Source of the DNA: an uncultured Gammaproteobacteria bacterium | Lineage (GTDB): Bacteria > Pseudomonadota > Gammaproteobacteria > UBA9214 | DNA: 64,000 nt | Direction: 5' to 3' | Assembly: GCA_963748215.1 (NCBI GenBank) | Contig: CAVVHS010000006.1 | Location: forward strand, 672,001 to 736,000 | In this document: one piece after another, positions 1 through 64,000 of the stretch | How positions within the stretch are numbered: position 1 is the first letter of the stretch | Layout: each line of letters opens with the position of its first letter | Notes under the pieces: model-generated | Seen by the model: only the letters and a program-made list of their open reading frames with translations | The model's database searches: none | What the model was told of the DNA's origin: nothing | Program-made: the position numbers and the translations under genes

Positions 1-1019
1 TGATCGGTCCACAAGGCGCGATTCGGCAGACCGGTCAGATCATCGGCGGTAGCAAGCTGTTGCAGTTGCCTGCGCTCCGCCACCTGCTTGTGGATGTCCT
101 CCAGCACGCAATGCACGATTGCCGGGCGCCCCTGGCTGCCGGCAGCCGGGTACAGCGCTACCCTGTGCCAGTGTGCCTCGGTACCGGCCAGGGAAATGCG
201 CACCTCGACCTGGCGACTGCTGCCATTGACGGCATCCTGCCAGGCAGAGAGCAGCAGCTTTCCATCCTCGGCGTGTGTATCCGACAGGCACGGGAACGGG
301 CAATCCATGACACTGTCGTAGAGCACACGCAGGGGATAGCTTGCATAGCTGACGGTGTTTGTACGTACATCCACGCTCCACAGGAAATGCGGGATCCCGG
401 CCAGCAGGTCCTCAACACGTCCGAACCGGCCGGTTTCATGAACAAGCTCTCCTCGCAGTTCGTTGCCTGCACTGGTCCAGTACCCTTCGAGCGTCAATCC
501 CAGGTCGTGCAGCAGCATGCGAATAAGCAGGGACTCCAGGGCCTTGCGTTCCTCATCCGGCATGACCAGCGTGGGCAACAGGCCGCGCAGGTAATCAATG
601 AACAAATAATAGGCACCGATGACCCACGCCGGCTTGATGCGATGCTCCAGATGTACCCTGCCGTTCTCCAGCAGGGTGTCCACACGATCCCTGAGATCAG
701 CCGAGGCGATGGAGTTCAGCAGATTCTGCAGCTCGCTACGGGCGAACAGGCCGACATCGCCGCCAGCCCGTTCATGCGCATAAAGCACATCCGCTATGTC
801 GGGATTATCGAAAAGATAGTTGTAGAAATGTTCGGCAAAACCTGCAGCTGCCGCGACCAGCGTTGCATGATGGGCATGAAGCAGGCCGCGATCTTCGACT
901 GTAAGGCGAAACAGGTAATTGTAATCCTTTGCCAGCAGGTCGCGAGCAGCACGCTGATGCAGGCTTGCTGCATCCTGCACACCGGTTCTGCGCCCCCTCT
1001 CTTTCTTCTTCACAGACAT
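1..1019 (-). CDS. Globin-coupled sensor (protoglobin-like + PAS-like + start of GGDEF domain), runs off window edge
   Basis: Manual translation from ATG at 1019 (MSVKKKERG...) is open to position 1. It contains globin-like FAEHFYNYLFDNP and ENGRVHLEHRIKPAWVIGAY, a PAS-like segment (IPHFLWSVDV...HWHRVALYP...VLEDI) and the GGDEF-preceding motif ATADDLTGLPNR. Absent from the ORF track because there is no stop inside the window. Confidence 0.8.
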   Translation of the reverse strand, partial: MSVKKKERGRRTGVQDAASLHQRAARDLLAKDYNYLFRLTVEDRGLLHAHHATLVAAAAGFAEHFYNYLFDNPDIADVLYAHERAGGDVGLFARSELQNLLNSIASADLRDRVDTLLENGRVHLEHRIKPAWVIGAYYLFIDYLRGLLPTLVMPDEERKALESLLIRMLLHDLGLTLEGYWTSAGNELRGELVHETGRFGRVEDLLAGIPHFLWSVDVRTNTVSYASYPLRVLYDSVMDCPFPCLSDTHAEDGKLLLSAWQDAVNGSSRQVEVRISLAGTEAHWHRVALYPAAGSQGRPAIVHCVLEDIHKQVAERRQLQQLATADDLTGLPNRALWTD

Positions 1020-1324
1020 CGTGTGATTGCGGTTGGTGTTATTATCCGGATGGCATCAAGACAGCACTGCCATCGACCGTTCCGTACGCAGGCGCACATC
1101 CTCGTCCGTACCCGGCAATGGCGGCCGGCCGGCAACAGGCAATTCCAGATGATGCGCGTGCTGCTGGACTTGTTATTCCAACGATGTTTTTATTGTTTCA
1201 AGCGTGCCTGAATCTAGCACAGGGTCGCGTGCAAATAAAGTGCGCCCGCTTGGGCGGGCCGCTACCAACGTCAATTCAGTCGGCGCGACAGGTGTGTTGC
1301 GAGACAGACCGGCCTGCGCGGTCG

Positions 1325-2746
1325 TCAGGCCTGTCTCTGCATGCCGTACTTGCGCAGTTTTTCGACCAGCGTGGTCCTGCGCATACCCAGCCGCTTGGCT
1401 GCATGTGCAACCACACCGCCGGTATCGGCAAGCGCCTGCTTGATGTAACTGACCTCGAGGTGGCTGAGGTGTTCCTTGAGATTCATTCCATTACGTGGCA
1501 GTCGTGGATCGAGATCATCCGCCGTCAACTGCGATCCGACCAGCGCATCCAGGAGCTGTTCGGACGGCTCGCCATCGCTGTTGCGGAACTTTTCCGGCAG
1601 ATCGCCGGCATCGACGACACCGAACGGATGCAGAATGGCCAGTCGCTCGACAAGATTCGCCAATTCCCTGACATTGCCCGGCCAGCTGTATTGGCAAAGC
1701 GCGTAGATCGCACCCGGCGACAGCCTGACCGAGCCGCGATTCTCGTACTCGATACGCCGCACCAGCTCGTTCACGAGCAGTGGAATGTCCTCCACCCGTG
1801 CCGACAGTGACGGCATCTCGATGGGAAACACATTCAGGCGATAGAAAAGGTCTTCGCGAAACTCGCCTTTGACAATCGCCTCTTCCAGATTCTTGTGAGT
1901 GGCGGCAATGATGCGTACATCGGACGTCAGCGAATGATTGGAACCTACGCGTTCGAAGGTGCGTTCCTGCAGCACGCGCAGGATCTTGACCTGCATCTGC
2001 AGGGTCATGTCGCCGATCTCGTCCAGAAACAGCGTGCCACCCTCGGCCATTTCAAAGCGACCCTGACGGTCGTTGATAGCACCGGTAAATGCGCCTTTCT
2101 GATGACCGAACAGTTCGGATTCCAGCAAGTCACCGGGAATAGCGCCGCAGTTGACCGGCACGAACGGCTTGTCACGCCGCGAGGAATAATAGTGAAGATT
2201 CCTGGCAACCACTTCCTTGCCGGTGCCGGACTCTCCCAGTATCAGGACGTTCGCATCGCTGTCGGCCACCTGCTCGATCAGCTTGCGCACATGCTGGATC
2301 GCCCGGCTGCTGCCAACGAGACTGCGGAACAGATCCACCGGACGCTGGCTGGAACCGGACGTGCGCTGTGAGTCAGCGAACACCTCAGCCTGGTGCAGCG
2401 CGCTGGTCAGCTGGGCATAATTCACCGGCAACTCGAGCCGGCCGAGAATGCAGGATCCCGTGTCGATGGTGACCGTGGGTTCCCTGCCCTTTCTTGACAG
2501 CAGATAGATAGGCAGGTGTTCGTCGTACTGGTGGATCTCGCCCAGCAGGCTGGAGAGCATCTGGTCGGAGCCGCAGGAACCTACCAGCACGGCGAGGATA
2601 TTCTCCTCGTCACCGGCGACCGATTGCCAGTCCGCGCAACTGGTCACCTGTAGCGGCGTGTAATTGATGAATTTCAGGACGGCTTGCAGCTCATTGCCGA
2701 TAGCTTCATCAGCATCAATAACAAGTACCTTGGGTTCTGTATGCAT
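1325..2746 (-). CDS. fleQ: Sigma54-dependent transcriptional regulator FleQ/FlrA
   Basis: Degenerate receiver-like N-terminus, LFRSLVG, Walker [23 protein letters not shown]-terminal HTH ([22 protein letters not shown]). Confidence 0.88.
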
Positions 2747-3234
2747 TCGATTTCCCGCTCGAATATCGTTATCGGCAGGGGATTATTATAAAAACCCGAG
2801 CATTATTAAAGTTATTTTTTCCCCCCTTCATATCATGTGGATGTTAACCATGGAAGCAAGGCATGTCAAAGCAATGTCGGGCGCATCGTATACGCGCCGC
2901 AGGAAACGCCTGAACTATCTGCACACGACTGATTTCATCCATGTTTTTTCTGTGAATCAGCGAATCGCACAGCGCCCGCGTAGCGGGTGCCGGCGCCCTG
3001 CCCCGGCGATAGGTCCTCCCGCCTGCGAATACCCCGCAACGGGGGCTTGCCCGTCGACTGGCTGCCGCGAGCGCTGGCGTTGCGTCGCGGAGACGGCAAT
3101 CATCCGCTTTGTGCGCGATGCCGCAAAAACCGCCTCAATTCGGGCAACTCCACGGACGATAGTCCTATTGAGTCAGGCAGCTCGTCCTGGCGCGGAACTG
3201 GAATACCGACAACAATATTTTGGATTAACCTTAA

Positions 3235-3402
3235 ATGATGCCAGATCAGCACTCCGTCACACCCGATATCGACGTCCGGCGCGTCCAGCTCCTGCGCACC
3301 CGGATCGAGGATGAAGCCTATACCGTTAACCCGCGGCAAATTGCAGACAAGATCATCGACCTGGAAGCTGCACTGTTTCGCCGCCGCACGCATCCCTCGT
3401 AA
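3235..3402 (+). CDS. flgM: Small FlgM-like anti-sigma28 protein (55 aa, C-terminal domain only)
   Basis: MMPDQHSVTPDIDVRRVQLLRTRIEDEAYTVNPRQIADKIIDLEAALF... resembles the FlgM pattern ID..RV..LR..I....Y.V....IADK. It is divergent from fleQ and below the ORF-track size cutoff. Confidence 0.6.
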   Translation: MMPDQHSVTPDIDVRRVQLLRTRIEDEAYTVNPRQIADKIIDLEAALFRRRTHPS

Positions 3403-3483
3403 CACGCCGCCACACCCGGCAAGCAGCCACCGCACCAGGGGAAGGCAGGTGCAACAACGCCCGCAGACGCGGGCGTTGTCGTT

Positions 3484-3560
3484 TGGTGCCCCGGAGACGA
3501 CTCGAACGTCCGACCTGGCGCTTAGGAGGCGCCTGCTCTATCCAGCTGAGCTACCGGGGC
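3484..3560 (-). tRNA. tRNA-Arg (anticodon CCT)
   Basis: Reverse complement GCCCCGGTAGCTCAGCTGGATAGAGCAGGCGCCTCCTAAGCGCCAGGTCGGACGTTCGAGTCGTCTCCGGGGCACCA folds as a cloverleaf with encoded CCA. Confidence 0.95.
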
Positions 3561-3579
3561 GTGGGTGATGTCCTGAAAG

Positions 3580-3655
3580 TGGTGGAGCCGAGGAGGATCG
3601 AACTCCCGACCTCTTCATTGCGAACGAAGCGCTCTCCCAGCTGAGCTACGGCCCC
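3580..3655 (-). tRNA. tRNA-Ala (anticodon CGC)
   Basis: Reverse complement GGGGCCGTAGCTCAGCTGGGAGAGCGCTTCGTTCGCAATGAAGAGGTCGGGAGTTCGATCCTCCTCGGCTCCACCA; G3:U70 pair, encoded CCA. Confidence 0.95.
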
Positions 3656-3801
3656 TCTGAATAATCTGGTGTCCGGTTATGAATCTACAGCAGCCGTCAC
3701 GCCCGGTGGTCCATTCTAGCACTGGTGCAGGGGCGGCTGCCAACGCTGCACATTCACCCGGCCCGCCGGCAAGTACCTGCCCCGGGGAGCCGTCAGCCGG
3801 G

Positions 3802-6009
3802 CTAGACCTTGCGCCGTGCGCTGATGACGTTGGGCAACTGGCTGATTTTGGTCAGTACCCGGCTGAGCTGGCTGATATCCCTGATTTCCAGGGTCAACAT
3901 CATGCGCGCGATGCCGTCATGTTCATCGGTCGACGTATTGGCACCGCTCAGGTTGATTTTCTCGTTGGACAGCAGCGCGGTGATGTCGCGCAGCAGGCCG
4001 GACCGGTCATACGCCTCGACCATGATATCGACCTGGTAGGCACGATCCGCTGACAGACCCCAGTCAACCTCGATCAGTCGTGCGCGATCATCGCCCTGCA
4101 AGCGCAGGATGTTGCCGCAATCCTGCCGGTGCACGGTCACACCACGACCGCGCGTGATATAGCCGACGACGGGATCGCTGGGTACCGGCCGGCAACAGCG
4201 CGCCATCGTGGTGAGCAGGTTACCCACACCCTGAATACTGATGCCTTCGTCGAGATTGTCATCCGTTCGCCTGGCGGCGCGCTGACTGCGTGGTCGCAGC
4301 ATTTCGCCCTGCGGCACCAGATCGTTGACGGCATTGGCCAGCTGGGCGGTGGAAACATCCCCGCTGCCGAACGCTGCGAGCATATCATCGGCCTTGCGAA
4401 AACCGAGTCGCTCGGCGATCCGGTCAACCGGCAGGCTGGACACGCCCAGCCGGTGCAGTTCGCGATCGAGGATGCCACGGCCGCCGCTGATGTTGTGTTC
4501 GTAGTCCTGGTGCTTGAACCAGGCGCGCACGCGCGATTTCGCGCGCGAAGTCACCAGGTAACCCTGATGTGTGTTCAGCCAGTCCCGGCTGGGCTTCCCC
4601 TGCCGCGTCGTGAGCACCTCGACCTGTTCACCGTTCCTGAGCTGGTAGGTCAGCGGTACGATGCGGCCGTTCACCTTGGCGCCCCGGCATCGATGACCGA
4701 TTTCGGTATGTACCGCATAGGCGAAATCGAGCGGCGTCGCGCCCTGCGGGAGATCGATAATCCTGCCCTGCGGTGTCAGCACATAGACCCGCTCCTGAAA
4801 GGCCTCGGACTTGAAACGGTCAACGAAATCGTGCGCGCTGTGCTCCTCGTCCTTCCACTCCAGCAACTGGCGCAGCCAGGCGATTTTTTCCTCGTAGCCG
4901 GCGTCGAATCCGCTGCCTTCCTTGTAGCGCCAGTGTGCCGCGACACCCAGCTCGGCATGCCGGTGCATGTCATAGGTCCGGATCTGCACTTCGAGGGTAC
5001 GGCCTTCCGGACCCACCACCGCGGTATGCAGTGACCGGTAGAGGTTCTCCTTGGGATTGGCGATGTAGTCATCGAACTCTCTGGGTATGTGACGCCAAAG
5101 GCCGTGCACGACTCCCAGCGCCGCGTAGCAGTCCTTTTCCTCATCGACCAGGATACGCACCGCCCGCATATCGAAAACCTGGTCGAAATCGATGTGCTTG
5201 CGCTGCATCTTGCGCCAGATGCTGTTGATATGTTTGGGACGGCCGGAGACCGTCGCCTTGATCCCCGCCTTTGCCAGCTCGGTACCCAGGGTATCGATCA
5301 CGCGCTGGATATAGCCTTCCCGGTCTGCGCGCTTCTCGGCCAGCTGCTTTGCCAGCGATTGATAGGCTTCCGGTTCGAGGTAGCGTAATGCCAGGTCCTC
5401 GAGCTCCCACTTGATTTGCCAGATACCCAGGCGATTCGCCAGTGGTGCATAGATCTCGCGGGTTTCGTGCGCGATCCGTTGCTGACGCGCACTGTCCAGA
5501 TGCTGCAGTGTACGCATGTTGTGCAGGCGGTCGGCGAGCTTGATCAGCACGACGCGCACATCGTCGGCCATCGCGAGCAACAGCTTGCGCAGGCTCTCGG
5601 CCTGTTGCTGCTGCTTGCTGTCGGACGAGATCGACTGCTGGAAATCACCGATCCGTTCCATCTTGGTGACGCCGTCGACCAGTTTCCCGATGACCGCACC
5701 GAAATCCCTGCCGATGTCGTCCAGGGTAATGTCGGTGTCCTCGACGACGTCGTGCAGGATCGCGGCTGCCAGCGTCTCGTAATCGAGGTTCAGGCCGTCG
5801 AGGATCTCGGCAACCGACAGCGAGTGCTGGTAGTAAGGTTCGCCGGAAACCCGTTGCTGCCCGTGATGGGCGTCGCGCGCCAGCTGTGCGGCCCTGGCGA
5901 GCACCTGCTGCTGCGGCCCGGGGCGATCCGCCAGCAACACGTCCAGTCGCTGCTGGAACTGCATGGCCTCAGCATGCCCGGGAGATTGATTCTGCACCTG
6001 TTCTGTCAT
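3802..6009 (-). CDS. relA: (p)ppGpp synthetase, long RSH (HD-SYNTH-TGS-ZFD-ACT)
   Basis: RPKHINSIWRKMQRK, EFDDYIANPK, SLHT, HAELGVAAHWRYKE, TGS (DFAYAVHTEIG), CCRPVP, ACT (DRSGLLRDIT). Start placed at MTEQVQ; the longer track ORF overlaps the upstream gene. Confidence 0.92.
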   Translation of the reverse strand: MTEQVQNQSPGHAEAMQFQQRLDVLLADRPGPQQQVLARAAQLARDAHHGQQRVSGEPYYQHSLSVAEILDGLNLDYETLAAAILHDVVEDTDITLDDIGRDFGAVIGKLVDGVTKMERIGDFQQSISSDSKQQQQAESLRKLLLAMADDVRVVLIKLADRLHNMRTLQHLDSARQQRIAHETREIYAPLANRLGIWQIKWELEDLALRYLEPEAYQSLAKQLAEKRADREGYIQRVIDTLGTELAKAGIKATVSGRPKHINSIWRKMQRKHIDFDQVFDMRAVRILVDEEKDCYAALGVVHGLWRHIPREFDDYIANPKENLYRSLHTAVVGPEGRTLEVQIRTYDMHRHAELGVAAHWRYKEGSGFDAGYEEKIAWLRQLLEWKDEEHSAHDFVDRFKSEAFQERVYVLTPQGRIIDLPQGATPLDFAYAVHTEIGHRCRGAKVNGRIVPLTYQLRNGEQVEVLTTRQGKPSRDWLNTHQGYLVTSRAKSRVRAWFKHQDYEHNISGGRGILDRELHRLGVSSLPVDRIAERLGFRKADDMLAAFGSGDVSTAQLANAVNDLVPQGEMLRPRSQRAARRTDDNLDEGISIQGVGNLLTTMARCCRPVPSDPVVGYITRGRGVTVHRQDCGNILRLQGDDRARLIEVDWGLSADRAYQVDIMVEAYDRSGLLRDITALLSNEKINLSGANTSTDEHDGIARMMLTLEIRDISQLSRVLTKISQLPNVISARRKV

Positions 6010-6248
6010 GGGTGTTGTATTGCCAGCCGCCTCACACACAATGGATCGACGGCTTTCTGGCGTGATACGCGCCGGATCCGTAACGGCACGGCAATGCCGG
6101 CCCTTACAAAGGATATCCATAAGTATATGATTATTCAATATGTTTACAACAGGAAACCTGTTGACAGAACAATCCGGCAAGAAAAAAGGCTGCCCCTTGG
6201 CAGCCTGTATGGATGTTACCGCACCTGCCCGGGCGTGTTGACCGGCCG

Positions 6249-7796
6249 TCAGCGTTGCGCCGATCCGCGTGGGTCGGGTGACGCCTGCGGCGGGGTGGCC
6301 TTGCCGGATTCGACAACCGACAGCGACGCAACCGTGCCGGGCGGCACTGCCGCCACCTTGCCGGACGGGTCGGTGAACGCATCGTTCAGCGTCTGTACAT
6401 AGCGGTTGGCATCGGCGACGACGCGGTGCAGACGCTTGCGGCTGCCCTGCCCCCAACCGACCGGATGCTTCATGAATATACTCAGCCAGGGCCTGGTGTT
6501 GAACAGGAAGGCCCGCGTCAGGCGATTGCGGTAGAGTCCCGGGGCAACCTGCCTCGCGATCTGCTTTACGACATGACCGGCCGCAAGCTTGCGCACCTTG
6601 AAGTGCAACCAGGCAAACACACCGATAAACACCGCGATGAACACCACCATGCCAACCGAATTCGCGGTGGAGCCATGCCACCATTGCGGCCAGGCCCAGC
6701 GCCAGCCGTCACGGAAGCCCAGCACACCTGACATCAGCGTGATCGCGACCATTAGCAGGATTCCCAGTGCGACGTCACCCCACAGCGTCAACTTGCGCCA
6801 CCGTGACTTGTACACCGCCACCTGGGGGACCACCTTTTCCTCGATTTGATGGGCCAGTTTCTCCAGCGCACCGGTGATCCGGTAGGCACGCTCGACATTG
6901 ACACCCTCGATCCGCCGGTAGATTTCCGCAAGGTCGTGATCGCGTTTTGACTCGTAGCGATGGCGCAGCGCCTCGTTTTCAATGGTCACTGCGGCTTCCG
7001 GATTGTAGATACAGTAAAACCGGCCTGCTGAAAGCCCTTCCTGTGCCAGTGCGCGTTGCCAGGCCCCGACCACCTCCTCGGGGTTGTCATCCCGGGCCGT
7101 GGTGTCCATCTGGTTGAGAATGAACAGGAACTTGGTGGCATCGGGGCGGTGAATGGTCTGACCGACCAGATGCGTCAGTGTATCGCGCATCGCGCCGGGC
7201 TCCGGATGCCGGGCATCGAAAAACACCAGCACGAGATCGGACAGGTCGATGATGTGATCGGTCAGGCGCAGGGTTGCGTTGCGTTGCGAGTCCGCGTCGA
7301 AGCCGGGTGAATCAATGATAATGCGGCCGCGCAGTTTTTCGCTGGCGCTGGTTTTCAATTGCAGGTAGGTATCCACGCGGCGTCCTTCGCCACGTGCCAC
7401 GTGCTCGATTTCCTTGCTGATCTGGTAAAACGGGAAGCGCGGATCTGCATCCAGTGCCGTTCCGGGTATGGCCTGTGCGTGACGCTCGCTGCCGTAGCAA
7501 ATAACGGTGAACTTGTCGTCGACGGCCTGATTGCCGGTATTCTGCAACGACTCACCGAGGTAATGGTTGATGAAGGTCGACTTGCCTGCCGAGAACGTAC
7601 CAAGAACGGAAATCATCGGCCACCAGGAAATCTGCGTGGCGAACGACTGCTCGGTGCCGAGCAGGCCAAGCGCGCGGCCAACCCGGTCCAGCTGCTGATA
7701 ACTCTGTACCGATGCCACCAGCACCGGATTTTCCTTGGTCAGATGCTCTTCCAGACTCCTGAGCCGCTGTTTGATGGTTTTCCCCGCACTGGACAT
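6249..7796 (-). CDS. Dynamin-like/EHD-like GTPase with two C-terminal transmembrane segments
   Basis: G1 GTFSAGKST, T-containing G2 region (AVDDKFT), G3 DSPGF, G4-like NQMD; two hydrophobic helices near the C-terminus. Confidence 0.8.
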   Translation of the reverse strand: MSSAGKTIKQRLRSLEEHLTKENPVLVASVQSYQQLDRVGRALGLLGTEQSFATQISWWPMISVLGTFSAGKSTFINHYLGESLQNTGNQAVDDKFTVICYGSERHAQAIPGTALDADPRFPFYQISKEIEHVARGEGRRVDTYLQLKTSASEKLRGRIIIDSPGFDADSQRNATLRLTDHIIDLSDLVLVFFDARHPEPGAMRDTLTHLVGQTIHRPDATKFLFILNQMDTTARDDNPEEVVGAWQRALAQEGLSAGRFYCIYNPEAAVTIENEALRHRYESKRDHDLAEIYRRIEGVNVERAYRITGALEKLAHQIEEKVVPQVAVYKSRWRKLTLWGDVALGILLMVAITLMSGVLGFRDGWRWAWPQWWHGSTANSVGMVVFIAVFIGVFAWLHFKVRKLAAGHVVKQIARQVAPGLYRNRLTRAFLFNTRPWLSIFMKHPVGWGQGSRKRLHRVVADANRYVQTLNDAFTDPSGKVAAVPPGTVASLSVVESGKATPPQASPDPRGSAQR

Positions 7797-7823
7797 GGTT
7801 GCCTTCCTTAACTGCAGGTTGTT

Positions 7824-8150
7824 TTAACCCCGGCCGCTGTTCAAGGCCGCTTGCGGCACCTGATTCTCAAGCCGCTGCGCCATCCGTTCCTGCTGGTACG
7901 GGAAGTTGCCACTGACCATCATCATCGGTCCGGTGGTATCGTGCATGGTATGGTTCATGCACCCCGTATCGTTTCTTATGTGGTACATGGGAATCGTCAT
8001 GCCACCGACCCATTGGTTGATGTTCTCCAGCCTGACCGGCAAATGACCCATGTCCCGCGACCCGAAACCGGCATCCGTGGCAATCATGGACTCGCCGGAC
8101 AAGCCTCATCAACACGTTGCCCCGGGATATCCGGGTTTCCTAACCTTCAT
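7824..8150 (-). pseudogene. Possible remnant of a Met-rich small protein gene
   Basis: ATG at 8150 (MKVRKPGYPGATC) is followed by in-frame TGA TGA, then the same frame continues as the Met-rich 7824..8102 ORF; it fills the gap in a co-oriented gene run. Confidence 0.3.
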
Positions 8151-8178
8151 GTTATGGACATTCGTCCGGAAATGCCGT

Positions 8179-8787
8179 TCAGAACTCGCCGTTCGCGCCA
8201 CGGTTCATGATATCGAGAATGATGTCCTTGACCTGATTCGCTTCTTCGAAGAGTTCCGGCGGAAGTTCCTTGCCACCGTGGATCATCATGTCCATGTTGA
8301 GCGTATAGATCCAGAATTTGCCTTCCTTGTCCTCTACCAGTGAAACACGGCATGGCAGGTAAGCAGAAAACGCATCCGAGTATTCGATCATCTTGGCCGC
8401 GGTCAGCGGATTGCAGAACATGTAGATTTTCCAGAAACGCTGCGGCTCACCGGTCATGGTTGCAACCTGCTCCGAGAGAGGCAGCTCGCCGACGTTCTTG
8501 ATGTTGTGCTCGTTGGCAACGAAACGCATGGTCTGTTCGACATCTTCCACGCTCAGTCCATCAGCCACGGGGATCTTCCAGACGGTCGCCTCTGCTGCAT
8601 TACCGCTTTCGAGCAGGTTCTTCGTCATGGTCAGGTACACTTCCGGCGCCTTGTCATCGAAATCGGAAAAGTTGCCGATTTGCTTCAGACCCTGTATTCC
8701 GAAACTGTCACTCATGGCAAGCCATACGACACCGGCAACAAGTGCAAGCCCGGCCAGCGCAAGAAGATTCCAGATTAGTCTGATCAT
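8179..8787 (-). CDS. DUF302 domain protein with N-terminal membrane anchor
   Basis: IYMFCNPLTA and AYLPCRVSLVED motifs typical of DUF302; hydrophobic N-terminus. Confidence 0.82.
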   Translation of the reverse strand: MIRLIWNLLALAGLALVAGVVWLAMSDSFGIQGLKQIGNFSDFDDKAPEVYLTMTKNLLESGNAAEATVWKIPVADGLSVEDVEQTMRFVANEHNIKNVGELPLSEQVATMTGEPQRFWKIYMFCNPLTAAKMIEYSDAFSAYLPCRVSLVEDKEGKFWIYTLNMDMMIHGGKELPPELFEEANQVKDIILDIMNRGANGEF

Positions 8788-8817
8788 GTTTTTCTCCGGG
8801 TTTTGTATTGGTCAATG

Positions 8818-9795
8818 TCAGGGAGTAGCGGATTCCGCTGCATTGATCTGTTGTTCCAGATCTCCGGCCTGCTCCCCGTTCAGGCCGCGAATCACCTCGA
8901 CCAGCTGACGCGCCCTGTCATACATCCCCTGCGCTGCCAGCCGCGTCCCGGCCTCGTAATACGAGGCGGATGCCTTGTCCCAGTCACCCTGCGAAAAATA
9001 CATGTTGCCGAGTTCGCCATAACCATCCGGATTGCCGGGCTCCAGGGCGATAAGCTCCTGGTATTTCTGTTCGGCAGCCGCGTAGTCCCTGAGCCAGTAG
9101 GCCTCGCGCGCCGCTGCGAGAACCCGGTACGGCGTGACGGCAGGCGTTTTACGCGCAGGGACGGGGGGCGGCGGCACGTCGGGCTCGACAGGGCCTGCGC
9201 CGCCCGCGTCGTCTGGCAAGGGTGTCGCCACCGTTGCTGCAACAGCCGGCTCGGGTGCTGCAGCGTCGATTGCGGCCCTGGCGGCCGGTTCCGGGGCCAC
9301 AATGCCTGTCTCGTCAACCGCCGGCTGCTGTGGAATTTGCTGCGGTTCGGCAACCGGTGGAACGGGTGCTTGCGCTGCCTGCTGTGCAGTGGCCGCGCCC
9401 GCGGCTGCAGTCTCGTCGACCATTTCCGTCACCGCTTGCCCTGCGGCACCAGCATCCTCCGCCGGCATATTCGCTGCAGGTTCGGCGGACGACGGCAGTT
9501 CCGCCGTGCTGCTGTCGCTTGATGCGTAGGGCATGAATTCCGGTTCCGGTTCCGGTGTCGCAGATTCATCAGCAGTGACATCACTGCCAGCCGGCTGTGC
9601 CGGCACTGAGATCGCAGCCTTGCCGCTGTCTGCCTCCCGGCTTCCGGCGCTTTCGCCCGGCTTGTGCCCAAGCGACAGAAAATCCGGCAAATCATATTCC
9701 GAAAACAGTTCACCCCGGTAGATCAGCCCGATTGCCAGTAGCGCGACCACGACCAGCGCAAATCCATGGCTCAGGATACGTGCGAAGAGATTCAT
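8818..9795 (-). CDS. Membrane-anchored protein with Pro/Ala-rich linker and C-terminal TPR
   Basis: N-terminal TM helix; low-complexity linker; TPR-like YQELIALEPGNPDGYGELGNMYFSQGDWDKA. Confidence 0.78.
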   Translation of the reverse strand: MNLFARILSHGFALVVVALLAIGLIYRGELFSEYDLPDFLSLGHKPGESAGSREADSGKAAISVPAQPAGSDVTADESATPEPEPEFMPYASSDSSTAELPSSAEPAANMPAEDAGAAGQAVTEMVDETAAAGAATAQQAAQAPVPPVAEPQQIPQQPAVDETGIVAPEPAARAAIDAAAPEPAVAATVATPLPDDAGGAGPVEPDVPPPPVPARKTPAVTPYRVLAAAREAYWLRDYAAAEQKYQELIALEPGNPDGYGELGNMYFSQGDWDKASASYYEAGTRLAAQGMYDRARQLVEVIRGLNGEQAGDLEQQINAAESATP

Positions 9796-9815
9796 TACCT
9801 TGCTCCTACTTCCGG

Positions 9816-10478
9816 TTAATTCAGTCTGCCGGCCACTTCGGGATAGAGTGCCGATGCGAGCACGCGAAATTCATTGGCGGCCTTGCTCTGCGGCCACATT
9901 TCAAACACAGCCAGACCTTCGCTCAATGAACGCCTGAAACTGGTGCGCATTTTCAGCCGCTGCGGCAGCACCTCATCGATTCCCGGCAACATGCGCAGCG
10001 CTGCTTCGGTTTCATGCGTCTCGCGTATCGACTTGTTGGTGTCCGCACGATTGACGAATGCCATGGTCCTCTGCCTGCCATTCATTTTTACCGCTTCCAG
10101 ATCGGGGCCGAGAATATGCAGGAATCGTTGCGTCGCCCAGACATCCGCCTGGCTGGGCGGCACCGGGATGAGAATCCTGTCAGCCGATGTCATGGCCTCC
10201 TTCATCGCCGCCATGTTCGCCGCGCCAACATCCACGAGGACTTCGCAATCCCGATGCGACATGAGCTGTTCACTGAGTACCGCACGGACCGAATGTATCG
10301 TCAGGTCCGGCCGGATACCGATTTCGCGCCGCAGGCCGCCCAGGTCGCTGAATGTGCATTGCGGGTCGAGATCATAGCCAACGACACGGCGGCCATTTCT
10401 CTCCAGCCACACCGCAAGATTGAATGCGACGGTACTCTTTCCCGAGCCACCTTTCAGATTTGCGATTACAGTGATCAT
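9816..10478 (-). CDS. Short ParA/MinD-family ATPase (220 aa)
   Basis: Deviant Walker A KGGSGKST, DLDPQ, VLVDVG, ILIPVPPSQAD; no parB nearby. Confidence 0.88.
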   Translation of the reverse strand: MITVIANLKGGSGKSTVAFNLAVWLERNGRRVVGYDLDPQCTFSDLGGLRREIGIRPDLTIHSVRAVLSEQLMSHRDCEVLVDVGAANMAAMKEAMTSADRILIPVPPSQADVWATQRFLHILGPDLEAVKMNGRQRTMAFVNRADTNKSIRETHETEAALRMLPGIDEVLPQRLKMRTSFRRSLSEGLAVFEMWPQSKAANEFRVLASALYPEVAGRLN

Positions 10479-10544
10479 TGCCCGAGTCCGAACCCTCCTG
10501 AAAAATGGTTTGACTGCAGGCTCAGCACCCGCGTCAACGCGACG

Positions 10545-11306
10545 CTAGTTCCCACTGCCTTGCGGCATGCTGATCTCCTTGTAGCCAGCGGGGACAGAGA
10601 ATAATTCAGCAGGCTGTGCCTGCTGCTTGATATTGATCAAATTCCGTGTGAATCCACCGGGCTGTTCCTCGCTGATAATCATCTGCAGTGCCGGATCATA
10701 CCACTGGTATGAAACCATGCTCTGGCCATTGGTATAGCTGGCGGACATTTCCCACTTCTCGGCGCTGCGGCCGTTGACCTGCTCGACGCCCAGCATGCGG
10801 GCCTCCATGGAAGAACCGTCCGGCATGACCTGGCGTACCGGTATCCGGCGCTCCTCGTCGAGCCAGAACTGCATACTGCCACCCTCACCGCTTGCGACGC
10901 TGCTCACTTCCCATTTCCTGGCCTTGCGACCGTTGACGACCTCGATACCGCCCTCTTTGCATGTCAGGTTCTGCATACCCGCGCAGGGATTCCCGTCGGA
11001 TTCTCCCGTGCCCTGCTGCATCATATCCTGCTCTCCCGCATGCCTGTGCATGTAGGACTTCTCGGCAGGATTGATAATCACCGCTTCCTGTCTGTCCAGG
11101 TCGATGATCTGGATAATATTCTGTCCATTCATATCATACTCTGTGCGGACCTTGTTCTTGCCGATATACAGTTTGCCTGTGTGCTCACCCTGCTGCGGGT
11201 GGGATTCGACAGTATCCGCTGAAAATTCGACAACCGGTTGTGCCGCCGATACAGGCTGAATCGACAACACCAGTACAGTAAACAATGAAAGCAAAATGGA
11301 TCGCAT
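10545..11306 (-). CDS. Exported DUF4412-like (LolA/RseB-like fold) protein
   Basis: Signal peptide MRSILLSLF...VSAA; internal duplication (GIEVVNGRKARKWEV / GVEQVNGRSAEKWEM); C-terminal LFSVPAGYKEI. Confidence 0.7.
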   Translation of the reverse strand: MRSILLSLFTVLVLSIQPVSAAQPVVEFSADTVESHPQQGEHTGKLYIGKNKVRTEYDMNGQNIIQIIDLDRQEAVIINPAEKSYMHRHAGEQDMMQQGTGESDGNPCAGMQNLTCKEGGIEVVNGRKARKWEVSSVASGEGGSMQFWLDEERRIPVRQVMPDGSSMEARMLGVEQVNGRSAEKWEMSASYTNGQSMVSYQWYDPALQMIISEEQPGGFTRNLINIKQQAQPAELFSVPAGYKEISMPQGSGN

Positions 11307-11353
11307 TTCGTGTGCCCTCTGGTTCACTTTTTTACTGGCCGTGATTGTAAAAG

Positions 11354-11391
11354 AAACGAGCCAAAACACAGTAATGTGTTTTGGCTCGTTT
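11354..11391 (-). terminator. Intrinsic terminator-like hairpin downstream of sgp-like gene
   Basis: 17-bp perfect stem aaacgagccaaaacaca / tgtgttttggctcgttt, followed on the minus strand by CTTTT, 14 nt after the stop. Confidence 0.7.
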
Positions 11392-11404
11392 ACATGTCTA
11401 ACTA

Positions 11405-11812
11405 CTACCTGGCTTCGCCAGCGGGAGCTGCCGGGGCTGCCGGGGCACCGTAGCCATACGGTGCGCCACCACCATAGCCGCCGGGATAACCGCCATAGCC
11501 GCCAGGATAGCCGCCATAACCGCCATAACCGCCACCAGGATAGCCACCATAGCCATAGCCAGGATAGCCGTAGGGGCCATAGCCGCCGTAGCCATAGCCA
11601 CGACCATAGCCACGACCATGGCCACGACCGGAACCACCACCGCTCATGTTGAAGTCCATATCACCCCAACCATCACCGTCGAAGGGGCCCCAGTCGGAAC
11701 CCCAGTTGTCACCACCGCCCCATGGACCACCGCCCCAGGCATGGGCGGCCATAGGTGCAGCCATCAAGCCGGCAACGGCAGCGGCACACAGAGTTTTCGT
11801 TACTTTCTTCAT
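11405..11812 (-). CDS. Sulfur globule envelope protein (SgpA/SgpB, CV1/CV2-like)
   Basis: Sec signal ending AHA-W; Trp/Gly-rich N-terminus, [26 protein letters not shown] repeats and APAAPAAP tail, as in Chromatiaceae Sgp proteins. Confidence 0.75.
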
Positions 11813-11945
11813 TTCACTATCTCCTGATTATTGTGCTTACAAGTCATCTTGCAAACAATTCTCCCCTTTCAAATGAAACCAGCAGCCAAAGGGAGGAAGC
11901 ATTGCTGATCAACAAAAGACTTTGTTTACTGCGTGCAGGTCACCG

Positions 11946-12320
11946 TTACCAGCCGGGACCACCATAGCCACCGCCGGGATAGCCACCACCATAGCCACCG
12001 CCGGGATAGCCACCACCATAGCCACCGCCGGGATAGCCACCACCATAGCCACCGCCGGGATAGCCACCGTAACCGTAGGGGCCATAGCCGCCATAACCAT
12101 AGTTACGGCCATAGCCACGACCATAACCGGAACCACGACCACCGCCGCTCATGTTGAAGTCCATATCACCCCAACCATCGCCGTCGAAGGGGCCCCAGTC
12201 GGAACCCCAGTTGTCACCACCGCCCCAGGGGCCCCCACCCCAGGCATGGGCAGCGGAGAAGGGCAGCGAGATCAGGCCGGCAACGGCAACGACACGTAAA
12301 ACCTTGTTAACCACTTTCAT
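11946..12320 (-). CDS. Second sulfur globule envelope protein paralog
   Basis: Start MKVVNKV; mature N-terminus identical to the neighbour ([35 protein letters not shown]); GGYGGGYPG repeats. Confidence 0.75.
   Translation of the reverse strand: MKVVNKVLRVVAVAGLISLPFSAAHAWGGGPWGGGDNWGSDWGPFDGDGWGDMDFNMSGGGRGSGYGRGYGRNYGYGGYGPYGYGGYPGGGYGGGYPGGGYGGGYPGGGYGGGYPGGGYGGPGW
11960..12070. repeat. 27-bp coding tandem repeat (about 4 copies)
   Basis: accatagccaccgccgggatagccacc repeated; encodes GGYPGGGYG. Confidence 0.85.
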
Positions 12321-12372
12321 CGGGTACAACCTCAATCTGTTGAGAAAAAACCGCAATATTCGATTGCGGGTG

Positions 12373-13062
12373 CTACCAATAATATCCGGGTGTTGCATTA
12401 TTCAGGGTTGTACCGGGCTGTCCTGAATTCTGTCCGGTATAGCCATTGTACGCAGGCGGATTCAAGCCCGGCTGCTGGCCGGGCATCTGCCAGGTATCCA
12501 TACTCTGACCTGCTGCGGCATTCCCGTCCCGGGAATTGCCCGGCACGCCCCACGGCCTCTGTACCGGCTGGTACTGCGGTTGCGCCGGGTAAGGCTGGTA
12601 CTGTGGCGCAGGCTGGTATGGCTGCTGGTATTGCGGCGCGGGCTGGTAGGGTTGTGGCTGCACGACCGGTTGCTGCATCGGGGTCTGTCCGTATCCGCCC
12701 CAGCCGCCGCTGACGGGATACTGCGGCATCCCCTGCTGTGCAGGATACGGTGCCGGCTGCCAGGCCTGGCCGGTGGGAGCGTAACCCTGTCCGTACTGTG
12801 CGGGGGGCGCAGCCGTTATCTGCTGTTGCTGCATACCCTGTCCTGGAGCCGGTGGAAATACGTAATACGGCGACTGCTGATGCTTGGGTGTCGGGTACCA
12901 TTCCCTGACCTGTATCGAAGCGTCCGGTTGCACGGACTTATCCTGTGTTGCCGGCATGTGTTCAGGCTCATCTGCTGCACAGGCGCTAACCAGTAAGACG
13001 GCGACACAAACAAGTAATCTTGATATTTTGCAATTGACAAATGGAACTGTCTCCTGATTCAT
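12373..13062 (-). CDS. Exported Pro/Gln/Tyr-rich low-complexity protein (possible lipoprotein)
   Basis: Hydrophobic signal ending LVSAC; QPYQPAPQY repeats; WYPTPK and RPWG motifs. Confidence 0.65.
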   Translation of the reverse strand: MNQETVPFVNCKISRLLVCVAVLLVSACAADEPEHMPATQDKSVQPDASIQVREWYPTPKHQQSPYYVFPPAPGQGMQQQQITAAPPAQYGQGYAPTGQAWQPAPYPAQQGMPQYPVSGGWGGYGQTPMQQPVVQPQPYQPAPQYQQPYQPAPQYQPYPAQPQYQPVQRPWGVPGNSRDGNAAAGQSMDTWQMPGQQPGLNPPAYNGYTGQNSGQPGTTLNNATPGYYW

Positions 13063-13095
13063 GTCATCACTGTTGACCGGAAAATCACACCCATA

Positions 13096-14364
13096 CTACC
13101 GGTAACCCTGCATTGGAGCCTGCGGATACTGCATCGAGTCATAGACAGGTGGGGGTGGCACGTTCAGCTCATCCGGCCTTGCCTGTCCGCGGGGATAGCC
13201 ATAGGCCGGCATATTCCTGTAGCCAGGCGCACCTGACTGGTAGGGATAACCGGGGGCCTGGTAATTGTATCCCGGACCCGCGGGTGGCATGGGACGGCCA
13301 TAATAGCCGGCCGCCGGTGCGCGATCGGCAGCCTGTCCCTGCAACGGTACCGCAGGACCTGGCGCTACCGGCGTTTCCGGTGCCATGCGGCCTGCGGCCG
13401 GCGGCATCATGTGATCGTAATCGCCCGGCATGGGCGGCTGGAACAATGGCTGTTCGCGGCTGGCTGTCGCAGGCTGTTCGCTAACCGGCAGTTCCGGCAT
13501 AGTGCCCGCCACCGGTGGCGCAGGAATCGCTTCCTGTCCTCGTGGCAGCTGGCCTGTCAGTGTATCAGCTGCTGCGGGAACTTGCTCTGTCAGGTGCGGT
13601 TGCGTGACCAGAGCTGGCGGCGACGCGGGCTGTACCGGGGTCTGTGGTTCTTCACTCACCGCCAGCGGTAACGTCGGCGCGTCGTGTCCCGGCATGGATG
13701 GCGTGCCGGCAGTGTCTTCAGTCGCCACCGCGGCAGCCGTTTCGGCAGACGGCTGTTCCATGTCTGTGCCGGCCGTTACCGGCATCCCAGGTACGTGCTC
13801 CGGCACTGCAGCCTTCGCCTGCCCGGCGGCAGTTTCCGCATCGCTGGCCGCGGCTGTCGCCGGCGCTTCGGGTGCGTCTGCTTCCATGGTCACTCCCGTC
13901 TCGACGGTTTGCTCCTGCTGTACAGTCATGGCCTCATCCTCGCTGCGGCTTTCAGCCGTGACTTCCTTCGCCGGCTGTGACATGTCCGACTGGTAATGAC
14001 CGGGCACGGGCGGCATGGTCCGAGTCTCGCCAGGTGTGGCGCTGGTCATGATTTCAGGCGCCGACTGTTCGGCTGCCCCACCGGGCACACCGCCAACCAT
14101 GGTGCCTTCAGGAAACAATTCCTGTTCAGCTTGTTGCCGCGGCATAGCCATTGGCACCTGGGTAATCGTAGCGGGCCCCGGTACGCGCGGATCGATATTG
14201 ACCGGCTGATAGGGACCGGCTGGTGGTGGTGCAGATACCAGCGACCATTCATCGCTGTACTTGAACGGTGTCTCCGGTTCCTCGGCATGTGATACTTGCA
14301 GCAGGAATACGGCAGCCAGCATCAGCAGCAGATGCGTTCCCCTGAGACGACGATTAGCGTTCAT
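13096..14364 (-). CDS. Exported Pro/Ala-rich low-complexity protein
   Basis: Signal peptide ending SHA; N-terminal PPPAGPYQPVNIDPRVPG; Tyr/Gly/Pro-rich C-terminus. Confidence 0.65.
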   Translation of the reverse strand: MNANRRLRGTHLLLMLAAVFLLQVSHAEEPETPFKYSDEWSLVSAPPPAGPYQPVNIDPRVPGPATITQVPMAMPRQQAEQELFPEGTMVGGVPGGAAEQSAPEIMTSATPGETRTMPPVPGHYQSDMSQPAKEVTAESRSEDEAMTVQQEQTVETGVTMEADAPEAPATAAASDAETAAGQAKAAVPEHVPGMPVTAGTDMEQPSAETAAAVATEDTAGTPSMPGHDAPTLPLAVSEEPQTPVQPASPPALVTQPHLTEQVPAAADTLTGQLPRGQEAIPAPPVAGTMPELPVSEQPATASREQPLFQPPMPGDYDHMMPPAAGRMAPETPVAPGPAVPLQGQAADRAPAAGYYGRPMPPAGPGYNYQAPGYPYQSGAPGYRNMPAYGYPRGQARPDELNVPPPPVYDSMQYPQAPMQGYR

Positions 14365-14431
14365 ATCAATTCACCTTGATTCATATTGAGTAACAGCGTG
14401 GTTGTCGCCCTGGCCGATCCACATCCAAAGC

Positions 14432-17400
14432 TTAGTTCAAATCCTGTTTCAAGCGTATACCGCGCCGCTTTGACCCGACAGTATCCTGTACTTCCGCATC
14501 GGCATCATCATCCACATCCATGTCGGTCATATCGCGTGCCATCCTCACCGGTTCCGCTTCAGTTGCTGGCGGCTCGCTGATCGCGGCAGGCTCTGCTGGT
14601 GGTGGCGATGTCACTTCGGTGGCTGGCTCCTGAGTCCCGGCAGACAGGGCACTGGCAGTTTCGACCGGCGTATCGGCTGGCTCGACGGTTGCCGGAGTCT
14701 CCGCTACTGGCAACTCGCGCGGCGGCGGAGCACTGACTGGAGCGGCTGGTGCCTCGCGCGGTGGCGGAGCACTGACTGCAGTGGCAGGCGCCTCGCGCGG
14801 TGGTGGGGCACTGACTGGAGGAGCTGGTGCCTCGCGCGGTGGCGGAGCACTGACTGCGGTGGCGGGTACCTGGCGCGGTGGCGGAGCACTGACTGCAGTG
14901 GCTGGTACCTCGCGCGGCGGCGGTGGCGTACCAGCCGCGGCGGGCGCCGGCTTTTCACGCGGCGGTGGCGGCGTACCACCGGGCGGCGGTTGACGCGGCG
15001 GTGGCGGTGTACCTCCGCCTCGTGGCGGCGGCGGTGTACCGCCCCTGGGTGGAGGTGGTGTCCCGCCACCCGCCTTGCCAAATCTTCCGAAAATTCCCTT
15101 GAATCCCATACCGATCAGGGTAAAGACGGCCTTGATGATGATAAAGACCCAGGAGAATGCCGAGAAGATTCCACCCCAGAGACGCATCAGGAGCGGTGTG
15201 CGTGCCGCCTTCTCCGCGGCCTCGGCTTCATCATCGGTATGTTCGATGATCTGGAAGGCGCGGCTTATCGACACGGTGCCATCATCAGCCGTCTCAACAT
15301 AGAACTGCCGCTTCGCGCTGATACAGCCGAGCGGCACGATAATCAGTGCCATGACGGTCGCCACGCCGGCACCGAACAGCAGGCTGATTGCCATACCGTT
15401 AAAAATCGGGTCCTGCAGGATGGCAAATGCGCCCGCCATCAGGGTCAGCGAGGTAATGAAGATGGGACGCATACGCATTTCGGCGCCCCTGACGGCTGCC
15501 TCAGTGACCTCTTTCCCCTGGGCAACCTCGATCTTGACAAATTCCACGATCAGAATCGACTGGCGCACGATGATACCGCCCAGCGCAATCATGCCTATCA
15601 TGGAGGTGGCCGTGAATTCCGAACCCATTATCCAATGACCAGGGATAATGCCCATGAGCGTCACCGGGATCGGCGACATGATGATGCCGGCCAGGGCGAA
15701 GTTCTTGAACTCCCACACGATCAGTCCGTAGATCAGGATCAGTGCCGCCATGAAGGCGCCACCCATATCACGGAACGTTTCGTAGGTCACCGTCCACTCG
15801 CCGGTCCACTCGAAGTGAGATTGCGAATCATCCTTGATCAGTTCGAGCAGGGTGATCGGCATGGTGGGCATTTTCACCCCGTCAGGTGTCACATACTCCT
15901 TGACGTAATCATCGATAGCCAGCATGCCGTAGATCGGCGCACCCAGTCTGCCCTGCATCTCGCCGGTGACATACTCCACACCGCGCAGATCGATGGTGTA
16001 GATGGTTGGGTCTTCGTATTCTTTACTGAACGTCCCCAGCTCTGACAGGGGTACGGTCCGGCCATCCGCCGTCGGCACCGGCAGGTCGCCCAGCCGCGTG
16101 ACCTGCGAGCGTATCGCCAATGGAATCTGCATGACGATATAGGTCGGCTCCAGCACGGTGCCGCGCTTGATGTCGCCCAGCTTGTAGCTGCCCATGGCCA
16201 TCGCCAGCGTGCCGTTGATGGTATCGACCGATATTCCACGCCGGACGGCCTTTTCGGTATCGACATCGAAGCGCCAGAACTCGTAGGGATCGGCCATGTA
16301 AGTGTCGACATCGACAACATCCTCAACGGCTTCGAACATGGCTGTCAGGTCAGTCGCCACCTGGCGGCGTGTCTCGGCATCCGGTCCGTAGACCTCGGCA
16401 ACAACGGTTTGCAGTACGGGCGGACCTGGCGGCATTTCGACGACGGCTATCCGCGCGCCCAGGCGGTCGGCGATCGGTTTCAGTATCGAGCGCGCAACCA
16501 CGGCTATCTCGTGACTGCCACGCTCGCGATCGTTCTTGTCTTTCAGCATGACCAGCAGGTCACCTTCCCACGAACGCTGCCTGAGGTAGTAGTGCCTTAC
16601 CATGCCGTTGAAATTGAATGGCTGCGCCGTTCCCGCATAGGTAACGACCGCGGTGACTTCCGGTATTTCCTTGACTGCCTCCGCCAGCGACATGACGACA
16701 TTGGCAGTGTCCGGCATGGCCGTGCCTTCCGGCATATTCACGATGACGGAGAATTCCGGCTTGTTGTCGAACGGCAGCATCTTCACGGCCACCTGCTGGG
16801 TGTAGAACGTCACGCAGAGACCGGCGGTTATGCCGATGACCAGAAACAGGAACAGCAGTCCGAGTTTCCGGTTGTTGATGAGCGGCATGATAATCGGCCG
16901 GTAAAATCTGCTGATGCGCTCGTGGGCCCGCTTTTCCTTTTCTTCTGCACGTTTCAGTGCAGCATGTCTTGGCGCCAGCTTGACCGCCATCCAGGGCGTG
17001 AAGATGAACGCGGCGACCAGTGAAAAGAACATGGCAGAAGAACCCAGCACGGGTATCGGCCGCATATAGGGCCCCATCAGGCCGCTGACCCAGCCCATCG
17101 GCAACAGGGCCGCGATAATGGTGAATGTTGCCAGAATGGTAGGATTACCCACCTCGCGTACGGCATCGATCGCAACGGCGACACTGGTTTTGCCCTTGAG
17201 GAGCCAGTGCCGGAAAATATTCTCGACGACCACGGTCGCGTCGTCGACCAGGATACCGATCGCAAAGATCAGTGCGAACAGGCTGACACGGTCGACAGTG
17301 TAATCCACCATCATTGCCCACCAGATGGTGAGCAGAATCACCACGGGGATAACCGCGATAACCACGATCGCGGCACGCAGCCCCAGGCCGACCAGACACA

Positions 17401-18541
17401 GTATCGCAACGATGGCCGCTGCTTCCAGCATGGCCTGCAGCAACTCGTTTACCTTGTCATCGGCGGTCTTGCCATAGTTGCGCGTCACCGCGACATTGAC
17501 ATTGGCAGGTATCAGGTCGCGCTTCAGCGCCTCCACCTTGTCCAGGATTTTGTGCGCAACAGTGACGCCGTTGGTGCCTTCCTTTTTTGCAATGGCAACG
17601 GTAACCGCCGGATTACCAATTGACGGGCCGGTATCGCCGTCATAGGCCGGCCCGGTGTAATAGGTAACCATCTGGCTGGGATCCGCCGGCTCATCGACAA
17701 CCCTGGCAACATCCCGTACATAGACCGGCGCGCCCTGGCGGATACCGATAACCAGTCGGCCGATCTCCTTGGCACTGGTCAGAAAGGAACCGGTTCGTAC
17801 CGTAAAGGCCAGGCCACCTGACTCGACGCCGCCCGCCGTCTGCTCGGAATTGGCCGTCTGTATGGTCTGCGCGACCTGTTGCATGCTGATGCCATAGCCT
17901 GACAGGCGCTCCGGCATGACCTCGACCTTGACCTGGTCCTCGCGCCCGCCGACGATGAAGCCCTTGCCGGCGCCTTCCACCTCGCCGAGGCGTTGCAGCA
18001 GGTCCAGGGAGAGGAGGCGCAAGGCGCCATCATCGATATCTTTCGACCATAGCGTCAATGTCACAATCGGTACATCGTCGACCGCGACCGGCTTGATCAA
18101 TGGCTGTTGTACGTTGGGGGGTATCTTGTCCATATTGGACATGATCTTGTCGTGCACCTTGACGATGGACTGGCCCATGTCCTCGTTCACCTTGAACCGG
18201 ACGGTAACCATCGCACGCCCGCGTTCAGTGGCCGTGTAGGTATGACGTATTCCCTGGATTTCCTGCAACAGTCGTTCCAGTGGTTCCGTGACCAGACTGG
18301 CAACCTGTTCCGCGGAGGCGCCCGGATACTGGACGAACACGTCGATCATCGGCACCGAGATTTGCGGATCTTCCTGACGCGGGGTAAAGAACAGACCAAG
18401 CAAACCGACCAGCAGGGATACAATCAGTATCATGGGCGTGACCGGCGAGGTAATGAACAGCCGCGCCGTTCTGCCAGCGATACCCAGCGAATGGGCATCG
18501 TAGTTAACCGGTGTGGAGAATTGCTTTTCTTGATCAGCCAT
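14432..18541 (-). CDS. RND efflux permease (AcrB/AcrD/AcrF family) with long Pro-rich C-terminal extension
   Basis: EDPQISVP, YPGASAEQV, GILVDDATVVVENIFRH, RMRPIFITSLT; ~250-aa low-complexity tail. Confidence 0.92.
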   Translation of the reverse strand: MADQEKQFSTPVNYDAHSLGIAGRTARLFITSPVTPMILIVSLLVGLLGLFFTPRQEDPQISVPMIDVFVQYPGASAEQVASLVTEPLERLLQEIQGIRHTYTATERGRAMVTVRFKVNEDMGQSIVKVHDKIMSNMDKIPPNVQQPLIKPVAVDDVPIVTLTLWSKDIDDGALRLLSLDLLQRLGEVEGAGKGFIVGGREDQVKVEVMPERLSGYGISMQQVAQTIQTANSEQTAGGVESGGLAFTVRTGSFLTSAKEIGRLVIGIRQGAPVYVRDVARVVDEPADPSQMVTYYTGPAYDGDTGPSIGNPAVTVAIAKKEGTNGVTVAHKILDKVEALKRDLIPANVNVAVTRNYGKTADDKVNELLQAMLEAAAIVAILCLVGLGLRAAIVVIAVIPVVILLTIWWAMMVDYTVDRVSLFALIFAIGILVDDATVVVENIFRHWLLKGKTSVAVAIDAVREVGNPTILATFTIIAALLPMGWVSGLMGPYMRPIPVLGSSAMFFSLVAAFIFTPWMAVKLAPRHAALKRAEEKEKRAHERISRFYRPIIMPLINNRKLGLLFLFLVIGITAGLCVTFYTQQVAVKMLPFDNKPEFSVIVNMPEGTAMPDTANVVMSLAEAVKEIPEVTAVVTYAGTAQPFNFNGMVRHYYLRQRSWEGDLLVMLKDKNDRERGSHEIAVVARSILKPIADRLGARIAVVEMPPGPPVLQTVVAEVYGPDAETRRQVATDLTAMFEAVEDVVDVDTYMADPYEFWRFDVDTEKAVRRGISVDTINGTLAMAMGSYKLGDIKRGTVLEPTYIVMQIPLAIRSQVTRLGDLPVPTADGRTVPLSELGTFSKEYEDPTIYTIDLRGVEYVTGEMQGRLGAPIYGMLAIDDYVKEYVTPDGVKMPTMPITLLELIKDDSQSHFEWTGEWTVTYETFRDMGGAFMAALILIYGLIVWEFKNFALAGIIMSPIPVTLMGIIPGHWIMGSEFTATSMIGMIALGGIIVRQSILIVEFVKIEVAQGKEVTEAAVRGAEMRMRPIFITSLTLMAGAFAILQDPIFNGMAISLLFGAGVATVMALIIVPLGCISAKRQFYVETADDGTVSISRAFQIIEHTDDEAEAAEKAARTPLLMRLWGGIFSAFSWVFIIIKAVFTLIGMGFKGIFGRFGKAGGGTPPPPRGGTPPPPRGGGTPPPPRQPPPGGTPPPPREKPAPAAAGTPPPPREVPATAVSAPPPRQVPATAVSAPPPREAPAPPVSAPPPREAPATAVSAPPPREAPAAPVSAPPPRELPVAETPATVEPADTPVETASALSAGTQEPATEVTSPPPAEPAAISEPPATEAEPVRMARDMTDMDVDDDADAEVQDTVGSKRRGIRLKQDLN
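14695..15070. repeat. Coding tandem repeats in RND tail (39-bp x~6 and GGTPPPPR x4)
   Basis: PPPRE(V/A)PATAVSA units and GGTPPPPR units visible in DNA and protein. Confidence 0.85.
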
Positions 18542-18689
18542 ACTTATATTCCGCCTTCTAGCGTGCTTTTGTCAGTACCACATTCGAAGCTTGTTTCATG
18601 CCGGTACCGATTCGCTGCCTTATTATTCGGGTTAATCATCCAGTCCGGATAGCGCATACCGTTCCAGTCAGATTGCCCCCCTTGCCCGG

Positions 18690-19829
18690 CTAGTTCCAGG
18701 AACCCTTTCTGTCGCCGGATTCCGCTCCCGTGACGAAAACACGTTCACCGGCACGCAAACCGGAGAGAATTGCGACACCTTCGGCACCGACGTCGTCGCC
18801 GGTCCTGACCAGGCGCAACTCACGCTGGTTCTGCTCGTTCATCACGTAGATGCCCGGCAGACTGCCGCGCCAGACCAGTGCACTCTTGGGCACTACCGGT
18901 AATTCACGCACCTTGGCATTGATATCGTTGATCATGACGTCTGCATACATGCCTGCACCACCCGGCGCACCGGCAGGCAGGTCGAGCTTGACTGTCACCG
19001 TGTGCCGGTCCGGGTCGGCGATCGGGAAAATCGTGGCAACGCGGGCCTGCACATTGACATTACCGACGTCCAGCCGCGCCGGCACGATCATGCCTTTCTT
19101 GATGCCCGGCATCAGCCGCGCCGGCACCTCGATCTGAATCTGCAGTTGGGACATATCCGCAAACTTGAGCAATGGCTGGCCGGGTTGCACGGGATCACCC
19201 ACTTCCACCAGTTTTTTCGTAATCACGCCCTTGAACGGCGCAACGGACTTGGCATCACGAATCTTGGTATCGATTTCCTCGATACTGGCACGGGCACCCT
19301 CGAGCGAGGAGCGTGCCTGCTCGATCTGCGTACCGTACTGGTAAAGCTGTGCATGACGGTCCATGCCGGGCGAACTGCCACCGGAAAAACTCTGCATCGG
19401 GTTGGTGAAATTGCGCATGATGGAACTCATGCCGCCCATCATTTCGTTCTCCTGACCACCATAGGGTGAAATCCACTCGCGTGAGTACTGAACCCCGGCG
19501 TTGCGAAACGCCGCCTCGGCATTGGCCAGATTTGCCCAGGCCGCACGACGCTTTGCCAGCAGGTCATCGATGCCAATGGCGATCAATTCGGTGCCTTCCT
19601 CGAAGAAATCGCCTTCTTCACCGGCGATGCTGCTGATTCGTCCGGGAATCTGCGCCGAGAAGGTCACATCCTTGATCGGAACAACCGTGCCGCCCAGGCT
19701 GACGGTTGCGCCCACCGGGATACTCGGAACCGTAATGACAGAGTCACCGGGTCCCTGTGCATGGGCGATCTGCGCAACTGTAAAACAGGCAGTTAAAATT
19801 CCAGCCAGAGCATACTTTTTGATTAACAT
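18690..19829 (-). CDS. RND periplasmic adaptor (membrane fusion protein)
   Basis: Lipoyl-like halves (SAQIPGRISSI...EGD; APFKGVITKKLVEVGDPVQPGQPL), coiled hairpin, VPKSAL, ILSGLRAGERV. Confidence 0.9.
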   Translation of the reverse strand: MLIKKYALAGILTACFTVAQIAHAQGPGDSVITVPSIPVGATVSLGGTVVPIKDVTFSAQIPGRISSIAGEEGDFFEEGTELIAIGIDDLLAKRRAAWANLANAEAAFRNAGVQYSREWISPYGGQENEMMGGMSSIMRNFTNPMQSFSGGSSPGMDRHAQLYQYGTQIEQARSSLEGARASIEEIDTKIRDAKSVAPFKGVITKKLVEVGDPVQPGQPLLKFADMSQLQIQIEVPARLMPGIKKGMIVPARLDVGNVNVQARVATIFPIADPDRHTVTVKLDLPAGAPGGAGMYADVMINDINAKVRELPVVPKSALVWRGSLPGIYVMNEQNQRELRLVRTGDDVGAEGVAILSGLRAGERVFVTGAESGDRKGSWN

Positions 19830-20020
19830 GGTTAATCCTCACACAACAAATAAAAAGGCACGGTCAGGTCCAGCAATGAAGCATGCGGCGCTGTCCGAAG
19901 ACAGCGCCAACCTTCCCAGGTTATTCATGACCGAAACGTGCCGTTCTGGTCACCATGAGGCTGCAGAACCCGATTAAATTTATTGTTATCTACACACCTG
20001 AAAAAAAGCGCCGGTACAAA

Positions 20021-20416
20021 TCAGGCGCGACCCATTACCGAAAAACTCTTGATGAACGGACCAGCCATGCGCGGATCCTTGATCATCGCACCGTAATCAC
20101 CGACATTGAACTTCAACTTGCGCGATGTATAGGCCATGCCCAGCCCCATCATTCCCGGCGGCTTGACCAGCCATTTGTTCCAGTTATCGAAGGTAGCGCG
20201 CAGGTCCCAGCTCAACTCCTCACCATTGAAGGTACCTGCCGAGGTTGCCTTGCCGTTTTCTATCTTGATGTAACCCCGCGGCGTGTCCTCACCGTCGAAT
20301 CCATACGCAATCGTGGAATTGAAGTTGATCTTCGCCAGAGCATCCGAAAGCTCCGGCTCAGCATTCCATTGCTCCATGAAGCTTTTCATCCACTCGTCAG
20401 AAAACAGATCAGCCAT
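20021..20416 (-). CDS. SCP2 sterol/lipid-binding domain protein
   Basis: LFSDEWM...WN, WDLRA...W, MAYTSRKLKFNVGDY pattern typical of SCP2-like proteins; hairpin and T-run straddle the stop (20001-20028). Confidence 0.72.
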   Translation of the reverse strand: MADLFSDEWMKSFMEQWNAEPELSDALAKINFNSTIAYGFDGEDTPRGYIKIENGKATSAGTFNGEELSWDLRATFDNWNKWLVKPPGMMGLGMAYTSRKLKFNVGDYGAMIKDPRMAGPFIKSFSVMGRA

Positions 20417-20938
20417 TTTTTTGTCTCCTCCAGGTTAATGGTATATTATCCAAGTATATTGCGAGTGTAACAAGCGAATCATACTAGATATGGGGTTCAA
20501 CCCAACACGCCTTTTACACAATTAGTGATCTTTGTGCCCATCCGGGGCACGTGCATCGTCGTCTATTGAGGACAAGTACAATACCCAATTCACATAATAT
20601 GTCTCAAAAGTCAATAAGAGAAGAAAATTATAGAGACTTTTGTATAAAGCTCCGCTTCGTTGCCCCTGCCTTTTCAGCCTGTTAGAAAACTGCAGCCAGA
20701 AAATTTATCACTCGGCTCAGGTACCCCTGCATGTATCCTCTTGATTGAACTGAGTGAATACGCCGCGTACTGTATCGCCGATGTGACGGAATGTTGACTA
20801 GATTAACATATTGGCATAAAAATAGGGTTGTGGCGTACCAGAAAAGTACAGCGTCCGTATAAGAAACAGTAGGTTATTGGATAGGGTATGTACTTTGCCT
20901 TGAAAACGATATCAAAAAGACAACAGGATGAGCGGAAA

Positions 20939-21409
20939 ATGAACCCTGGACAACAAAAATTCGACAGCAGAGCAATCGAGCAGCGCGATTCCAATCGCCG
21001 CAACCCGTCACTGTCCACGTTGCAGGGTGCGCTGTTTCTGAATCGACGTCGCCTGTTCCGGCGTGGCGAGGATCATGTTAATTCCTACAAGGATTGGCAT
21101 GGCCATTTACCGCTCGCTGCCACCCTGCTCATCATCCTGCTCTGTTTTGCGGACGCGTTTCTTACCACCGTGTTACTGGACAAGGGTGCGGTGGAAATGA
21201 ATGTGTTTATGAATTGGCTGATACAGAAAGACATCCATGCATTCACCATCGTCAAGATGGCACTCACCGGCACCGCACTCCTGGTGCTGGTGTTTCATTA
21301 CAACTTCATGATTTACCGCTATATTGCTGTCAAGTACGTCATGTTTGCACTGGTCCCGGCCTACATGCTGCTGATCTTGCATGAACTGAACATGCTAGCC
21401 AACTTCTAG
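20939..21409 (+). CDS. Membrane protein (DUF5658-like)
   Basis: DAFLTTVLLDKGAVEMNVFM...VKMALT pattern with three hydrophobic helices. Confidence 0.65.
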   Translation: MNPGQQKFDSRAIEQRDSNRRNPSLSTLQGALFLNRRRLFRRGEDHVNSYKDWHGHLPLAATLLIILLCFADAFLTTVLLDKGAVEMNVFMNWLIQKDIHAFTIVKMALTGTALLVLVFHYNFMIYRYIAVKYVMFALVPAYMLLILHELNMLANF

Positions 21410-21654
21410 CCGCACGGCGTCAGGCCTGCAATCCCGGCAGCACCCCGATATCTGGCTGCTGCGGCAATCAACCGACAACGTCGCCGCGAGCTGCACCACG
21501 TAAACACAACGACCCGCGTCCGGGCAGCGCTCGGCAATTCGGCACGAGGTTCAATATTTACTGTATTGCTGCCGGTATTACTGGTAACTTTGGCACACGC
21601 ATCGAGTTCCTTTCGACATGCAATCTCCACCCATCCAGACAACCGGGAGTCATC

Positions 21655-22350
21655 ATGTACACGCACGACTTGGACAAGAGCAACAGAACACGTATCGGAA
21701 AACCTGGCGCCACCCTCCTTGCTGCCGCAGTCGCAGTTGCACTTGGTGTCGCGGGCTGTACCACCAATCCCTATACCGGTGAACAGGAGGCCAGCAAGGC
21801 CGCAAAAGGAGCCGGCATTGGCGCTGTCAGTGGCGCGGTTATTTCGGCGATCACCGGCGGTAAACGCAAGAACGTCCTGCTCGGCGCAGGCATTGGCGCA
21901 CTGGCAGGCGGTGCGGTCGGCTATTACATGGACACGCAGGAGACAAAGCTGCGCCAGCAGCTGCAGAACACCGGCGTCAGCGTGACACGCAGTGGCGAAA
22001 ACATCATCCTCAACATGCCGGGCAATGTCACATTCGCCACGGACTCAAGCAATATATCGGCCGATTTCTACCAGGTACTCGATTCGGTTGCGCTCGTGAT
22101 CAATGAGTACGAAAAGACCTATGTCGATATCACGGGCCATACCGACAGCACCGGTGCCGATGACTACAACATGCAATTGTCGGTCGCGCGCGCCAACAGC
22201 GTTGCACGCTACCTCGAATCACGCAAGGTATTGCCGCAGCGCGTCTCCACCGTCGGCGCGGGCGAGACCAGCCCGATTGCCTCCAATGACACGGCCCAGG
22301 GCCGCGCCCTGAACCGGCGTGTCGAGATCCTGCTCACGCCGATTACCTGA
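21655..22350 (+). CDS. OmpA-family lipoprotein with glycine zipper (YiaD-like)
   Basis: Lipobox VAGC, CTTNPYTGE, glycine zipper, GHTDSTG, RALNRRVEI. Confidence 0.92.
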   Translation: MYTHDLDKSNRTRIGKPGATLLAAAVAVALGVAGCTTNPYTGEQEASKAAKGAGIGAVSGAVISAITGGKRKNVLLGAGIGALAGGAVGYYMDTQETKLRQQLQNTGVSVTRSGENIILNMPGNVTFATDSSNISADFYQVLDSVALVINEYEKTYVDITGHTDSTGADDYNMQLSVARANSVARYLESRKVLPQRVSTVGAGETSPIASNDTAQGRALNRRVEILLTPIT

Positions 22351-22370
22351 GTACACGACATCTCACGGAC

Positions 22371-22401
22371 AACAAAGGCCCGCATCATGCGGGCCTTTGT
22401 T
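22371..22401. terminator. Bidirectional intrinsic terminator
   Basis: aacaaaggcccgcat-c-atgcgggcctttgtt inverted repeat with A/T flanks on both sides. Confidence 0.8.
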
Positions 22402-22413
22402 TATTACCGGCCC

Positions 22414-22710
22414 GCGGCGGACCCTGCCTTTAATTTGTCTTCCCTGAGACCCGGTTCGGACTTCCGTACTTCACGGAAGTCCCAGCAACGGGTCCGGCCA
22501 CCTGACTGTTCGGCTCCGGCCTGTCTGGTCAGGCTGGATTTGCCTGACGCCGAAAGCCTCCGCATGGGCGGACCCGGATCGCGACAACAGCAATCACCAG
22601 TGCGGCCGCCCCGGCAGCCGTTTTTTGTTGTTGTCTCGCCGGCAAGAGGCCTGGTACACGGACTTCCGATCACCTGACCGGGATCACGAATACAAAGGCA
22701 GATGCACCGC
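22414..22710 (-). ncRNA. Candidate structured non-coding RNA (~300 nt), strand uncertain
   Basis: Long-range closing stem plus several internal hairpins (see findings); no credible ORF. Confidence 0.35.
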
Positions 22711-23163
22711 ACGCCACCGGGACTCGGACTCGGGCAGGCACTCCTGAGCCTAAAATCCGTCGGCTACCCGCTAGAATCCCGGCCTCTTACTGCGCCAACG
22801 CATCCCGAGGCGGCAGGCGCATGTCACAACGCACCACGGCAAGCGCCCCAGGTGAAATCATTGCACCCCTGACGCCCGGACCACGCCATCATTCCGTATA
22901 CGATCATATTTTGTAGTATTTTCAGTGTGATAATAATCGGCACCCGGCCTGGTTGCCGCCTGAAGATGCAATAGCCGGTTGCATGCCCCGACTCACAGCC
23001 GCCCACAGACGCCTATTTCCCGGCCCGAAGCTACCCTGTGGAATCAGACAGATACGTACGCTACTCGCATTAAGGAATCCCCCATACAGCCGATCAAGAA
23101 CACGATATGCAAGGGCCTTGTCCTTCAGCCATCAACGAGCGATCCCGGAACAGGTAATCAGCA

Positions 23164-25601
23164 ATGGGTACCGACATGCAAGCCACACCCAGCACACACG
23201 CGTGGGCCTCTACCATCCTCGATGACTGCCATCGCCTGGTATTGACACACGTTCACGCCCTGATGAAAAGAATGTTTGAGAACAGCGATACCGCGTTCCA
23301 GGAGTTCGTCGACAAGGCACAGTCCAACGCCTCGCAGATTCGCTTCATGGAAGCCATGACCATTATCAACAAGAATCGCGCGCACGTTGAAGAAGTCTTC
23401 TACAGGCACCTGGGCAAGGGCTTCAAGGAATTCGGTCACCTGAAATATGCCGCCAAGCTGGGGGCCGCGCAGCGAAGCGAGCCGCTCAAGCTGGTCAGCA
23501 AGGAAGAATCCGACATCGATGTCGCGCTGCAAAACATGGCATCCAGCGCCGCCTCGGGATCCACGCATGTACTGTATGCCATTCGCCAGCGCCTGGCAGT
23601 CCTCAACAACGGGCGCAAGCTGGAGGAAGACCAGATTCCATCAGGACCGCATTGTCTTGCCGGTTCCTTTCACGAGGCCGCGCAGGAGCTGGTACTCGAT
23701 CACGAAACCAGGCTGATCGTCTACATGCTGTTCGACAAGTTCGTGTTGAGCAGGACGACGCTGCTGTACGACGAATATAACCAGCGATTGCTGAAAGCCG
23801 GTCTGCTGCCGAATCTCAAGTACGAAGTGCGCAAGCAGCCGGTCAAGGCAGAGCGGCGCGGTGGTCGCGGCAGTCCCGAAGCAGCCCGCGGCGACGCCGG
23901 AAACGGTAGCGATGCTAACGGTGGTGCAACGGGGCAGTCGCTGGGTGATGAGCTGTTCAGCAATATCCTGCAGCTGTTGTCCCGTCGTGACAGACAGGAT
24001 GGCGGCAATGCTTCCGGGGGGGGCGTAGCGTCCAATCCGCTGCCGCAGGAAGAAGTTGTCTCTGCCATTCACCAGTTGCAGCTGAGAAGGCATTCGGACC
24101 CGGCGGAGCCGGTCGGCGTTGCGACAGCCGCCAGCGGAGCACAGCGTGACCGGCACCTGGTCAAGACCATGCTCTCGCAGCTGTCCGATGAGCGCGATCG
24201 GCTGTTCACCGGCCTCGATCGCCGCAGACTGCCAAGCGCGGACACGCAGGTCATCGATCTTGTCGGGATGATGTTCGAATACCTGTTGAATGACCCGGAT
24301 CTGCCCAGCGTAGCGAAGGCCGAATTGTGCCGGCTGCACACGCCGTACCTCAAGGTCGCCATCATCGACAAAACACTGTTCACCAATGCCAGGCATCCCG
24401 CACACGAATTACTGAACATGCTGGCCGGTGCCGGCACGAAATGGGTATTCGAGAACGACCTGTCACGCGGCATCTTCCCGATGATGCGCATGATCATCCA
24501 GCGCATCATCGAGGATTTCGAGAACAATATCGAGATTTTTGGCGAACTGCTCGAACAGTGTCGTAACAGTATCCGCGACCTCGAGAACAAGGCCACGGCA
24601 ATCGAGCAACGCACACGTCAGGCTGCGGCCGGCAAGGAAAAACTGAATCTGGCCCGCAACTGCGCAGCCAGTGCCATCGAAACGCGGGTGACCGGGCGGA
24701 ATGTGCCCGGCGAACTGCGCAAGGTCATGGGTGATGCCTGGCTCGACAAGCTGATGTTCATATACCTGCGTGAGCCCGAATCCGAGTACAGCACCACGTG
24801 GAGCCTGGCGATCCAGACCATTGATAACATTGTCTGGAGTGTCGAACCACGATCCTCGGACAAATCACGCAAGGAATTGCGAGACAAACTCCCGGTTCTC
24901 CGCAGAAAGATTGAACGCGCATTCGAAATGCTCGACGCCTACGGCGCCAGCGACAATGCGGCACAACTGGCGCTGATCAGCAAGTTGCAGGATGCAGCGC
25001 TGGTCGCACCCGCCGAGGACGCCCCGGTTCCGGCCCAGGTAACCGGGCAACAGCTTCCCGACAAGTCGGAAGACGTTGCCGTACAGGCCACACCTGCCGC
25101 CGACGCTGCCGAAAAAGCCTCTGCAGACATCGCCGCAACCGAAACAGTCCCCGCTGACGCCGTCGCAACCGAAACAGTCCCTGCACTGATGCCGTCGCTG
25201 CCGAAAAAGCTGCACCGGACAGCCAACCCGCGGCTGAAAACAAACAGGATGCACCCGCCAAAGACAAGCCCGGCAAGAAAACAAAGCGGCTTTCACCCAG
25301 GATCAAGAAAGCCCTTGCACAGGTCGAGGAACTCGCGTTCGGCACCTGGTTCGCCTTCCAGGAAAACGAGGAAAGCCCACCGGTAAGGCTAAAACTGTCA
25401 TGGTTCTCGCAGATGTCGGGAAACTATATGTTCGTCGACAGCATGGGAATCAAGGCTGCAGTCAAAAATCGAGTCGAGCTGGCCACCCTGCTCGCAAATA
25501 ACAAGGTCAGGATCATCAAAAACGACAAACAGTCATTCGTAACACGCGCGATGGAATCGGTGCGTCGCATGTTAAGCAACAATGACAAGACAGTACACTA
25601 G
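23164..25601 (+). pseudogene. DUF1631-family protein, frameshifted near 25182-25186 (real or assembly error)
   Basis: The 740-aa ORF has DUF1631-like motifs (IDLVGMMFEYLLNDPDLP, RLHTPYLKVAIID...HPAHELLN). The conserved C-terminus (FGTWFAF...RLKLSWFSQMSGNYMFVDSMGIK) lies in another frame ending at TAG 25601. Confidence 0.78.
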
Positions 25602-25625
25602 GCGATAGCCCGGGAGTAAACCAGG

Positions 25626-25973
25626 ATGAGTGGACAGAAAAAGTCACCGAGTGAAATGCGCAAGACCGTCCGGGTGGATGTCCCGGGTACCGTATGCGTG
25701 ACCGACGTGCAGGCCGATCGCGATTTCGGCCAGCTCGTCAATATCAGCGAGGAAGGCCTGATGATACTGGTATCGGAACCCGTGGCCGAGAATTCCATCT
25801 TCCAGCTGACCCTGGGGTTCTGCAACGAGGCCGGCGACAGCGAGCCCATCGAAATCGGCGTCGAATGCCTGTGGTGCAATCAGAGCAACAATGCAGACCA
25901 GTACTGGGCCGGCTTTTACATCATCGATATCTCGGAACAGGACCAGGAAAAAATGCGGCGGCTGATCGGCTAG
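25626..25973 (+). CDS. Stand-alone PilZ domain protein
   Basis: RKTVR (RxxxR) and NISEEG (D/NxSxxG) c-di-GMP-binding motifs. Confidence 0.85.
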   Translation: MSGQKKSPSEMRKTVRVDVPGTVCVTDVQADRDFGQLVNISEEGLMILVSEPVAENSIFQLTLGFCNEAGDSEPIEIGVECLWCNQSNNADQYWAGFYIIDISEQDQEKMRRLIG

Positions 25974-27128
25974 GCATTGCATTTCACGAGCTTGCCACGG
26001 ACTGAACCTGCCCGCCAGAATCTTCCAGCCACAGGGCAACCGGGCACAGCGACGGATCATTGAATCATCCAGAGACTACCCTCTCCCGGGCGAACGCCTG
26101 GCGATGTAGTACATGGCACCGCGCGGTGCCGCCCGAGACTCCCTGATCTTCTCGCGGCTTCGGCACTGACACGCACCGATCCGCAGTCAAGCACCGGCAA
26201 TGAATCGATGTCATGTACAGCCATCATCTCTGTGATTCGCTGCAGCAAGACCAACGACTGGGTTCATTCCCGGTCCTGCAGCCCCCTTGAAGCATTGCGT
26301 AAAATTTCGATGGAGAGCGAATGCCCACCAGCACAAATAATGAAACCGGCCCACATATCCGATCCAGACTGCAGTATTACGACCTGCCTGCCTGCAACCC
26401 TGGCTGGCCAGCAGTCAGCGGGTGCCGGCGTTGCTGCATCCCGATCACCGCGCCGCACTGGCCAGCTATTCGCCCGGCGCCGCAACTCGATGCCGGCGCA
26501 TTGCACAACAGCCACCCGCTGGATCGCGCCCAGTACGTCTGGATCAAGACCATGCTGGAACGCCAGATCCTCACCTGGGGCGGCGATCACGTCGACATGG
26601 CCCGGCGCAAGGCGGCGTAACTGGATTGGGTCGCATCAGCACGGCTCAACCGCGGGCCGCTGAACGATCCGGTCACCGCGTGCCGTTCGGCCAGTCATTG
26701 ACGACCCGGCATTGCAACATGCCGGCGCCGGTCGTGGCAATACCCAGGCCCGACGCGGGCCGGCTGCCGACAATTCGGGCAATCGTCGTCCTGGCAACGC
26801 CAGACCGCGACGCAAGCAGGGTTGATCAGGGGATCAGGCGCCACGACGACCTGCCAGGACGCGGGATGTCCCGTCCGGGCGCAATGGCGGGCACACCTGC
26901 CGCATAACAGTGTCGTGCGAACCCGTTGACCAGTGCAGGGTTACAGCTCGGCACGGCTCGTTTCTTACCAGGGATGGATTATGCCGCGCAGTATTCTGGT
27001 CCAGGGCTGATCGTGTGGTTTCGCCGAAGGCCCGGATCGATCCGTAGTCCAGTTCCGGATAGCCGCCAGGATGAGTTAATATACCGGATCGGGCACCCTT
27101 TCGCGTTGCCATTGTCTGGAGATGTCAG

Positions 27129-27554
27129 ATGAACAGCTGCAACATCAATCCTGTCTGGCGGGCAACGCTGCTCATCCTGTTGTTGACCGGGATCGTCGGT
27201 TGTACCGCGTATTACCGCGAAGGCCCGCCGGTCTACAGATCGGCCTACTACCAATACCCGTACCACTACTATTATTACCCCAGCAGCCGCGTCTACTTTA
27301 ATATTTCATCCGGTTATTACTACTACCCCGACGGTGACCGCTGGATCCGCATCAGGCAGCTACCACCGAAATACCGCCTGGACCATCATGATCGCGTGCC
27401 ACTCTGGATCGATGCCGACAAGCCGTATTCGAGGTACAGCCAGCATCGCGACAGGTACCGGCCGGACCCGCACTACAAGCCTGACCCGTCACGAGATCCC
27501 GAGGAGCGCCGGCACAATGAGCGGGAGCACGAACGGTATCGGAACCGCCGCTAG
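27129..27554 (+). CDS. Small Tyr-rich lipoprotein, hypothetical
   Basis: Lipobox IVGC; YYYYPSSRVYF...YYYPDGDRW; charged C-terminus. Confidence 0.7.
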   Translation: MNSCNINPVWRATLLILLLTGIVGCTAYYREGPPVYRSAYYQYPYHYYYYPSSRVYFNISSGYYYYPDGDRWIRIRQLPPKYRLDHHDRVPLWIDADKPYSRYSQHRDRYRPDPHYKPDPSRDPEERRHNEREHERYRNRR

Positions 27555-27685
27555 GTACTGACGCCAACACCTGTCGGGTTCAAATGGCGATCCGGGTGGA
27601 TTCCGTACCTGCTTGCAGCGAGGATGTGACACCGGTATGCCATGGCATGCAGCCGTGAGCACTACCCGATCCAACCACCCGTCTG

Positions 27686-29029
27686 TCAGAACTTTGCCTG
27701 GTAGCCAAGACTTACGAAATAGGATGAGTGGCTGTCATTGGCCGTGACATTCTCACCATTTGACAGGTTACCACCGGCCTCAATATGGAAGCCGAACTGT
27801 TTATTCGGGCGGTATTCCATTTTCACTTTCGGTGTGGCGGCCCAATGCTCACTGCCTTCGTCTGCGGGGCTATGGTAGTCGGCCCGCAGCTGGGAAATCA
27901 GGTTCCAGAACCGCTTGATGGCATATTTGGTATCGAAGGTCGCCGTGTAGGAACGGCCGGTTTCGGTAATGGAATGGCGCAGGTCGAGCTTGCTGCGGTC
28001 ACCCGGCACCATCAGGTCCTTGCCGGTGATCTTCACATGGTAATAGGTCTCGCTCGAATCGACCCTGCTCCCCGGGTCCGCATCGTTCGTGACATCGATC
28101 AGGACCACATCCCCCCTCAACCTGATGCGTCGGGAGAATGCGTATGACAGGTCAATGGCCAGGGTGCCTACTTCATTGGTACCGCCAGCAGTATGGACCG
28201 CCAGCCTGTCGGTGGGCAGGATCCAGTCCCAGCCATCTATCACGGTCATGGATTGTGTCAGGTACTTCTGCTGCAACCCGGGTATCGGGCGGCTCTGCAG
28301 GTCGAGTGTTGCACTGAGGGTCGTTTTGTAGGGCAGCTTGAGCGCGCCCGATGCCATGAGCGTCCCCACTGAACGTGAGGCGGGATCGTAATCGAGGTAA
28401 ATCAGCATCGACCGCCCCGGTTTCAGGTAGCGCATGGCACCGCCCATCGACCTGCCGACCACCCGCCCGCCTGCCTGCTGCTCGACCAGGTAGCTGTTCA
28501 GCTCCCAGGTATTGGCCAGATGCTCCGTGGTGGCGCTGATACCGAACATCTGCCGGTCGGGATTGAACACGTCCGCTGCAGCGAGTACGGGATAACCGGC
28601 AATGCCATTCAGGATCAGGCCGTCACCCAGACGGTAGTCCACGCGCACACCGTCGAAGTCGCCGAGAATGTTATCGTGGGTGCCGATGCGGCGACCCAGC
28701 TGAATCGTGAACGGCAGACGCGTATCAGTGGAGTTGATACACGGTTTTTCCGCAGCCGGCAAATCGGCATGCTCAGCACCCGCGATACCCTGCAAGCAGG
28801 CAGGATTGTCGAAGGCGATGCCACCCTGCTGTTCAGGCATGTCGTCGGTAACGACGTCTTGTTGAAATGACTGTGCCGCCTTTCCGGAGCGAAGGCCGGT
28901 CGCCGGTAATTCCGTAGCAACTTGAGGTCCCTGGTTGCCCGTATTGGCCCATGCATCCGCGGCACATAGCAGCGTGCCCGAACCCAGCAACAGTGCGCAT
29001 GCCAGTCGGATCACAGGCCGGAGTCTCAT
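27686..29029 (-). CDS. Putative outer-membrane beta-barrel protein
   Basis: Signal peptide (MRLRPVIRL...AWA); amphipathic beta strands; C-terminal YFVSLGYQAKF beta-signal. Start uncertain (ORF open from 29134). Confidence 0.6.
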   Translation of the reverse strand: MRLRPVIRLACALLLGSGTLLCAADAWANTGNQGPQVATELPATGLRSGKAAQSFQQDVVTDDMPEQQGGIAFDNPACLQGIAGAEHADLPAAEKPCINSTDTRLPFTIQLGRRIGTHDNILGDFDGVRVDYRLGDGLILNGIAGYPVLAAADVFNPDRQMFGISATTEHLANTWELNSYLVEQQAGGRVVGRSMGGAMRYLKPGRSMLIYLDYDPASRSVGTLMASGALKLPYKTTLSATLDLQSRPIPGLQQKYLTQSMTVIDGWDWILPTDRLAVHTAGGTNEVGTLAIDLSYAFSRRIRLRGDVVLIDVTNDADPGSRVDSSETYYHVKITGKDLMVPGDRSKLDLRHSITETGRSYTATFDTKYAIKRFWNLISQLRADYHSPADEGSEHWAATPKVKMEYRPNKQFGFHIEAGGNLSNGENVTANDSHSSYFVSLGYQAKF

Positions 29030-29956
29030 CTCACGTCCGTCCCGGCCCGGCGCAAGCACCTCGGGTTTCCAGATCGTTTCATCTCGGGTTTCCGTTCCAC
29101 TGTCCAGTGAGGATGTCGGTCCCGCGGTGGGCAATCTTGAGACACGGGCCGAAAGACCACGTCCTGGCCGAAAAAATCCGGCATCGGACGAAAAGTCAAG
29201 ACACCCCCGCAGGGAATAGTGTGCATTGCGTCACAGACCGAAGAATCAATGCTTGCGAATTTACTTATCAGCTGATCGATTCGCTTGCCGATCCGATGCG
29301 CTGGGTAAGCGGTGATACTGCGCAGGGCGTACCATGGCGCACGGCGTCGCGGTCCGGAACGAATGCTGCGGTCGATGGGAGCACAGGAGGTACATGGAAG
29401 CTTGCAACGCACGACCGGAAACAACCGATGAACTTCGGCGAAAGGCTGTGAAGCGCCTGTGAGGACGAGGCCGGCCGGCGTCGCGGCACTGTTTTGTTCC
29501 ACTCGATCGCAGCACTAACGAACTCCCTTTCGTCAGATCCGGGACTGCAAACAACGGCAGAAAAAACTACCAGATTGCAGCCGTATTGGCCATCCCTGTC
29601 CGGCAGGGTTCGCAATCGTCACGAGCACAGCTTGTTCCGCCGCGCCCGACAGAACGCCATCACCTTCGAGTTACTGGATGTCGTCTCGGTCTTTGAAGCG
29701 ATTACGGGAGCGAAACATAATTGTCCTGCAGGCGGCCGCCGCGCAGCGACGTTCTACTCTCCCTACGGTCGCTTGGCGAACGCATAAATTATTGTTTTAT
29801 ACTGATGAATGCTGGTACGCCAGTTGCCTAAATTGCCTAACTATGCAGGATGATGCGGAATTGAATTCTGCAATAGTCCCGCACGCAATTCCACACCGTA
29901 TAGACGCCACCTCAGTCTTGTTCTTGATGACTTTTCAAGCCCGCTTGTCTACATGA

Positions 29957-30075
29957 TTAGGGAACCTCTGATTAATTCACTCATCGTCATCCCGGCGCAT
30001 GCCGGGAGCCAGATTTTTCAATGACCTGGATGCCGGCCTTCGCCGGCATGACGAATTAAGTCAGAGATTCCCTAA
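29957..30075. mobile_element. MITE-like element with IS5-like terminal inverted repeats and internal palindromes, copy 1
   Basis: TTAGGGAACCTCTGATTAATTC...GAATTAAGTCAGAGATTCCCTAA enclosing GTCATCCCGGCGCATGCCGGGA...GATGCCGGCCTTCGCCGGCATGAC. Confidence 0.7.
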
Positions 30076-30157
30076 AAAACGCGCATTGCGCGCAGCTATA
30101 GGAGCCCATCGTATGCGCGAACAATGTCGCCGACCCCACTCGCTACCGGTAAACCAG

Positions 30158-30272
30158 AGGAACCTCTCTTGAATTCGCTCATCGTCATCCCGGCGCATGC
30201 CGGGATCCAGTGTTTTCGATAACCGGGATGCCGGCCTTCGCCGGCATGACGAATTAATCAGAGATTCCTTAG
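30158..30272. mobile_element. MITE-like element, copy 2
   Basis: Direct, near-identical copy of 29957..30075 with a degenerate left end. Confidence 0.7.
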
Positions 30273-30395
30273 GATTCGCCATGCACAGGTACTGATAGCC
30301 ATCCTTTGCTGCCTTTGGCATGGACGTCATCGATGTGTCAGAACGTTCGATAGGGCCGCCTGGTGAGATAGTCGGGTTCGTCATTCGCGGCCCGA

Positions 30396-30938
30396 TCACG
30401 GCTCCGCTGCCAGCTGTTTCAGCAGCTCGATGATATCAGCCCTGCCCCACTCCACCGGGCCACGTCCGATGAAGCGAACCCGGCCGCTGCCATCCAGGAC
30501 GTAGGCCGTGGGGAGGACGCTAGCGCCCCAGCCCCTGAATGCCACACTGTCCTTGTCCAGCAGAACGGGGTACTCAATACCAAGCCGCTCAACCGCCGCT
30601 CGCACCCGTCGCCCGGCTTCACCGACGTTCACCCCGATCACCGCAAAGGGCGCGTCTGACATTGCCTCCATCAGTCGCTGGATGTCGGGCATCTCCTCGA
30701 TGCACGGCCTGCACCAGCTCGCCCAGAAGTTGACGAGCAGCACCTTGCCGGCGAACTCGTTCAGACTCCGTGCCCGCCCCGCAAGGTCCGGCAGTCTAAT
30801 AATTGGCGGCAGCACCGCAGGTACCTCGGTCAGCTCGCCGGCAGACGCGGGAAGCGGGAAAAGCCACAGGAGCGAAAGCATCAGAACCATCGTTGCGATA
30901 GCGCGAAGCGCCGTGTGTCGGCTTGTTGCGGCAGTCAT
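30396..30938 (-). CDS. TlpA/ResA-like thiol-disulfide oxidoreductase
   Basis: Signal peptide; LVNFWASWCRPCIEEMP; LPTAYVLD. Confidence 0.9.
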   Translation of the reverse strand: MTAATSRHTALRAIATMVLMLSLLWLFPLPASAGELTEVPAVLPPIIRLPDLAGRARSLNEFAGKVLLVNFWASWCRPCIEEMPDIQRLMEAMSDAPFAVIGVNVGEAGRRVRAAVERLGIEYPVLLDKDSVAFRGWGASVLPTAYVLDGSGRVRFIGRGPVEWGRADIIELLKQLAAEP

Positions 30939-31064
30939 GCGGGATTGTCCCGGGTTGCAGGGAATGCCTGTATTGACACACCTATCACGTCAAGTCGCAG
31001 TCCGCCATCGGCGGGCAAGGCCGGCAATCCACGCGATCGGGTGCGTCGGCCTCTGAATCGTAAT

Positions 31065-31098
31065 AAAAAAGGCCCCGCCGAGGAACCGGCGGGGCCTT
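31065..31098 (-). terminator. Intrinsic terminator after cytochrome gene
   Basis: aaggccccgccg/cggcggggcctt stem followed by T6 on the minus strand. Confidence 0.8.
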
Positions 31099-31145
31099 CG
31101 ATGCGTGGCGGCATCCCTGCCGCCGGGTTTGCTTCCGTAGTACCG

Positions 31146-34070
31146 TTACAGCTCGTTGCCGTGGCACATGTTACAGCGGATCGGTGTGCCTTTAGCCACA
31201 AAACCAACATCCGGCAGGTTACGGTCGGCCGCGGTGCGCGACAGGACCGAACCTTCACCGTTCTGGCCATGGCAGGTCCGACAGGCATTGCGGTTGATGT
31301 TCTGCCGGTGCCCGCCGTCGGCGAAGCTGGTGTTGCCCACCACGTGCATGCCATGCGGTCCCTGCAGGCTCGCGGTCGAACCATTCGTGCCCAGCGCGTT
31401 GAGATTGGTGTGGCACGTATCGCACTCGGTGATGGCACCGGTGTGTCCCTGCAACTGGTCCGCCGTAACATTGTCGTTGGACGCCGGGTTGCCGTTCGGC
31501 CATTCCGCGTGGGTGGCACCATGACAGCCCTCACACATCACACCGCCATGGCCCGTGCTGACGCGATACAACTGCGGGTTGCCCGCACCCGGGTTAGCGA
31601 AGTTGCCGAAGCTCGCCGGTACTGCCGGCTCGGCGAAGCGTTTGTTGGTCGGCACGATAGGCGTCGCCTTGGCGTCGCCACTGCGGTAAGCCTGGCGTAA
31701 ACGCAGACCGTCCACGTTGCCGTCCACATCCCGCGTGTTGGTGATGGTGTTGGGCGTACCCGCCAGATTGCTGGTGGTATCACCCGTATGACAGGAACCG
31801 CAACCCGGTTCGTTGGCCCAGGGCACGCGCGGCTGCGGGTCGTTCGGATCGTAGAAATTGCCGCCCAGTACGAAGGCCCCCGGGTTCTGCGGCGAGACCC
31901 CTGCCGAGAAGTCCGCACCCACCTGCTGCATGTCACCGTGACAGTCGTTACAGAGCATGCCGCCGTTGAACATCGCACCGCGCAGACACTGCACGTTGGT
32001 GCCCGGGTGGCACTGGTAGCAGGTGTCTTCCAGCACCGCCAGACGCGCGGCCTGGTTGGTGATGGCGCCAGCGGCGTTCTGGATCGGTGCCGGCATCGGC
32101 GGGAACAGGTTGCCGAGGCTGCCGTGGTGGCTGTGCATCACGTTGGAGTTGCTCGAATGCGCCACCTGGTTACGTCCGTTGGCAGCGGTGCCGGGGGCTC
32201 CAGCCACCGGGCCGACCTGCGCCAGGTCCAGCGCCGGGGTGTAGTGACACACCTGGCAGACCGCCGGCTTGCCCTGCACCAGTGCCAGGTTGATCAGGCA
32301 GCTGGCGTCGCCGTTTCCGCCATTGGCGGTGACGTCGCACGGCGTTGCAGCGCCCGAAGTATCAACGTAATTGGCACCATGCTTGAGGTCATGCAACCGC
32401 AGGATGTTGATGTCCGCGGCATACTCGACGCTAACATCGGTCGGCAGGGTCGGATCCGGGTCATCCAGGCTCGTTGCCACCGGCAGACCGGCGGCCATGA
32501 GCGTGCCGGTCGGCTGACTGGTGCGGCTGTTCGGCACGTCGGCCGGATCGGAGTGGCAGTTGGTGCAGCTCGCCTCGCCCGAGATCGGCAGCACGGTATC
32601 CACCGTGGCGACGGTGGTGTTGCCCTGCTTGGCCTCGACCCGCACCAGCGGATAGGCGTTCTCGCGACCGTAGTCGTCGTAGGCCGCGAACGGAATGCCC
32701 GCACCTTCGTACCAGTTCACGCCCGCGGCGACATAGCCAAACGGGAAGTCGATGAAGAACGGCTTGTCGCCATAGTGCTCGTTGACCGCTGTCGGAGAGT
32801 TGATGAAGTACGGGTTGGCCAGACCGGGCATCGCATGCTGCACGGCGGTGAGGCTTTCGTCACCGCTGTTGACCACACCGTCGGCACCGATGTAGAGCTC
32901 TTCCACGTTCGGCACCGGCAGGCCCACGTCCAGCGTGACCGGGAACCCTCCGTTTGCCAGCGGCGTAATGCCCAGTCCACCGGGGTAGAACGCGTCGTAC
33001 GCGCCGCCGTTAACCGCATTCCAGAAGTTGGTCTTGTAGCTGCTGCCGTCGGCCTTCAGCCCGCGCTGGACACCCGGAATACCCAGTATCGGGTCATTCG
33101 GATTGGAGGTCGCGGAGTACTCAAGGCCAATACCCGCCGGGTTCAGGGTCGGGGTGCTGCCCCGCTGGATCACCTGACCCAGCAGCACCTGGAACGGCGG
33201 CAGGATGCTGGAGATACGTGTATCCAGGTCGCCGCAATGCATGCCGAGATCGTTGATGGCCAGCACGCGGTAGGCGCCATTCAGCAACGTGTTCACCTCG
33301 GGCACCGTTTGTTCCGGGCAGCCGTCCTGGCTGGTGGAGTTGATGGAGAGGCTATTGGTAACCGGAATACACTGTACCTGCTGCTGTACGCCGGTGCCGG
33401 TCAGGGGCACGTTGACGGTGGTGATGCCGCTGCCGCTGATGGCCAGGTTACCGGTGTCTGCACCGGCTGCGGCTGGGGTGTAGGTAGCCGCGACGGTAGC
33501 CGTAGCGCCGACCGCGACATTGATGGTGGCGGGTGACGTGAGGGCGAACTCGCTGGTGCCGGTGCGGGCCACGCTGAGCGCGCAGGCGGCGGTGCCGGTG
33601 TTTGTCACGGTGGTGCTGCGAGTCACGGTGCTACCCACATTGACACTGCCGAAGGCCAGCGACGTCGGGTTTACCGTGATATTGCAGACCGGCTGCTGCG
33701 CGTCCTGAACGCTGGCCGTCGTGGAGTCGCTGGCCGATGCACCGTCGTTGTCGGTCACGGTCAGGGTTACGGTGTAGTTACCCGCCGCCGCGTAGGTGTG
33801 GTTCGGATTGGCCGCACTGCTGCTGCCGCCGTCTCCGAAATTCCAGGCATAGGTGCTGACAGTCCCGTCCGGATCGCTGGAGCCAGCGCTGGAGAAGCCG
33901 ATTGCTACACCGGTCGTAGCGCTGTAGGGTCCGTTGGCACTGGCCACCGGCGAGAGATTGTTGTCGCCGGTACTGTCACTTCCGCAGGCGGTGAGGCCCA
34001 GTAACATGAATGCGATTGCGAAGCAGGAGAGATACCGGGATAGCCGGGTGGACGTTGTGTTCTTTGACAT
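31146..34070 (-). CDS. Nonaheme cytochrome c lipoprotein with PKD and Ig-like domains
   Basis: Lipobox LTAC; PKD (YAWNFGDG...HTYAAAGNYTVTLTVTDNDG); Ig-like (SLAFGSVNVG); NDLGMHC motif; 9 CxxCH counted. Confidence 0.9.
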   Translation of the reverse strand: MSKNTTSTRLSRYLSCFAIAFMLLGLTACGSDSTGDNNLSPVASANGPYSATTGVAIGFSSAGSSDPDGTVSTYAWNFGDGGSSSAANPNHTYAAAGNYTVTLTVTDNDGASASDSTTASVQDAQQPVCNITVNPTSLAFGSVNVGSTVTRSTTVTNTGTAACALSVARTGTSEFALTSPATINVAVGATATVAATYTPAAAGADTGNLAISGSGITTVNVPLTGTGVQQQVQCIPVTNSLSINSTSQDGCPEQTVPEVNTLLNGAYRVLAINDLGMHCGDLDTRISSILPPFQVLLGQVIQRGSTPTLNPAGIGLEYSATSNPNDPILGIPGVQRGLKADGSSYKTNFWNAVNGGAYDAFYPGGLGITPLANGGFPVTLDVGLPVPNVEELYIGADGVVNSGDESLTAVQHAMPGLANPYFINSPTAVNEHYGDKPFFIDFPFGYVAAGVNWYEGAGIPFAAYDDYGRENAYPLVRVEAKQGNTTVATVDTVLPISGEASCTNCHSDPADVPNSRTSQPTGTLMAAGLPVATSLDDPDPTLPTDVSVEYAADINILRLHDLKHGANYVDTSGAATPCDVTANGGNGDASCLINLALVQGKPAVCQVCHYTPALDLAQVGPVAGAPGTAANGRNQVAHSSNSNVMHSHHGSLGNLFPPMPAPIQNAAGAITNQAARLAVLEDTCYQCHPGTNVQCLRGAMFNGGMLCNDCHGDMQQVGADFSAGVSPQNPGAFVLGGNFYDPNDPQPRVPWANEPGCGSCHTGDTTSNLAGTPNTITNTRDVDGNVDGLRLRQAYRSGDAKATPIVPTNKRFAEPAVPASFGNFANPGAGNPQLYRVSTGHGGVMCEGCHGATHAEWPNGNPASNDNVTADQLQGHTGAITECDTCHTNLNALGTNGSTASLQGPHGMHVVGNTSFADGGHRQNINRNACRTCHGQNGEGSVLSRTAADRNLPDVGFVAKGTPIRCNMCHGNEL

Positions 34071-34465
34071 AGCTTGTGATTCACTCTTGTTGTTATGAAT
34101 TGTTATTGATTAAATACTTACAGAGCATGTGGGTTTGTTTGCCACTGTTCCATAGCAGCAGAATAACCCGCTTTTCACGTAAATCCAGCTATGCAGGCCT
34201 GATTAGAGCGATTTAAACTCGTTTTCTCCCTGTTTCTTACTAATGCATGACTTTATTACTGTGTTTTTCGCTAAGGATCTAAAGAACACAGACGGCTGAT
34301 AAACGCTTCTCTCGCACCGTGAACAGGTTGGGGAGCGGAAATTTATTCAGTCAAAAATATGAATATTCGGATGAACATCGTTTACCTTCATACCGGTTCG
34401 TCACTTAAAGACGAGAGATTTGCTGATTCCCCGGTTGGGACTCAATATAAAGCTGAGTGAGTGTT

Positions 34466-35947
34466 TTAATTTACAGGCCCGGATGTATCGGTCGCGGCAT
34501 TGTCGACAACCTGCAACAGCTCGATGAGATAGATACTCGGCTCGAAACCGCGCAAGCCGCGTTTCCTTACACCGCCAGTGCTCGCGACGTTCGACGGTAC
34601 ATACAGCTCGAATTCTGCCCCTTCCCGCATTTCGAGCAGCGCTTCCTGCCAACCGGGCATAACCTGCTTCATGCTGAACGTCTTTGGCGCTCCGCGCGAA
34701 TATGTTTCAGTTGTTACCGCGCCATCAGGCCTGATTCCCACATAGGAAACCACGACCTGGTCAGCGAGCGTTGGCGACCTGCCGCTGCCAAACTTGACAA
34801 CCCGGTACTGGACGCCATTAGGCAGCGTGGTGACATCCCCGTTGGCCGCATTGTCCTCGAAGAATTCCCTTGCATCCTGCCGTGTATATTGCCGTTCACC
34901 CGCACTGAAAATAGTACGGGCACGACCGGACGTATTTCCGGATAACACCCGGTCAGGCTCGGGCTCGCCGCTAACGGCAGTGTCGAAGGCTGCTGGTTGC
35001 GCAGTTTCAACTGCAACATTTGCCGGTGTTGCATCCGCCACGGTGCTGCTGTCAACATCGGGCGGTTGCAGCTCTTCTTCCAGTGGCAGGTTGTCCATCG
35101 TAGTCTCTCCACTCAAGCCTCCGTTAACAGCGGCCATCAAGTTCTTGATATCCCTGCTCATGTCAGAGAGCATGGCGGCATTCTTCTGTCCATGCCAGAG
35201 CTGGACTCCCCCTACGGCGGCGCCGAGCAACAAGGCAAAGACCGCAGCCGTTATCGTCCAGTTCAGGCGATAATTCTGCTTGTGAACCCGACTCTGCATA
35301 ACCTGGAAATTCTTGAGCACATGCTGGCGTTCATTTTCCAGCTTGATGCCCAGTATCCTGACCTGGTTATCCATGGATTCAAGGCGGTTGCCGGTATCCG
35401 AGAGTGAAACATCAAACTGCCGCAGCTGCTCGACCGACTGGACCTGCAGGTCTCTGATCTGGGTATCTGTCTTGAGCAGCCGGGATGACGTTTCGCTCAG
35501 CGCGTCTTCAAGTGCTTTGACCTGATCACGAGCCTGAACGCGCTCGGTTTCGATTTCCGCAAGTCGCTTTCCCAGATCGAGGATGATGGCGCTGTCTGCC
35601 TCCCTGGCGGTCGCCAGCCGGCTGTTGCTCGATTCGAGCTCGGCCAGCTTTCGGACATCCTCGCCCCGGACACTCTCCAGGTTGTGAAGTACCTGCTCCA
35701 GGTCAGCGATCTGGCGATTTTCTTCATTGCAGACACGTTCAAGGTCCGTGCGAAACCGCTGCACCTGCTCGGTGAGAGCGCGGTTTTGACTGCTGAGGGT
35801 GGATACCTCGTGTTCGAGAACGTCCGAACCGGTCGTCTGTCGGCCACGGCCTGTTGATGGCTGTTTCAGCCTTGAGAGTAGACTTTCCCAGTACTGTCTG
35901 AGTGTGCGCACTGCAATCAACCTCTTATTATTAGCATCCGCAGCCAT
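34466..35947 (-). CDS. Coiled-coil + TM + FKBP-type PPIase-like domain protein
   Basis: ~220-aa heptad region, one TM helix, FkpA-like C-terminus (TLPNGVQYRVVKFGSG, QVMPGWQEALLEMREG). Confidence 0.75.
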   Translation of the reverse strand: MAADANNKRLIAVRTLRQYWESLLSRLKQPSTGRGRQTTGSDVLEHEVSTLSSQNRALTEQVQRFRTDLERVCNEENRQIADLEQVLHNLESVRGEDVRKLAELESSNSRLATAREADSAIILDLGKRLAEIETERVQARDQVKALEDALSETSSRLLKTDTQIRDLQVQSVEQLRQFDVSLSDTGNRLESMDNQVRILGIKLENERQHVLKNFQVMQSRVHKQNYRLNWTITAAVFALLLGAAVGGVQLWHGQKNAAMLSDMSRDIKNLMAAVNGGLSGETTMDNLPLEEELQPPDVDSSTVADATPANVAVETAQPAAFDTAVSGEPEPDRVLSGNTSGRARTIFSAGERQYTRQDAREFFEDNAANGDVTTLPNGVQYRVVKFGSGRSPTLADQVVVSYVGIRPDGAVTTETYSRGAPKTFSMKQVMPGWQEALLEMREGAEFELYVPSNVASTGGVRKRGLRGFEPSIYLIELLQVVDNAATDTSGPVN

Positions 35948-36256
35948 ACCGTCCGCTCGCAGGCCCCGTAATATTATTTATATTGTTTACAGCTTATTAA
36001 AACACACAATTAAGTATTTTTATCAGTATTGACACCAACAGACTCCGGGGCTGGCCGAGTGGTGCTTGACGCAGCCCTCATGCCTGAATAATGTTCATTT
36101 ATTATCTATGTTAATCACATTATTAATTGATATATAACAAATATCAACTCACTTTCCCCGGGTTGTATGCCTCGGACGTTGCGTGAAGCCGTATGGCAAT
36201 AGCGTAGCAGCCGGTTCGCACCCCGGGTGTTGTGGCGGACACAGGGCATGTTTGAT

Positions 36257-36308
36257 TGTAGGGTGCGCTGTGCGCACCATTGACGGTGCGTGCAACGCAC
36301 ACCCTACA
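36257..36308. repeat. GTAG-type REP doublet
   Basis: tgtagggtgcgctgtgcgcacc...ggtgcgtgcaacgcacaccctaca inverted pair. Confidence 0.7.
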
Positions 36309-36396
36309 TTAAATCCTATTTAATCACGACGGTTGCCCGCGGTCGTCATCCTTTGTTCACGGATAGCACCGCAGCACGCCTGCTGGTGCGCGAATG

Positions 36397-36492
36397 GTTG
36401 AATGAATTCGACCCTACAGGGCTGATTCAATGGCGATGAAACACCGTTGGTCGAATGAATTCGACCCTACAAGGGCCGAATTCATTCGACCA
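36397..36492. repeat. REP-like cluster (GTAGGGTCGAATTCATTCGACC family)
   Basis: gaatgaattcgaccctaca twice plus an inverted unit; related copy at 46727..46800. Confidence 0.7.
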
Positions 36493-36565
36493 GCAACCTT
36501 GCCATCAGAAGCAACGCGACTCGTCTAAATGTAGGCTGCAGATCCGACAGGCGGCAGCTAATGCG

Positions 36566-37039
36566 TCAGGGCTTGCGCCCCTTCATGACCGGGTAGTTGG
36601 CCATAAGCCAGCCACCGAAGCCGCGCTCGATGTGAAAGACATTTTCGAAACCGTTATCGAGCAGAGTCTGCTCGGCCAGCCGTGTGCGCCGGCCGACAAT
36701 ACAGTAGATGACCACGCCATTCGGGTTATGCAGCTCGTCCAGGTGCTGATCCAGCGTGTCTTGCGGGATGTTGATGGCGCCGGGGATATGCCCCTTTCGA
36801 TACTCCTGCACGTCCCGTACGTCCACGACCAGGTAGGCCTCCGGCGTATCCTGCCGGGCTTTCAGATCCAGCGCGGTAATGGCCGGTGTCTGAAAATCGG
36901 CCCCCGGTGCGAGGGCCGGCAACAGGTAAAGGGAGAGCAGTACGGCACACCGCACCCTCCCCTTGCGCCAGGCTGCGAACAGACCCTCGGGTGCACATCG
37001 AGACGTCAGCCGCCCGAGCTGTGTTGCAGTCCGGACCAT
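36566..37039 (-). CDS. Exported single-domain rhodanese-like protein
   Basis: VVDVRDVQEYRKGHIPGAINIP; active-site loop YCIVGRR; GGWLMANYPV; start uncertain. Confidence 0.85.
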   Translation of the reverse strand: MVRTATQLGRLTSRCAPEGLFAAWRKGRVRCAVLLSLYLLPALAPGADFQTPAITALDLKARQDTPEAYLVVDVRDVQEYRKGHIPGAINIPQDTLDQHLDELHNPNGVVIYCIVGRRTRLAEQTLLDNGFENVFHIERGFGGWLMANYPVMKGRKP

Positions 37040-37089
37040 TCAGGATCGTGGCACTCGTTGATCGCCCATACCCGCCGGCACGTTTGCCG

Positions 37090-38703
37090 CTACTCGCCGC
37101 CGATGGTGGGCGCCTTGCCGCCGCGCAGCTTTTCGATTTCTTCGTAGACCTTTTCCGGCGACTGGGTACCCGTCTCGGACTTGATCTTGTACCAGTCGAT
37201 CTCCTTCTGCATGTGGTAAGAGAGCCTGTCGCTGTAGACCTCGACCGGAATATCTTTCTCTCGCAAGCCCACCACGTACTCGTTCAGCCGCTCCTTGATC
37301 ATGCGTCGCCTGGTCATGCGCCGCGTGCGATCCTCATCGGGGTCAGCATAGATTGCATCTTCCATGTCCTGCACCTGCACCAGATGCCACCCGTTCGGAG
37401 TTTCAACCGGTCCGCCCAGCTCGCCGGGGGCCAGTGAAAAGGCCAGTTTGTCCAGCTCGGGGAAGCCCGTGCCTTCCGTCACCCAGCCGATCTCGCCCAG
37501 CGTCTTGCCAGACGCAGGGATAATGGAATGGTCCTGCGCTGCCTGATACATGGTAATCGTTCCGCTCTCGATCATTTGCTTGATCGCCTCGGCGTCCTCC
37601 CTGGTCTTTAGCACCACGATCTGCAGCTTGCGGCGCGACGGAATCATGATGGAGTCGCGATGCTCGGCATAGTAATCGCGGACTTCCTGATCGCTAGGTG
37701 CGAACGCCTCGACCAGCTTGCCCCTGTGCAGATTGATCAGGTGTACCTTTTTGTACTCGTTGAAGGCATTGAGGTAGGCCGGGTCCTGCTCCAGGCCTGT
37801 GGCCCGTGCCTTGCTGGTCATAATCCGGTAGTCGATCAGTTCGTCAAGCGTGCTGATGCGCCGCTCCACCGACGCTGAACTGCCGCCCGCACTTAAAGGT
37901 ACCTTGACCTGCCCCCAGCGGAGCGGCTGGCCATCGATCTCCGCTACTACCTCGGCATCATCGCGTACCACATCATCTTCGGGATCCAGCTCCGTAACAT
38001 TGATGACGACCGGCACACCGTCCCGCAGCCGGGAGCGCATGTCGGTACCGCCCAGCCCGAGCTTCTGGTCACGCAGCTTGGACGCGATGGCCAGCCGGGT
38101 CTCATCGGTGAACTCGGTGCCCGCGGCAATGTTGTCCTTGAAATATGCCTCGACCTCCGCGTCCGTGACTTCGATCTGCTCCGACTTGTTACGCCGCTGG
38201 TAGACCAGGGCCAGCATGCCGTCTGAGAAGGTCTCGAGATCCCGCTGATACCCGGGATCCTTGTCCACGCCTTTTTGTATTGCATCCAGGTACAGCAGGT
38301 TGGCGCTGATGACCCGATCCAGCAGCGTCAGGCGCACCTGGTCGCGCTCCGGCGAACCCAGCTCCGGTATCGAGAGGCCCACGATGGCCGAGCTGTTGAT
38401 CATGGTGTTGAGCTGATTGAACGAGATGGGCTGGTCGCCAACCCTGGCAATGACGTCATCCTTGTACACCGGTGGCGCCGCTTCAGCCTGCTTCGGTTCC
38501 CCGGCCTGATTCAATGCTTCGGCCTGTTTCGGTTCCCCGGCCTGCTTCGGCACCTCAGCCTGCTTCGTATCCGCGGTGTTCGGTGCTTCGACCTGCCCCG
38601 GTTCCTGGACCGGTTGCAAGGCCTCGGCCTGTACCGGCGGAAACGCGGCAATACCGAGTAAAAAAGGCAATGTGGCAATGGCTACCGATAGAATGCTTTT
38701 CAT
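37090..38703 (-). CDS. PpiC/parvulin-type peptidyl-prolyl isomerase (SurA/PrsA-like chaperone)
   Basis: Signal peptide; two VIARVG/VVAEID chaperone-like halves; GEIGWV...FPELDKLAFSLAPGELGGPVETPNGWHLV. Confidence 0.85.
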   Translation of the reverse strand: MKSILSVAIATLPFLLGIAAFPPVQAEALQPVQEPGQVEAPNTADTKQAEVPKQAGEPKQAEALNQAGEPKQAEAAPPVYKDDVIARVGDQPISFNQLNTMINSSAIVGLSIPELGSPERDQVRLTLLDRVISANLLYLDAIQKGVDKDPGYQRDLETFSDGMLALVYQRRNKSEQIEVTDAEVEAYFKDNIAAGTEFTDETRLAIASKLRDQKLGLGGTDMRSRLRDGVPVVINVTELDPEDDVVRDDAEVVAEIDGQPLRWGQVKVPLSAGGSSASVERRISTLDELIDYRIMTSKARATGLEQDPAYLNAFNEYKKVHLINLHRGKLVEAFAPSDQEVRDYYAEHRDSIMIPSRRKLQIVVLKTREDAEAIKQMIESGTITMYQAAQDHSIIPASGKTLGEIGWVTEGTGFPELDKLAFSLAPGELGGPVETPNGWHLVQVQDMEDAIYADPDEDRTRRMTRRRMIKERLNEYVVGLREKDIPVEVYSDRLSYHMQKEIDWYKIKSETGTQSPEKVYEEIEKLRGGKAPTIGGE

Positions 38704-38810
38704 AATGACTCCCTGTTGATGTAGCTACCTGGCCAGATGTTCTGGCCTGCGCTCATTGTTATTCGCACCAGGTTTGACAGCCTGAACTCCAAAAATTCAC
38801 CCCTGAAGGT

Positions 38811-38844
38811 AAAAAAAATGGAGGGGAAGCAACCTTCCCCTCCA
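38811..38844 (-). terminator. Intrinsic terminator after large cytochrome gene
   Basis: tggaggggaag/cttcccctcca stem followed by T8 on the minus strand. Confidence 0.8.
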
Positions 38845-38896
38845 CACTGGTTCATGAATCCCCGCTCAGTCCTTCATGAGCGGGCACGATCCTCGC

Positions 38897-41800
38897 TTAC
38901 CAGCCGCAGGTGGTGCCTGTCCTGGCAATCGATACCTCTTCCCACACTGCCTCGGAAACACGCCCCTCGATGAGATGCCGCTTCCACTCTCTACCACGGT
39001 TGGTATTACCGCAGCTCACGTTGCCTTCGTTGCCGTGGCACGCGCGACAGACGGTTGTGGTACCACCGGTGTAGGGGTTGACCGGGTCGGGTACACCCGA
39101 CACGACACCCGCATTGGCCTCGGCATCGTCCATTGCCAGACGCGACACGCGGTTGATCATGGCGTGGATCTGCCACTCTTCATTGTTGGCCGAGATGGCG
39201 CCTGACAAGTTGCCATGGCAGTTCAGACAGACACTGGCACGCGGATCGGCCTCATCCGTGTAGGTGTGGGCCCAGGACACGGCGGCATCAAAGTCATTGA
39301 TCACCGGTACCGCGGGTCCACCATCGACCGGATCCGTGTAGCTCAGACCATCGACCCAGACTGGCACCTGGTCAGCGTTCACATGGGTGTGGCAGGTGGC
39401 ACATTTCAGCGGCCCATGCGAGCCGTCCTGGTTCAGGCCGGCTGCCTGCGCGTACGACGTGTTATCGATGGTCGGGGTCACGGGATAGAGGCCGTGAATC
39501 GACTCATGACAACCCTGGCAGGTGATGTCCTGGTGGCCACGCGAGTAGCGCATCAGGCTGGCCTTGCGCGGATAGTTGAACGGCGGGAACGCATTCACAT
39601 TGCCGCTCTGCTCCGTGTAAGGCGCCTTGTGGCAATCCGCACAGTGTGGCTCACCCGCGCTCAGCCAGTGATCCCGCCCGTCAGACGCCGTGGTGGCCGT
39701 CGAGGTCGAGAACGGAATGGTGAACGCCAGCGAGTTAACCAGCGTTGCCTGGGCCGCCGTTACGCAATCCGGCGTGGTGCAGAAGTCCATGATGTTGGCG
39801 GTGAAGTCGCCATCTGCATCGAAGTTGCCGCAGATGTTGAACACCGGTCCGCCCTCGGCTGAGCAGTCCACCGGACCGACCTGGCCGGGGGTCGAGCAGG
39901 CCTGTCCCGCCGACGGGATCGCCACCTCGATGGTCGCTACATTACCGTCGAAGGTTGGATCAAGCGGCGCCCCGGTGGCAACCGACACCACGTAGTTGCA
40001 GAGCCCTGGATCGCTCTTCCAGATGAAGTGGGTATCATCGGCCGGACGGGTACCCGCACCACTCAACGGCAGGTCGGGATCGATGGCCGGATCCTTGGGG
40101 TCGACCCAGGACTCGAGCTGCGCCAGGGTGGTACCGAGCTGAGTCGCCAGATCGGCCATGTCCACTGCCGCGCGCGGATTCTCACCCGGTGCACAGTCGT
40201 TGTGGACCAGGCTAATGCAGTTCTCGGCCTTCCACATCTGCTGACCGGCCTGGCTGTGACAGTTGGTGCACCAGATACCGCGCATGTCTTCCGTGCCACC
40301 CGGCTCCTGGGACTGGTTACGGAACACGAAATCGGACAGGTACTGACCCACCGCAGTGAGGTGCTCTGGCGTCTCGGCACCGTCGACATCCTTCATCGGG
40401 TTGGAGTGCACGTCACGACCCACGAAGCAACCACCCTGTGCCAACCGGTTGTCGCCGCTGGCCTGGAAGTTGTTGCCGTCCAGGTCGATCGGATAGCCGT
40501 CCATGACACCGTCGGAACGGTGTGCCGGGTGACAACCCTGACAGCCACCATCACGCCCGGTCGCGTCGTTGAAGACGATGTCACCGCCCTCGCTCTGGCT
40601 GCGATGGTTGTGGTGGAGAGCCTGTGAGAGCGCCGGAATCAGGCCGCCCTCGGCACAGCTGGCTGCCCCACCGCAGTTGGTCGACTTGACCACCGCGATC
40701 ACGTTATCAGCATGGCACTTCTGGCAGATGACGCTGTCGTGCCCGATGCGGGTGTTCTGCGGCAGGTCGCACACTTCATCCCCGATACCGGCACAATCCG
40801 CATGGCTGGCACAGGCCGGACCGGTCGGCGCCTTGTTCACCAGGCAGTTGGCCGGCGAGTTGAAGAAAGGCTCGCTCAGACCACCCAGCTCGGTCACCGG
40901 ATTAAACGGCGATCCGGCCGGAATCGCTGCTGCTGCCGGGTAATTGGCCAGGAACTGGGTGCCATGTTGTGTATCGTGGGTCCCCAGGATACTGATGGCT
41001 GCACCCTTCAGGCGCGCATACCAGTCAGAATCACCTCCTGCCACATCCAGGTCGTAGTAGGCCGCCCAGAAATCGTACTCGAGATTGACCAGCACCTCGT
41101 TCGCCGGGATCACGTTCGGGCTGTTGACATTGACATTGCCGAAGGCATCCGTGGGCGGTGCCGAGTGGCAGCGCTCGCAGTTCGGGATGTCGATGGGCGC
41201 ATCACCGAAGCCCTGCACCGGGTGACCCGAGCCATCGAGTACCACGTTCCCCGCGGTGCAGTTACCCGCAGCGTCGCAGACAGCATCGTGCAACTGCGCC
41301 GACATCTGCACATACGGGCGGATGGAGTCTTCGTCCACCAGACCCGGGTCGGCGAAGAAGCCCAGCGTATCCTCGAATGGCGTCAGCGGCAGGCCCAGGG
41401 CCTCCCAGATACGCGGCGAGGTCAGCATGATGGGCAGGTTCTCCACCAGCTTCATCTGGGTGAATACCACCGTACCGGTGTCCTCGGAGAAGGTCATGAA
41501 GGCGTTGTCGTTGAAGACACCGCCCGAGACCGGTCCCATCGGATGACCGCCCGGGCCGTAATTGGTCGGGTAGTCGACATCCAGGCCGAGGCGCAGCTTG
41601 GCGGATTCCAGGCTGGTGCCGGTGGGATTGCTCCCCTCCGTATCGGCGTAAATGTACAGGTGGTTCCACACGGCATTCTGGTAGTTATCCACCGGTACGC
41701 CGAAGGTATTGCCGATATCGCCGTAGTCACCATTGCCCTGCACCACGTTAATGGCTGCACAGGTCAAGGGGTCAAGCGGGTCGGTACACTCAGAGTTACC

Positions 41801-44722
41801 CAGCACAAAGCTCCCATCCGGGTTGCGTGCGGCGGCATCGGCGCGCGTGTTCCACGACAGCAGGGTGTTGCCCTCGACATCGCTGATCAGCGATGTGGTT
41901 TTCAGGTGCGGCGGCAATGTAGCCTGCAGGGCCGGATTACCGATCTGCGGTTTGCCCTGCCCGTCGTTACGCGACTGGGAGTCGTGCCAGTACTTCACCA
42001 CGTACTTCTTGAAGTTGTTGCCCGTGGCATCGACCGCCGGATCACGCACCACCGTCTCACGACCCAGCACGTCGAGGTTGCCGCCATTGTTGGGATCACC
42101 CTCCAGCATGCGTGGGAAGGCATCGACAAAATCAATATCGCGGTACTGATTGTTCGGTGAGCATGGCCCGCTGAAGCAGGGGTTTTGCGCACCATTCAAC
42201 TCCTCCTTTGGATTGCCGATCGCCGGCTTGGCGATCTGCGACACGATGGAGTTGTAGGCCGGCAGCACGCAGCAGTAGGCGAACTCGAAGCCCGTGCAGT
42301 GCATGCCGAGCTCGTAGTTCATCATGAACTTGAAGTCGGTCTGCTTGGGCAGCACGCGCACATTCACCGTGGCGACCGTGGACAGGTTGGTGCCGTCCGA
42401 GGCCTGGTAGGTAAAGGTGTCGTCCAGGTAGGCCGCACCACCCAGTGGTGCGCCGGCCGGCGGCGTGTAGGTGAACGAACCATCCGCGTTCAGGGTTACG
42501 CTACCCTGGGTACCTGTAGTATTAAGACTGACTGCCGTCAGCGGATCAGACTGCTCGTCGAAGTCGTTATACAACACGCCCGACAGGCGTGTAGCCGGCA
42601 CCGTCAGGGCCTGGTTGCGGACCGTGGTGTAGGAATCACCGCGTGCCGTGGGCGCCTGCTGCGCTGCCACGCAGCCTCCGGGCAGATCGACACAGGAAGG
42701 TCCCGGAGCCTGACCAATTTGTGCCTTGGTAAAGGTGAAATCGGTGGGATCCACGATACCGTTGCCGTTTATGTCCCGATCCGGATTGACCGTCCCTACT
42801 GCGGCCTTGATGGATGTGAAATCAGTCGGATCCACGATGCCGTTGTTGTTAAAGTCCGCATCGCAGACATTACCGTACCCGTCAGCGTTGGTGTCGCGCT
42901 GATCGGCGTTGACCTTCTCGATGCAGTTGTCCTGGTTATCCGGGACGCCATCCTGGTCGAAATCACCGGCTACCACCGGCTGAACCGTGATGGTGACGGT
43001 CGCCACATTGCTGTTGTCGGTGCCATCGTTCGCCACGTAGGTGAAGCTGGCATTACCACTGAAGCCCGCGGCCGGTGTGTAGGTGAACGAACCATTGGCA
43101 GCCAGGTTCAATGTGCCACTGGTCGGGCCTGACTGCAGCAGGGCGGTCAGGGTGTCGCCATCGGCGTCGGTGTCATTGCCCAGGACGCCCGGGGCAGGCA
43201 CGATCAGCTGGGTCTGGAACGCGGTACTGTAGCTGTCATTATTGGCTACCGGGGGCGCGTTAGCCGGTGAACCGACCGTGATGGTGACGGTCGCCGTGTT
43301 GCCGTTGACGGTGCCATCATTCGCCGCGTAGGTGAAGCTGGCATTACCACTGAAGCCCGCGGCCGGTGTGTAGGTGAACGAACCATCGGCAGCCAGGTTC
43401 AAGGTACCGCTGGTCGGGCCTGACTGCAGGATGGCCGTCAGCGGATCGCCGTTGTCGTCGGTGTCATTGCCCAGGACGCCCGGGGCAGGCACGGTCAGCG
43501 GGGTCTGGAAGGCCGTGCTGTAGCTGTCGTTATTGGCGACCGGGGGCACGTTGGGCGGATTGCCGACCGTGATGGTGACGGTTGCCGTATTGCCGTTGAC
43601 GGTGCCATCGTTCGCCGCATAGGTGAAGCTGGCAGTACCGGTGAAACCCGCGGCCGGCGTATAGGTGAACGAGCCGTTGGAATTCAGATTCAGGGTGCCG
43701 CTGGTCACGGCAGACTGCAGGACAGCAGTCAGCGGATCACCGTTGGCGTCCGTGTCATTGCCCAGCACACCCGGGGCGGGAACGGTCAGCGGTGTCTGGA
43801 AGGCCGTGCTGTAGCTGTCGTTATTCGCTACCGGGGGCACGTTGGGCGGATTGCCGACCGTGATGGTGACGGTCGCCGTATTGCCGTTGACGGTGCCATC
43901 GTTGGCCGCGTAGGTAAAGGTCGCATTGCCACTGAAACCGGCGGCCGGTGTATAGGTGAACGAGCCAGAAGCACTCAGATTCAATGTGCCACTGGTCGGG
44001 CCAGACTGCAGCACGGCGGTCAACGTATCACCATTGGCGTCCGTGTCATTGCCCAGAACGCCCGGGGCAGGAACGATCAACTGGGTCTGGAAGGCTGTGC
44101 TGTAGGAGTCAGGATTGGCGACCGGTGGCGTATTGGGAGCCGCCGGGTCCACCGCGCCTGAGCCGGGATAGGTGTTGGTGCCTGACGAGACGCAGTTGTT
44201 GCGGCCCCAGACGGGCACCGCGCCCAAGGTCCAGCCTGGCTGGGTGTTGGCATTGATCTCCTGCAGGTTGGTGAAGCCCCCCGCATCGCCATCGGAGTTC
44301 ACCGCTTCAACGGCAGCAATTCGCGCCGCGATTCCACCCGTGGCGCCGTTGCACGCAGCCAGGGCGAAGCCGTAGGGGTTGATGTTCTGGGTGCTCGACC
44401 CGTGGCACAGCTGGCAACTGGCATTGTTGTCCGATGCCGAGCCGGGATAGATGCCCTGCCAGGTACTTAAATAGCCACTGGTGGCATGCGCGGCCGACGC
44501 GGCCAGCAGCAGGCCCAGCAACAGCAGCGACGGGAGCACGAACCCACATGCTCCGGGAGTTGCTGCTGGTTGTATTGTGATTCGTGATTCCGCGCGCACG
44601 TGCGCCGGCGACAGAGAAGAATGTTGGGAAGGCCTGGCAATCAGTGTGCCGATCCTGCGGAGTGTGCTCCAGATGCGACAGCGGAGCGTTCCATCAAGCC
44701 TGTTCGTTGCGGTTGTTTTCAT
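38897..44722 (-). CDS. Giant decaheme cytochrome c (~1940 aa) with Ig/cadherin-like repeats and TSP3-dockerin module
   Basis: Signal ending AHA; 1 N-terminal + 9 C-terminal CxxCH; four ~98-aa PVANNDSY...GVLGNDTD...GSFTYTP repeats plus a fifth; duplicated DxNxNGIVDPTDF; NYELGMHC. Start at MKTTAT, with GGAG upstream. Confidence 0.9.
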   Translation of the reverse strand: MKTTATNRLDGTLRCRIWSTLRRIGTLIARPSQHSSLSPAHVRAESRITIQPAATPGACGFVLPSLLLLGLLLAASAAHATSGYLSTWQGIYPGSASDNNASCQLCHGSSTQNINPYGFALAACNGATGGIAARIAAVEAVNSDGDAGGFTNLQEINANTQPGWTLGAVPVWGRNNCVSSGTNTYPGSGAVDPAAPNTPPVANPDSYSTAFQTQLIVPAPGVLGNDTDANGDTLTAVLQSGPTSGTLNLSASGSFTYTPAAGFSGNATFTYAANDGTVNGNTATVTITVGNPPNVPPVANNDSYSTAFQTPLTVPAPGVLGNDTDANGDPLTAVLQSAVTSGTLNLNSNGSFTYTPAAGFTGTASFTYAANDGTVNGNTATVTITVGNPPNVPPVANNDSYSTAFQTPLTVPAPGVLGNDTDDNGDPLTAILQSGPTSGTLNLAADGSFTYTPAAGFSGNASFTYAANDGTVNGNTATVTITVGSPANAPPVANNDSYSTAFQTQLIVPAPGVLGNDTDADGDTLTALLQSGPTSGTLNLAANGSFTYTPAAGFSGNASFTYVANDGTDNSNVATVTITVQPVVAGDFDQDGVPDNQDNCIEKVNADQRDTNADGYGNVCDADFNNNGIVDPTDFTSIKAAVGTVNPDRDINGNGIVDPTDFTFTKAQIGQAPGPSCVDLPGGCVAAQQAPTARGDSYTTVRNQALTVPATRLSGVLYNDFDEQSDPLTAVSLNTTGTQGSVTLNADGSFTYTPPAGAPLGGAAYLDDTFTYQASDGTNLSTVATVNVRVLPKQTDFKFMMNYELGMHCTGFEFAYCCVLPAYNSIVSQIAKPAIGNPKEELNGAQNPCFSGPCSPNNQYRDIDFVDAFPRMLEGDPNNGGNLDVLGRETVVRDPAVDATGNNFKKYVVKYWHDSQSRNDGQGKPQIGNPALQATLPPHLKTTSLISDVEGNTLLSWNTRADAAARNPDGSFVLGNSECTDPLDPLTCAAINVVQGNGDYGDIGNTFGVPVDNYQNAVWNHLYIYADTEGSNPTGTSLESAKLRLGLDVDYPTNYGPGGHPMGPVSGGVFNDNAFMTFSEDTGTVVFTQMKLVENLPIMLTSPRIWEALGLPLTPFEDTLGFFADPGLVDEDSIRPYVQMSAQLHDAVCDAAGNCTAGNVVLDGSGHPVQGFGDAPIDIPNCERCHSAPPTDAFGNVNVNSPNVIPANEVLVNLEYDFWAAYYDLDVAGGDSDWYARLKGAAISILGTHDTQHGTQFLANYPAAAAIPAGSPFNPVTELGGLSEPFFNSPANCLVNKAPTGPACASHADCAGIGDEVCDLPQNTRIGHDSVICQKCHADNVIAVVKSTNCGGAASCAEGGLIPALSQALHHNHRSQSEGGDIVFNDATGRDGGCQGCHPAHRSDGVMDGYPIDLDGNNFQASGDNRLAQGGCFVGRDVHSNPMKDVDGAETPEHLTAVGQYLSDFVFRNQSQEPGGTEDMRGIWCTNCHSQAGQQMWKAENCISLVHNDCAPGENPRAAVDMADLATQLGTTLAQLESWVDPKDPAIDPDLPLSGAGTRPADDTHFIWKSDPGLCNYVVSVATGAPLDPTFDGNVATIEVAIPSAGQACSTPGQVGPVDCSAEGGPVFNICGNFDADGDFTANIMDFCTTPDCVTAAQATLVNSLAFTIPFSTSTATTASDGRDHWLSAGEPHCADCHKAPYTEQSGNVNAFPPFNYPRKASLMRYSRGHQDITCQGCHESIHGLYPVTPTIDNTSYAQAAGLNQDGSHGPLKCATCHTHVNADQVPVWVDGLSYTDPVDGGPAVPVINDFDAAVSWAHTYTDEADPRASVCLNCHGNLSGAISANNEEWQIHAMINRVSRLAMDDAEANAGVVSGVPDPVNPYTGGTTTVCRACHGNEGNVSCGNTNRGREWKRHLIEGRVSEAVWEEVSIARTGTTCGW
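42985..44135. repeat. Four ~294-bp near-identical intragenic repeats
   Basis: Tandem Ig-like repeat units in the cytochrome gene. Confidence 0.9.
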
Positions 44723-44922
44723 TGTCTCTCCTCCATTCACCGGGTGGGCCCGGCATTCGTATAGTGGCGATTGTTGGTATAACCAAACTAAATTTATTGT
44801 TGCAGACCTCTCACCCCCTGGGCGTTCAGTGCACGGGTCTGCTTCTGCTTCAGCGTAGTACAGGATACTGGGTTGACCTGCACGTCGCTGCACAAACTCA
44901 ATCAATTCCTGAACTTTTCTAA

Positions 44923-44938
44923 TGCAATATCCTGGCCA
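44923..44938 (-). promoter_or_regulatory. Putative sigma54 (-24/-12) promoter of the giant cytochrome gene
   Basis: Minus strand TGGCCAGGATATTGCA = GG-N10-GC; repeated TGTCAG boxes upstream at 45003-45060. Confidence 0.55.
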
Positions 44939-45405
44939 ACTCACCACCCTCACTAACTGCTTGAATATATATCGATTACACTCGCATGGTGCGCGCCACA
45001 CCTGTCAGGCCTGCCATAAATGTCAGGCCTGCCTGTCAGACTGAATGCCAATTGTGTCAGTGCGCGGGCGGCATTGAACATTCCTTCTGCGTGCACCACG
45101 CCCCGGTACGACCGGCACAGGCCTGTGCCGGTACCGATGCCCCACCCTGCAGTGCCGTTTCGTTGCGCGTGTGGCGCATGAATCGACGATCCCGAGGTGG
45201 CCGGCATCAGCTGTGCGCACTCCGGCGTGCGTACCCGGAGGGCTCTGCACGTTGAAGTTTGCGCTCATCGCACGGCATGCTTGACCGGCGCAGGATATCC
45301 GGGCGACACGCGGCCGCGCTGCCTTCAAGACAGGCGAATGGCGCGGGCTTCTCGTCAGGTGCGAGCGCCGACAAGCGCTTGCTTGGAGACATCCGGTTCC
45401 CGCCG

Positions 45406-46544
45406 TTACTTCGAACCCGGGATGCTGAGCCAGTCCGTCACCGCCATCAGCCCGTCCTGCCCCGCCTTCGGCAGCTGCGCGATATAACAGCCCTTGGACA
45501 CAAAGCGCTGGTCGGGTGCCAGCGTGATGCAGGGATACACGAAGTGTAGTCCGCACTATCCACCTCATGCTAAAAGCGTTTCTGGAAGCCGTCACGATTG
45601 AAATAACCGCGAATGCTGCCGGGCGCGCGCCCGGCGAGCTTCAGGACAAAATAACTGTTGGCCTGAATGCGCGCCGCTTCGGGCGCAAGGATGCGCTTGA
45701 TACGCAACCAGCCGGTGGACGGGCCAGCAACCTCGGCAGCTGGTCCGGCAGTTCCTGCGGATGCACAAAAAATACCCGCTCGCGCAGCGCGTCCGTCAGT
45801 TCGGAATACTCGCTGTCGTACAGTATGGTCGATACATAGAAAGGTGTCGGGAGATTGCCGGCATCGAGCCGTGCCCAGAACGTTGCGAGATCGGATTGAC
45901 GCAGCCACAGGACGACAACCGCGTTACGCTTTGCCTGCAATGTTGCCAGTAATGTCTCGAACGAACCTTCAGGTCCGAGGGGAACATCGTTTATCTGCGT
46001 GCCCTGCATTGCCAGCATGCGCCGCAGTGCAGCGGCCGCTCCTTCCGCGTCGCCGTCGCGGTATACCTGCAGCACGGGACCGGAGAGCAGGCCATCATCG
46101 GATAAATGCTGCGCGACGGCCTCGTACTGCAGGGTCATGCCACCGTCCAGGTAAACGGTGTAGAAATCCTGTTCGATGTGTACCGGAAGCGTGGTGTTCG
46201 GGAACAGGCAGGGAATCTCGATGTGTTCGCAGAATGTGTGCATGGGCTGCCAGCTCCCTGAGCAGACGGGTCGCGTCCCCGTGCATGTCCACCAGCGACC
46301 GGTCGAATAACTCGTAATGGTGCCCGGAACGGCTGTAGCCCTTATGCTCCAGCATATGCCGGTGATGCGCATGCGGATCTGCCTCGCCCTCACGGGGTTC
46401 GTTAACAGGATCGTCAATTACGGGTTCGTCCGGAACAGCGGGCTGCATGACAGGCTGGCGCATGCCGTGGTCATGCGGGCTCAAGGCAGATTCGGCAGCC
46501 TGTAACGGCGATGGGCTAATCGAAAGCGCAAGCAACATCGCCAC
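45406..46544 (-). pseudogene. Deletion-fused remnants: SCO-like N-terminus joined to a decayed periplasmic-binding-like protein
   Basis: His-rich leader (DPHAHHRHML...SLVDMHGD) breaks into PMHTFCEHIEIPCLFPNT in another frame; further frameshifts and a stop precede VYPCITLAPDQRFVSKGCYI...WLSIPGSK*. Confidence 0.6.
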
Positions 46545-46726
46545 ACCCAGCAGCCCGACCCCGGCCCTGCCTGACGTGGCATTTTTTCTTGTTATTCGGG
46601 AAAGTCATTAGCCTGGTTCCGGCTGGAGAAAATAATCATGGCGGGCAGTACGCTTGCGTAACAGCGTCGATTGATCGGGTAACATATCAATTCAGACGAG
46701 ACGCATTCCTTCTGATGGCAAGGTTG

Positions 46727-46800
46727 TTGGCCGAATGAATTCGGCCAGCGGTGTTTCATCGTCATTGAATCAGACCTGCAGGGTCGAATTCATTCGGCCA
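46727..46800. repeat. REP-like unit, inverted relative to 36397..36470
   Basis: Reverse complement matches gaatgaattcgaccct.cagg.ctgattcaatg.cgatgaaacaccg.tgg.cgaat. Confidence 0.7.
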
Positions 46801-46801
46801 T

Positions 46802-49800
46802 TCACGAACTGACGCGCCGGTAACGGCGATACAAACCGCCTGCCGCTACCAATAGAGACAGGGGAAACACCGGGTCGAGTGACGTTGTGGCGGTTGCAAC
46901 CAGCGTACAGCCGCCACCCCCACCCCCGGAACCCGCCGGCTGCACCGCCGCGACTGCCACGGCAATACCCACCGGGTCGGCAATCGTGCCAATGGCAGGG
47001 TCGGTATCGAACACCCCGTCATTGTCGGTCAGTGTCAGAGTGAAACTGCGCTGATTCAAGTCGATCAGGGCGTTGTTCACGGTACGCCAGGTGCCACTGA
47101 CATCCAGCTTGCGGATAACCGTGTTGGCGGGCAGCGCCGCACCCGGCGGCAGCTGCACGGTAACGGTGGCCGTATCCTGACCCACCGGAAGCACGACGCG
47201 GTAGCTGTACAGACCCAGCGGATAATCGTACGCCGTATCACCGGTGGGTAAATCCGATTCGACAAACAGCGGCAGTCCCGTGGCGGGGTTTGCTTCTATC
47301 ACAAGCGTTGCACCCGTGATTTCCGACACCTGAACCACCTCGTTCGCGTACTCGTTCACTCCCATCGCCTGGGCAACCCCGGCCGTGACAAAAAAGCTCA
47401 GCATTGCGGCGTCTGTCGCTGCCGTACCGGGCTCAAGCGCATCGATGATCCCGTCGCCATCCGTATCGGTGGGGTTGGCCGGGTCACCGAGTTCCAGCGC
47501 ATCGGTGATACCGTCGCCGTCGGTATCACCGCTCACCACGTTGGGATCCAGCGCGTTGGCAAGAGCCTGTGCATCGCTGATGCCATCACCATTGCTGTCG
47601 CTGTCGTCATCGTTGATGGTCACCGTGGCCGTGCTCACCGCACCCAGGCTGGCGCCGCCGGTAACATTCGACAGACTCAGCGTGAAGCTCTCGCTGGACT
47701 CCGGCACGCTGTCATTCAGGATCGGCACGCTGAACGACTGACTGCTTACCCCGTTGGCAAAGTCCAGTGTCCCGGTGCTGGTCGTGTAGTCGCTGCCGGC
47801 CAGCGCCGTGCCGTTGCCGGTTGCATAGCCAACGCTGACTGCACCCGCGCTGCCGCCCGTGCGCGTCACCGTCACCAGCACGCTCGCACCGTTCTCCGCC
47901 ACACTGTAAGTACCGGTACTGAACTGCACACTCCCCACCGGTAACGGGTCGTCATCGTTGATGGTCACCGTGGCCGTGGTCACGGCACCCAGGCTGGCGC
48001 CGCCGGTAACATTCGACAGACCGAGCGTGAAGCTCTCGCTCGGCTCCGGCACGCTGTCATTCAGGATCGGTACGCTGAACGTCTGGCTGGCGGTCACGCC
48101 GTCGGCAAAGGTCAGCGTCCCGGACCGCGTACTGTAATCACTGCCGGCCAGCGCCGTGCCGTTGCCGGTTGCATAGCCAACGCTGACTGCACCCGCGCTG
48201 CCGCCCGTGCGCGTCACCGTCACCAGCACGCTCGCACCGTTCTCCGCCACACTGTAAGTACCGGTACTGAACTGCACACTCCCCGCCGGCAGCGGGTCGT
48301 CATCGTTGATGGTCACCGTGGCCGTGCTCACGGCACCCAGGCTGGCGCCAGCGGTGGCATTCGACAAACTCAGCGTAAAGCTCTCGCTGGACTCCGGCAC
48401 GCTGTTATTCAGGATCGGTACGCTGAACGACTGGCTGATCACGCCATCGGTGAAAAGCAGCCGCCCGCCCACCGCGCCATAGTCACTGCCCGCGGTGGCC
48501 GTGCCGTCGCTACTTGCATAGTCGACGGTGATGGCACCCGTGCTGCCGCCGGTGCGGAGCACCGTCACCAGCAGAATCGCGCCATTCTCCGCCACGCTGT
48601 AACCGGCGGCGCTGAACTGCACACTGCCCGGCCCCGGTACAGCATCCCCGACACGGACGGGATAAAAGTCATGCAGCGTCTGACTGCGGCCTGTCAGCGT
48701 ATTCTGGCTGGTCACCGCCAGGCGCAGCGTGTAGCTACCCGGCGCGACACTGGTGCTGTCCCAATCGCCGAGCAGCATATTCTCCGCACCGCCCGTGCCG
48801 CTGAGGCCGGTCGGCTGCCAGCTGCCCTGCCGGTCACAGACCAGGAAATCCTCGCCCGGACAGACGTCGATGCGATAGCCGGTCGATACCCGGGCCGGAT
48901 CCCGGCCGTTCACGGTGCTGCCCGACAGCGCCACCACCCCGCTCAGGGTGTCCGTGGCATTGACCGGATTGAGCCGTACCGCCACCGGCGAGTACAGCGG
49001 ATCGCCATACAGAATGCCGCTGTTGTTGGCGGCGGCGAACCATACCGCATCCCCCAGCGGCAGGCCGCGCGTGAAATACACCAGCGGCGCCATGCCGCTC
49101 AGGCAGAACGCACAGCCAGCCGACTGGTGATGGCTCACGCTGCCCCAGAAGGCCACGCCGCCCAGCCGGTCCAGAAACGTCGCCGCATGATCGCCGGCTG
49201 CCACCTGGCGGTGACCCTCGCTGAAGGAGCCGTTGAGCGCCAGCTCCGCGCCCGCGCCCACCTGCTGCACGCTGACCGCGTCGATACCCAGCGCCCCGGC
49301 AAACACCCCGGTGGTTTCGATGCGGAACTTGATGCCGTCGTAACTGGCGGCGGCATGCAGCGCCGGGTCGAGCGGGAACGCAACCTCGACCGGTGTCCAG
49401 CCGGTATTGCCCGGGGCCAGCGTGGCGAGCTCGCGGGTGCCGTAGTCGACCTGGGCGCCGCCCGCCTCGCGCACGAAGAAGCGCACCTGCAGGGTGACGG
49501 GTGTGGCGAGATCGGCCGCCTGGTAGTGCAGGGCGATCCGGTAGGTCTGGGGGTTGCCGGTGTCCAGGGTCTGCGCGGCCAGCGGGAGACGCTGGGCCAG
49601 CACTACCCGGCGCTGGTCGGCACAGGGCAGGCCTGGCGGCGCCGAGAAGTCACTGGCCGGGAAACAGCGCGGCGCGGCCACCTGGTCGGTGTTGCGGAAC
49701 CACAGGCTGAAGCTGTCATCGAAGCCGGTGTCAGTACGCACCTCGGGCAAGGCCAGCTGGTTGACATCACCGTGACCGCCATCGTTCCAGCTGCTGTTGC

Positions 49801-51019
49801 CGGTGCTCTGGAACCAGCCCGTCGGCCACACCGCCAGGTACGACACCGGCCAGGACTGGTGGTTGTAGCCCATGAACCCGTCGGCCATGCCGACACAGTC
49901 CGTGTTGAGTTCCCCGAACACATCCGTGGATGCCGCCTGGCAGGCCGCGGGATCGGCCGCATCGCGGCACTCGGTGACCGTGCACTGGTCGTTCTTGCGC
50001 CAGTTGAGCAGGGCATCGAAACTGTGAACCGCCGCCTGCCCGTCCAGCCAGCCCTGATACAGCAGCGCATTCACCGCCTGCGGCTGGCGGCTCGCGGCAT
50101 TGCCCGGGGCCGGGTAGCTGGCGCTGGTGACCGGGTCGCTGTCCTCGTTGAGTTGCACCGTGCAGTGCGCCGGCGTCTTGCCTTCCGGCAACAGCCCGGA
50201 AAAATTCAGGTAGTCGACACACTCCGGACGGGCCTCGTCAAACAGCCCGAGCTGATAGGGCCAGCCGGTGATCCCGGTGGGTGGGTAAATCAGTCGCCCG
50301 GTACTGTTATCCACCCAGCGATTGAAGCGCGTGGAGCCGAACAGGCGGCCGGACAGGCCGCCGCGTTCCGCCGCCAGGGTCCGGTCCAGCAGCGCCCGGG
50401 CGGAGCCCAGCGTGAGCCCGTCGAGTCGCCCGATGATCAGTTCCCGGTCGGTGGCCGGCAATACGGTGCGCATGCCGCGGCCATCGCCAAACGCCACCTC
50501 GCGCTCGTTAAACGTGAGCCGCGTGTCCTCGGTAAAGTAATTGAGCAGCCAGTACTTGAGGTAGTTGTCCACCGAGGTCGGCGCGGTCGCATCGAACAGG
50601 GTGGAGCCGTCTACCACCATCCGGGTCGGCACCCCGCGCGTGGTGACCAGGTAGCGGATCCTGCTGTGAGCGCGCAACTGCTCCACGGCCGCCGGGCAAT
50701 AATACGGCGGCTCGCCATCCACACACACCGCCGGTGTCAGGGTCGGGTCGTCCAGCGTGTTGCGCTGCATGAAGTCGATGAGCTGATCGCGCAGGCGGCG
50801 AAAGTCGTCCCAGCCGATGAAGTAACCGGCAGGCACGCGCACATGCACGATGTTGGCGGGATCGATGTCACGCTGCTGGGCGTAATAGGTCCCCAGCTGG
50901 GGCGAATCCACCGAGTTGTCGTTGACAATGATCAGTACGTCATCGCGTGCTGCCTCGACCATCGACACCGTACACAACAACAGGCACGCAAGAGCTACTA
51001 GATGCATTCTGGTGATCAT
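46802..51019 (-). CDS. TIGR03790-like surface protein with 3 Calx-beta domains, choice-of-anchor-U-like domain and JDVT-CTERM/GlyGly-type sorting signal
   Basis: VLIIVNDNSVDS...YYAQQRDIDP, TTRGVP, GRLDG, LYGDPLYSP; GSVQFS...ATAGSDY...ATVTINDDD x3; LTLTDNDGVFDTDP...IADPVG; GGGGGGCTL...DPVFPL-TM-RRYRR. Confidence 0.8.
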   Translation of the reverse strand: MITRMHLVALACLLLCTVSMVEAARDDVLIIVNDNSVDSPQLGTYYAQQRDIDPANIVHVRVPAGYFIGWDDFRRLRDQLIDFMQRNTLDDPTLTPAVCVDGEPPYYCPAAVEQLRAHSRIRYLVTTRGVPTRMVVDGSTLFDATAPTSVDNYLKYWLLNYFTEDTRLTFNEREVAFGDGRGMRTVLPATDRELIIGRLDGLTLGSARALLDRTLAAERGGLSGRLFGSTRFNRWVDNSTGRLIYPPTGITGWPYQLGLFDEARPECVDYLNFSGLLPEGKTPAHCTVQLNEDSDPVTSASYPAPGNAASRQPQAVNALLYQGWLDGQAAVHSFDALLNWRKNDQCTVTECRDAADPAACQAASTDVFGELNTDCVGMADGFMGYNHQSWPVSYLAVWPTGWFQSTGNSSWNDGGHGDVNQLALPEVRTDTGFDDSFSLWFRNTDQVAAPRCFPASDFSAPPGLPCADQRRVVLAQRLPLAAQTLDTGNPQTYRIALHYQAADLATPVTLQVRFFVREAGGAQVDYGTRELATLAPGNTGWTPVEVAFPLDPALHAAASYDGIKFRIETTGVFAGALGIDAVSVQQVGAGAELALNGSFSEGHRQVAAGDHAATFLDRLGGVAFWGSVSHHQSAGCAFCLSGMAPLVYFTRGLPLGDAVWFAAANNSGILYGDPLYSPVAVRLNPVNATDTLSGVVALSGSTVNGRDPARVSTGYRIDVCPGEDFLVCDRQGSWQPTGLSGTGGAENMLLGDWDSTSVAPGSYTLRLAVTSQNTLTGRSQTLHDFYPVRVGDAVPGPGSVQFSAAGYSVAENGAILLVTVLRTGGSTGAITVDYASSDGTATAGSDYGAVGGRLLFTDGVISQSFSVPILNNSVPESSESFTLSLSNATAGASLGAVSTATVTINDDDPLPAGSVQFSTGTYSVAENGASVLVTVTRTGGSAGAVSVGYATGNGTALAGSDYSTRSGTLTFADGVTASQTFSVPILNDSVPEPSESFTLGLSNVTGGASLGAVTTATVTINDDDPLPVGSVQFSTGTYSVAENGASVLVTVTRTGGSAGAVSVGYATGNGTALAGSDYTTSTGTLDFANGVSSQSFSVPILNDSVPESSESFTLSLSNVTGGASLGAVSTATVTINDDDSDSNGDGISDAQALANALDPNVVSGDTDGDGITDALELGDPANPTDTDGDGIIDALEPGTAATDAAMLSFFVTAGVAQAMGVNEYANEVVQVSEITGATLVIEANPATGLPLFVESDLPTGDTAYDYPLGLYSYRVVLPVGQDTATVTVQLPPGAALPANTVIRKLDVSGTWRTVNNALIDLNQRSFTLTLTDNDGVFDTDPAIGTIADPVGIAVAVAAVQPAGSGGGGGGCTLVATATTSLDPVFPLSLLVAAGGLYRRYRRVSS

Positions 51020-51499
51020 GTCTTCTCCGTCAGGAGAAAGTTACCGTCACAGGTACTTTCTCCTGAAAATGTTGTTCTTGTTTCGATGCATGCCCCGGAT
51101 CTGACTCCATGACTGATTTCATTGTCGAGATATTGACTGACCACGTTTCATGCATACGCAGAATGTCGCAGCATCGATGACCTTGATTACTTTAGCGTGC
51201 ATGCGATATTGACAACTATTGGTATGTTTGCCCCAAGTTATTGACATGTCAAGGGGAATGCCGGACAGGTGTCACCAGGCGAGTTGTCATTCACAACAAT
51301 CACACGTCATCGTGCAGGACCATGCGCATTGCCTGAGTAGTCAGGACGACGACGATTGCATGGAAGCGCAACATGATATCCGTCCATCCTGTTTCTGTAT
51401 GGCCAGCGGCCGCGGTTAGTACACACCCAACGTGTCAACTATCACCTTAGCGTTCAATGGTACAGAACACTTGATGACAAAAACCGGAACTGGGCAGGC

Positions 51500-51537
51500 A
51501 AAAAAAACCCACCCTGAACATATGTGCAGGGTGGGCA
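51500..51537 (-). terminator. Intrinsic terminator downstream of the cohesin/PEP-CTERM gene
   Basis: cccaccctg/cagggtggg stem followed by T8 on the minus strand. Confidence 0.75.
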
Positions 51538-51692
51538 TTGGTTTGCTGATTTTTGTTAGGCTTGGCTGCGGCACGCTTGGTGTATGTATTATGCAGCTTG
51601 TCAGGAAGCCAGCCTGTTCCTCGTTCAGCTATCCCTTTTCGGAGTGAGAAACTCCTTCTGTTGTTATACGGGAACTGTTAGCGAACCCGTTT

Positions 51693-52253
51693 TCAGGCAG
51701 CCTTGCGGCGGGCAACACCGACAAGACCCAGCAGGCCGGAACCAAACAGCCATACGGCAGCCGGTACCGGTACCGGGGTTACCTGGACCTGACCGGTGAC
51801 GTAGTCGACGGGAACATTGGCGCCGGCGACAGACCATCCGCCGAAGATATCTGCGAAGGTGATGTCCGTGGCGGATCCATCAGCACCGATGACATTGAAG
51901 CTGATATCAACAATATTGAAGTCCGATCCGAAGAAACCCACGCTGCGTCCAAGGAACACGAAATCCACTGTACCGGCTGCGGCGTTGAGGTCGCTAATAC
52001 TGACCGTATCCCAGTTCGGATCACTCACCACACTACCGGTGTACTGCAGCACGGTTGGGTCCCAGTTAAACGTGAAGGCGGCACCATCCACTGTATCCGT
52101 AAACAGCGTCCCCACAAGGTTCAGAGTCACTGACGGGGCCCCGCCGGTTAAAATCGGGTTGGGTTGTGTCAGCTGCACTGTATTGGCTGCGGCCTGCCCT
52201 GCTACCCCTAACATCACCAGTGAAGTCATGATTATCAAAAGCTTTTTATACAT
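51693..52253 (-). CDS. Cohesin-like domain protein with VPLPA/PEP-CTERM-type sorting signal
   Basis: Signal peptide; all-beta ~135-aa domain with FTFNWDPTVLQY and NIVDISFNVIGADGSATDITF; VPVPAAVWLFGSGLLGLVGVARRK tail. Confidence 0.8.
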   Translation of the reverse strand: MYKKLLIIMTSLVMLGVAGQAAANTVQLTQPNPILTGGAPSVTLNLVGTLFTDTVDGAAFTFNWDPTVLQYTGSVVSDPNWDTVSISDLNAAAGTVDFVFLGRSVGFFGSDFNIVDISFNVIGADGSATDITFADIFGGWSVAGANVPVDYVTGQVQVTPVPVPAAVWLFGSGLLGLVGVARRKAA

Positions 52254-52397
52254 TGTCGTAGTCCTCTCCGTAAATTAAACACAATTATATTTTTTCCAGA
52301 TCTATTCTGGTTTGTTCCCCTACCGGCTGAATTGATACAAGCATCGCACCCAACCGCTTCCTGCTAATCGCAAGCTGCACTTGCTGCGGAATATGCA

Positions 52398-52413
52398 CGC
52401 ACATTGCATGCCA
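52398..52413 (-). promoter_or_regulatory. Putative sigma54 promoter
   Basis: Minus strand TGGCATGCAATGTGC = GG-N10-GC, ~145 nt upstream of the start codon. Confidence 0.6.
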
Positions 52414-52487
52414 ACACACAATTCACGATAATTATCAGACACATATGCTACTTGATCCGGAAAGCCATCTGGAATCAATACACTGAC

Positions 52488-52618
52488 TGTAAGCTCTGCC
52501 GACGACGCGTGAACCAGGCATGCCGCCGCGAAAAAATTACAACATACTGTTTACATGAGATATTTACTTAAAGATCGGCCGCAGACACCCGAGCGGCTTT
52601 GTGTTAAAAATTCCGACG
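52488..52618. promoter_or_regulatory. Two putative enhancer boxes (TGT-N8-CCGACG)
   Basis: TGTAAGCTCTGCCGACG at 52488 and TGTTAAAAATTCCGACG at 52602, upstream of the sigma54 site; resemble the boxes recalled upstream of PEP-CTERM genes. Confidence 0.45.
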
Positions 52619-53024
52619 CCCGGCACGGGCTGGCTTCACCTCGCCCGCTGCCCGTGCATGGCTGAGTCCTGCTCATGACCGGGTAAACACCGGACATGTG
52701 ACCGGAAACACGCTGACTTGCCGGATAAGGCGGTGGTGCAGGATTCGACCCGCAACTGGCTGTGATTTGTCAGTAGGTTCTTCATCCGGGACTGATCTAG
52801 GAAGCTGGTCGCTCCCGGCATGGCCCAGGCCAGTCTCTCGACCCGGGCGATGCCCGTAATAGTGGCTCACCTTCTCCCTGTACATCGCGTGTAGGGGTAC
52901 ACGAGAACCAGCCAGTGCCGGGACAGGTACCGCCCATTGACATGATGTTTCGTGCCGAAGGGGTAATAGTTTTCTGGTTTCAGCTCTTTAGGTCGGGTAT
53001 TCGCCGCCCGGTGAGTCATGCGGG

Positions 53025-55775
53025 CTAGGGCAGCACGCCGGCAGGCCCGGGCGGCTGGCCCAGCAGGGCCTTGGTCAGGGTGAAATCGCTTGGATCGATG
53101 ATGCTGTTACCGTTCAGATCCTGATCCGGATGCCCTGACAGCCCGATGACGCTCTTCAGTTTCGTGAAATCGCTCGGATCAACGATCCCGTTCTGGTTGA
53201 AATCCGCATCACAGATGTTGCCAAATCCATCCCCGTCAGTATCCCGCTGGCTGTTCCCGCCGGCATCCGGCAGGATGGGACCATTCGCCACCAGGGTGCA
53301 GTTGTCACAGGCATCGCCGGCCCCGTCCCCGTCGGCATCCGCCTGGCGCGGATTCGTCGTGGCGGCACAATTGTCGCAGCCATCCGGAATGCCATCGCCG
53401 TCGGAATCCGCCCCACCGGTGGGACAACCCAGCAGGTTGTTGTAGGCCGCGACGACATCGATCAGGCCGTAGCCGTAATCGTTATCCGGCCCAGGATCGC
53501 CGAGGTCCCGGGCGGTATTGATCAGCACCGCCTCCAGGTGGGGTACGGTGGTGTCCGGGAAGGCGCTCAGTAGCAGGGCCATGGCACCGGAGACATGGGG
53601 TGCGGCGAACGAGGTACCGGAAACCGGCGGAAACACAACGGTGGGATTGCCGCCACTGGACAGATCGGTGGTTATGAGCTGATCACCCGGGGCCACGACC
53701 TCGGCGAAGACCGTGCTGTCGCACGTCGACGGCCCGCGACTGCTGTAAGACGCGACCGTGAGACCTTGATCCACGGCCCCGACGGCATAGCCTTCGGGAT
53801 TGTTGCCGGGGCTGATATCCGACTGCGGCCCCAGGGCACCGCGGTTTCCCGCCGCGAACACCACGGCAATGCCGGCCGCCTTGAGGATCTGGATATCGGT
53901 CTGAAACACGGTCTCACACAAGCCCGGCTGCAGTTCGAAGCCCCAGGAATTGTTCACCACATCGGGGGCGTCATCGGTGGCGGGATTACCGTCGGGATCG
54001 AGGACCCACTGGAAGGCCAGGGTGAAATCACTGAGACTGGCGTTACCGAAGTCGTCCCAGACTTTGGCGGCAATCCATTTCGCGCCCGGGGCCATACCAA
54101 TGGCTTTCAGCTCCTGATTGGCATCGCCACCCACCATCAGGCCCATGGTACGCGTGCCGTGGCCGGCGGCGTCAAAGGGTGTGAGGTACTGGCCATGCAC
54201 ATCGAACCAGCTGTTGCTGCCACCGCGCCAGCGCGGTGCCAGGTCCGGGTGATTCACATCGACCCCGGTGTCAATGCTGGCCACGACAGTGCCCTGACCG
54301 ATGTGGCCCATGGCCCACAGGTCGGGGGCGCCGGTGGCGGTGATATTCCACGTTGGAATGCTGGCAGGCGCCTCGTTGTCCAAAATCGTGCCCAGGCCAG
54401 TGGCGTCCACAAGGATGCCATTGACTGGATTGCTCAGGGTGACATTGAAAAGCTCATCGCCCTCGATCAACGCATCTTCCAGAACGGATACGGGAATCGT
54501 CCCGCTGGCCGCACTCGGCGCGAGCACCAGCTGCCCCGTCGCCGCCGTGTAGTCGGCGCCGGCACTGGCGGTTGCGTCGCTCGTGGCAAAATCCACCGTG
54601 ACTTCCGGCCCGGTGAGACCCGCACGGGTCACGGTAAACACCGCAGTGCCGGCCGCCTCGTCGACCGTCACGTCGTCGATGCCGAGGCGTGGCGTATCGT
54701 TATCGGTAATGGTAGCCGTGCCGACGGCATCGAGCAGTGTACCGATACTCAGGTTGCCGAGCGTGACGTCGAAGGTCTCGTCGCCCTCGATATCCACATC
54801 GTCCACGATGGGTACCTCGACCGTCCGGCTGGTCTCGCCCAGTGCGAAGCTCAGCTGACCCGTGACTGCGGTGTAGTCGTTTCCGGCAGCGGCGGTCCCG
54901 TCGCTGGTGGCAAAGTCCACCGTGACTGCCGTGGTGAGGCCAACCAGACGGCTGACGGTGAACAGCGCAGTGCCTGCCCCCTCGTCCACCGTCACGTCGT
55001 CGATGCTGAGGCGGGGTGTATCGTTATCGATAATGGTGCCGGTGGCGGTGAGCGTGCCGGACGGCGTGGTGATCGTGGCACCGACCGCATTGCTCAGGGT
55101 GAGAAAAAAGGTTTCGTCGCTTTCAATGTCGAGATCTTCCAGGATGGATACCGGGATCGTGCGGCTGGTCTGGCCCGGAAAAAAAGTCAGGTTGAAGTTG
55201 AGCGCGACATAATCTGCGCCTGCCGTGGCAGTATCATTTACCGTGGTGTAGTCCACCGTCACGGTGACGGCGCTGGCCTCCGACAGGGTCACCGTGAACA
55301 CGGCGCTGCCGCCTTCATTGACGCTGACGTCACCGATGGTCAGTTCGGGCACGGCGGCCGCCATCACGGGCAGCGGCACAGGTTCATCCAGTTTTATACT
55401 TTCGACGGCGGGAAAGTGACTCAGTGTACTGATGACTGACGCCGGCAACGTGGCCGCCACACCATTGATCAGCCACAGGCGCTTGATGTTCGAGATACCA
55501 CGGGCAGCGAAAAAGGTCTCCAGCCCGCGCTGGCCGAGGTTGGCTTGCTGTTTAAGTGCGGCAACGATCCTGCGGCGGCGCAGGCTGGCATCCCGATCCC
55601 TGAAGCGACTCAAATCGGCGCGGTCGGACAGGACGATGATGACAGGAAACCGGTCGGTCCCGGCCGCGCCAGCCAGCGCCGTCTGCAGCTTGGGATCCAG
55701 GGTCGCAGACCGGGCAGCGGTGCTGCAGAAGCAGAAACTGCCCGCGAGCAGGCAAACCAGCAGGGGCATGTTCAT
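53025..55775 (-). CDS. S8 subtilase with prodomain, 3 Calx-beta domains and C-terminal TSP3-dockerin module
   Basis: Triad IDTGVD / GHGTRTMG / SGTSFAAPHVSG; oxyanion AAGN; duplicated DxNxNxIxDPSDF at the C-terminus; start at 55775 or 55796. Confidence 0.9.
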   Translation of the reverse strand: MNMPLLVCLLAGSFCFCSTAARSATLDPKLQTALAGAAGTDRFPVIIVLSDRADLSRFRDRDASLRRRRIVAALKQQANLGQRGLETFFAARGISNIKRLWLINGVAATLPASVISTLSHFPAVESIKLDEPVPLPVMAAAVPELTIGDVSVNEGGSAVFTVTLSEASAVTVTVDYTTVNDTATAGADYVALNFNLTFFPGQTSRTIPVSILEDLDIESDETFFLTLSNAVGATITTPSGTLTATGTIIDNDTPRLSIDDVTVDEGAGTALFTVSRLVGLTTAVTVDFATSDGTAAAGNDYTAVTGQLSFALGETSRTVEVPIVDDVDIEGDETFDVTLGNLSIGTLLDAVGTATITDNDTPRLGIDDVTVDEAAGTAVFTVTRAGLTGPEVTVDFATSDATASAGADYTAATGQLVLAPSAASGTIPVSVLEDALIEGDELFNVTLSNPVNGILVDATGLGTILDNEAPASIPTWNITATGAPDLWAMGHIGQGTVVASIDTGVDVNHPDLAPRWRGGSNSWFDVHGQYLTPFDAAGHGTRTMGLMVGGDANQELKAIGMAPGAKWIAAKVWDDFGNASLSDFTLAFQWVLDPDGNPATDDAPDVVNNSWGFELQPGLCETVFQTDIQILKAAGIAVVFAAGNRGALGPQSDISPGNNPEGYAVGAVDQGLTVASYSSRGPSTCDSTVFAEVVAPGDQLITTDLSSGGNPTVVFPPVSGTSFAAPHVSGAMALLLSAFPDTTVPHLEAVLINTARDLGDPGPDNDYGYGLIDVVAAYNNLLGCPTGGADSDGDGIPDGCDNCAATTNPRQADADGDGAGDACDNCTLVANGPILPDAGGNSQRDTDGDGFGNICDADFNQNGIVDPSDFTKLKSVIGLSGHPDQDLNGNSIIDPSDFTLTKALLGQPPGPAGVLP

Positions 55776-56388
55776 TCTTGTTATCAGTCCGAGCATAGGT
55801 ACACTCAAGCAGCAGCCGGTGCTATTGTCAATTCGACTCTGGCTTACCGTGAGATGCTCGACCCTGAATTCCCCGATCACCAGTGTGACTTTATCCCCGC
55901 GCTGCACGCGCCGATCGGGATGGGAGAACCTCATGCCAGAGGCAAATCGCCCCCGCCTCGTCCAGGCCCGGAGTCATGCTGCTGACTCTGCCCGGATGCT
56001 CCTGGAACCCCTTTGACTATCCCGCCAGGCCAGTGAATGTATCCTGCATGCTCAAAGGCAGAATGCGTTCCACGCGCATCAAAAAAACACTGCAATGTCT
56101 GAACCTGGCCAATATATGTGTGCATTCACTCAGCAAGTTAGACAACAGGCGGGACTGAAGCGGCAACAGCCGGCATCCGGCAGCCGGGCTTGATCTTCTT
56201 TCACTATTAAGATTAACTTGTTACAACAAAATACTGATAAAACGCCTGGAAGCGGCCGGTCACTATAAAGTCATTCAGCCGCCCACAGATTTTTCTTGGC
56301 CCGCATCTTAACCATCAACAGCAGGCATACTGTGGAGCATCCACAGGCACGGAGTCCCGGGACGCTAGTCTTCATTAAGAGGTGCAAA

Positions 56389-58110
56389 ATGGCAGTGGCA
56401 ACAAACGAGCTCCTCAGCGCGAACGACCGGGATCTTGGCGAACGACTGGTCGCGTCTGGCAAACTCACCCGCGGTGATCTCGAACGCACCGTCCAGATCC
56501 AGCGCGGGACACGGGAACGGCTGGATTCATTGCTGGTCCGTTCGGGCCTGGTATCCGAACAGGACGCTGCGCAGGCGCTCGCCGAGCAGCTGTCACGGCC
56601 GCTGACAGGGCCCGCCGACTATCCGGATTTCCCACTGCTCGAAGAGCAGCTCTCGGTGAAGTTTCTCAAGCACCACAAGATCGTGCCCCTGTCCTGTGAC
56701 GACGAGCAGCTGGTGGTCGCCATGGCCGATGCGCGCGACAGCTACGCAGTCAATGCGCTGGAACTGGTCAGCGCGCGGCAGGTCGTGCCGTGGGTGGGCC
56801 TGCCCTCGGAGATCGATACCGCACTGGAACATCTCTACGGCGCCGGCAAGACCCAGATGGCGCGCATTGTTGACGACCTCGCCGAGGCCAGTGAAGAGAC
56901 CACCACGCAGGAGCAGATCGCCCAGCTCCGGGACCTGGCCAGCGAGGGACCCGTTATCCGCCTGGTAAATCTGCTGGTCGAACATGCCGTGGAAGCCCGG
57001 GCATCGGACATACATGTCGAACCCTTCGAACACAAGTTGCGCGTTCGCTACCGTCTGGATGGCATGCTGCAGGAAGTCGAGGCGCCCCCGGCGCGCCTGT
57101 CTGCGGCGGTCATCTCCCGCATCAAGATCATGGCAAAACTGGACATCGCGGAACGCCGTTTGCCGCAGGATGGACGCATTCGGCTGCGGGTACGCGGCAG
57201 CAGTGTGGATCTGCGTGTATCGACGCTGCCAACCATGCACGGCGAAAGCGTGGTAATGCGGCTGCTGTACAAGGACAATGCAACACACGACTTCAGGAGC
57301 CTTGGTTTCGATGACGAGATCCTCGAGATCTTCCTGAAGACCGTGCGCATGCCGAACGGCATCGTGCTGGTAACCGGCCCGACCGGCAGCGGCAAGACGA
57401 CCACCCTGTACGCGGCGCTGACCTTGCTCAACGATCCCGCCCGCAAAATCATTACCGTCGAGGACCCGATCGAGTACGAGCTGACGGGCATCAACCAGAT
57501 CCAGGTGAAATCACAGATCGGCCTGACCTTCGCCAACACCCTGCGTTCCATCGTGCGCCAGGACCCGGACGTGATCATGATCGGCGAAATGCGTGATCTC
57601 GAAACAGCGGAGATAGCCGTCCAGTCGGCCCTGACCGGTCATCTGGTGCTGTCCACATTGCACACCAACGACGCGGCAGGCAGCGTCACCCGCATGCTGG
57701 ACATGGGCCTGAAGGAGTACCTGGTGACGTCCGTACTCAACGGTGTGCTTGCCCAGCGCCTGGTGCGCAGGCTCTGTCAGCAGTGCCGCCGGGCCTACCA
57801 GCCGTTACCGGAACTGATCGAGCAGACCCGGCTGGACCGGCTGGCGGCGGGGAAACCGATCGAACTCTACGAAGCCGTCGGCTGCGAGCACTGCCGCGGC
57901 ACCGGGTACCAGGGCCGCACCACGATCATGGAAATGCTGGTGATGTCCGACCAGATCCGCAGCATGATACTGCAGCATGCCGATGCACGTGATATCGCCA
58001 GGGCCGCCATTGCGGCAGGTATGCGCACGATGTACGAGGACGGTCTGCGCAAGGTGCTTGCCGGCGAGACCACCCTGGGCGAGGTGTTGCGGGTTACCCA
58101 GGAGACCTAG
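56389..58110 (+). CDS. gspE: Type II secretion ATPase
   Basis: ASDIHVEP, GPTGSGKTTT, RQDPDVIMIGEMRD, tetracysteine motif, MshEN-like N-terminus; GAGGTG RBS. Confidence 0.93.
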   Translation: MAVATNELLSANDRDLGERLVASGKLTRGDLERTVQIQRGTRERLDSLLVRSGLVSEQDAAQALAEQLSRPLTGPADYPDFPLLEEQLSVKFLKHHKIVPLSCDDEQLVVAMADARDSYAVNALELVSARQVVPWVGLPSEIDTALEHLYGAGKTQMARIVDDLAEASEETTTQEQIAQLRDLASEGPVIRLVNLLVEHAVEARASDIHVEPFEHKLRVRYRLDGMLQEVEAPPARLSAAVISRIKIMAKLDIAERRLPQDGRIRLRVRGSSVDLRVSTLPTMHGESVVMRLLYKDNATHDFRSLGFDDEILEIFLKTVRMPNGIVLVTGPTGSGKTTTLYAALTLLNDPARKIITVEDPIEYELTGINQIQVKSQIGLTFANTLRSIVRQDPDVIMIGEMRDLETAEIAVQSALTGHLVLSTLHTNDAAGSVTRMLDMGLKEYLVTSVLNGVLAQRLVRRLCQQCRRAYQPLPELIEQTRLDRLAAGKPIELYEAVGCEHCRGTGYQGRTTIMEMLVMSDQIRSMILQHADARDIARAAIAAGMRTMYEDGLRKVLAGETTLGEVLRVTQET

Positions 58111-58236
58111 CCCGCCGTTCTCGCCGGGTGATTAAAAGTGACTTCAGGGAATCAAAGCGTGAAAGGAATACAATTACGCCAACCAGGCGCATGTCAACGG
58201 ACACAGCCCGTCCCAAAGAGACGTCCGGGCTAGTCC

Positions 58237-59466
58237 ATGCCACGGTTTCGCTACAAGGCGGTGGGCGAGGACGGCCAGCTGATCCAGGGTGAGCTGCAGG
58301 CACCCAGCCACGAGGCGGTTATCGACTGGCTCCAGGACCACGGACACACTCCGATTCGGGCGGTCGAGAGCGGTGCGGCCAAGGACACCCTCCCAAGCAG
58401 CGCCGCGCCGCGCCTGCCGCGCCCGCTGCAAAAACGTCGCAAGGTGGACATAGGCCATTTCACCCGCGACCTGAGCACCTTGCTGGCTGCAGGTCTACAG
58501 CTGGAAAGAGCACTGCAGATACTTGCTGAAATGGCAGAGGACACGAACACCGCCGGGCTGTTGTCACGCCTGCTCGATGAAATCCGTGAAGGTGCATCCC
58601 TGGCAGCCGCCATGGAGGCGCAACAGGGCGTATTCAGCAAGTTCTATCTCAACATGGTTCGGGCCGGTGAGGCCGGTGGTGCAGTAGAAACGGTGCTGGG
58701 CCGGCTCGCGGTGTTTATGGAGCAGTACGATGAGCTCAAGTCCAGCATCAAGTCCGCACTCATCTATCCCAGCATCCTGATCACCATCACCGTGGCCTCG
58801 GTAATCATACTCGTCGTCTTTGTGGTCCCGCAGTTCGCCGCGCTGTTCGAGGACATGGGACAGGAATTACCCCTGCCGACCCGGATCGTCATCGGGTTCG
58901 GGGAAGCCTTTCAGAAATACGGCCTGGTAGCTGCCCTGCTGGTGAGCGTGTTGATCTACCTGCTGCGGCGCCAGCTCGCGAAGCCGCAGTTCAGATACCG
59001 CTGGGACAAGTGGCTGCTGGGCCTGCCGCTACTGGGCGAGCTGATCACCAAGATCGAAGTCACGGTGTTTGCACGCACGCTGGGCACGTTACTGGCGAGC
59101 GGTGTACCGATGCTGACGGCGCTCGGCATCGTGAAGGAGACACACACCAATCGGCTACTGCGCCAGGCTGTGGAATCGATCGCGGACAACGTGGAGCAAG
59201 GTCAGGGTCTGGCCGGGCCGATGCTGGAAACCGGCCGCTTTCCCCGCCTCGCCTCGCATCTGGTCCAGGTCGGGGAGGAAACCGGCCAGCTGGAGCAGAC
59301 CCTGAATCGTCTCGCGGATATCTACGACCGCGAGGTGACCATCTCCATCCAGCGCATGCTGGCGCTGGTGGAGCCGGTCCTGATTATCGGGCTAGGAATT
59401 GTCGTCGGGGGTATTATCATGTCGATTCTCGTCGCTGTACTGAGCGTGAATGACCTGGCCTTCTGA
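58237..59466 (+). CDS. gspF: Type II secretion platform protein
   Basis: MVRAGEAGG, ALIYP, VVPQF, VGEETGQL, LVEP. Confidence 0.93.
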   Translation: MPRFRYKAVGEDGQLIQGELQAPSHEAVIDWLQDHGHTPIRAVESGAAKDTLPSSAAPRLPRPLQKRRKVDIGHFTRDLSTLLAAGLQLERALQILAEMAEDTNTAGLLSRLLDEIREGASLAAAMEAQQGVFSKFYLNMVRAGEAGGAVETVLGRLAVFMEQYDELKSSIKSALIYPSILITITVASVIILVVFVVPQFAALFEDMGQELPLPTRIVIGFGEAFQKYGLVAALLVSVLIYLLRRQLAKPQFRYRWDKWLLGLPLLGELITKIEVTVFARTLGTLLASGVPMLTALGIVKETHTNRLLRQAVESIADNVEQGQGLAGPMLETGRFPRLASHLVQVGEETGQLEQTLNRLADIYDREVTISIQRMLALVEPVLIIGLGIVVGGIIMSILVAVLSVNDLAF

Positions 59467-59548
59467 CCCTGCCTGCAGCGCCGTGCCGCACACGGGCCCG
59501 ATAACACAACGTTGCAAAGCTCGAACCATAAACAACTCCGGAAACTCT

Positions 59549-59989
59549 ATGAAAGCCCAACACAACAGACATACCCGACCCGACACCCGCGGCTTTACCC
59601 TGATCGAACTGCTGGTCGTACTGGTGATACTCAGCATGCTGGCCGGTCTGGTCGGGCCGCGCATCATGAAATATGTCGGTGAATCCAAGACCAAGACAGC
59701 CCGCCTGCAGATCCAGGAACTCGGTGCGGCCATCGATCTCTACCACCTGGACGTCGGGCGTTATCCGAGCAGTGAACAGGGGCTGAATGCCCTGCTCGAG
59801 AAACCGGCGGATGCCGAGCACTGGAACGGGCCCTACCTCAAGAAGAACAAGACACCGCAGGATCCCTGGGGCTTTGACTATCACTTCGAATCGCCGGGCA
59901 CGAATGGTCCTGTTGACCTGTACTCACTCGGCGCCGACAACGCGCAGGGTGGCACGGGCGAGAACCAGGACATCAACAGCTGGGAGTAA
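59549..59989 (+). CDS. gspG: T2SS major pseudopilin
   Basis: GFTLIELLVV; YPSSEQGLNAL, WNGPYL, DPWG, YSLGADNAQGGTGENQDINSW. Confidence 0.95.
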   Translation: MKAQHNRHTRPDTRGFTLIELLVVLVILSMLAGLVGPRIMKYVGESKTKTARLQIQELGAAIDLYHLDVGRYPSSEQGLNALLEKPADAEHWNGPYLKKNKTPQDPWGFDYHFESPGTNGPVDLYSLGADNAQGGTGENQDINSWE

Positions 59990-59995
59990 GGGTGC

Positions 59996-60499
59996 ATGAA
60001 TGCTCGCCGCATGCGCAAACACCCGGGTGCCGGACGGCAGGCGACCCGCGGCGCAGCGCCCCAGCCGCAGTCCGGTTTCACGCTGATTGAACTGCTGGTC
60101 GTCATACTCATCGCAACGCTGCTCATTGCCACGGTCCCGCCGCTGTTCACGGGCAGCATCTCCGGCGCAGAATCACGTGCCGCAGCGCGCCAGCTTGCCA
60201 CCGCTTTGCGAGCCGTGCGTGGCCAGGCCATCGCGCAGCATCAGGAGACCGCCCTTCTGCTCGACCTCGACCAGCGGCGCTACCGAATCTCCGCAGCAGA
60301 GCGCGAGTTCCAGCTGGACAAGGACCTCGCCCTTACCCTCACCATTGCCCGCGGACAGGTCCTGGAACAGAACCTGGGCAGTATCCGTTTCTTCCCGGAC
60401 GGGAGTTCGAGTGGCGGGCGCATCAAACTGGCCAGTGACAGGCACGCGTATGTGATCGATGTCGACTGGCTCACGGGCAAGATCGAGCTGCATGACTGA
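59996..60499 (+). CDS. gspH: T2SS minor pseudopilin H
   Basis: GFTLIELL; IRFFPDGSSSGG; VDWLTG. Confidence 0.88.
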   Translation: MNARRMRKHPGAGRQATRGAAPQPQSGFTLIELLVVILIATLLIATVPPLFTGSISGAESRAAARQLATALRAVRGQAIAQHQETALLLDLDQRRYRISAAEREFQLDKDLALTLTIARGQVLEQNLGSIRFFPDGSSSGGRIKLASDRHAYVIDVDWLTGKIELHD

Positions 60500-60899
60500 A
60501 ATCAGGCACTCTCCTCGCAGAGACAGGGGGTTCTCGCTGCTGGAGGTACTGGTGGCCTTTGCCATTCTCGCCATTTCCCTGGGAACGCTGTTTGCCCTGT
60601 TTTCCACCGGATTCAGAAACGTTGACGTGGCCCGGGATTACAACCGCGCCGTGATCATGGCCGAATCGAAGCTTGCGGAAATTGACGCGACGCAAACGCT
60701 GACAGCGGGTGTATACGAAGGTGAATTCGACCCGCGCTATCGCTGGAGTGCGGAAGTAAGCGAATATCTGGCAGACGACGCGGCAACCCGGCCGGCGTTG
60801 CAACTGCGCATCTACCGGGTGACGGTGACGGTGTCCTGGGGCGAGTCGCCGCGCCCCCGATCGGTGGTCCTGACCACCCTGAGGACTACGAGTGGCTAG
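60492..60899 (+). CDS. gspI: T2SS minor pseudopilin I
   Basis: GFSLLEVLVAFAIL; VTVTVSW; start overlaps the gspH stop. Confidence 0.85.
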   Translation: MTEIRHSPRRDRGFSLLEVLVAFAILAISLGTLFALFSTGFRNVDVARDYNRAVIMAESKLAEIDATQTLTAGVYEGEFDPRYRWSAEVSEYLADDAATRPALQLRIYRVTVTVSWGESPRPRSVVLTTLRTTSG

Positions 60900-61599
60900 C
60901 CCGTGTTGCGCTCGCGGACCAGCGACCGACAACAACGCCCTGCGGACGGGTCGTCGCCACCGCATGACCTCCCCGGCTGTTTCCGCAGCCCGGGGTTTTA
61001 CGCTGCTGGAGCTGATCATTGCCATCACCCTGTCCGGCCTGATCATGGTGCTCGCATTCAGTGCGATGCGACTGGCCATCAGCAGCTGGCGCACCGTGGA
61101 GTCCGTCGATGCCAGCCTGGAAGAACTCCAGGTGGTGCAGGGATTTCTACGCCGCCAGCTCGAGCAGGCCAGGAGCATGACCCGCACCAACCAGTCGGAG
61201 CAGAACACCACGCTGAAAGGCAATGCACGCGCCCTGAATTTCATCGCCCCGATGCCGGGCAGCCGGCTCGGTGTCTGGGGCCTGTACCGGTTCACTCTGG
61301 CCTTCGTCCCGGTGGATTCCGGTACGAATCTGCAAATCACGTACTGGCTGGCCTTGCCGCCGGCGGATCCGGACCGGATTGCCGGTGAGGCACAGACCCG
61401 AATCCTGCTCAGGGACCTCGAATCCGGTGCCTTTTCCTACTATGGCACGCCGACGGCCAAGGAGCCGGCGACATGGCACGATGAATGGGCCAGCGATGCG
61501 TCATTGCCCCAGCTGGTCAGGGTGCGGCTGCTCAGCCGGGACAAGGCAAACTACTGGCCGGACCTCATCATACCCGTCCATGCGCGGGGTAATGGCTGA
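60892..61599 (+). CDS. gspJ: T2SS minor pseudopilin J
   Basis: GFTLLELIIA; WHDEW...LPQLVRV...WPDL; start may be 60964. Confidence 0.85.
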   Translation: MASPCCARGPATDNNALRTGRRHRMTSPAVSAARGFTLLELIIAITLSGLIMVLAFSAMRLAISSWRTVESVDASLEELQVVQGFLRRQLEQARSMTRTNQSEQNTTLKGNARALNFIAPMPGSRLGVWGLYRFTLAFVPVDSGTNLQITYWLALPPADPDRIAGEAQTRILLRDLESGAFSYYGTPTAKEPATWHDEWASDASLPQLVRVRLLSRDKANYWPDLIIPVHARGNG

Positions 61600-62570
61600 T
61601 GCGACTGTCCCGTGAAAGCGACCCGGCACCGGGTGTCCGGTTGCCTGTGCACCAACACGCACACCGCGCCCGGCACACCCTGACCGCGCGCAGCCGCATA
61701 CCCGGGCAACGGGGCATCGCACTGCTGATCGTACTGTGGATTGTGGCGCTGCTTGCGATCATAGCCGGCAGCAGCGCGGTCAGCGTAAGAACGCAGACCG
61801 CGATCGTGGACAACCTGGTTGTTTCGGCCCGCGCCCGTGCCGCGGCGCAGGCCGGGCTGCACTATGCCGCCTTCCAGCTGCTCAAGCAGAACGCCGCAGA
61901 GCGCTGGCGCACTGACGGCACCGTGTACGAGCTGGGCTATGGCGATGCCCGCCTGCGCATCACCGCGGTCGAAGAAGCTGGAAAAGTCAGCCTCAACGCC
62001 GCACCCGGCGATATGATCGGCAGGCTGTTGCGTACGGCCGGCATCGATGACGACCGCGCTGCGGCACTGGTCGATGCCATTCTGGACTGGCGTGATCCCG
62101 ATGACCTGCGGCGCATCAACGGCGCCGAACAGGATGACTACCGGGCTGCCGGCCGCAGTTACCTGCCGAGAAACAGTCCGTTTCAAAGCAACGATGAAGT
62201 GGCGCTGGTGCTGGGCATGCAACCCGACGACTTTGCCAGGATACAAGGCGCGGTGACTGCCTATTCGGGATCTGCCAGTGTTGATCCGGCCGTGGCGGTA
62301 CCGCTGGTCCGGCTTGCCCTGAACGGGGGCATACCAGGTGATACCGAGTCCGCTCAATCTGCCCTGGCCAGCACTGCGCTTGGAACCCTGCGACCCACTG
62401 CCCCGGGTTCCCTGCTCAGTGTCCATGTCGAGGCCGGGATGCCCGGTGGTGTGCGGGAGCGGTTAACGGCAGTGATCAAACTCAGGCCGGCACAACAGGG
62501 AGCGGCGTTTGCGGTGTTCGCCTGGCAGGAGCAGGCCGGGGCGATGCTCCCCGGGCGAAACGCTGATTAA
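61599..62570 (+). CDS. gspK: T2SS minor pseudopilin K
   Basis: RGIALLIVLW (no E5); EAGKVSLN; ILDWRDPDD...GAE. Confidence 0.9.
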   Translation: MRLSRESDPAPGVRLPVHQHAHRARHTLTARSRIPGQRGIALLIVLWIVALLAIIAGSSAVSVRTQTAIVDNLVVSARARAAAQAGLHYAAFQLLKQNAAERWRTDGTVYELGYGDARLRITAVEEAGKVSLNAAPGDMIGRLLRTAGIDDDRAAALVDAILDWRDPDDLRRINGAEQDDYRAAGRSYLPRNSPFQSNDEVALVLGMQPDDFARIQGAVTAYSGSASVDPAVAVPLVRLALNGGIPGDTESAQSALASTALGTLRPTAPGSLLSVHVEAGMPGGVRERLTAVIKLRPAQQGAAFAVFAWQEQAGAMLPGRNAD

Positions 62571-62615
62571 TACCTCTGCCTTCAAGCCTGCACACGGGAT
62601 ATATTGCAACCCTGC

Positions 62616-63161
62616 TCAGGGTCGCAAGCCCGGCAGAAGTCCGGCAGGCATGCCGTTGTTAGTACGGATCTCCTTGTCCGGTTCGAGGGCAAGCTCCAGT
62701 CGCTCCTCGCCGCGTGTGAAGGTGGCGCCCGCGCTCTGAACACGCTCGACCGTCCAGCCCTGGTGTGACATACCCTCTGCAAGCTGCAGCAGCTGGTTGT
62801 TGCCGAGATCGCGGACCACGACGATCCGCGACTCGGGGGTGATGACCACCCCTTCCAGTTGCAGACGGACAGGAGGGCCCTTCGCCACGGGCTTTTCCGA
62901 TGTCGCCGGCTCTGCGGGCGGCTGACGCCCCTCGCTGAACAACGGGCGCTCGAGGATCTCGTCGAACATCCCGATGGGGGGAGCCTTGTAGGTCATTCGG
63001 GTGAGCGGAACAGCATTGTCTGATCCCGGGCGCGACTCCGCCGGGTCGCTGATTCGGGTCTGTGTCGCGAAATACCATTCGGCCGCGACCAGGACAGCCA
63101 TCAAGGCGCAGGCCAGCAGCAGGAACGGCGTCAGTCTGTTACCAAAAGGGAGACGCTTCAT
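62616..63161 (-). CDS. T2SS accessory protein (XpsN/GspC-like)
   Basis: N-terminal TM helix, ERPLFSEGRQPP, LEGVVITP, GWTVERV; overlaps the gspM stop. Confidence 0.65.
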   Translation of the reverse strand: MKRLPFGNRLTPFLLLACALMAVLVAAEWYFATQTRISDPAESRPGSDNAVPLTRMTYKAPPIGMFDEILERPLFSEGRQPPAEPATSEKPVAKGPPVRLQLEGVVITPESRIVVVRDLGNNQLLQLAEGMSHQGWTVERVQSAGATFTRGEERLELALEPDKEIRTNNGMPAGLLPGLRP

Positions 63162-63736
63162 GATTGATGCGGCATGTAGCCGACCAGTTCGAAATCCATG
63201 TCAAGGCTCTGCCGGGTATTGACCTTACGCTGCTGGTAACGACTGCCGAGCGCGCGCACCGACACCGAGTCCAGAAACAGAAACAGTTTATCGGTCTCGA
63301 TGCTGTAGAATACCGCCACGGCGCTCTCCAGTGTGCCGCGCATACGCACTCTCAGGGCGACGCGGGTAAATCCCTGCTCCTGCACCGGCGGTACGATCTG
63401 TGTGCTCAGGATCTCGGCCTGATTCGCCGTAACGATACGCTTCACGACCTGCTGCAGCTCGGCAGCAGCCAGCGATTCGTTGTCACTGGTCAGATAGCGC
63501 ACATCGGACACCTGCCAGCTTTTCAGCTGTTCGTAGCGCGGCTGCAGGCTCGCGCCGGCTGCAGCAACCTGCCTGAGTTGCTGCCACCGGCCCTGCAGGG
63601 CGTCGATGTTGTCCTGATAGTGGCGGTTCGCCAGCCAGAGCGGCAGCACCGTCACGCTCATGACCAGCCCGACCAGCAGGATCAGGATTGCCACAGCCGC
63701 CGCACGACGCTGCCCGTCACTCAAGGTTTCGATCAT
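63158..63736 (-). CDS. gspM: T2SS protein M
   Basis: TM helix, coiled segment, LAAAELQQVVK, IETDKLFLFLDSVSV; follows the GspL-like gene. Confidence 0.8.
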   Translation of the reverse strand: MIETLSDGQRRAAAVAILILLVGLVMSVTVLPLWLANRHYQDNIDALQGRWQQLRQVAAAGASLQPRYEQLKSWQVSDVRYLTSDNESLAAAELQQVVKRIVTANQAEILSTQIVPPVQEQGFTRVALRVRMRGTLESAVAVFYSIETDKLFLFLDSVSVRALGSRYQQRKVNTRQSLDMDFELVGYMPHQS

Positions 63737-64000
63737 GGCACCGCTCCCTCCACCACATCTGCAGACAGGTGGAAACGCTCTGCATTCGAGCGCGCGACCT
63801 GGGTAATCGGCGAGCGAAAACGTGCGTTTTGCAGGAGGGGCGAGGATTCGATGAGCGGGATAAGTGCCGCCACAGCTGTGGATTCTCCCTGCAGCTGGAC
63901 TTCCGAACCCTTGATCTCCAGCCGGTTGACCCAGGTGTCATCGGGCAGAATTCGCGTGACTTCATTCAAAATCTGCAGCGTCAGCAGCCTTGACTGCTTC
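63733..64000 (-). CDS. gspL: T2SS protein L / PilN-domain protein, 3' end only
   Basis: LNEVTRILPDDTWVNRLE...LQGES...LIESSPLLQNARFRSPI; 5' part outside the window. Confidence 0.75.
   Translation of the reverse strand, partial: KQSRLLTLQILNEVTRILPDDTWVNRLEIKGSEVQLQGESTAVAALIPLIESSPLLQNARFRSPITQVARSNAERFHLSADVVEGAVP

Follow-up and report, generated by a model that had tools for sequence, protein, structure and literature searches.

How a multiheme cytochrome is mounted outside a Gram-negative cell is a question for which, to our knowledge, there are few models (lipoprotein anchors, porin–cytochrome complexes and cytochrome filaments). A gene cluster of an uncultured Gammaproteobacteria bacterium raises the question of whether docking onto another protein might serve this purpose. 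The cluster lies in a 64,000-nt stretch of DNA (GCA_963748215.1, contig CAVVHS010000006.1, positions 672,001–736,000, forward strand), hereafter called the window. A sequence-only reading had proposed that a cytochrome and a protease with dockerin-like modules dock onto a cohesin-like protein in a cellulosome-like surface assembly. Every open reading frame (ORF) named in that reading was present on the minus strand, with its coordinates unchanged.

The cohesin-fold protein and the dockerin modules

The gene between those of the cytochrome and the protease (51693..52253, minus strand) encodes a 186-aa protein with a Sec signal peptide followed by a single cohesin domain (about residues 24–158) and a VPLPA-CTERM tail. 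The Pfam Cohesin score (PF00963) was 23.7 bits, just below the cut-off of 24.1, and a precomputed PF00963 match was present in 9 of 120 homologues among those listed. A profile of 56 homologues matched PDB cohesins over the whole length of the domain, with 1g1k as the best match (E 6.6e-6); rows 1–22 of this search were all cohesins. The AF2 model (pLDDT 90) consisted solely of strands in the region flanked by the signal peptide and the tail. Comparison with the PDB using Foldseek returned cohesins in about the first 48 rows among the matches listed (best E 4e-9; TM on target 0.72–0.77), with types I, II and III represented and the non-cellulosomal Archaeoglobus fulgidus cohesin 2xdh included. 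The tail, in which basic residues follow a transmembrane helix, matched VPLPA-CTERM at residues 161–184 of 186 (TIGR03370, NCBIfam; 26.8 bits, cut-off 25.35); it is invariant across the family, and the protein also matches Pfam PEP-CTERM. Weak similarity to PepA, the flocculation PEP-CTERM protein, was observed as well (29.5 bits, cut-off 80). The sequence-only reading had described a small cohesin-like protein with a PEP-CTERM-type tail and had allowed that the domain might not have a cohesin fold. Profile search, AF2 and Foldseek all found one, and we conclude that the protein, as modelled, has a cohesin fold.

Both peptide strings previously cited as dockerin-like were found in the cytochrome and the protease. 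The cytochrome gene contains a TSP3 repeat and dockerin module at 42689..42979, and the protease gene contains TSP3 repeats and a C-terminal dockerin module at 53028..53423 (both minus strand), the latter ending ...GQPPGPAGVLP at the stop codon. The proposed close similarity held, with 65% identity over 74 columns and a BLASTP E value of 3e-27 in a single pairwise comparison; the two carriers are otherwise unrelated. In the cytochrome, the module consists of two loop–helix repeats, DFNNNGIVDPTDF... and DINGNGIVDPTDF..., which share the same residue at 15 of 21 positions and contain the Ca2+ loops DFNNNGIVDPTD and DINGNGIVDPTD. With the numbering of EF-hand-like Ca2+ loops (D/N at positions 1, 3, 5, 9 and 12), the alignment places P-T/S at loop positions 10–11 of the window modules. 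A six-frame regex scan detected Ca-loop motifs of this dockerin type in the cytochrome and protease genes only. Similarly, a profile HMM for TSP3 plus dockerin built in this analysis matched the cytochrome (E 3.9e-31), the protease (E 6.4e-33) and no other window ORF. Dockerin_1 (PF00404) scores were 17.6 and 18.2 bits (the latter for the protease), below the cut-off of 22.9, and Pfam TSP_3 matched both carriers (31.9 bits in the protease). The best PDB sequence matches of the module were dockerins (E 0.004–0.01). Its AF2 model, obtained for the cytochrome (pLDDT 76.8), has helices at residues 25–34 and 52–60 following two D/N-rich loops, i.e. two tandem EF-hand-like Ca2+ loops with a helix after each. 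Foldseek ranks 1–12 in the PDB were all dockerins (best 2y3n_B, E 7.7e-3), with a best rmsd of 1.3 A over 52 columns.

When the two modules were used as a profile, 5521 clusters (50% identity) were identified at E<=1e-3 among 1.84 billion representatives, and the carriers are very diverse. Pfam scanning of 144 of the top 150 carriers at E<=1e-3 detected Dockerin_1 in 103 (59/73 and 44/71; best 3.7e-30) and S8 peptidases in 3/73 and 3/71. From these data we conclude that the shared window modules, judged by alignment and model, are members of the dockerin family. The module lies at the extreme C-terminus in most of the 150 listed carriers. As the sequence-only reading had claimed, the cytochrome does contain a dockerin module, but not in a terminal position: it spans residues 675–771 of the 2034-aa frame, preceded by five tandem Big_9/cadherin repeats and followed by the heme domain. 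Such internal placement is atypical for the module family.

Candidate cargo and secretion genes

The secreted subtilase (53025..55775, minus strand) has a normal signal peptide when translation starts at 55775, followed by a propeptide-like region, three Calx-beta domains, an S8 domain (Peptidase_S8, 171.8 bits; D/H/S motifs present), TSP3 repeats and the C-terminal dockerin. The cytochrome has 10 CXXCH motifs; its longest ORF is 38897..45001, and the start at 44722 (38897..44722, minus strand) is an ATG with a GGAGGAG Shine-Dalgarno site ahead of it. A long N-region and signal peptide precede a one-heme N-terminal part and the five Big_9/cadherin repeats, which are followed by TSP3 plus dockerin, one cadherin-like repeat and a nine-heme domain of ~1150 aa. 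A terminator-like hairpin with a 12-pair stem and a T run (38818..38845, minus strand) lies 52 nt past the cytochrome stop codon.

At E<=1e-5, 279 proteins belong to the heme-domain family. Uncultured Gammaproteobacteria commonly encode it, and some of the records bear the name Candidatus Thiodiazotropha. Among 120 listed homologues, 113 have 9 CXXCH motifs, and the dockerin module is present in 15 and absent from 105. The module is N-terminal or internal in this family, directly behind the signal peptide in 14 of the 15. The heme domain had no PDB relative by sequence search and no named relative among the family records; therefore, any clue to its function is of value. Two unrelated smaller cytochromes, P0195 (5 CXXCH; Dockerin_1 35.5 bits) and P0246, also contain the module. 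Cytochromes are rare as cargo: of the top 150 carriers of the module, one has at least 4 CXXCH. Pfam MtrC/MtrF domain II/IV scored 20.2 bits in the window cytochrome and 24.3 bits in a second multiheme protein (cut-off 30), and the window ORFs scanned contained no MtrAB-like porin–cytochrome pair. This second protein (31146..34070, minus strand) is, as predicted, a paralogue, though a distant one, of the heme domain, with 9 CXXCH, a lipobox LTAC at its beginning and a BLASTP E value of 1e-6 to the cytochrome. It also contains PKD and choice-of-anchor D domains and, as the sequence-only reading had it, is probably held by lipid rather than by a dockerin.

A further cluster member of 1405 aa, to which no role is assigned (46802..51019, minus strand), has a TIGR03790-like N-terminal region, three Calx-beta domains, choice-of-anchor U and a JDVT-CTERM tail (NF033191; 28.4 bits, cut-off 27). 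The tail reads ...GGCTLVATATTSLDPVFPLSLLVAAGGLYRRYRRVSS; it has one Cys, contains a DP motif within the helix and ends in an Arg-rich stretch. Among 36 JDVT-CTERM proteins, according to the accessible text of 10.1101/2023.06.07.544157, 17 were found to have a CPBP-type intramembrane protease nearby, and in 16 of these it is adjacent. No match to such a protease was found in the neighbours of the 1405-aa gene (45023..46544 and the cohesin gene).

The folding helpers and type II secretion system (T2SS) genes listed in the sequence-only reading were matched by Pfam and NCBIfam. On the minus strand these are a TlpA/ResA-like periplasmic thiol-disulfide oxidoreductase (30396..30938; Pfam AhpC-TSA and Redoxin, NCBIfam matches below cut-offs), a protein that combines an FKBP-type PPIase domain with a coiled-coil region (34466..35947), and a PpiC-type PPIase (37090..38703; Rotamase_2, 76.1 bits) with a weak EpsD-family match (TIGR02925, 72.8 bits, under the cut-off of 108.9). 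The T2SS operon gspE-F-G-H-I-J-K (56296..62570, plus strand) is divergent from the protease gene. GspE (TIGR02533, 658.9 bits, cut-off 630.25) has an N-terminal MshEN-type c-di-GMP-binding motif, GspG scored 159.4 bits (cut-off 88.85), and NF053729 was matched within the operon (45.8 bits, cut-off 38); NCBIfam matches of GspF, H, I, J and K fall below the curated scores. GspM of the XpsM type (NF040576, 127.2 bits, cut-off 60) and a weak GspC-like ORF (Pfam T2SSC, 20.4 bits, cut-off 27) follow at 62616..63736 on the minus strand. GspD and GspL were not among the window ORFs scanned, and the operon may run beyond base 64000. No exosortase family match was found among the 43 window ORFs scanned.

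Dockerin genes near cohesin genes in other genomes

Gene neighbourhoods were compared in 75 loci from other genomes gathered via the shared VPLPA tail, 9 with a cohesin domain and 66 tail-only controls drawn from similar taxa. An ORF with the dockerin module was present in 4/9 cohesin loci and 4/66 tail-only loci (Fisher one-sided p 0.0057), and the density of strong modules was 6.9 and 0.23 per 100 kb, respectively, a difference of ~30-fold. In three cohesin loci (L005, L006 and L010) the cohesin gene has the dockerin ORF as its immediate neighbour, both on one strand. Dockerin genes are thus enriched beside cohesin genes in other genomes.

Contig CAVWDM010000001.1 of a metagenome-assembled genome (MAG), which contributed loci L001 and L002, retains the entire cluster in order: S8-dockerin protein (63% identity), cohesin (61%), FKBP protein (56%), 1405-aa protein (73%) and cytochrome (about 50%, measured from the dockerin to the C-terminus). 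It also encodes three more dockerin ORFs and a second cohesin immediately downstream of gspD, next to gspE-K. L010 retains the cohesin, a dockerin protein and an orthologue of the 1405-aa protein (56% identity), which lies beside a cohesin gene there as it does in L001. Co-occurrence in other genomes, which the sequence-only reading had expected, was therefore found both as neighbourhood enrichment and as one fully syntenic cluster with T2SS genes beside a cohesin; the synteny comes from one well-covered genome and a partial second, and gene order in related genomes is shared by descent.

These loci also bear on an alternative in which the modules do not pair. TSP3 plus dockerin would then be a general Ca2+-binding unit for stabilisation or adhesion, the cohesin-fold protein would be one among numerous Ig-like exosortase substrates, and their adjacency would reflect a shared neighbourhood of genes for secreted proteins. 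Under this explanation the module could, for example, bind exopolysaccharide or mineral surfaces, and the cohesin-fold protein could reside in a matrix or floc. The huge size of the module family and the diversity of its carriers are consistent with this, as is the weak PepA match. So are the four control loci that have dockerins with no detectable cohesin neighbour, their tail proteins not being cohesins by Pfam, and the five of nine cohesin loci that have no dockerin in the retrieved DNA; of these, L004, L007 and L030 span only 2–4 kb, L003 ends 1.9 kb upstream of the cohesin, and L002 abuts L001. Nevertheless, the enrichment of strong modules near cohesin genes rather than tail-only genes argues against it, as do the direct same-strand neighbours, the match of both folds to the structures solved for the two partners of a well-characterised pair that binds, and the sharing of such similar modules by two unrelated carriers in one cluster. 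We therefore consider this alternative unlikely.

A candidate tethering system and its relatives

The explanation that we favor, and regard as reasonably probable, is that the cluster encodes a non-cellulosomal cohesin–dockerin tethering system of a gammaproteobacterium. Because a cohesin-fold anchor adjoins a protease and a cytochrome with matching dockerin tags, the data suggest a plug-in arrangement, borrowed from bacteria that degrade cellulose, by which redox proteins and hydrolytic proteins are kept outside the cell. The single-cohesin protein would be exported by Sec and held by its VPLPA-CTERM tail, an exosortase-type signal that is probably also its processing site, such that it would serve as an anchor, either at the envelope of the cell or within an exopolysaccharide layer. 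Secreted proteins with the Ca2+-binding TSP3 plus dockerin module would plug into this anchor; in the window these would be the subtilase, via its C-terminal module, and the large 10-CXXCH cytochrome, via its internal module. The tethered cytochrome would extend its nine-heme domain to one side, and its Ig-repeat stalk and one further heme to the other. Passage of the folded, heme-loaded cargo across the outer membrane would likely occur via the neighbouring T2SS. For cohesin–dockerin binding the gene neighbourhoods are indirect evidence; we infer physical binding and its Ca2+ dependence, the location of the cohesin at the envelope exterior, the use of the T2SS by the cargo and the role of the cytochrome. 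Electron exchange with minerals or sulfur, which the sequence-only reading had suggested, is a putative role of the assembly.

In one full-text search of the literature, the term VPLPA-CTERM occurred in a single paper. In another alternative, pairing is real and the complex is periplasmic. An uncleaved C-terminal helix would then anchor the cohesin to the inner membrane, and the cohesin would retain both cargo proteins, the cytochrome and the protease, at the periplasmic face; this could be a staging or retention step that precedes their secretion, or the complex could work as a redox module of the periplasm. The transmembrane helix and basic residues of the tail, the lack of an exosortase among the window ORFs scanned and the periplasmic-type folding helpers at the locus fit this arrangement, but we judge it very improbable: the cargo architecture is typically extracellular (Calx-beta, Big_9/cadherin, TSP3, S8 with a propeptide-like region), two genomes have T2SS genes linked to the cluster, and tails of this general class are cleaved, several giving surface display, according to the accessible portion of 10.1101/2023.06.07.544157. 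The system is not a cellulosome, having a single cohesin, no scaffoldin among the proteins searched and no CAZyme cargo.

The term cellulosome-like in the sequence-only reading was accordingly too strong: cohesin and dockerin modules are present, but each protein has one cohesin, no scaffoldin was found, and no cargo is carbohydrate-active. The window contains one cohesin domain, and a search among longer proteins gave nine matches with at most 52% query cover (most 15–33%), which is weak evidence that a scaffoldin is absent; by Pfam, neither dockerin carrier is a CAZyme, one being an S8 peptidase and the other a cytochrome. Clostridial envelope anchors are among the nearest parallels. As in Clostridium thermocellum OlpA and OlpC, whose cohesin–dockerin complexes (3ul4 and 4dh2) were among the structures matched by fold, one cohesin on an envelope anchor would hold one dockerin-tagged secreted enzyme, and the dockerins share two near-identical Ca2+ loop–helix repeats, which in clostridia accompany a dual binding mode (2vn5 title). 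Clostridial cellulosome anchors use SLH domains or sortase (PMC9012536 section 32, accessible part), whereas the host here is Gram-negative and the anchor is an exosortase-type VPLPA-CTERM tail. Unlike clostridial dockerins, those of the window follow a TSP3 repeat and have P-T/S in their loops, and the dockerin is N-terminal or internal in the cytochrome family.

MtrC and OmcA of Shewanella are outer-surface decaheme cytochromes and T2SS-dependent lipoproteins. Like them, the window cytochrome is a heme-loaded multiheme protein encoded next to a T2SS, with a weak domain II/IV match, and the second cytochrome is, like MtrC, a lipoprotein. In contrast to MtrC and OmcA, the domain match is sub-cut-off, ~1150 aa accommodate nine hemes, and the proposed anchor is protein–protein docking instead of lipid. 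Vibrio cholerae GlyGly-CTERM/rhombosortase proteases and Myxococcus MYXO-CTERM proteins resemble the locus in combining a sorting-tail protein and a serine protease beside a T2SS. GlyGly-CTERM and MYXO-CTERM proteins require the T2SS to reach the surface, their tails being processed in the inner membrane before T2SS crossing of the outer membrane (10.1101/2023.06.07.544157, accessible text). The tails here are instead VPLPA-CTERM (cohesin) and JDVT-CTERM (1405-aa protein), T2SS dependence is putative, and, unlike the GlyGly-CTERM proteases, the protease has no sorting tail of its own and would borrow that of the cohesin by docking.

Non-cellulosomal modules, such as the A. fulgidus cohesin (2xdh) and the Clostridium perfringens NagH/NagJ complex (2ozn), likewise assemble secreted proteins outside cellulose degradation. 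Such modules were surveyed by Peer et al. 2009 (as cited in the accessible part of PMC9012536), and another gammaproteobacterial host, Saccharophagus degradans, has dockerin-like and cohesin-like ORFs (PMC2386152, text seen in part). For ANME archaea, cohesin/dockerin-mediated "MHC adhesion" has been put forward as a hypothesis (PMC5244752, in the portion consulted), and the dockerin carriers described in the accessible part of PMC9012536 section 32 are ABC-transporter binding proteins and S-layer proteins, not cytochromes. In contrast to the window's host, the organisms with these cohesin/dockerin proteins and S-layer cytochromes are archaea without T2SS or exosortase. The novelty that had been supposed for the system thus holds in part: non-cellulosomal cohesins and dockerins are already in print, but neither a dockerin-bearing multiheme cytochrome nor a PEP-CTERM-tailed cohesin, an exosortase-type anchor, was found described in the literature searched. 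A conserved link of cohesin/dockerin to T2SS genes was not found in the searchable literature, outside of which Peer et al. 2009 lies.

A broader proposal is that the exosortase-sorted single-cohesin anchor is a universal socket in sulfur-oxidiser-like Gammaproteobacteria, into which redox proteins plug interchangeably after T2SS export, with the protease sharing the socket, to give a modular extracellular electron-transfer surface. The redox cargo would include nine-heme cytochromes, a probable multicopper oxidase of the syntenic genome and smaller cytochromes. We regard this proposal as possible but rather doubtful; if true, it would be a third way of mounting cytochromes besides lipid anchors and porin–cytochrome complexes. 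Orthogonal Gram-negative cohesin–dockerin pairs would be useful surface-display parts. If the tethering system is real, cohesin–dockerin biology would gain a function outside polysaccharide degradation, and dockerin-tagged cytochromes together with a cohesin anchor would add a modular protein–protein principle for mounting cytochromes.

The gene cluster, its cohesin and its dockerin modules

Pfam and NCBIfam domains outlined a minus-strand cluster (30396..55934) in which every gene named by the sequence-only reading was present. The cluster encodes a TlpA-like oxidoreductase, a lipoprotein with 9 CXXCH motifs and PKD and choice-of-anchor D domains (31146..34070), a coiled-coil/FKBP protein, a PpiC-type isomerase, a very large cytochrome with 10 CXXCH motifs in its frame (38897..44722), a 1405-aa Calx-beta protein (46802..51019), a 186-aa protein (51693..52253) and an S8 subtilase (53025..55775). 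Beside it lie type II secretion system (T2SS) genes, gspE-K on the plus strand (56296..62570) and gspM with a weak gspC-like ORF on the minus strand (62616..63736); gspD is absent from the window. A lipobox was seen in the 9-heme protein, as expected from its proposed lipid anchoring, and a GGAGGAG ribosome-binding site stands immediately before the cytochrome start given by the sequence-only reading, the ATG at 44722.

Counted from this well-supported ATG, about 55 residues precede the hydrophobic core of the cytochrome signal peptide (44470..44722, minus strand), an unusually long N-region. The protease frame opens, at its first ATG, with 31 residues (55842..55934, minus strand) that lie well upstream of the signal peptide; they share 61% identity with a stretch 5' of the orthologue at locus L001 of another genome (L001 6828..6920) and may mark a leader peptide or a regulatory region that has been conserved. 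The interval between the 1405-aa protein and cytochrome genes (45000..46800) was rejected as gene-bearing because window ORF and domain scans found just overlapping low-quality ORFs there, one of which weakly resembles a fragment of a periplasmic binding protein (Peripla_BP_6, E 0.0094). L001 lacks a counterpart of this stretch, which may be non-coding or a decayed gene. The upstream half of the window (1..30000) looks ordinary; no exosortase was found in it, and it contains genes for a FleQ-like sigma-54 activator, RelA/SpoT, a dynamin-like GTPase, an RND efflux pump and its fusion protein, an OmpA-family protein and DUF1631.

The 186-aa protein had been called cohesin-like, and this assignment held. 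A profile of 56 family members matched solved cohesins across the full domain, with 1g1k as the best match (E 6.6e-6), and cohesins filled the first 22 rows of the PDB search. Its own Pfam Cohesin score was 23.7 bits, narrowly under the cut-off of 24.1. When its AlphaFold model (pLDDT 90) was compared to the PDB using Foldseek, approximately the first 48 listed rows were cohesins of all three types, including one non-cellulosomal archaeal cohesin. The suggested PEP-CTERM-type tail was recognized by NCBIfam VPLPA-CTERM at 26.8 bits, above the threshold of 25.35. In the family alignment a signal peptide is followed by one beta domain and then an invariant VPVPAAVWLFGSGLLGLVGVARR tail. The family comprised 3619 proteins at E<=1e-3 among 8000 candidates scored, with named members from Methylococcales, Thiogranum and other Gammaproteobacteria. 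No multi-cohesin relative or scaffoldin was found among longer proteins, which is weak evidence.

Both peptide stretches quoted in the sequence-only reading were present in the cytochrome (module at 42689..42979) and the protease (53028..53423). As proposed, the two modules are closely similar (65% identity over 74 columns, BLASTP E 3e-27); outside them the carrier proteins are unrelated. The position of the cytochrome copy required correction, since it is internal, following five tandem Big_9/cadherin repeats, with one further such repeat and then the heme domain on its C-terminal side. Motif and profile scans identified no further copies in the window.

The window modules gave Dockerin_1 scores of 17.6 and 18.2 bits, sub-threshold relative to 22.9. 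A profile of the two detected 5521 clusters at E<=1e-3 and 1597 at E<=1e-10 among 1.84 billion representatives, and in most of the best 150 listed proteins the module was the extreme C-terminus, ending PPGPSG. A Pfam scan covering 144 of these 150 carriers (six proteins >1500 aa were left out) yielded Dockerin_1 matches in 103 (59/73 plus 44/71) and TSP_3 matches in 109. The carriers are highly varied, including S8 peptidases, Ig/cadherin repeats, RHS, FG-GAP, GH114, heparinase and phosphoesterases. The dockerin sequence contains two EF-hand-like loops, DFNNNGIVDPTD and DINGNGIVDPTD, with a short helix after each, and its two internal repeats have the same residue at 15 of 21 positions. Two helices, and no more, are seen in the AlphaFold model (pLDDT 76.8); Foldseek ranks 1-12 were dockerins (best 2y3n_B, rmsd 1.3 A), and the PDB sequence matches were weak, yet dockerins. 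From the sequence and the model we conclude that the shared module is a dockerin with a TSP3 repeat in front.

Cohesin and dockerin genes in other genomes

Loci were retrieved from other genomes with the DNA of the VPLPA tail alone as the pattern and viewed 10 kb to each side. As this pattern covers only the tail, most of the 75 loci returned bear unrelated tail proteins, and these were used as a natural control set. Purpose-built HMMs divided the loci into 9 with and 66 without a cohesin domain. Dockerin-module ORFs were found at 4/9 cohesin loci and 4/66 controls (Fisher one-sided p 0.0057), consistent with the predicted co-occurrence; strong modules numbered 6.9 per 100 kb at cohesin loci versus 0.23 at controls. 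At L005, L006 and L010 the dockerin ORF is the adjacent same-strand gene to the cohesin, and L001 contains five dockerin-module ORFs, one of them weak. In the remaining five cohesin loci no dockerin was found: L004, L007 and L030 span just 2-4 kb, L003 ends 1.9 kb upstream of its cohesin, and L002 borders on L001, with which it shares a contig. By Pfam, none of the four dockerin-positive controls has a cohesin as its tail protein. Five loci with a weak tblastn match to the cohesin part (L012, L016, L039, L067 and L073) were above E 1e-3 with the cohesin HMM and were all counted as controls; by a Pfam scan, the tail proteins of the last four are not cohesins. At two Halioglobus MAG loci (L067 9878..18556 and L052), a VPLPA-tail protein with no detectable cohesin is encoded within ~5 kb of gspE-F-G.

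The synteny anticipated for the locus was observed by tblastn on the MAG contig of which L001 and L002 are adjacent pieces, where the order of the window proteins is kept. Identities to the L001 orthologues were 63% for the S8-dockerin protease, 61% for the cohesin, 56% for the FKBP protein, 73% for the 1405-aa protein (L001 12673..15720) and, for the cytochrome (L001 16388..20421), ~50% over the stretch that starts with the dockerin and ends at the C-terminus. The last has one repeat compared to five in the window and is split over several frames, a likely sign of assembly frameshifts. A further cohesin-VPLPA gene (57% identity), some 20 kb distant, lies directly 3' of gspD on the same strand (L002 6925..10570, plus strand), and gspE-K lie beside it, diverging on the other strand.

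The 1405-aa protein gene adjoins the cohesin gene in three genomes: the window, L001 and L010, where the orthologue (11499..15335, 56% identity) lies together with the cohesin and a dockerin protein. It encodes a TIGR03790-like N-terminal region, three Calx-beta domains, choice-of-anchor U and a JDVT-CTERM tail. An Atlas search gave no usable match for the N-terminal 800 aa, and a PDB sequence search matched through the Calx-beta domains alone. Genomes reportedly encode a single JDVT-CTERM protein each. Its usual neighbor is a CPBP protease (10.1101/2023.06.07.544157); none is adjacent to the gene in the window.

Relatives of the heme domain

The ~1150-aa heme domain had 279 relatives at E<=1e-5 within the length range searched; those with names are all 'hypothetical' proteins of Gammaproteobacteria, including Candidatus Thiodiazotropha. 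Nine CXXCH motifs were present in 113 of the 120 relatives listed and a dockerin module in 15, in 14 of them directly after the signal peptide; the rest of the 120 carry PKD domains, Ig repeats or nothing. By sequence the domain had no PDB match at E<=1, its Pfam matches to MtrC/MtrF domains were sub-threshold only, and an Atlas search returned solely uncharacterized 'cytochrome c7 / MtrC-like' clusters with scores <=0.85. Just one of the top 150 module carriers has at least four CXXCH motifs. Two cytochromes unrelated to that of the window have C-terminal dockerins: P0195 (820 aa, DUF642, 5 CXXCH, Dockerin_1 35.5 bits), whose match to an MtrC-like domain is weak (26.6 bits against a cut-off of 30), and P0246 (335 aa, 2 CXXCH), with a dockerin above the Pfam cut-off.

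A putative tethering system

The evidence for domain identity and gene association is solid; judged from sequence, the function of the system is putative. We lean towards a mechanism in which a single-cohesin anchor tethers dockerin-tagged secreted proteins, and beyond domain identity and gene association we infer each of its steps. The VPLPA-CTERM tail would sort the anchor, the anchor would retain its tagged partners at the envelope or within the matrix, and folded cargo would leave through the adjacent T2SS. GlyGly-CTERM and MYXO-CTERM proteins offer a precedent for a C-terminal sorting signal linked to T2SS (10.1101/2023.06.07.544157). In the N-terminal part of GspE (56296..58110, plus strand), a c-di-GMP-binding motif related to MshEN (NF053729, 45.8 bits versus a cut-off of 38, residues 47-98) suggests c-di-GMP control of the T2SS.

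The cohesin (residues 24-158, alignment of 56 rows) was modelled in complex with the cytochrome dockerin (alignment of 26 rows) and 2 Ca. The prediction scored 0.21 and 0.18, which, with the mark at 0.32, counts neither for nor against binding. We consider it unlikely that the cohesin and dockerin modules do not pair. A periplasmic complex, with the anchor left uncleaved in the inner membrane, appears improbable.

Tethering by a single-cohesin anchor bears on the comparison with the cellulosome. By analogy, the locus protein would work like the single-cohesin anchoring protein of that system. The cellulosome tests themselves failed, with no scaffoldin and no CAZyme cargo. The claim of novelty survived in part. 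Excluding Peer et al. 2009 and supplements, our literature search found neither a dockerin-bearing multiheme cytochrome nor a cohesin with an exosortase-type tail; the cytochrome cargo and the tail would be the new elements. Non-cellulosomal cohesins and dockerins are already in print. Such modules are predicted ORFs in the gammaproteobacterium Saccharophagus degradans (PMC2386152), a cohesin/dockerin role in 'MHC adhesion' is hypothesized for ANME archaea (PMC5244752), and the ANME dockerin carriers listed are ABC-transporter binding proteins and S-layer proteins rather than cytochromes (PMC9012536).

The paralogous cytochromes of the locus may represent two mounting modes, a lipobox for the 9-heme protein and a dockerin for the 10-heme protein. 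In the syntenic genome, four consecutive ORFs in different frames (L001 2725..6187, plus strand) match Cu-oxidase_3 (E 1.8e-9) and, weakly, Cu-oxidase_2 (E 0.0017), and also give TSP3 repeats and a full dockerin module. They probably belong to a single gene, broken by frameshifts, that encodes a multicopper oxidase with a dockerin tag; this enzyme would provide that genome with a second redox cargo.

Follow-up and report, generated by a model that had tools for sequence, protein, structure and literature searches.

The window, meaning the whole 64,000-nucleotide stretch analysed from the genome under study (G000, 95% complete; other G numbers denote the relatives compared with it), encodes two multihaem cytochromes, a protease and a small cohesin protein among folding and secretion genes. 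On the minus strand, domain searches identified a TlpA/ResA-like thioredoxin (30396..30938; Pfam AhpC-TSA/Redoxin), an FKBP-type prolyl isomerase with a coiled coil (34466..35947), a rhodanese-domain protein (36566..37039) and a PpiC/SurA-type prolyl isomerase (37090..38703), the last also from its neighbourhood in relatives. The same strand carries a nine-haem cytochrome with a lipobox, a PKD and an Ig domain and no dockerin (31146..34070; domain and sequence comparison), and a ten-haem cytochrome of 1941 aa with a Sec signal (38897..44722; domain, motif and sequence comparison). Remnants of a broken SCO gene and a broken cytochrome c/periplasmic-binding-protein gene (45409..46532, minus) separate the latter from a TIGR03790-like protein with three Calx-beta domains and a JDVT-CTERM tail (46802..51019, minus), the cohesin protein (51693..52253, minus) and a subtilase with three Calx-beta domains and a C-terminal TSP3-dockerin module (53025..55775, minus). 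Genes gspE, F, G, H, I, J and K of a type II secretion system (T2SS) lie on the plus strand (56389..62570; domain and family searches), and a gspC-like gene, gspM and the end of gspL lie on the minus strand (62616..64000; domain search). The TlpA, PpiC, FKBP and T2SS genes named in an earlier, sequence-only reading of this DNA are all present; that reading lacked the rhodanese-domain protein, the TIGR03790-like protein and the SCO/binding-protein remnant. The binding-protein gene broken here is whole in G027, where a paralogue of the TIGR03790-like protein carries a dockerin.

Beyond the window follow gspD and the Mn-oxidase part of the island (G000 C6, 737-805 kb). Across the whole genome we counted ten dockerin modules and, using a profile built from this cohesin family, two cohesins. 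Nine of the ten modules are clustered in an island of about 100 kb with its own T2SS, the second in the genome; a single GspK, as BLAST had suggested, was ruled out by family search. Eight dockerin proteins lie outside the window and had been missed earlier.

The modules of the cytochrome (42695..42964, minus) and the subtilase (53040..53339, minus) are 54% identical (E 7e-32, search within the genome). Their Dockerin_1 Pfam scores of 17.6 and 18.2 fall under the cut-off of 22.9, which four of the seven island paralogues listed pass. When a profile of 34 modules was searched against the PDB, 26 dockerin or dockerin-bearing sequences came out ahead of any EF-hand protein (best E 3e-9), including a few named by enzyme only that presumably carry a dockerin. 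The repeats show the duplicated Ca2+-loop/helix pattern, with D/N at positions 1, 3, 5, 9 and 12. Profile and alignment identify what the two proteins have in common as a TSP3 repeat followed by a dockerin, and the similarity noticed in the earlier reading is confirmed.

The 186-aa cohesin protein has a signal peptide, a cohesin domain at about residues 24-158 (Pfam Cohesin 23.7, below the cut-off of 24.1) and a VPLPA-CTERM tail (26.8, above the cut-off of 25.35). Its structural model (pLDDT 89.5) gave a best Foldseek match at E 3.5e-9 and a VIA match with Z 16.4 and rmsd 2.2 over 133 residues; VIA ranks 1-20 were all cohesins, and pilins scored at most 10.3. The predicted structure is that of a true cohesin fold, and the proposal of a cohesin-like protein with a PEP-CTERM-type tail held up. 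Together with an exosortase gene in the genome (E 4e-52, family search), the signal peptide and the above-threshold tail make up the set expected of a PEP-CTERM/exosortase substrate. By analogy with such substrates, the protein would be cleaved by exosortase and attached to the surface. A predicted complex of cohesin, dockerin and Ca scored 0.20 against a mark of 0.32; Ca2+-dependent binding of the pair would be expected from known cohesins and dockerins. The family-built profile found no multi-cohesin scaffold in G000, where both cohesins are single-domain. This indicates one-to-one tethering rather than a scaffolded cellulosome, so that cytochrome and protease would be competitors for anchor sites instead of sharing a scaffold. 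Of the cellulosome-like cohesin-dockerin system proposed earlier, the cohesin and dockerin identities stand, with single-domain anchors.

Residues in the loops and helices of the dockerins differ systematically among genomes. We compared 35 modules from four genomes, expressing values as likeness within and between genomes. Variable TSP3 columns were equally alike (0.44/0.44), whereas positions 10 and 11 reached 0.62/0.16, positions 13 and 14, which were chosen post hoc, 0.73/0.13, and position 17 0.86-0.91/0.34-0.37. Positions 10, 11 and 17 are those we take to be recognition positions in cellulosomes. The residues are repeat-symmetric, position 10 being alike in both dockerin repeats in 40 of 40 cases; the cytochrome has the code P-T/F-T/K in both repeats and the subtilase P-S/F-T/K, while G027 dockerins have A-F/I-P/R. 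Orthologues in the sister species G000 and G027 had none of ten code residues in common in all seven pairs. In a wider set of 16 genome-specific columns, synonymous codon identity was 0.59 within and 0.58 between genomes, which counts against wholesale gene conversion. Over 21 pairs, cohesin identity followed the code (rho 0.29; 0/2000 permutations) more closely than TSP3 (rho 0.15; 91/2000). As evidence against, the best G027 cohesin is 43% like that of G000 although the codes have nothing in common. Overall, the species-specific, repeat-symmetric residues point to a genome-specific protein partner.

We then compared gene content in relatives, where all counts include kin and genomes or loci are not independent. 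Dockerins occurred in 9 of 36 relatives within the genus, all nine with a T2SS. A cohesin matched over its full length with 80 bits or more, a threshold fixed after the data were seen, was present in six of these nine and in none of the other 27, in line with the expected co-occurrence. Weaker full-length matches to the cohesin model appeared in the dockerin-less G010 and G006 (69 and 60 bits), and three dockerin-bearing relatives (83-91% complete) had no cohesin match. Pfam Cohesin, a model insensitive to this family, found nothing in G017, G034, G016, G010 and G006. A cassette of cohesin, dockerin cytochrome and PpiC is found in G007 and G008, and G002 has the same genes with the cohesin just downstream. 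PpiC follows the cytochrome in G002, G007, G008, G027 and G031, and TlpA also adjoins it in G002 and G008. Dockerin and cohesin are both present at the soxB-linked locus of G002 and G008 and both absent from the G000 copy on C7. Among metagenome cytochrome loci, a cohesin accompanied 2 of 11 with a dockerin versus 0 of 67 without, the other nine dockerin loci having none within the contig stretch available. Among GTDB dockerin loci, 19 of 75 had a cohesin match (15 of the 19 on the same strand within 300 bp) and 56 had none within the locus DNA compared; non-cohesin CTERM frames were as close (300 bp or less) to a dockerin gene in 5 of 17 cases.

In a rival reading, the module would serve only to stabilise the protein by binding Ca2+ or as a tag for secretion, and the protein with the cohesin fold would be an unrelated PEP-CTERM neighbour. 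In its favour, cohesin is absent nearby at most dockerin loci, VPLPA-CTERM proteins are numerous in the genome, and the cohesin and both dockerins of the window score under their Pfam cut-offs. We nevertheless consider it very unlikely, since it leaves unexplained both the genome-specific, repeat-symmetric residues across unrelated cargoes and the fact that cohesin genes directly adjoin those for dockerins in distant Proteobacteria, among them Methylomonas, Ca. Thiodiazotropha, Sulfuricaulis and Aquabacterium. Of cultured strains, Methylomonas methanica R-45363, Thiohalobacter thiocyanaticus Hrh1 and Aquabacterium sp. CECT 9606 carry the dockerin, and in the last a cohesin lies next to it. Elsewhere in the Proteobacteria, this anchor is found again with cargo of peptidase, hydrolase and dehydrogenase type, and may thus represent a general, overlooked display route.

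The ten-haem cytochrome contains ten CXXCH motifs (one N-terminal, nine in the core) and five Big_9/cadherin-like repeats. The nine-haem protein had been called a second, lipid-anchored paralogue; the lipobox and nine haems are there, but its relation to the ten-haem protein is remote (27% over 179 aa, E 2e-6), and it lacks the dockerin. In the family of the ten-haem cytochrome, too, the dockerin is mostly missing (108 of 120 closest homologues, some sequences being partial), suggesting that the tether is an optional add-on. A PDB sequence search with the core returned no match, including no relation to OmcZ or MtrC/OmcA, and the MtrC domain II/IV family PF22113 matched weakly (20.2, cut-off 30). 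With the 1155-residue core model (pLDDT 70) searched whole, Foldseek found nothing at E 0.001 and VIA nothing clear (best Z 6.0, to Ig-like parts). On these comparisons, the nine-haem core appears to belong to an undescribed family. The protein presumably transfers electrons, and a paralogous locus (G000 C7) adjoining soxB and ccm genes hints at sulfur redox. The host, which encodes RuBisCO (by family search), soxB and dsrA, appears to be a sulfur-oxidising bacterium.

The subtilase (916 aa) has an S8 domain with Asp/His/Ser motifs. A dockerin-bearing subtilase is close to the cytochrome in G000, G027 and G031 and shares its region in G019, which recalls the omcZ-ozpA-prolyl isomerase operon, which combines the same three gene types in the available part of bioRxiv 10.64898/2026.07.18.739370. 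The subtilase, helped by the isomerase, might likewise trim the cytochrome so that its haem core is released or polymerised, with dockerins uniting enzyme and substrate. This role, which would not exclude tethering, is distinctly improbable: the 20-kb loci of G002, G007 and G008 have no subtilase, and the core gave no match to OmcZ in sequence searches.

The further dockerin-tagged island proteins are an MnxG orthologue, two other multicopper oxidases, a dihaem MauG/MbnH-like enzyme and unknowns, one of which matched only unnamed clusters in the ESM Atlas; a cargo on C8 has a domain of the beta-lactamase family and, as accessory domains, GH115_C/LamG. Leaving the cytochrome and subtilase aside, the main indication given by the ten cargoes is Mn(II) oxidation. 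Three consecutive frames (1139, 749 and 376 bits) cover positions 1-1894 of the MnxG model NF041487 (cut-off 3100 bits), the gene being split, and the best PDB match is MnxG 9bxa (E 8e-36). MnxG likely oxidises Mn(II). A further oxidase and an unknown cargo are likewise split by frameshifts; since dsrA and an MtrB-like porin are split too, assembly error is likely. A scan for sigma-54 sites showed no enrichment (9 versus 6.2 expected); three of the nine candidates lie upstream of oxidase-cluster starts. RNA-library contigs from four of four sediment runs cover the cohesin gene (at least 98% alike) and parts of the cytochrome, leave 45032..46359 almost uncovered and the subtilase patchy, and cannot rank expression.

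From the observed domain identities, gene linkage and code, we propose that the island probably encodes a diderm "plug-board", with binding, export and location modelled on established cellulosome, PEP-CTERM and T2SS biology. The small single-cohesin protein would be exported by Sec, and exosortase would process its tail, keeping the cohesin at the cell surface or in a cell-bound matrix. Cargo (the ten-haem cytochrome, subtilase, MnxG, two further multicopper oxidases, dihaem enzyme and unknowns) would mature folded in the periplasm, helped by the island PpiC, FKBP, TlpA and SCO proteins, exit through the island T2SS and attach singly to the anchors by a Ca2+-loaded dockerin with two symmetric repeats and a genome-specific code. 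The tether would retain costly haem and copper enzymes on their producer. The earlier interpretation, in which cytochrome and protease dock on a surface cohesin, is partly supported: exosortase, linked T2SS and code agree with it, while the anchors hold single cohesins and the two proteins are two of ten cargoes.

In the available text of PMC12188702 it is not settled how PEP-CTERM proteins exit or by what they are finally anchored; such proteins are described there as either attached or released, and as potential constituents of EPS. Binding might be real with the cohesin shed into an exopolysaccharide or biofilm matrix, so that the enzymes would stay close to the colony instead of being wired to the outer membrane. 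The island indeed lacks an MtrAB-type conduit, the genome's one lying on C8, but a private code is easier to explain if cargo stays on its producer, and we regard shedding as rather unlikely. Alternatively, an uncleaved tail, a transmembrane helix in the model, could keep the cohesin on the inner membrane, where it would hold or pilot periplasmic cargo ahead of secretion or in its absence; the accessible part of PMC12188702 gives scytonemin as an example of periplasmic action by some PEP-CTERM proteins. Cargo of up to at least 1941 aa with adhesin-type Big_9, Calx-beta and TSP3 repeats, an extra T2SS inside the island and T2SS export of MnxG-type oxidases in P. putida (available sections of PMC13689576) make this unlikely. 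Surface tethering one cargo at a time remains our preferred reading, and its chemistry is the least certain part. As a speculative extension to which we give little weight, MnxG and the other oxidases of this gammaproteobacterium, with its RuBisCO, could dock beside the new-family cytochrome on a surface "metal-oxidation board", so that Mn(II) or solid sulfur would supply electrons, through the cytochrome and the MtrAB-like conduit on C8, to respiration; if true, chemolithotrophic metal oxidation would be organised by a cohesin-dockerin code, with enzymes private to each species.

The proposal addresses two questions, how multihaem cytochromes and Mn oxidases without a lipid anchor may be retained on diderm surfaces and what most PEP-CTERM proteins do, and would shift the use of cohesin-dockerin pairs away from digesting polysaccharides and towards redox chemistry. 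Between sister species the code differs, which offers ready-made specificity tests and possibly new orthogonal pairs for surface display. In the literature searched, we found no paper on this arrangement; the survey of non-cellulosomal modules by Peer et al. (2009) may list such proteins.

Several known systems share parts of it. The clostridial anchors OlpA and OlpC are attached by SLH. Like these type I single-cohesin anchors (PDB 3ul4, 4dh2), the present system has the cohesin fold and a dockerin with a duplicated Ca2+ loop; here, however, the host is diderm, VPLPA-CTERM replaces SLH, scaffoldin and CBM3 are absent, and a TSP3 repeat is fused before a short dockerin. The island cargo comprises haem and copper enzymes, a protease and unknowns, with no glycoside hydrolase or cellulose-binding module. 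Clostridial dockerins likewise have symmetric, species-specific residues in the available text of PMC12484212. The hypothetical "Planctosome" of freshwater Planctomycetes, as described in the accessible part of PMC6461901, is also a non-cellulosomal, diderm cohesin-dockerin complex with peptidases and TSP3 repeats, but has a proposed lamin-tail anchor and adaptor proteins and is concerned with peptide degradation, and that part mentions neither an exosortase tail nor cargo of cytochromes or oxidases. ANME archaea and partner sulfate reducers, electron-exchanging microbes, have non-cellulosomal surface cohesins and dockerins too, and a role in multihaem cytochrome adhesion has been speculated (available text of PMC5244752); their dockerins are described on binding proteins and on proteins of the S-layer rather than as cytochrome fusions, and their cohesin proteins are multi-cohesin (available portions of PMC9012536, PMC5244752, PMC10553843). 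Geobacter OmcZ, with its protease-isomerase operon, and Shewanella MtrC/OmcA have in common with it a multihaem cytochrome that is secreted, together with protease and isomerase, whereas the ten-haem protein lacks a lipid anchor and its island lacks porin-cytochrome genes. A further related system is P. putida GB-1 mnxG/mcoA for Mn oxidation, with the xcm T2SS: both genomes have the six-gene set of MnxG, beta-propeller, two SCO, cytochrome c-binding protein and SurA, a second oxidase followed by SCO, and an extra T2SS (accessible parts of PMC11409713, PMC13689576). The operon is complete in G000, with SurA earlier in the gene order than in Table 4 of PMC11409713. Here the oxidases carry dockerins, a word occurring 0 times in the available text of PMC13689576, in a host with RuBisCO, soxB and dsrA.

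The 10-haem cytochrome (38897..44722; 1941 aa, 10 CXXCH motifs), the subtilase (53025..55775; 916 aa) and the small protein encoded between them were all found as the sequence-only reading had described them. The small protein (186 aa), read there as cohesin-like with a PEP-CTERM-type tail, indeed carries a VPLPA-CTERM tail scoring above the cut-off, and its predicted model (pLDDT 89.5) matched cohesins in Foldseek (E 3.5e-9) and in VIA-align (Z 16.4, rmsd 2.2, 133 residues), where cohesins filled ranks 1-20 and pilins scored at most 10.3. An exosortase gene is present in the same genome. The cytochrome and subtilase modules, each a TSP3 repeat plus dockerin, are closely alike, as proposed (54% identity). 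Neither reached the Pfam Dockerin_1 cut-off, which 4 of the 7 paralogous modules shown passed; when a 34-row module profile was compared with the PDB, 26 dockerin or dockerin-bearing sequences preceded any EF-hand protein. The proposed cellulosome-like system thus kept its cohesin fold and dockerin identity but not its cellulosome character, as the two cohesins of the genome (the second at 805 kb of contig C6, of which the window spans 672001-736000) are each single-domain and no multi-cohesin scaffold was found in this genome. We class the system as probable cohesin-dockerin surface anchoring.

The cytochrome core is common (705 matches among 8000 candidates), with a dockerin on only 12 of the 120 best-matching homologues. 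The 9-haem lipoprotein previously taken for a paralogue is only distantly related to the 10-haem protein and lacks a dockerin. A 10-haem paralogue lacking the dockerin lies on contig C7 (L006:5692-19739), followed by PpiC-like and TlpA-like genes and soxB; within the genus, 23 of 37 genomes contain its family, which also appears in records of Thiogranum and Ca. Thiodiazotropha. Adjoining the cytochrome cluster, 27686..29134 (-) encodes a protein of 482 aa that matches neither Pfam nor NCBIfam and has a beta-barrel-like C-terminal Phe, possibly an outer-membrane protein. The window also holds a dynamin-family GTPase (6249..7796, -), a sulfur-globule-protein-like gene under the cut-off (11405..11812, -) and a DUF1631 gene with a PilZ neighbour (23164..25386, +).

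Ten dockerin modules were detected in the genome, nine at 711-786 kb of C6 and the tenth on contig C8, on a large beta-lactamase-family protein. Besides the cytochrome and the subtilase, the C6 modules sit on a dihaem MauG/MbnH-like enzyme, three multicopper oxidases and three proteins of no assigned kind, and the island holding them includes a second T2SS in addition to the housekeeping one. One oxidase, whose best PDB match is MnxG, spans the full MnxG model (positions 1-1894) in three frames, the last of which bears the dockerin; across the genus, 3 of 37 genomes yielded MnxG. Downstream lie genes for a beta-propeller, a SurA/PpiC protein, two SCO proteins and a cytochrome c-binding protein. 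The genome also carries RuBisCO and soxB, together with dsrA and an MtrAB-like pair that are both split, and because so many of its genes are split, assembly indels are suggested. Homologue names point to Thiogranum-like Gammaproteobacteria. Tandem pairs of related secreted proteins (L001:10100-13398, L002:2324-8945) have no catalytic-family match and a dockerin on each second member. Their place between dihaem enzyme and oxidase is conserved in two relatives (G027, G031) and at loci L131 and L137; they are possible partners of Mn oxidases. On C8, L007:6872-14850 encodes a 15-haem protein matching the octahaem tetrathionate reductase family, together with a split DmsE/MtrA-like decahaem protein and an MtrB/PioB porin. 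Both island ends share duplicated segments (window 26728..27759, 48296..50948 and 51693..52281 versus C6 797.9-805.4 kb), comprising a small lipoprotein-like gene region (82%), the cohesin gene (76%) and, over 2.7 kb, the TIGR03790-like gene (98%).

Cohesin and dockerin also co-occur in relatives, a point that the earlier reading had proposed to check. Nine of 36 congeners carry a dockerin, and full-length cohesin matches scoring 80 bits or more, a threshold set after data inspection, were found in 6 of these 9 versus 0 of the other 27 (Fisher 4e-5, inflated by kinship). Three carriers (genomes 83-91% complete) gave no cohesin match, and two dockerin-less congeners had weaker full-length matches. 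Two relatives (G007, G008) have a tight cassette of cohesin, dockerin-cytochrome and PpiC, in G002 the cohesin gene lies just downstream, and G031 has a single run of subtilase, cohesin and cytochrome genes. At a soxB-linked locus, dockerin and cohesin are both present in G002 and G008 and both absent from the C7 copy. Among 78 metagenome cytochrome loci, many of them short, a cohesin was found in 2 of 11 with a dockerin versus 0 of 67 without (p 0.018). A GTDB scan confirmed at least 585 stretches and yielded at least 75 dockerin loci; 19 of the 75 listed had a cohesin match, 15 of them on the same strand within 300 bp. With one weak match (a 1332-aa protein) removed and one duplicate merged, this became 14 of 17, compared with 5 of 17 for control non-cohesin CTERM frames equally near the dockerin gene. 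Hosts with a match among the listed loci include Methylomonas, Methylococcales, Ca. Thiodiazotropha, Sulfuricaulis, Burkholderiales and Aquabacterium. Of 113 dockerin frames scanned, 53 bear cargo, among it cytochromes, peptidases (S8/C25/M4/M14/M36), GSDH dehydrogenases and glycoside hydrolases. A second, 5-haem cytochrome family bears a C-terminal dockerin (L114:8138-10195, L117:7694-10192), in Methylomonas with a cohesin-CTERM gene directly downstream, and an Rhs-repeat protein of Methylomonas methanica has a TSP3-dockerin inside (L113:1602-6341).

The comparison took in 35 of the 40 aligned modules, drawn from four genomes. The variable TSP3 columns were equally alike within and between genomes (0.44/0.44); the corresponding values were 0.62/0.16 at dockerin positions 10 and 11 and 0.73/0.13 at positions 13 and 14. 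Position 17 was also genome-specific, and all five positions are mirrored across both repeats. Positions 10, 11 and 17 are the recognition positions known for type I dockerins; 13 and 14 came out of the present data. The code is P-T/F-T/K in the genome under study and mostly A-F/I-P/R in its sister species (G027), and in seven orthologous cargo pairs between the two, 0 of 10 code residues are common while the catalytic parts are about 70-96% identical. Synonymous codons in these columns show no homogenisation (identity 0.59 within versus 0.58 between genomes), which makes wholesale gene conversion unlikely. In 21 cohesin-dockerin pairs (one of the 22 given stayed unaligned), cohesin similarity, uncorrected for phylogeny, tracks the code better than it does the TSP3 portion; G027 is an exception. 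The module might be a mere Ca2+ tag. Of the indirect evidence, the code pattern speaks most strongly for binding of the modules to a genome-specific protein, and the cohesin is the obvious candidate for it. Symmetric, species-specific residues are a type I dockerin hallmark in an excerpt of PMC12484212. One G027 dockerin (L020:4061-7303) has a code of the type seen in G000 (the genome under study) and G031 (P-S, P-G), which sets it apart from most of its genome, and two others read L-D and V-L; these outliers may be recent arrivals or second specificities.

The cargo is likely exported by Sec, matured in the periplasm by PpiC, FKBP, TlpA and SCO proteins, secreted via the T2SS and docked one-to-one on the exosortase-sorted cohesin. 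Binding, location and electron flow of such a display are predictions. Since no multi-cohesin scaffold was found that could hold a fixed complex, nearness of cytochrome, protease and oxidases would arise from anchor crowding. Alternatively, the anchor may be held in the matrix instead of the membrane, the cohesin-dockerin pair may act in the periplasm, or the module may serve processing like that of OmcZ/OzpA, as excerpted from bioRxiv 10.64898/2026.07.18.739370. Thirteen RNA runs contain part of the region; in 4 of 4 examined, contigs span the cohesin gene (≥98% identity) as well as portions of the cytochrome gene, coverage that gives neither level nor strand and to which DNA carry-over may contribute.

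The surprising features are the redox cargo and the species code. Our literature search, with subscription literature outside its scope, found no paper joining dockerin, cohesin and PEP-CTERM, none with 'cohesin domain' and PEP-CTERM, and, among the papers listed, no cytochrome or Mn oxidase fused to a dockerin. Precedents, as far as excerpts of the sources go, are the hypothetical planctosome (PMC6461901) and ANME/sulfate-reducer modules (PMC9012536, PMC5244752, PMC10553843), one of these remarking on cytochrome adhesion. At L003:8732-13533, two FKBP isomerase genes lie directly behind a multicopper oxidase gene, an arrangement that resembles Leptothrix mofA-mofB (PMC5566968, in part). Judging from portions of the respective papers, the MnxG-like cluster has the same gene set as the mnxG operon of P. 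putida GB-1 (PMC11409713), and the extra T2SS is paralleled by xcm in that strain (PMC13689576).
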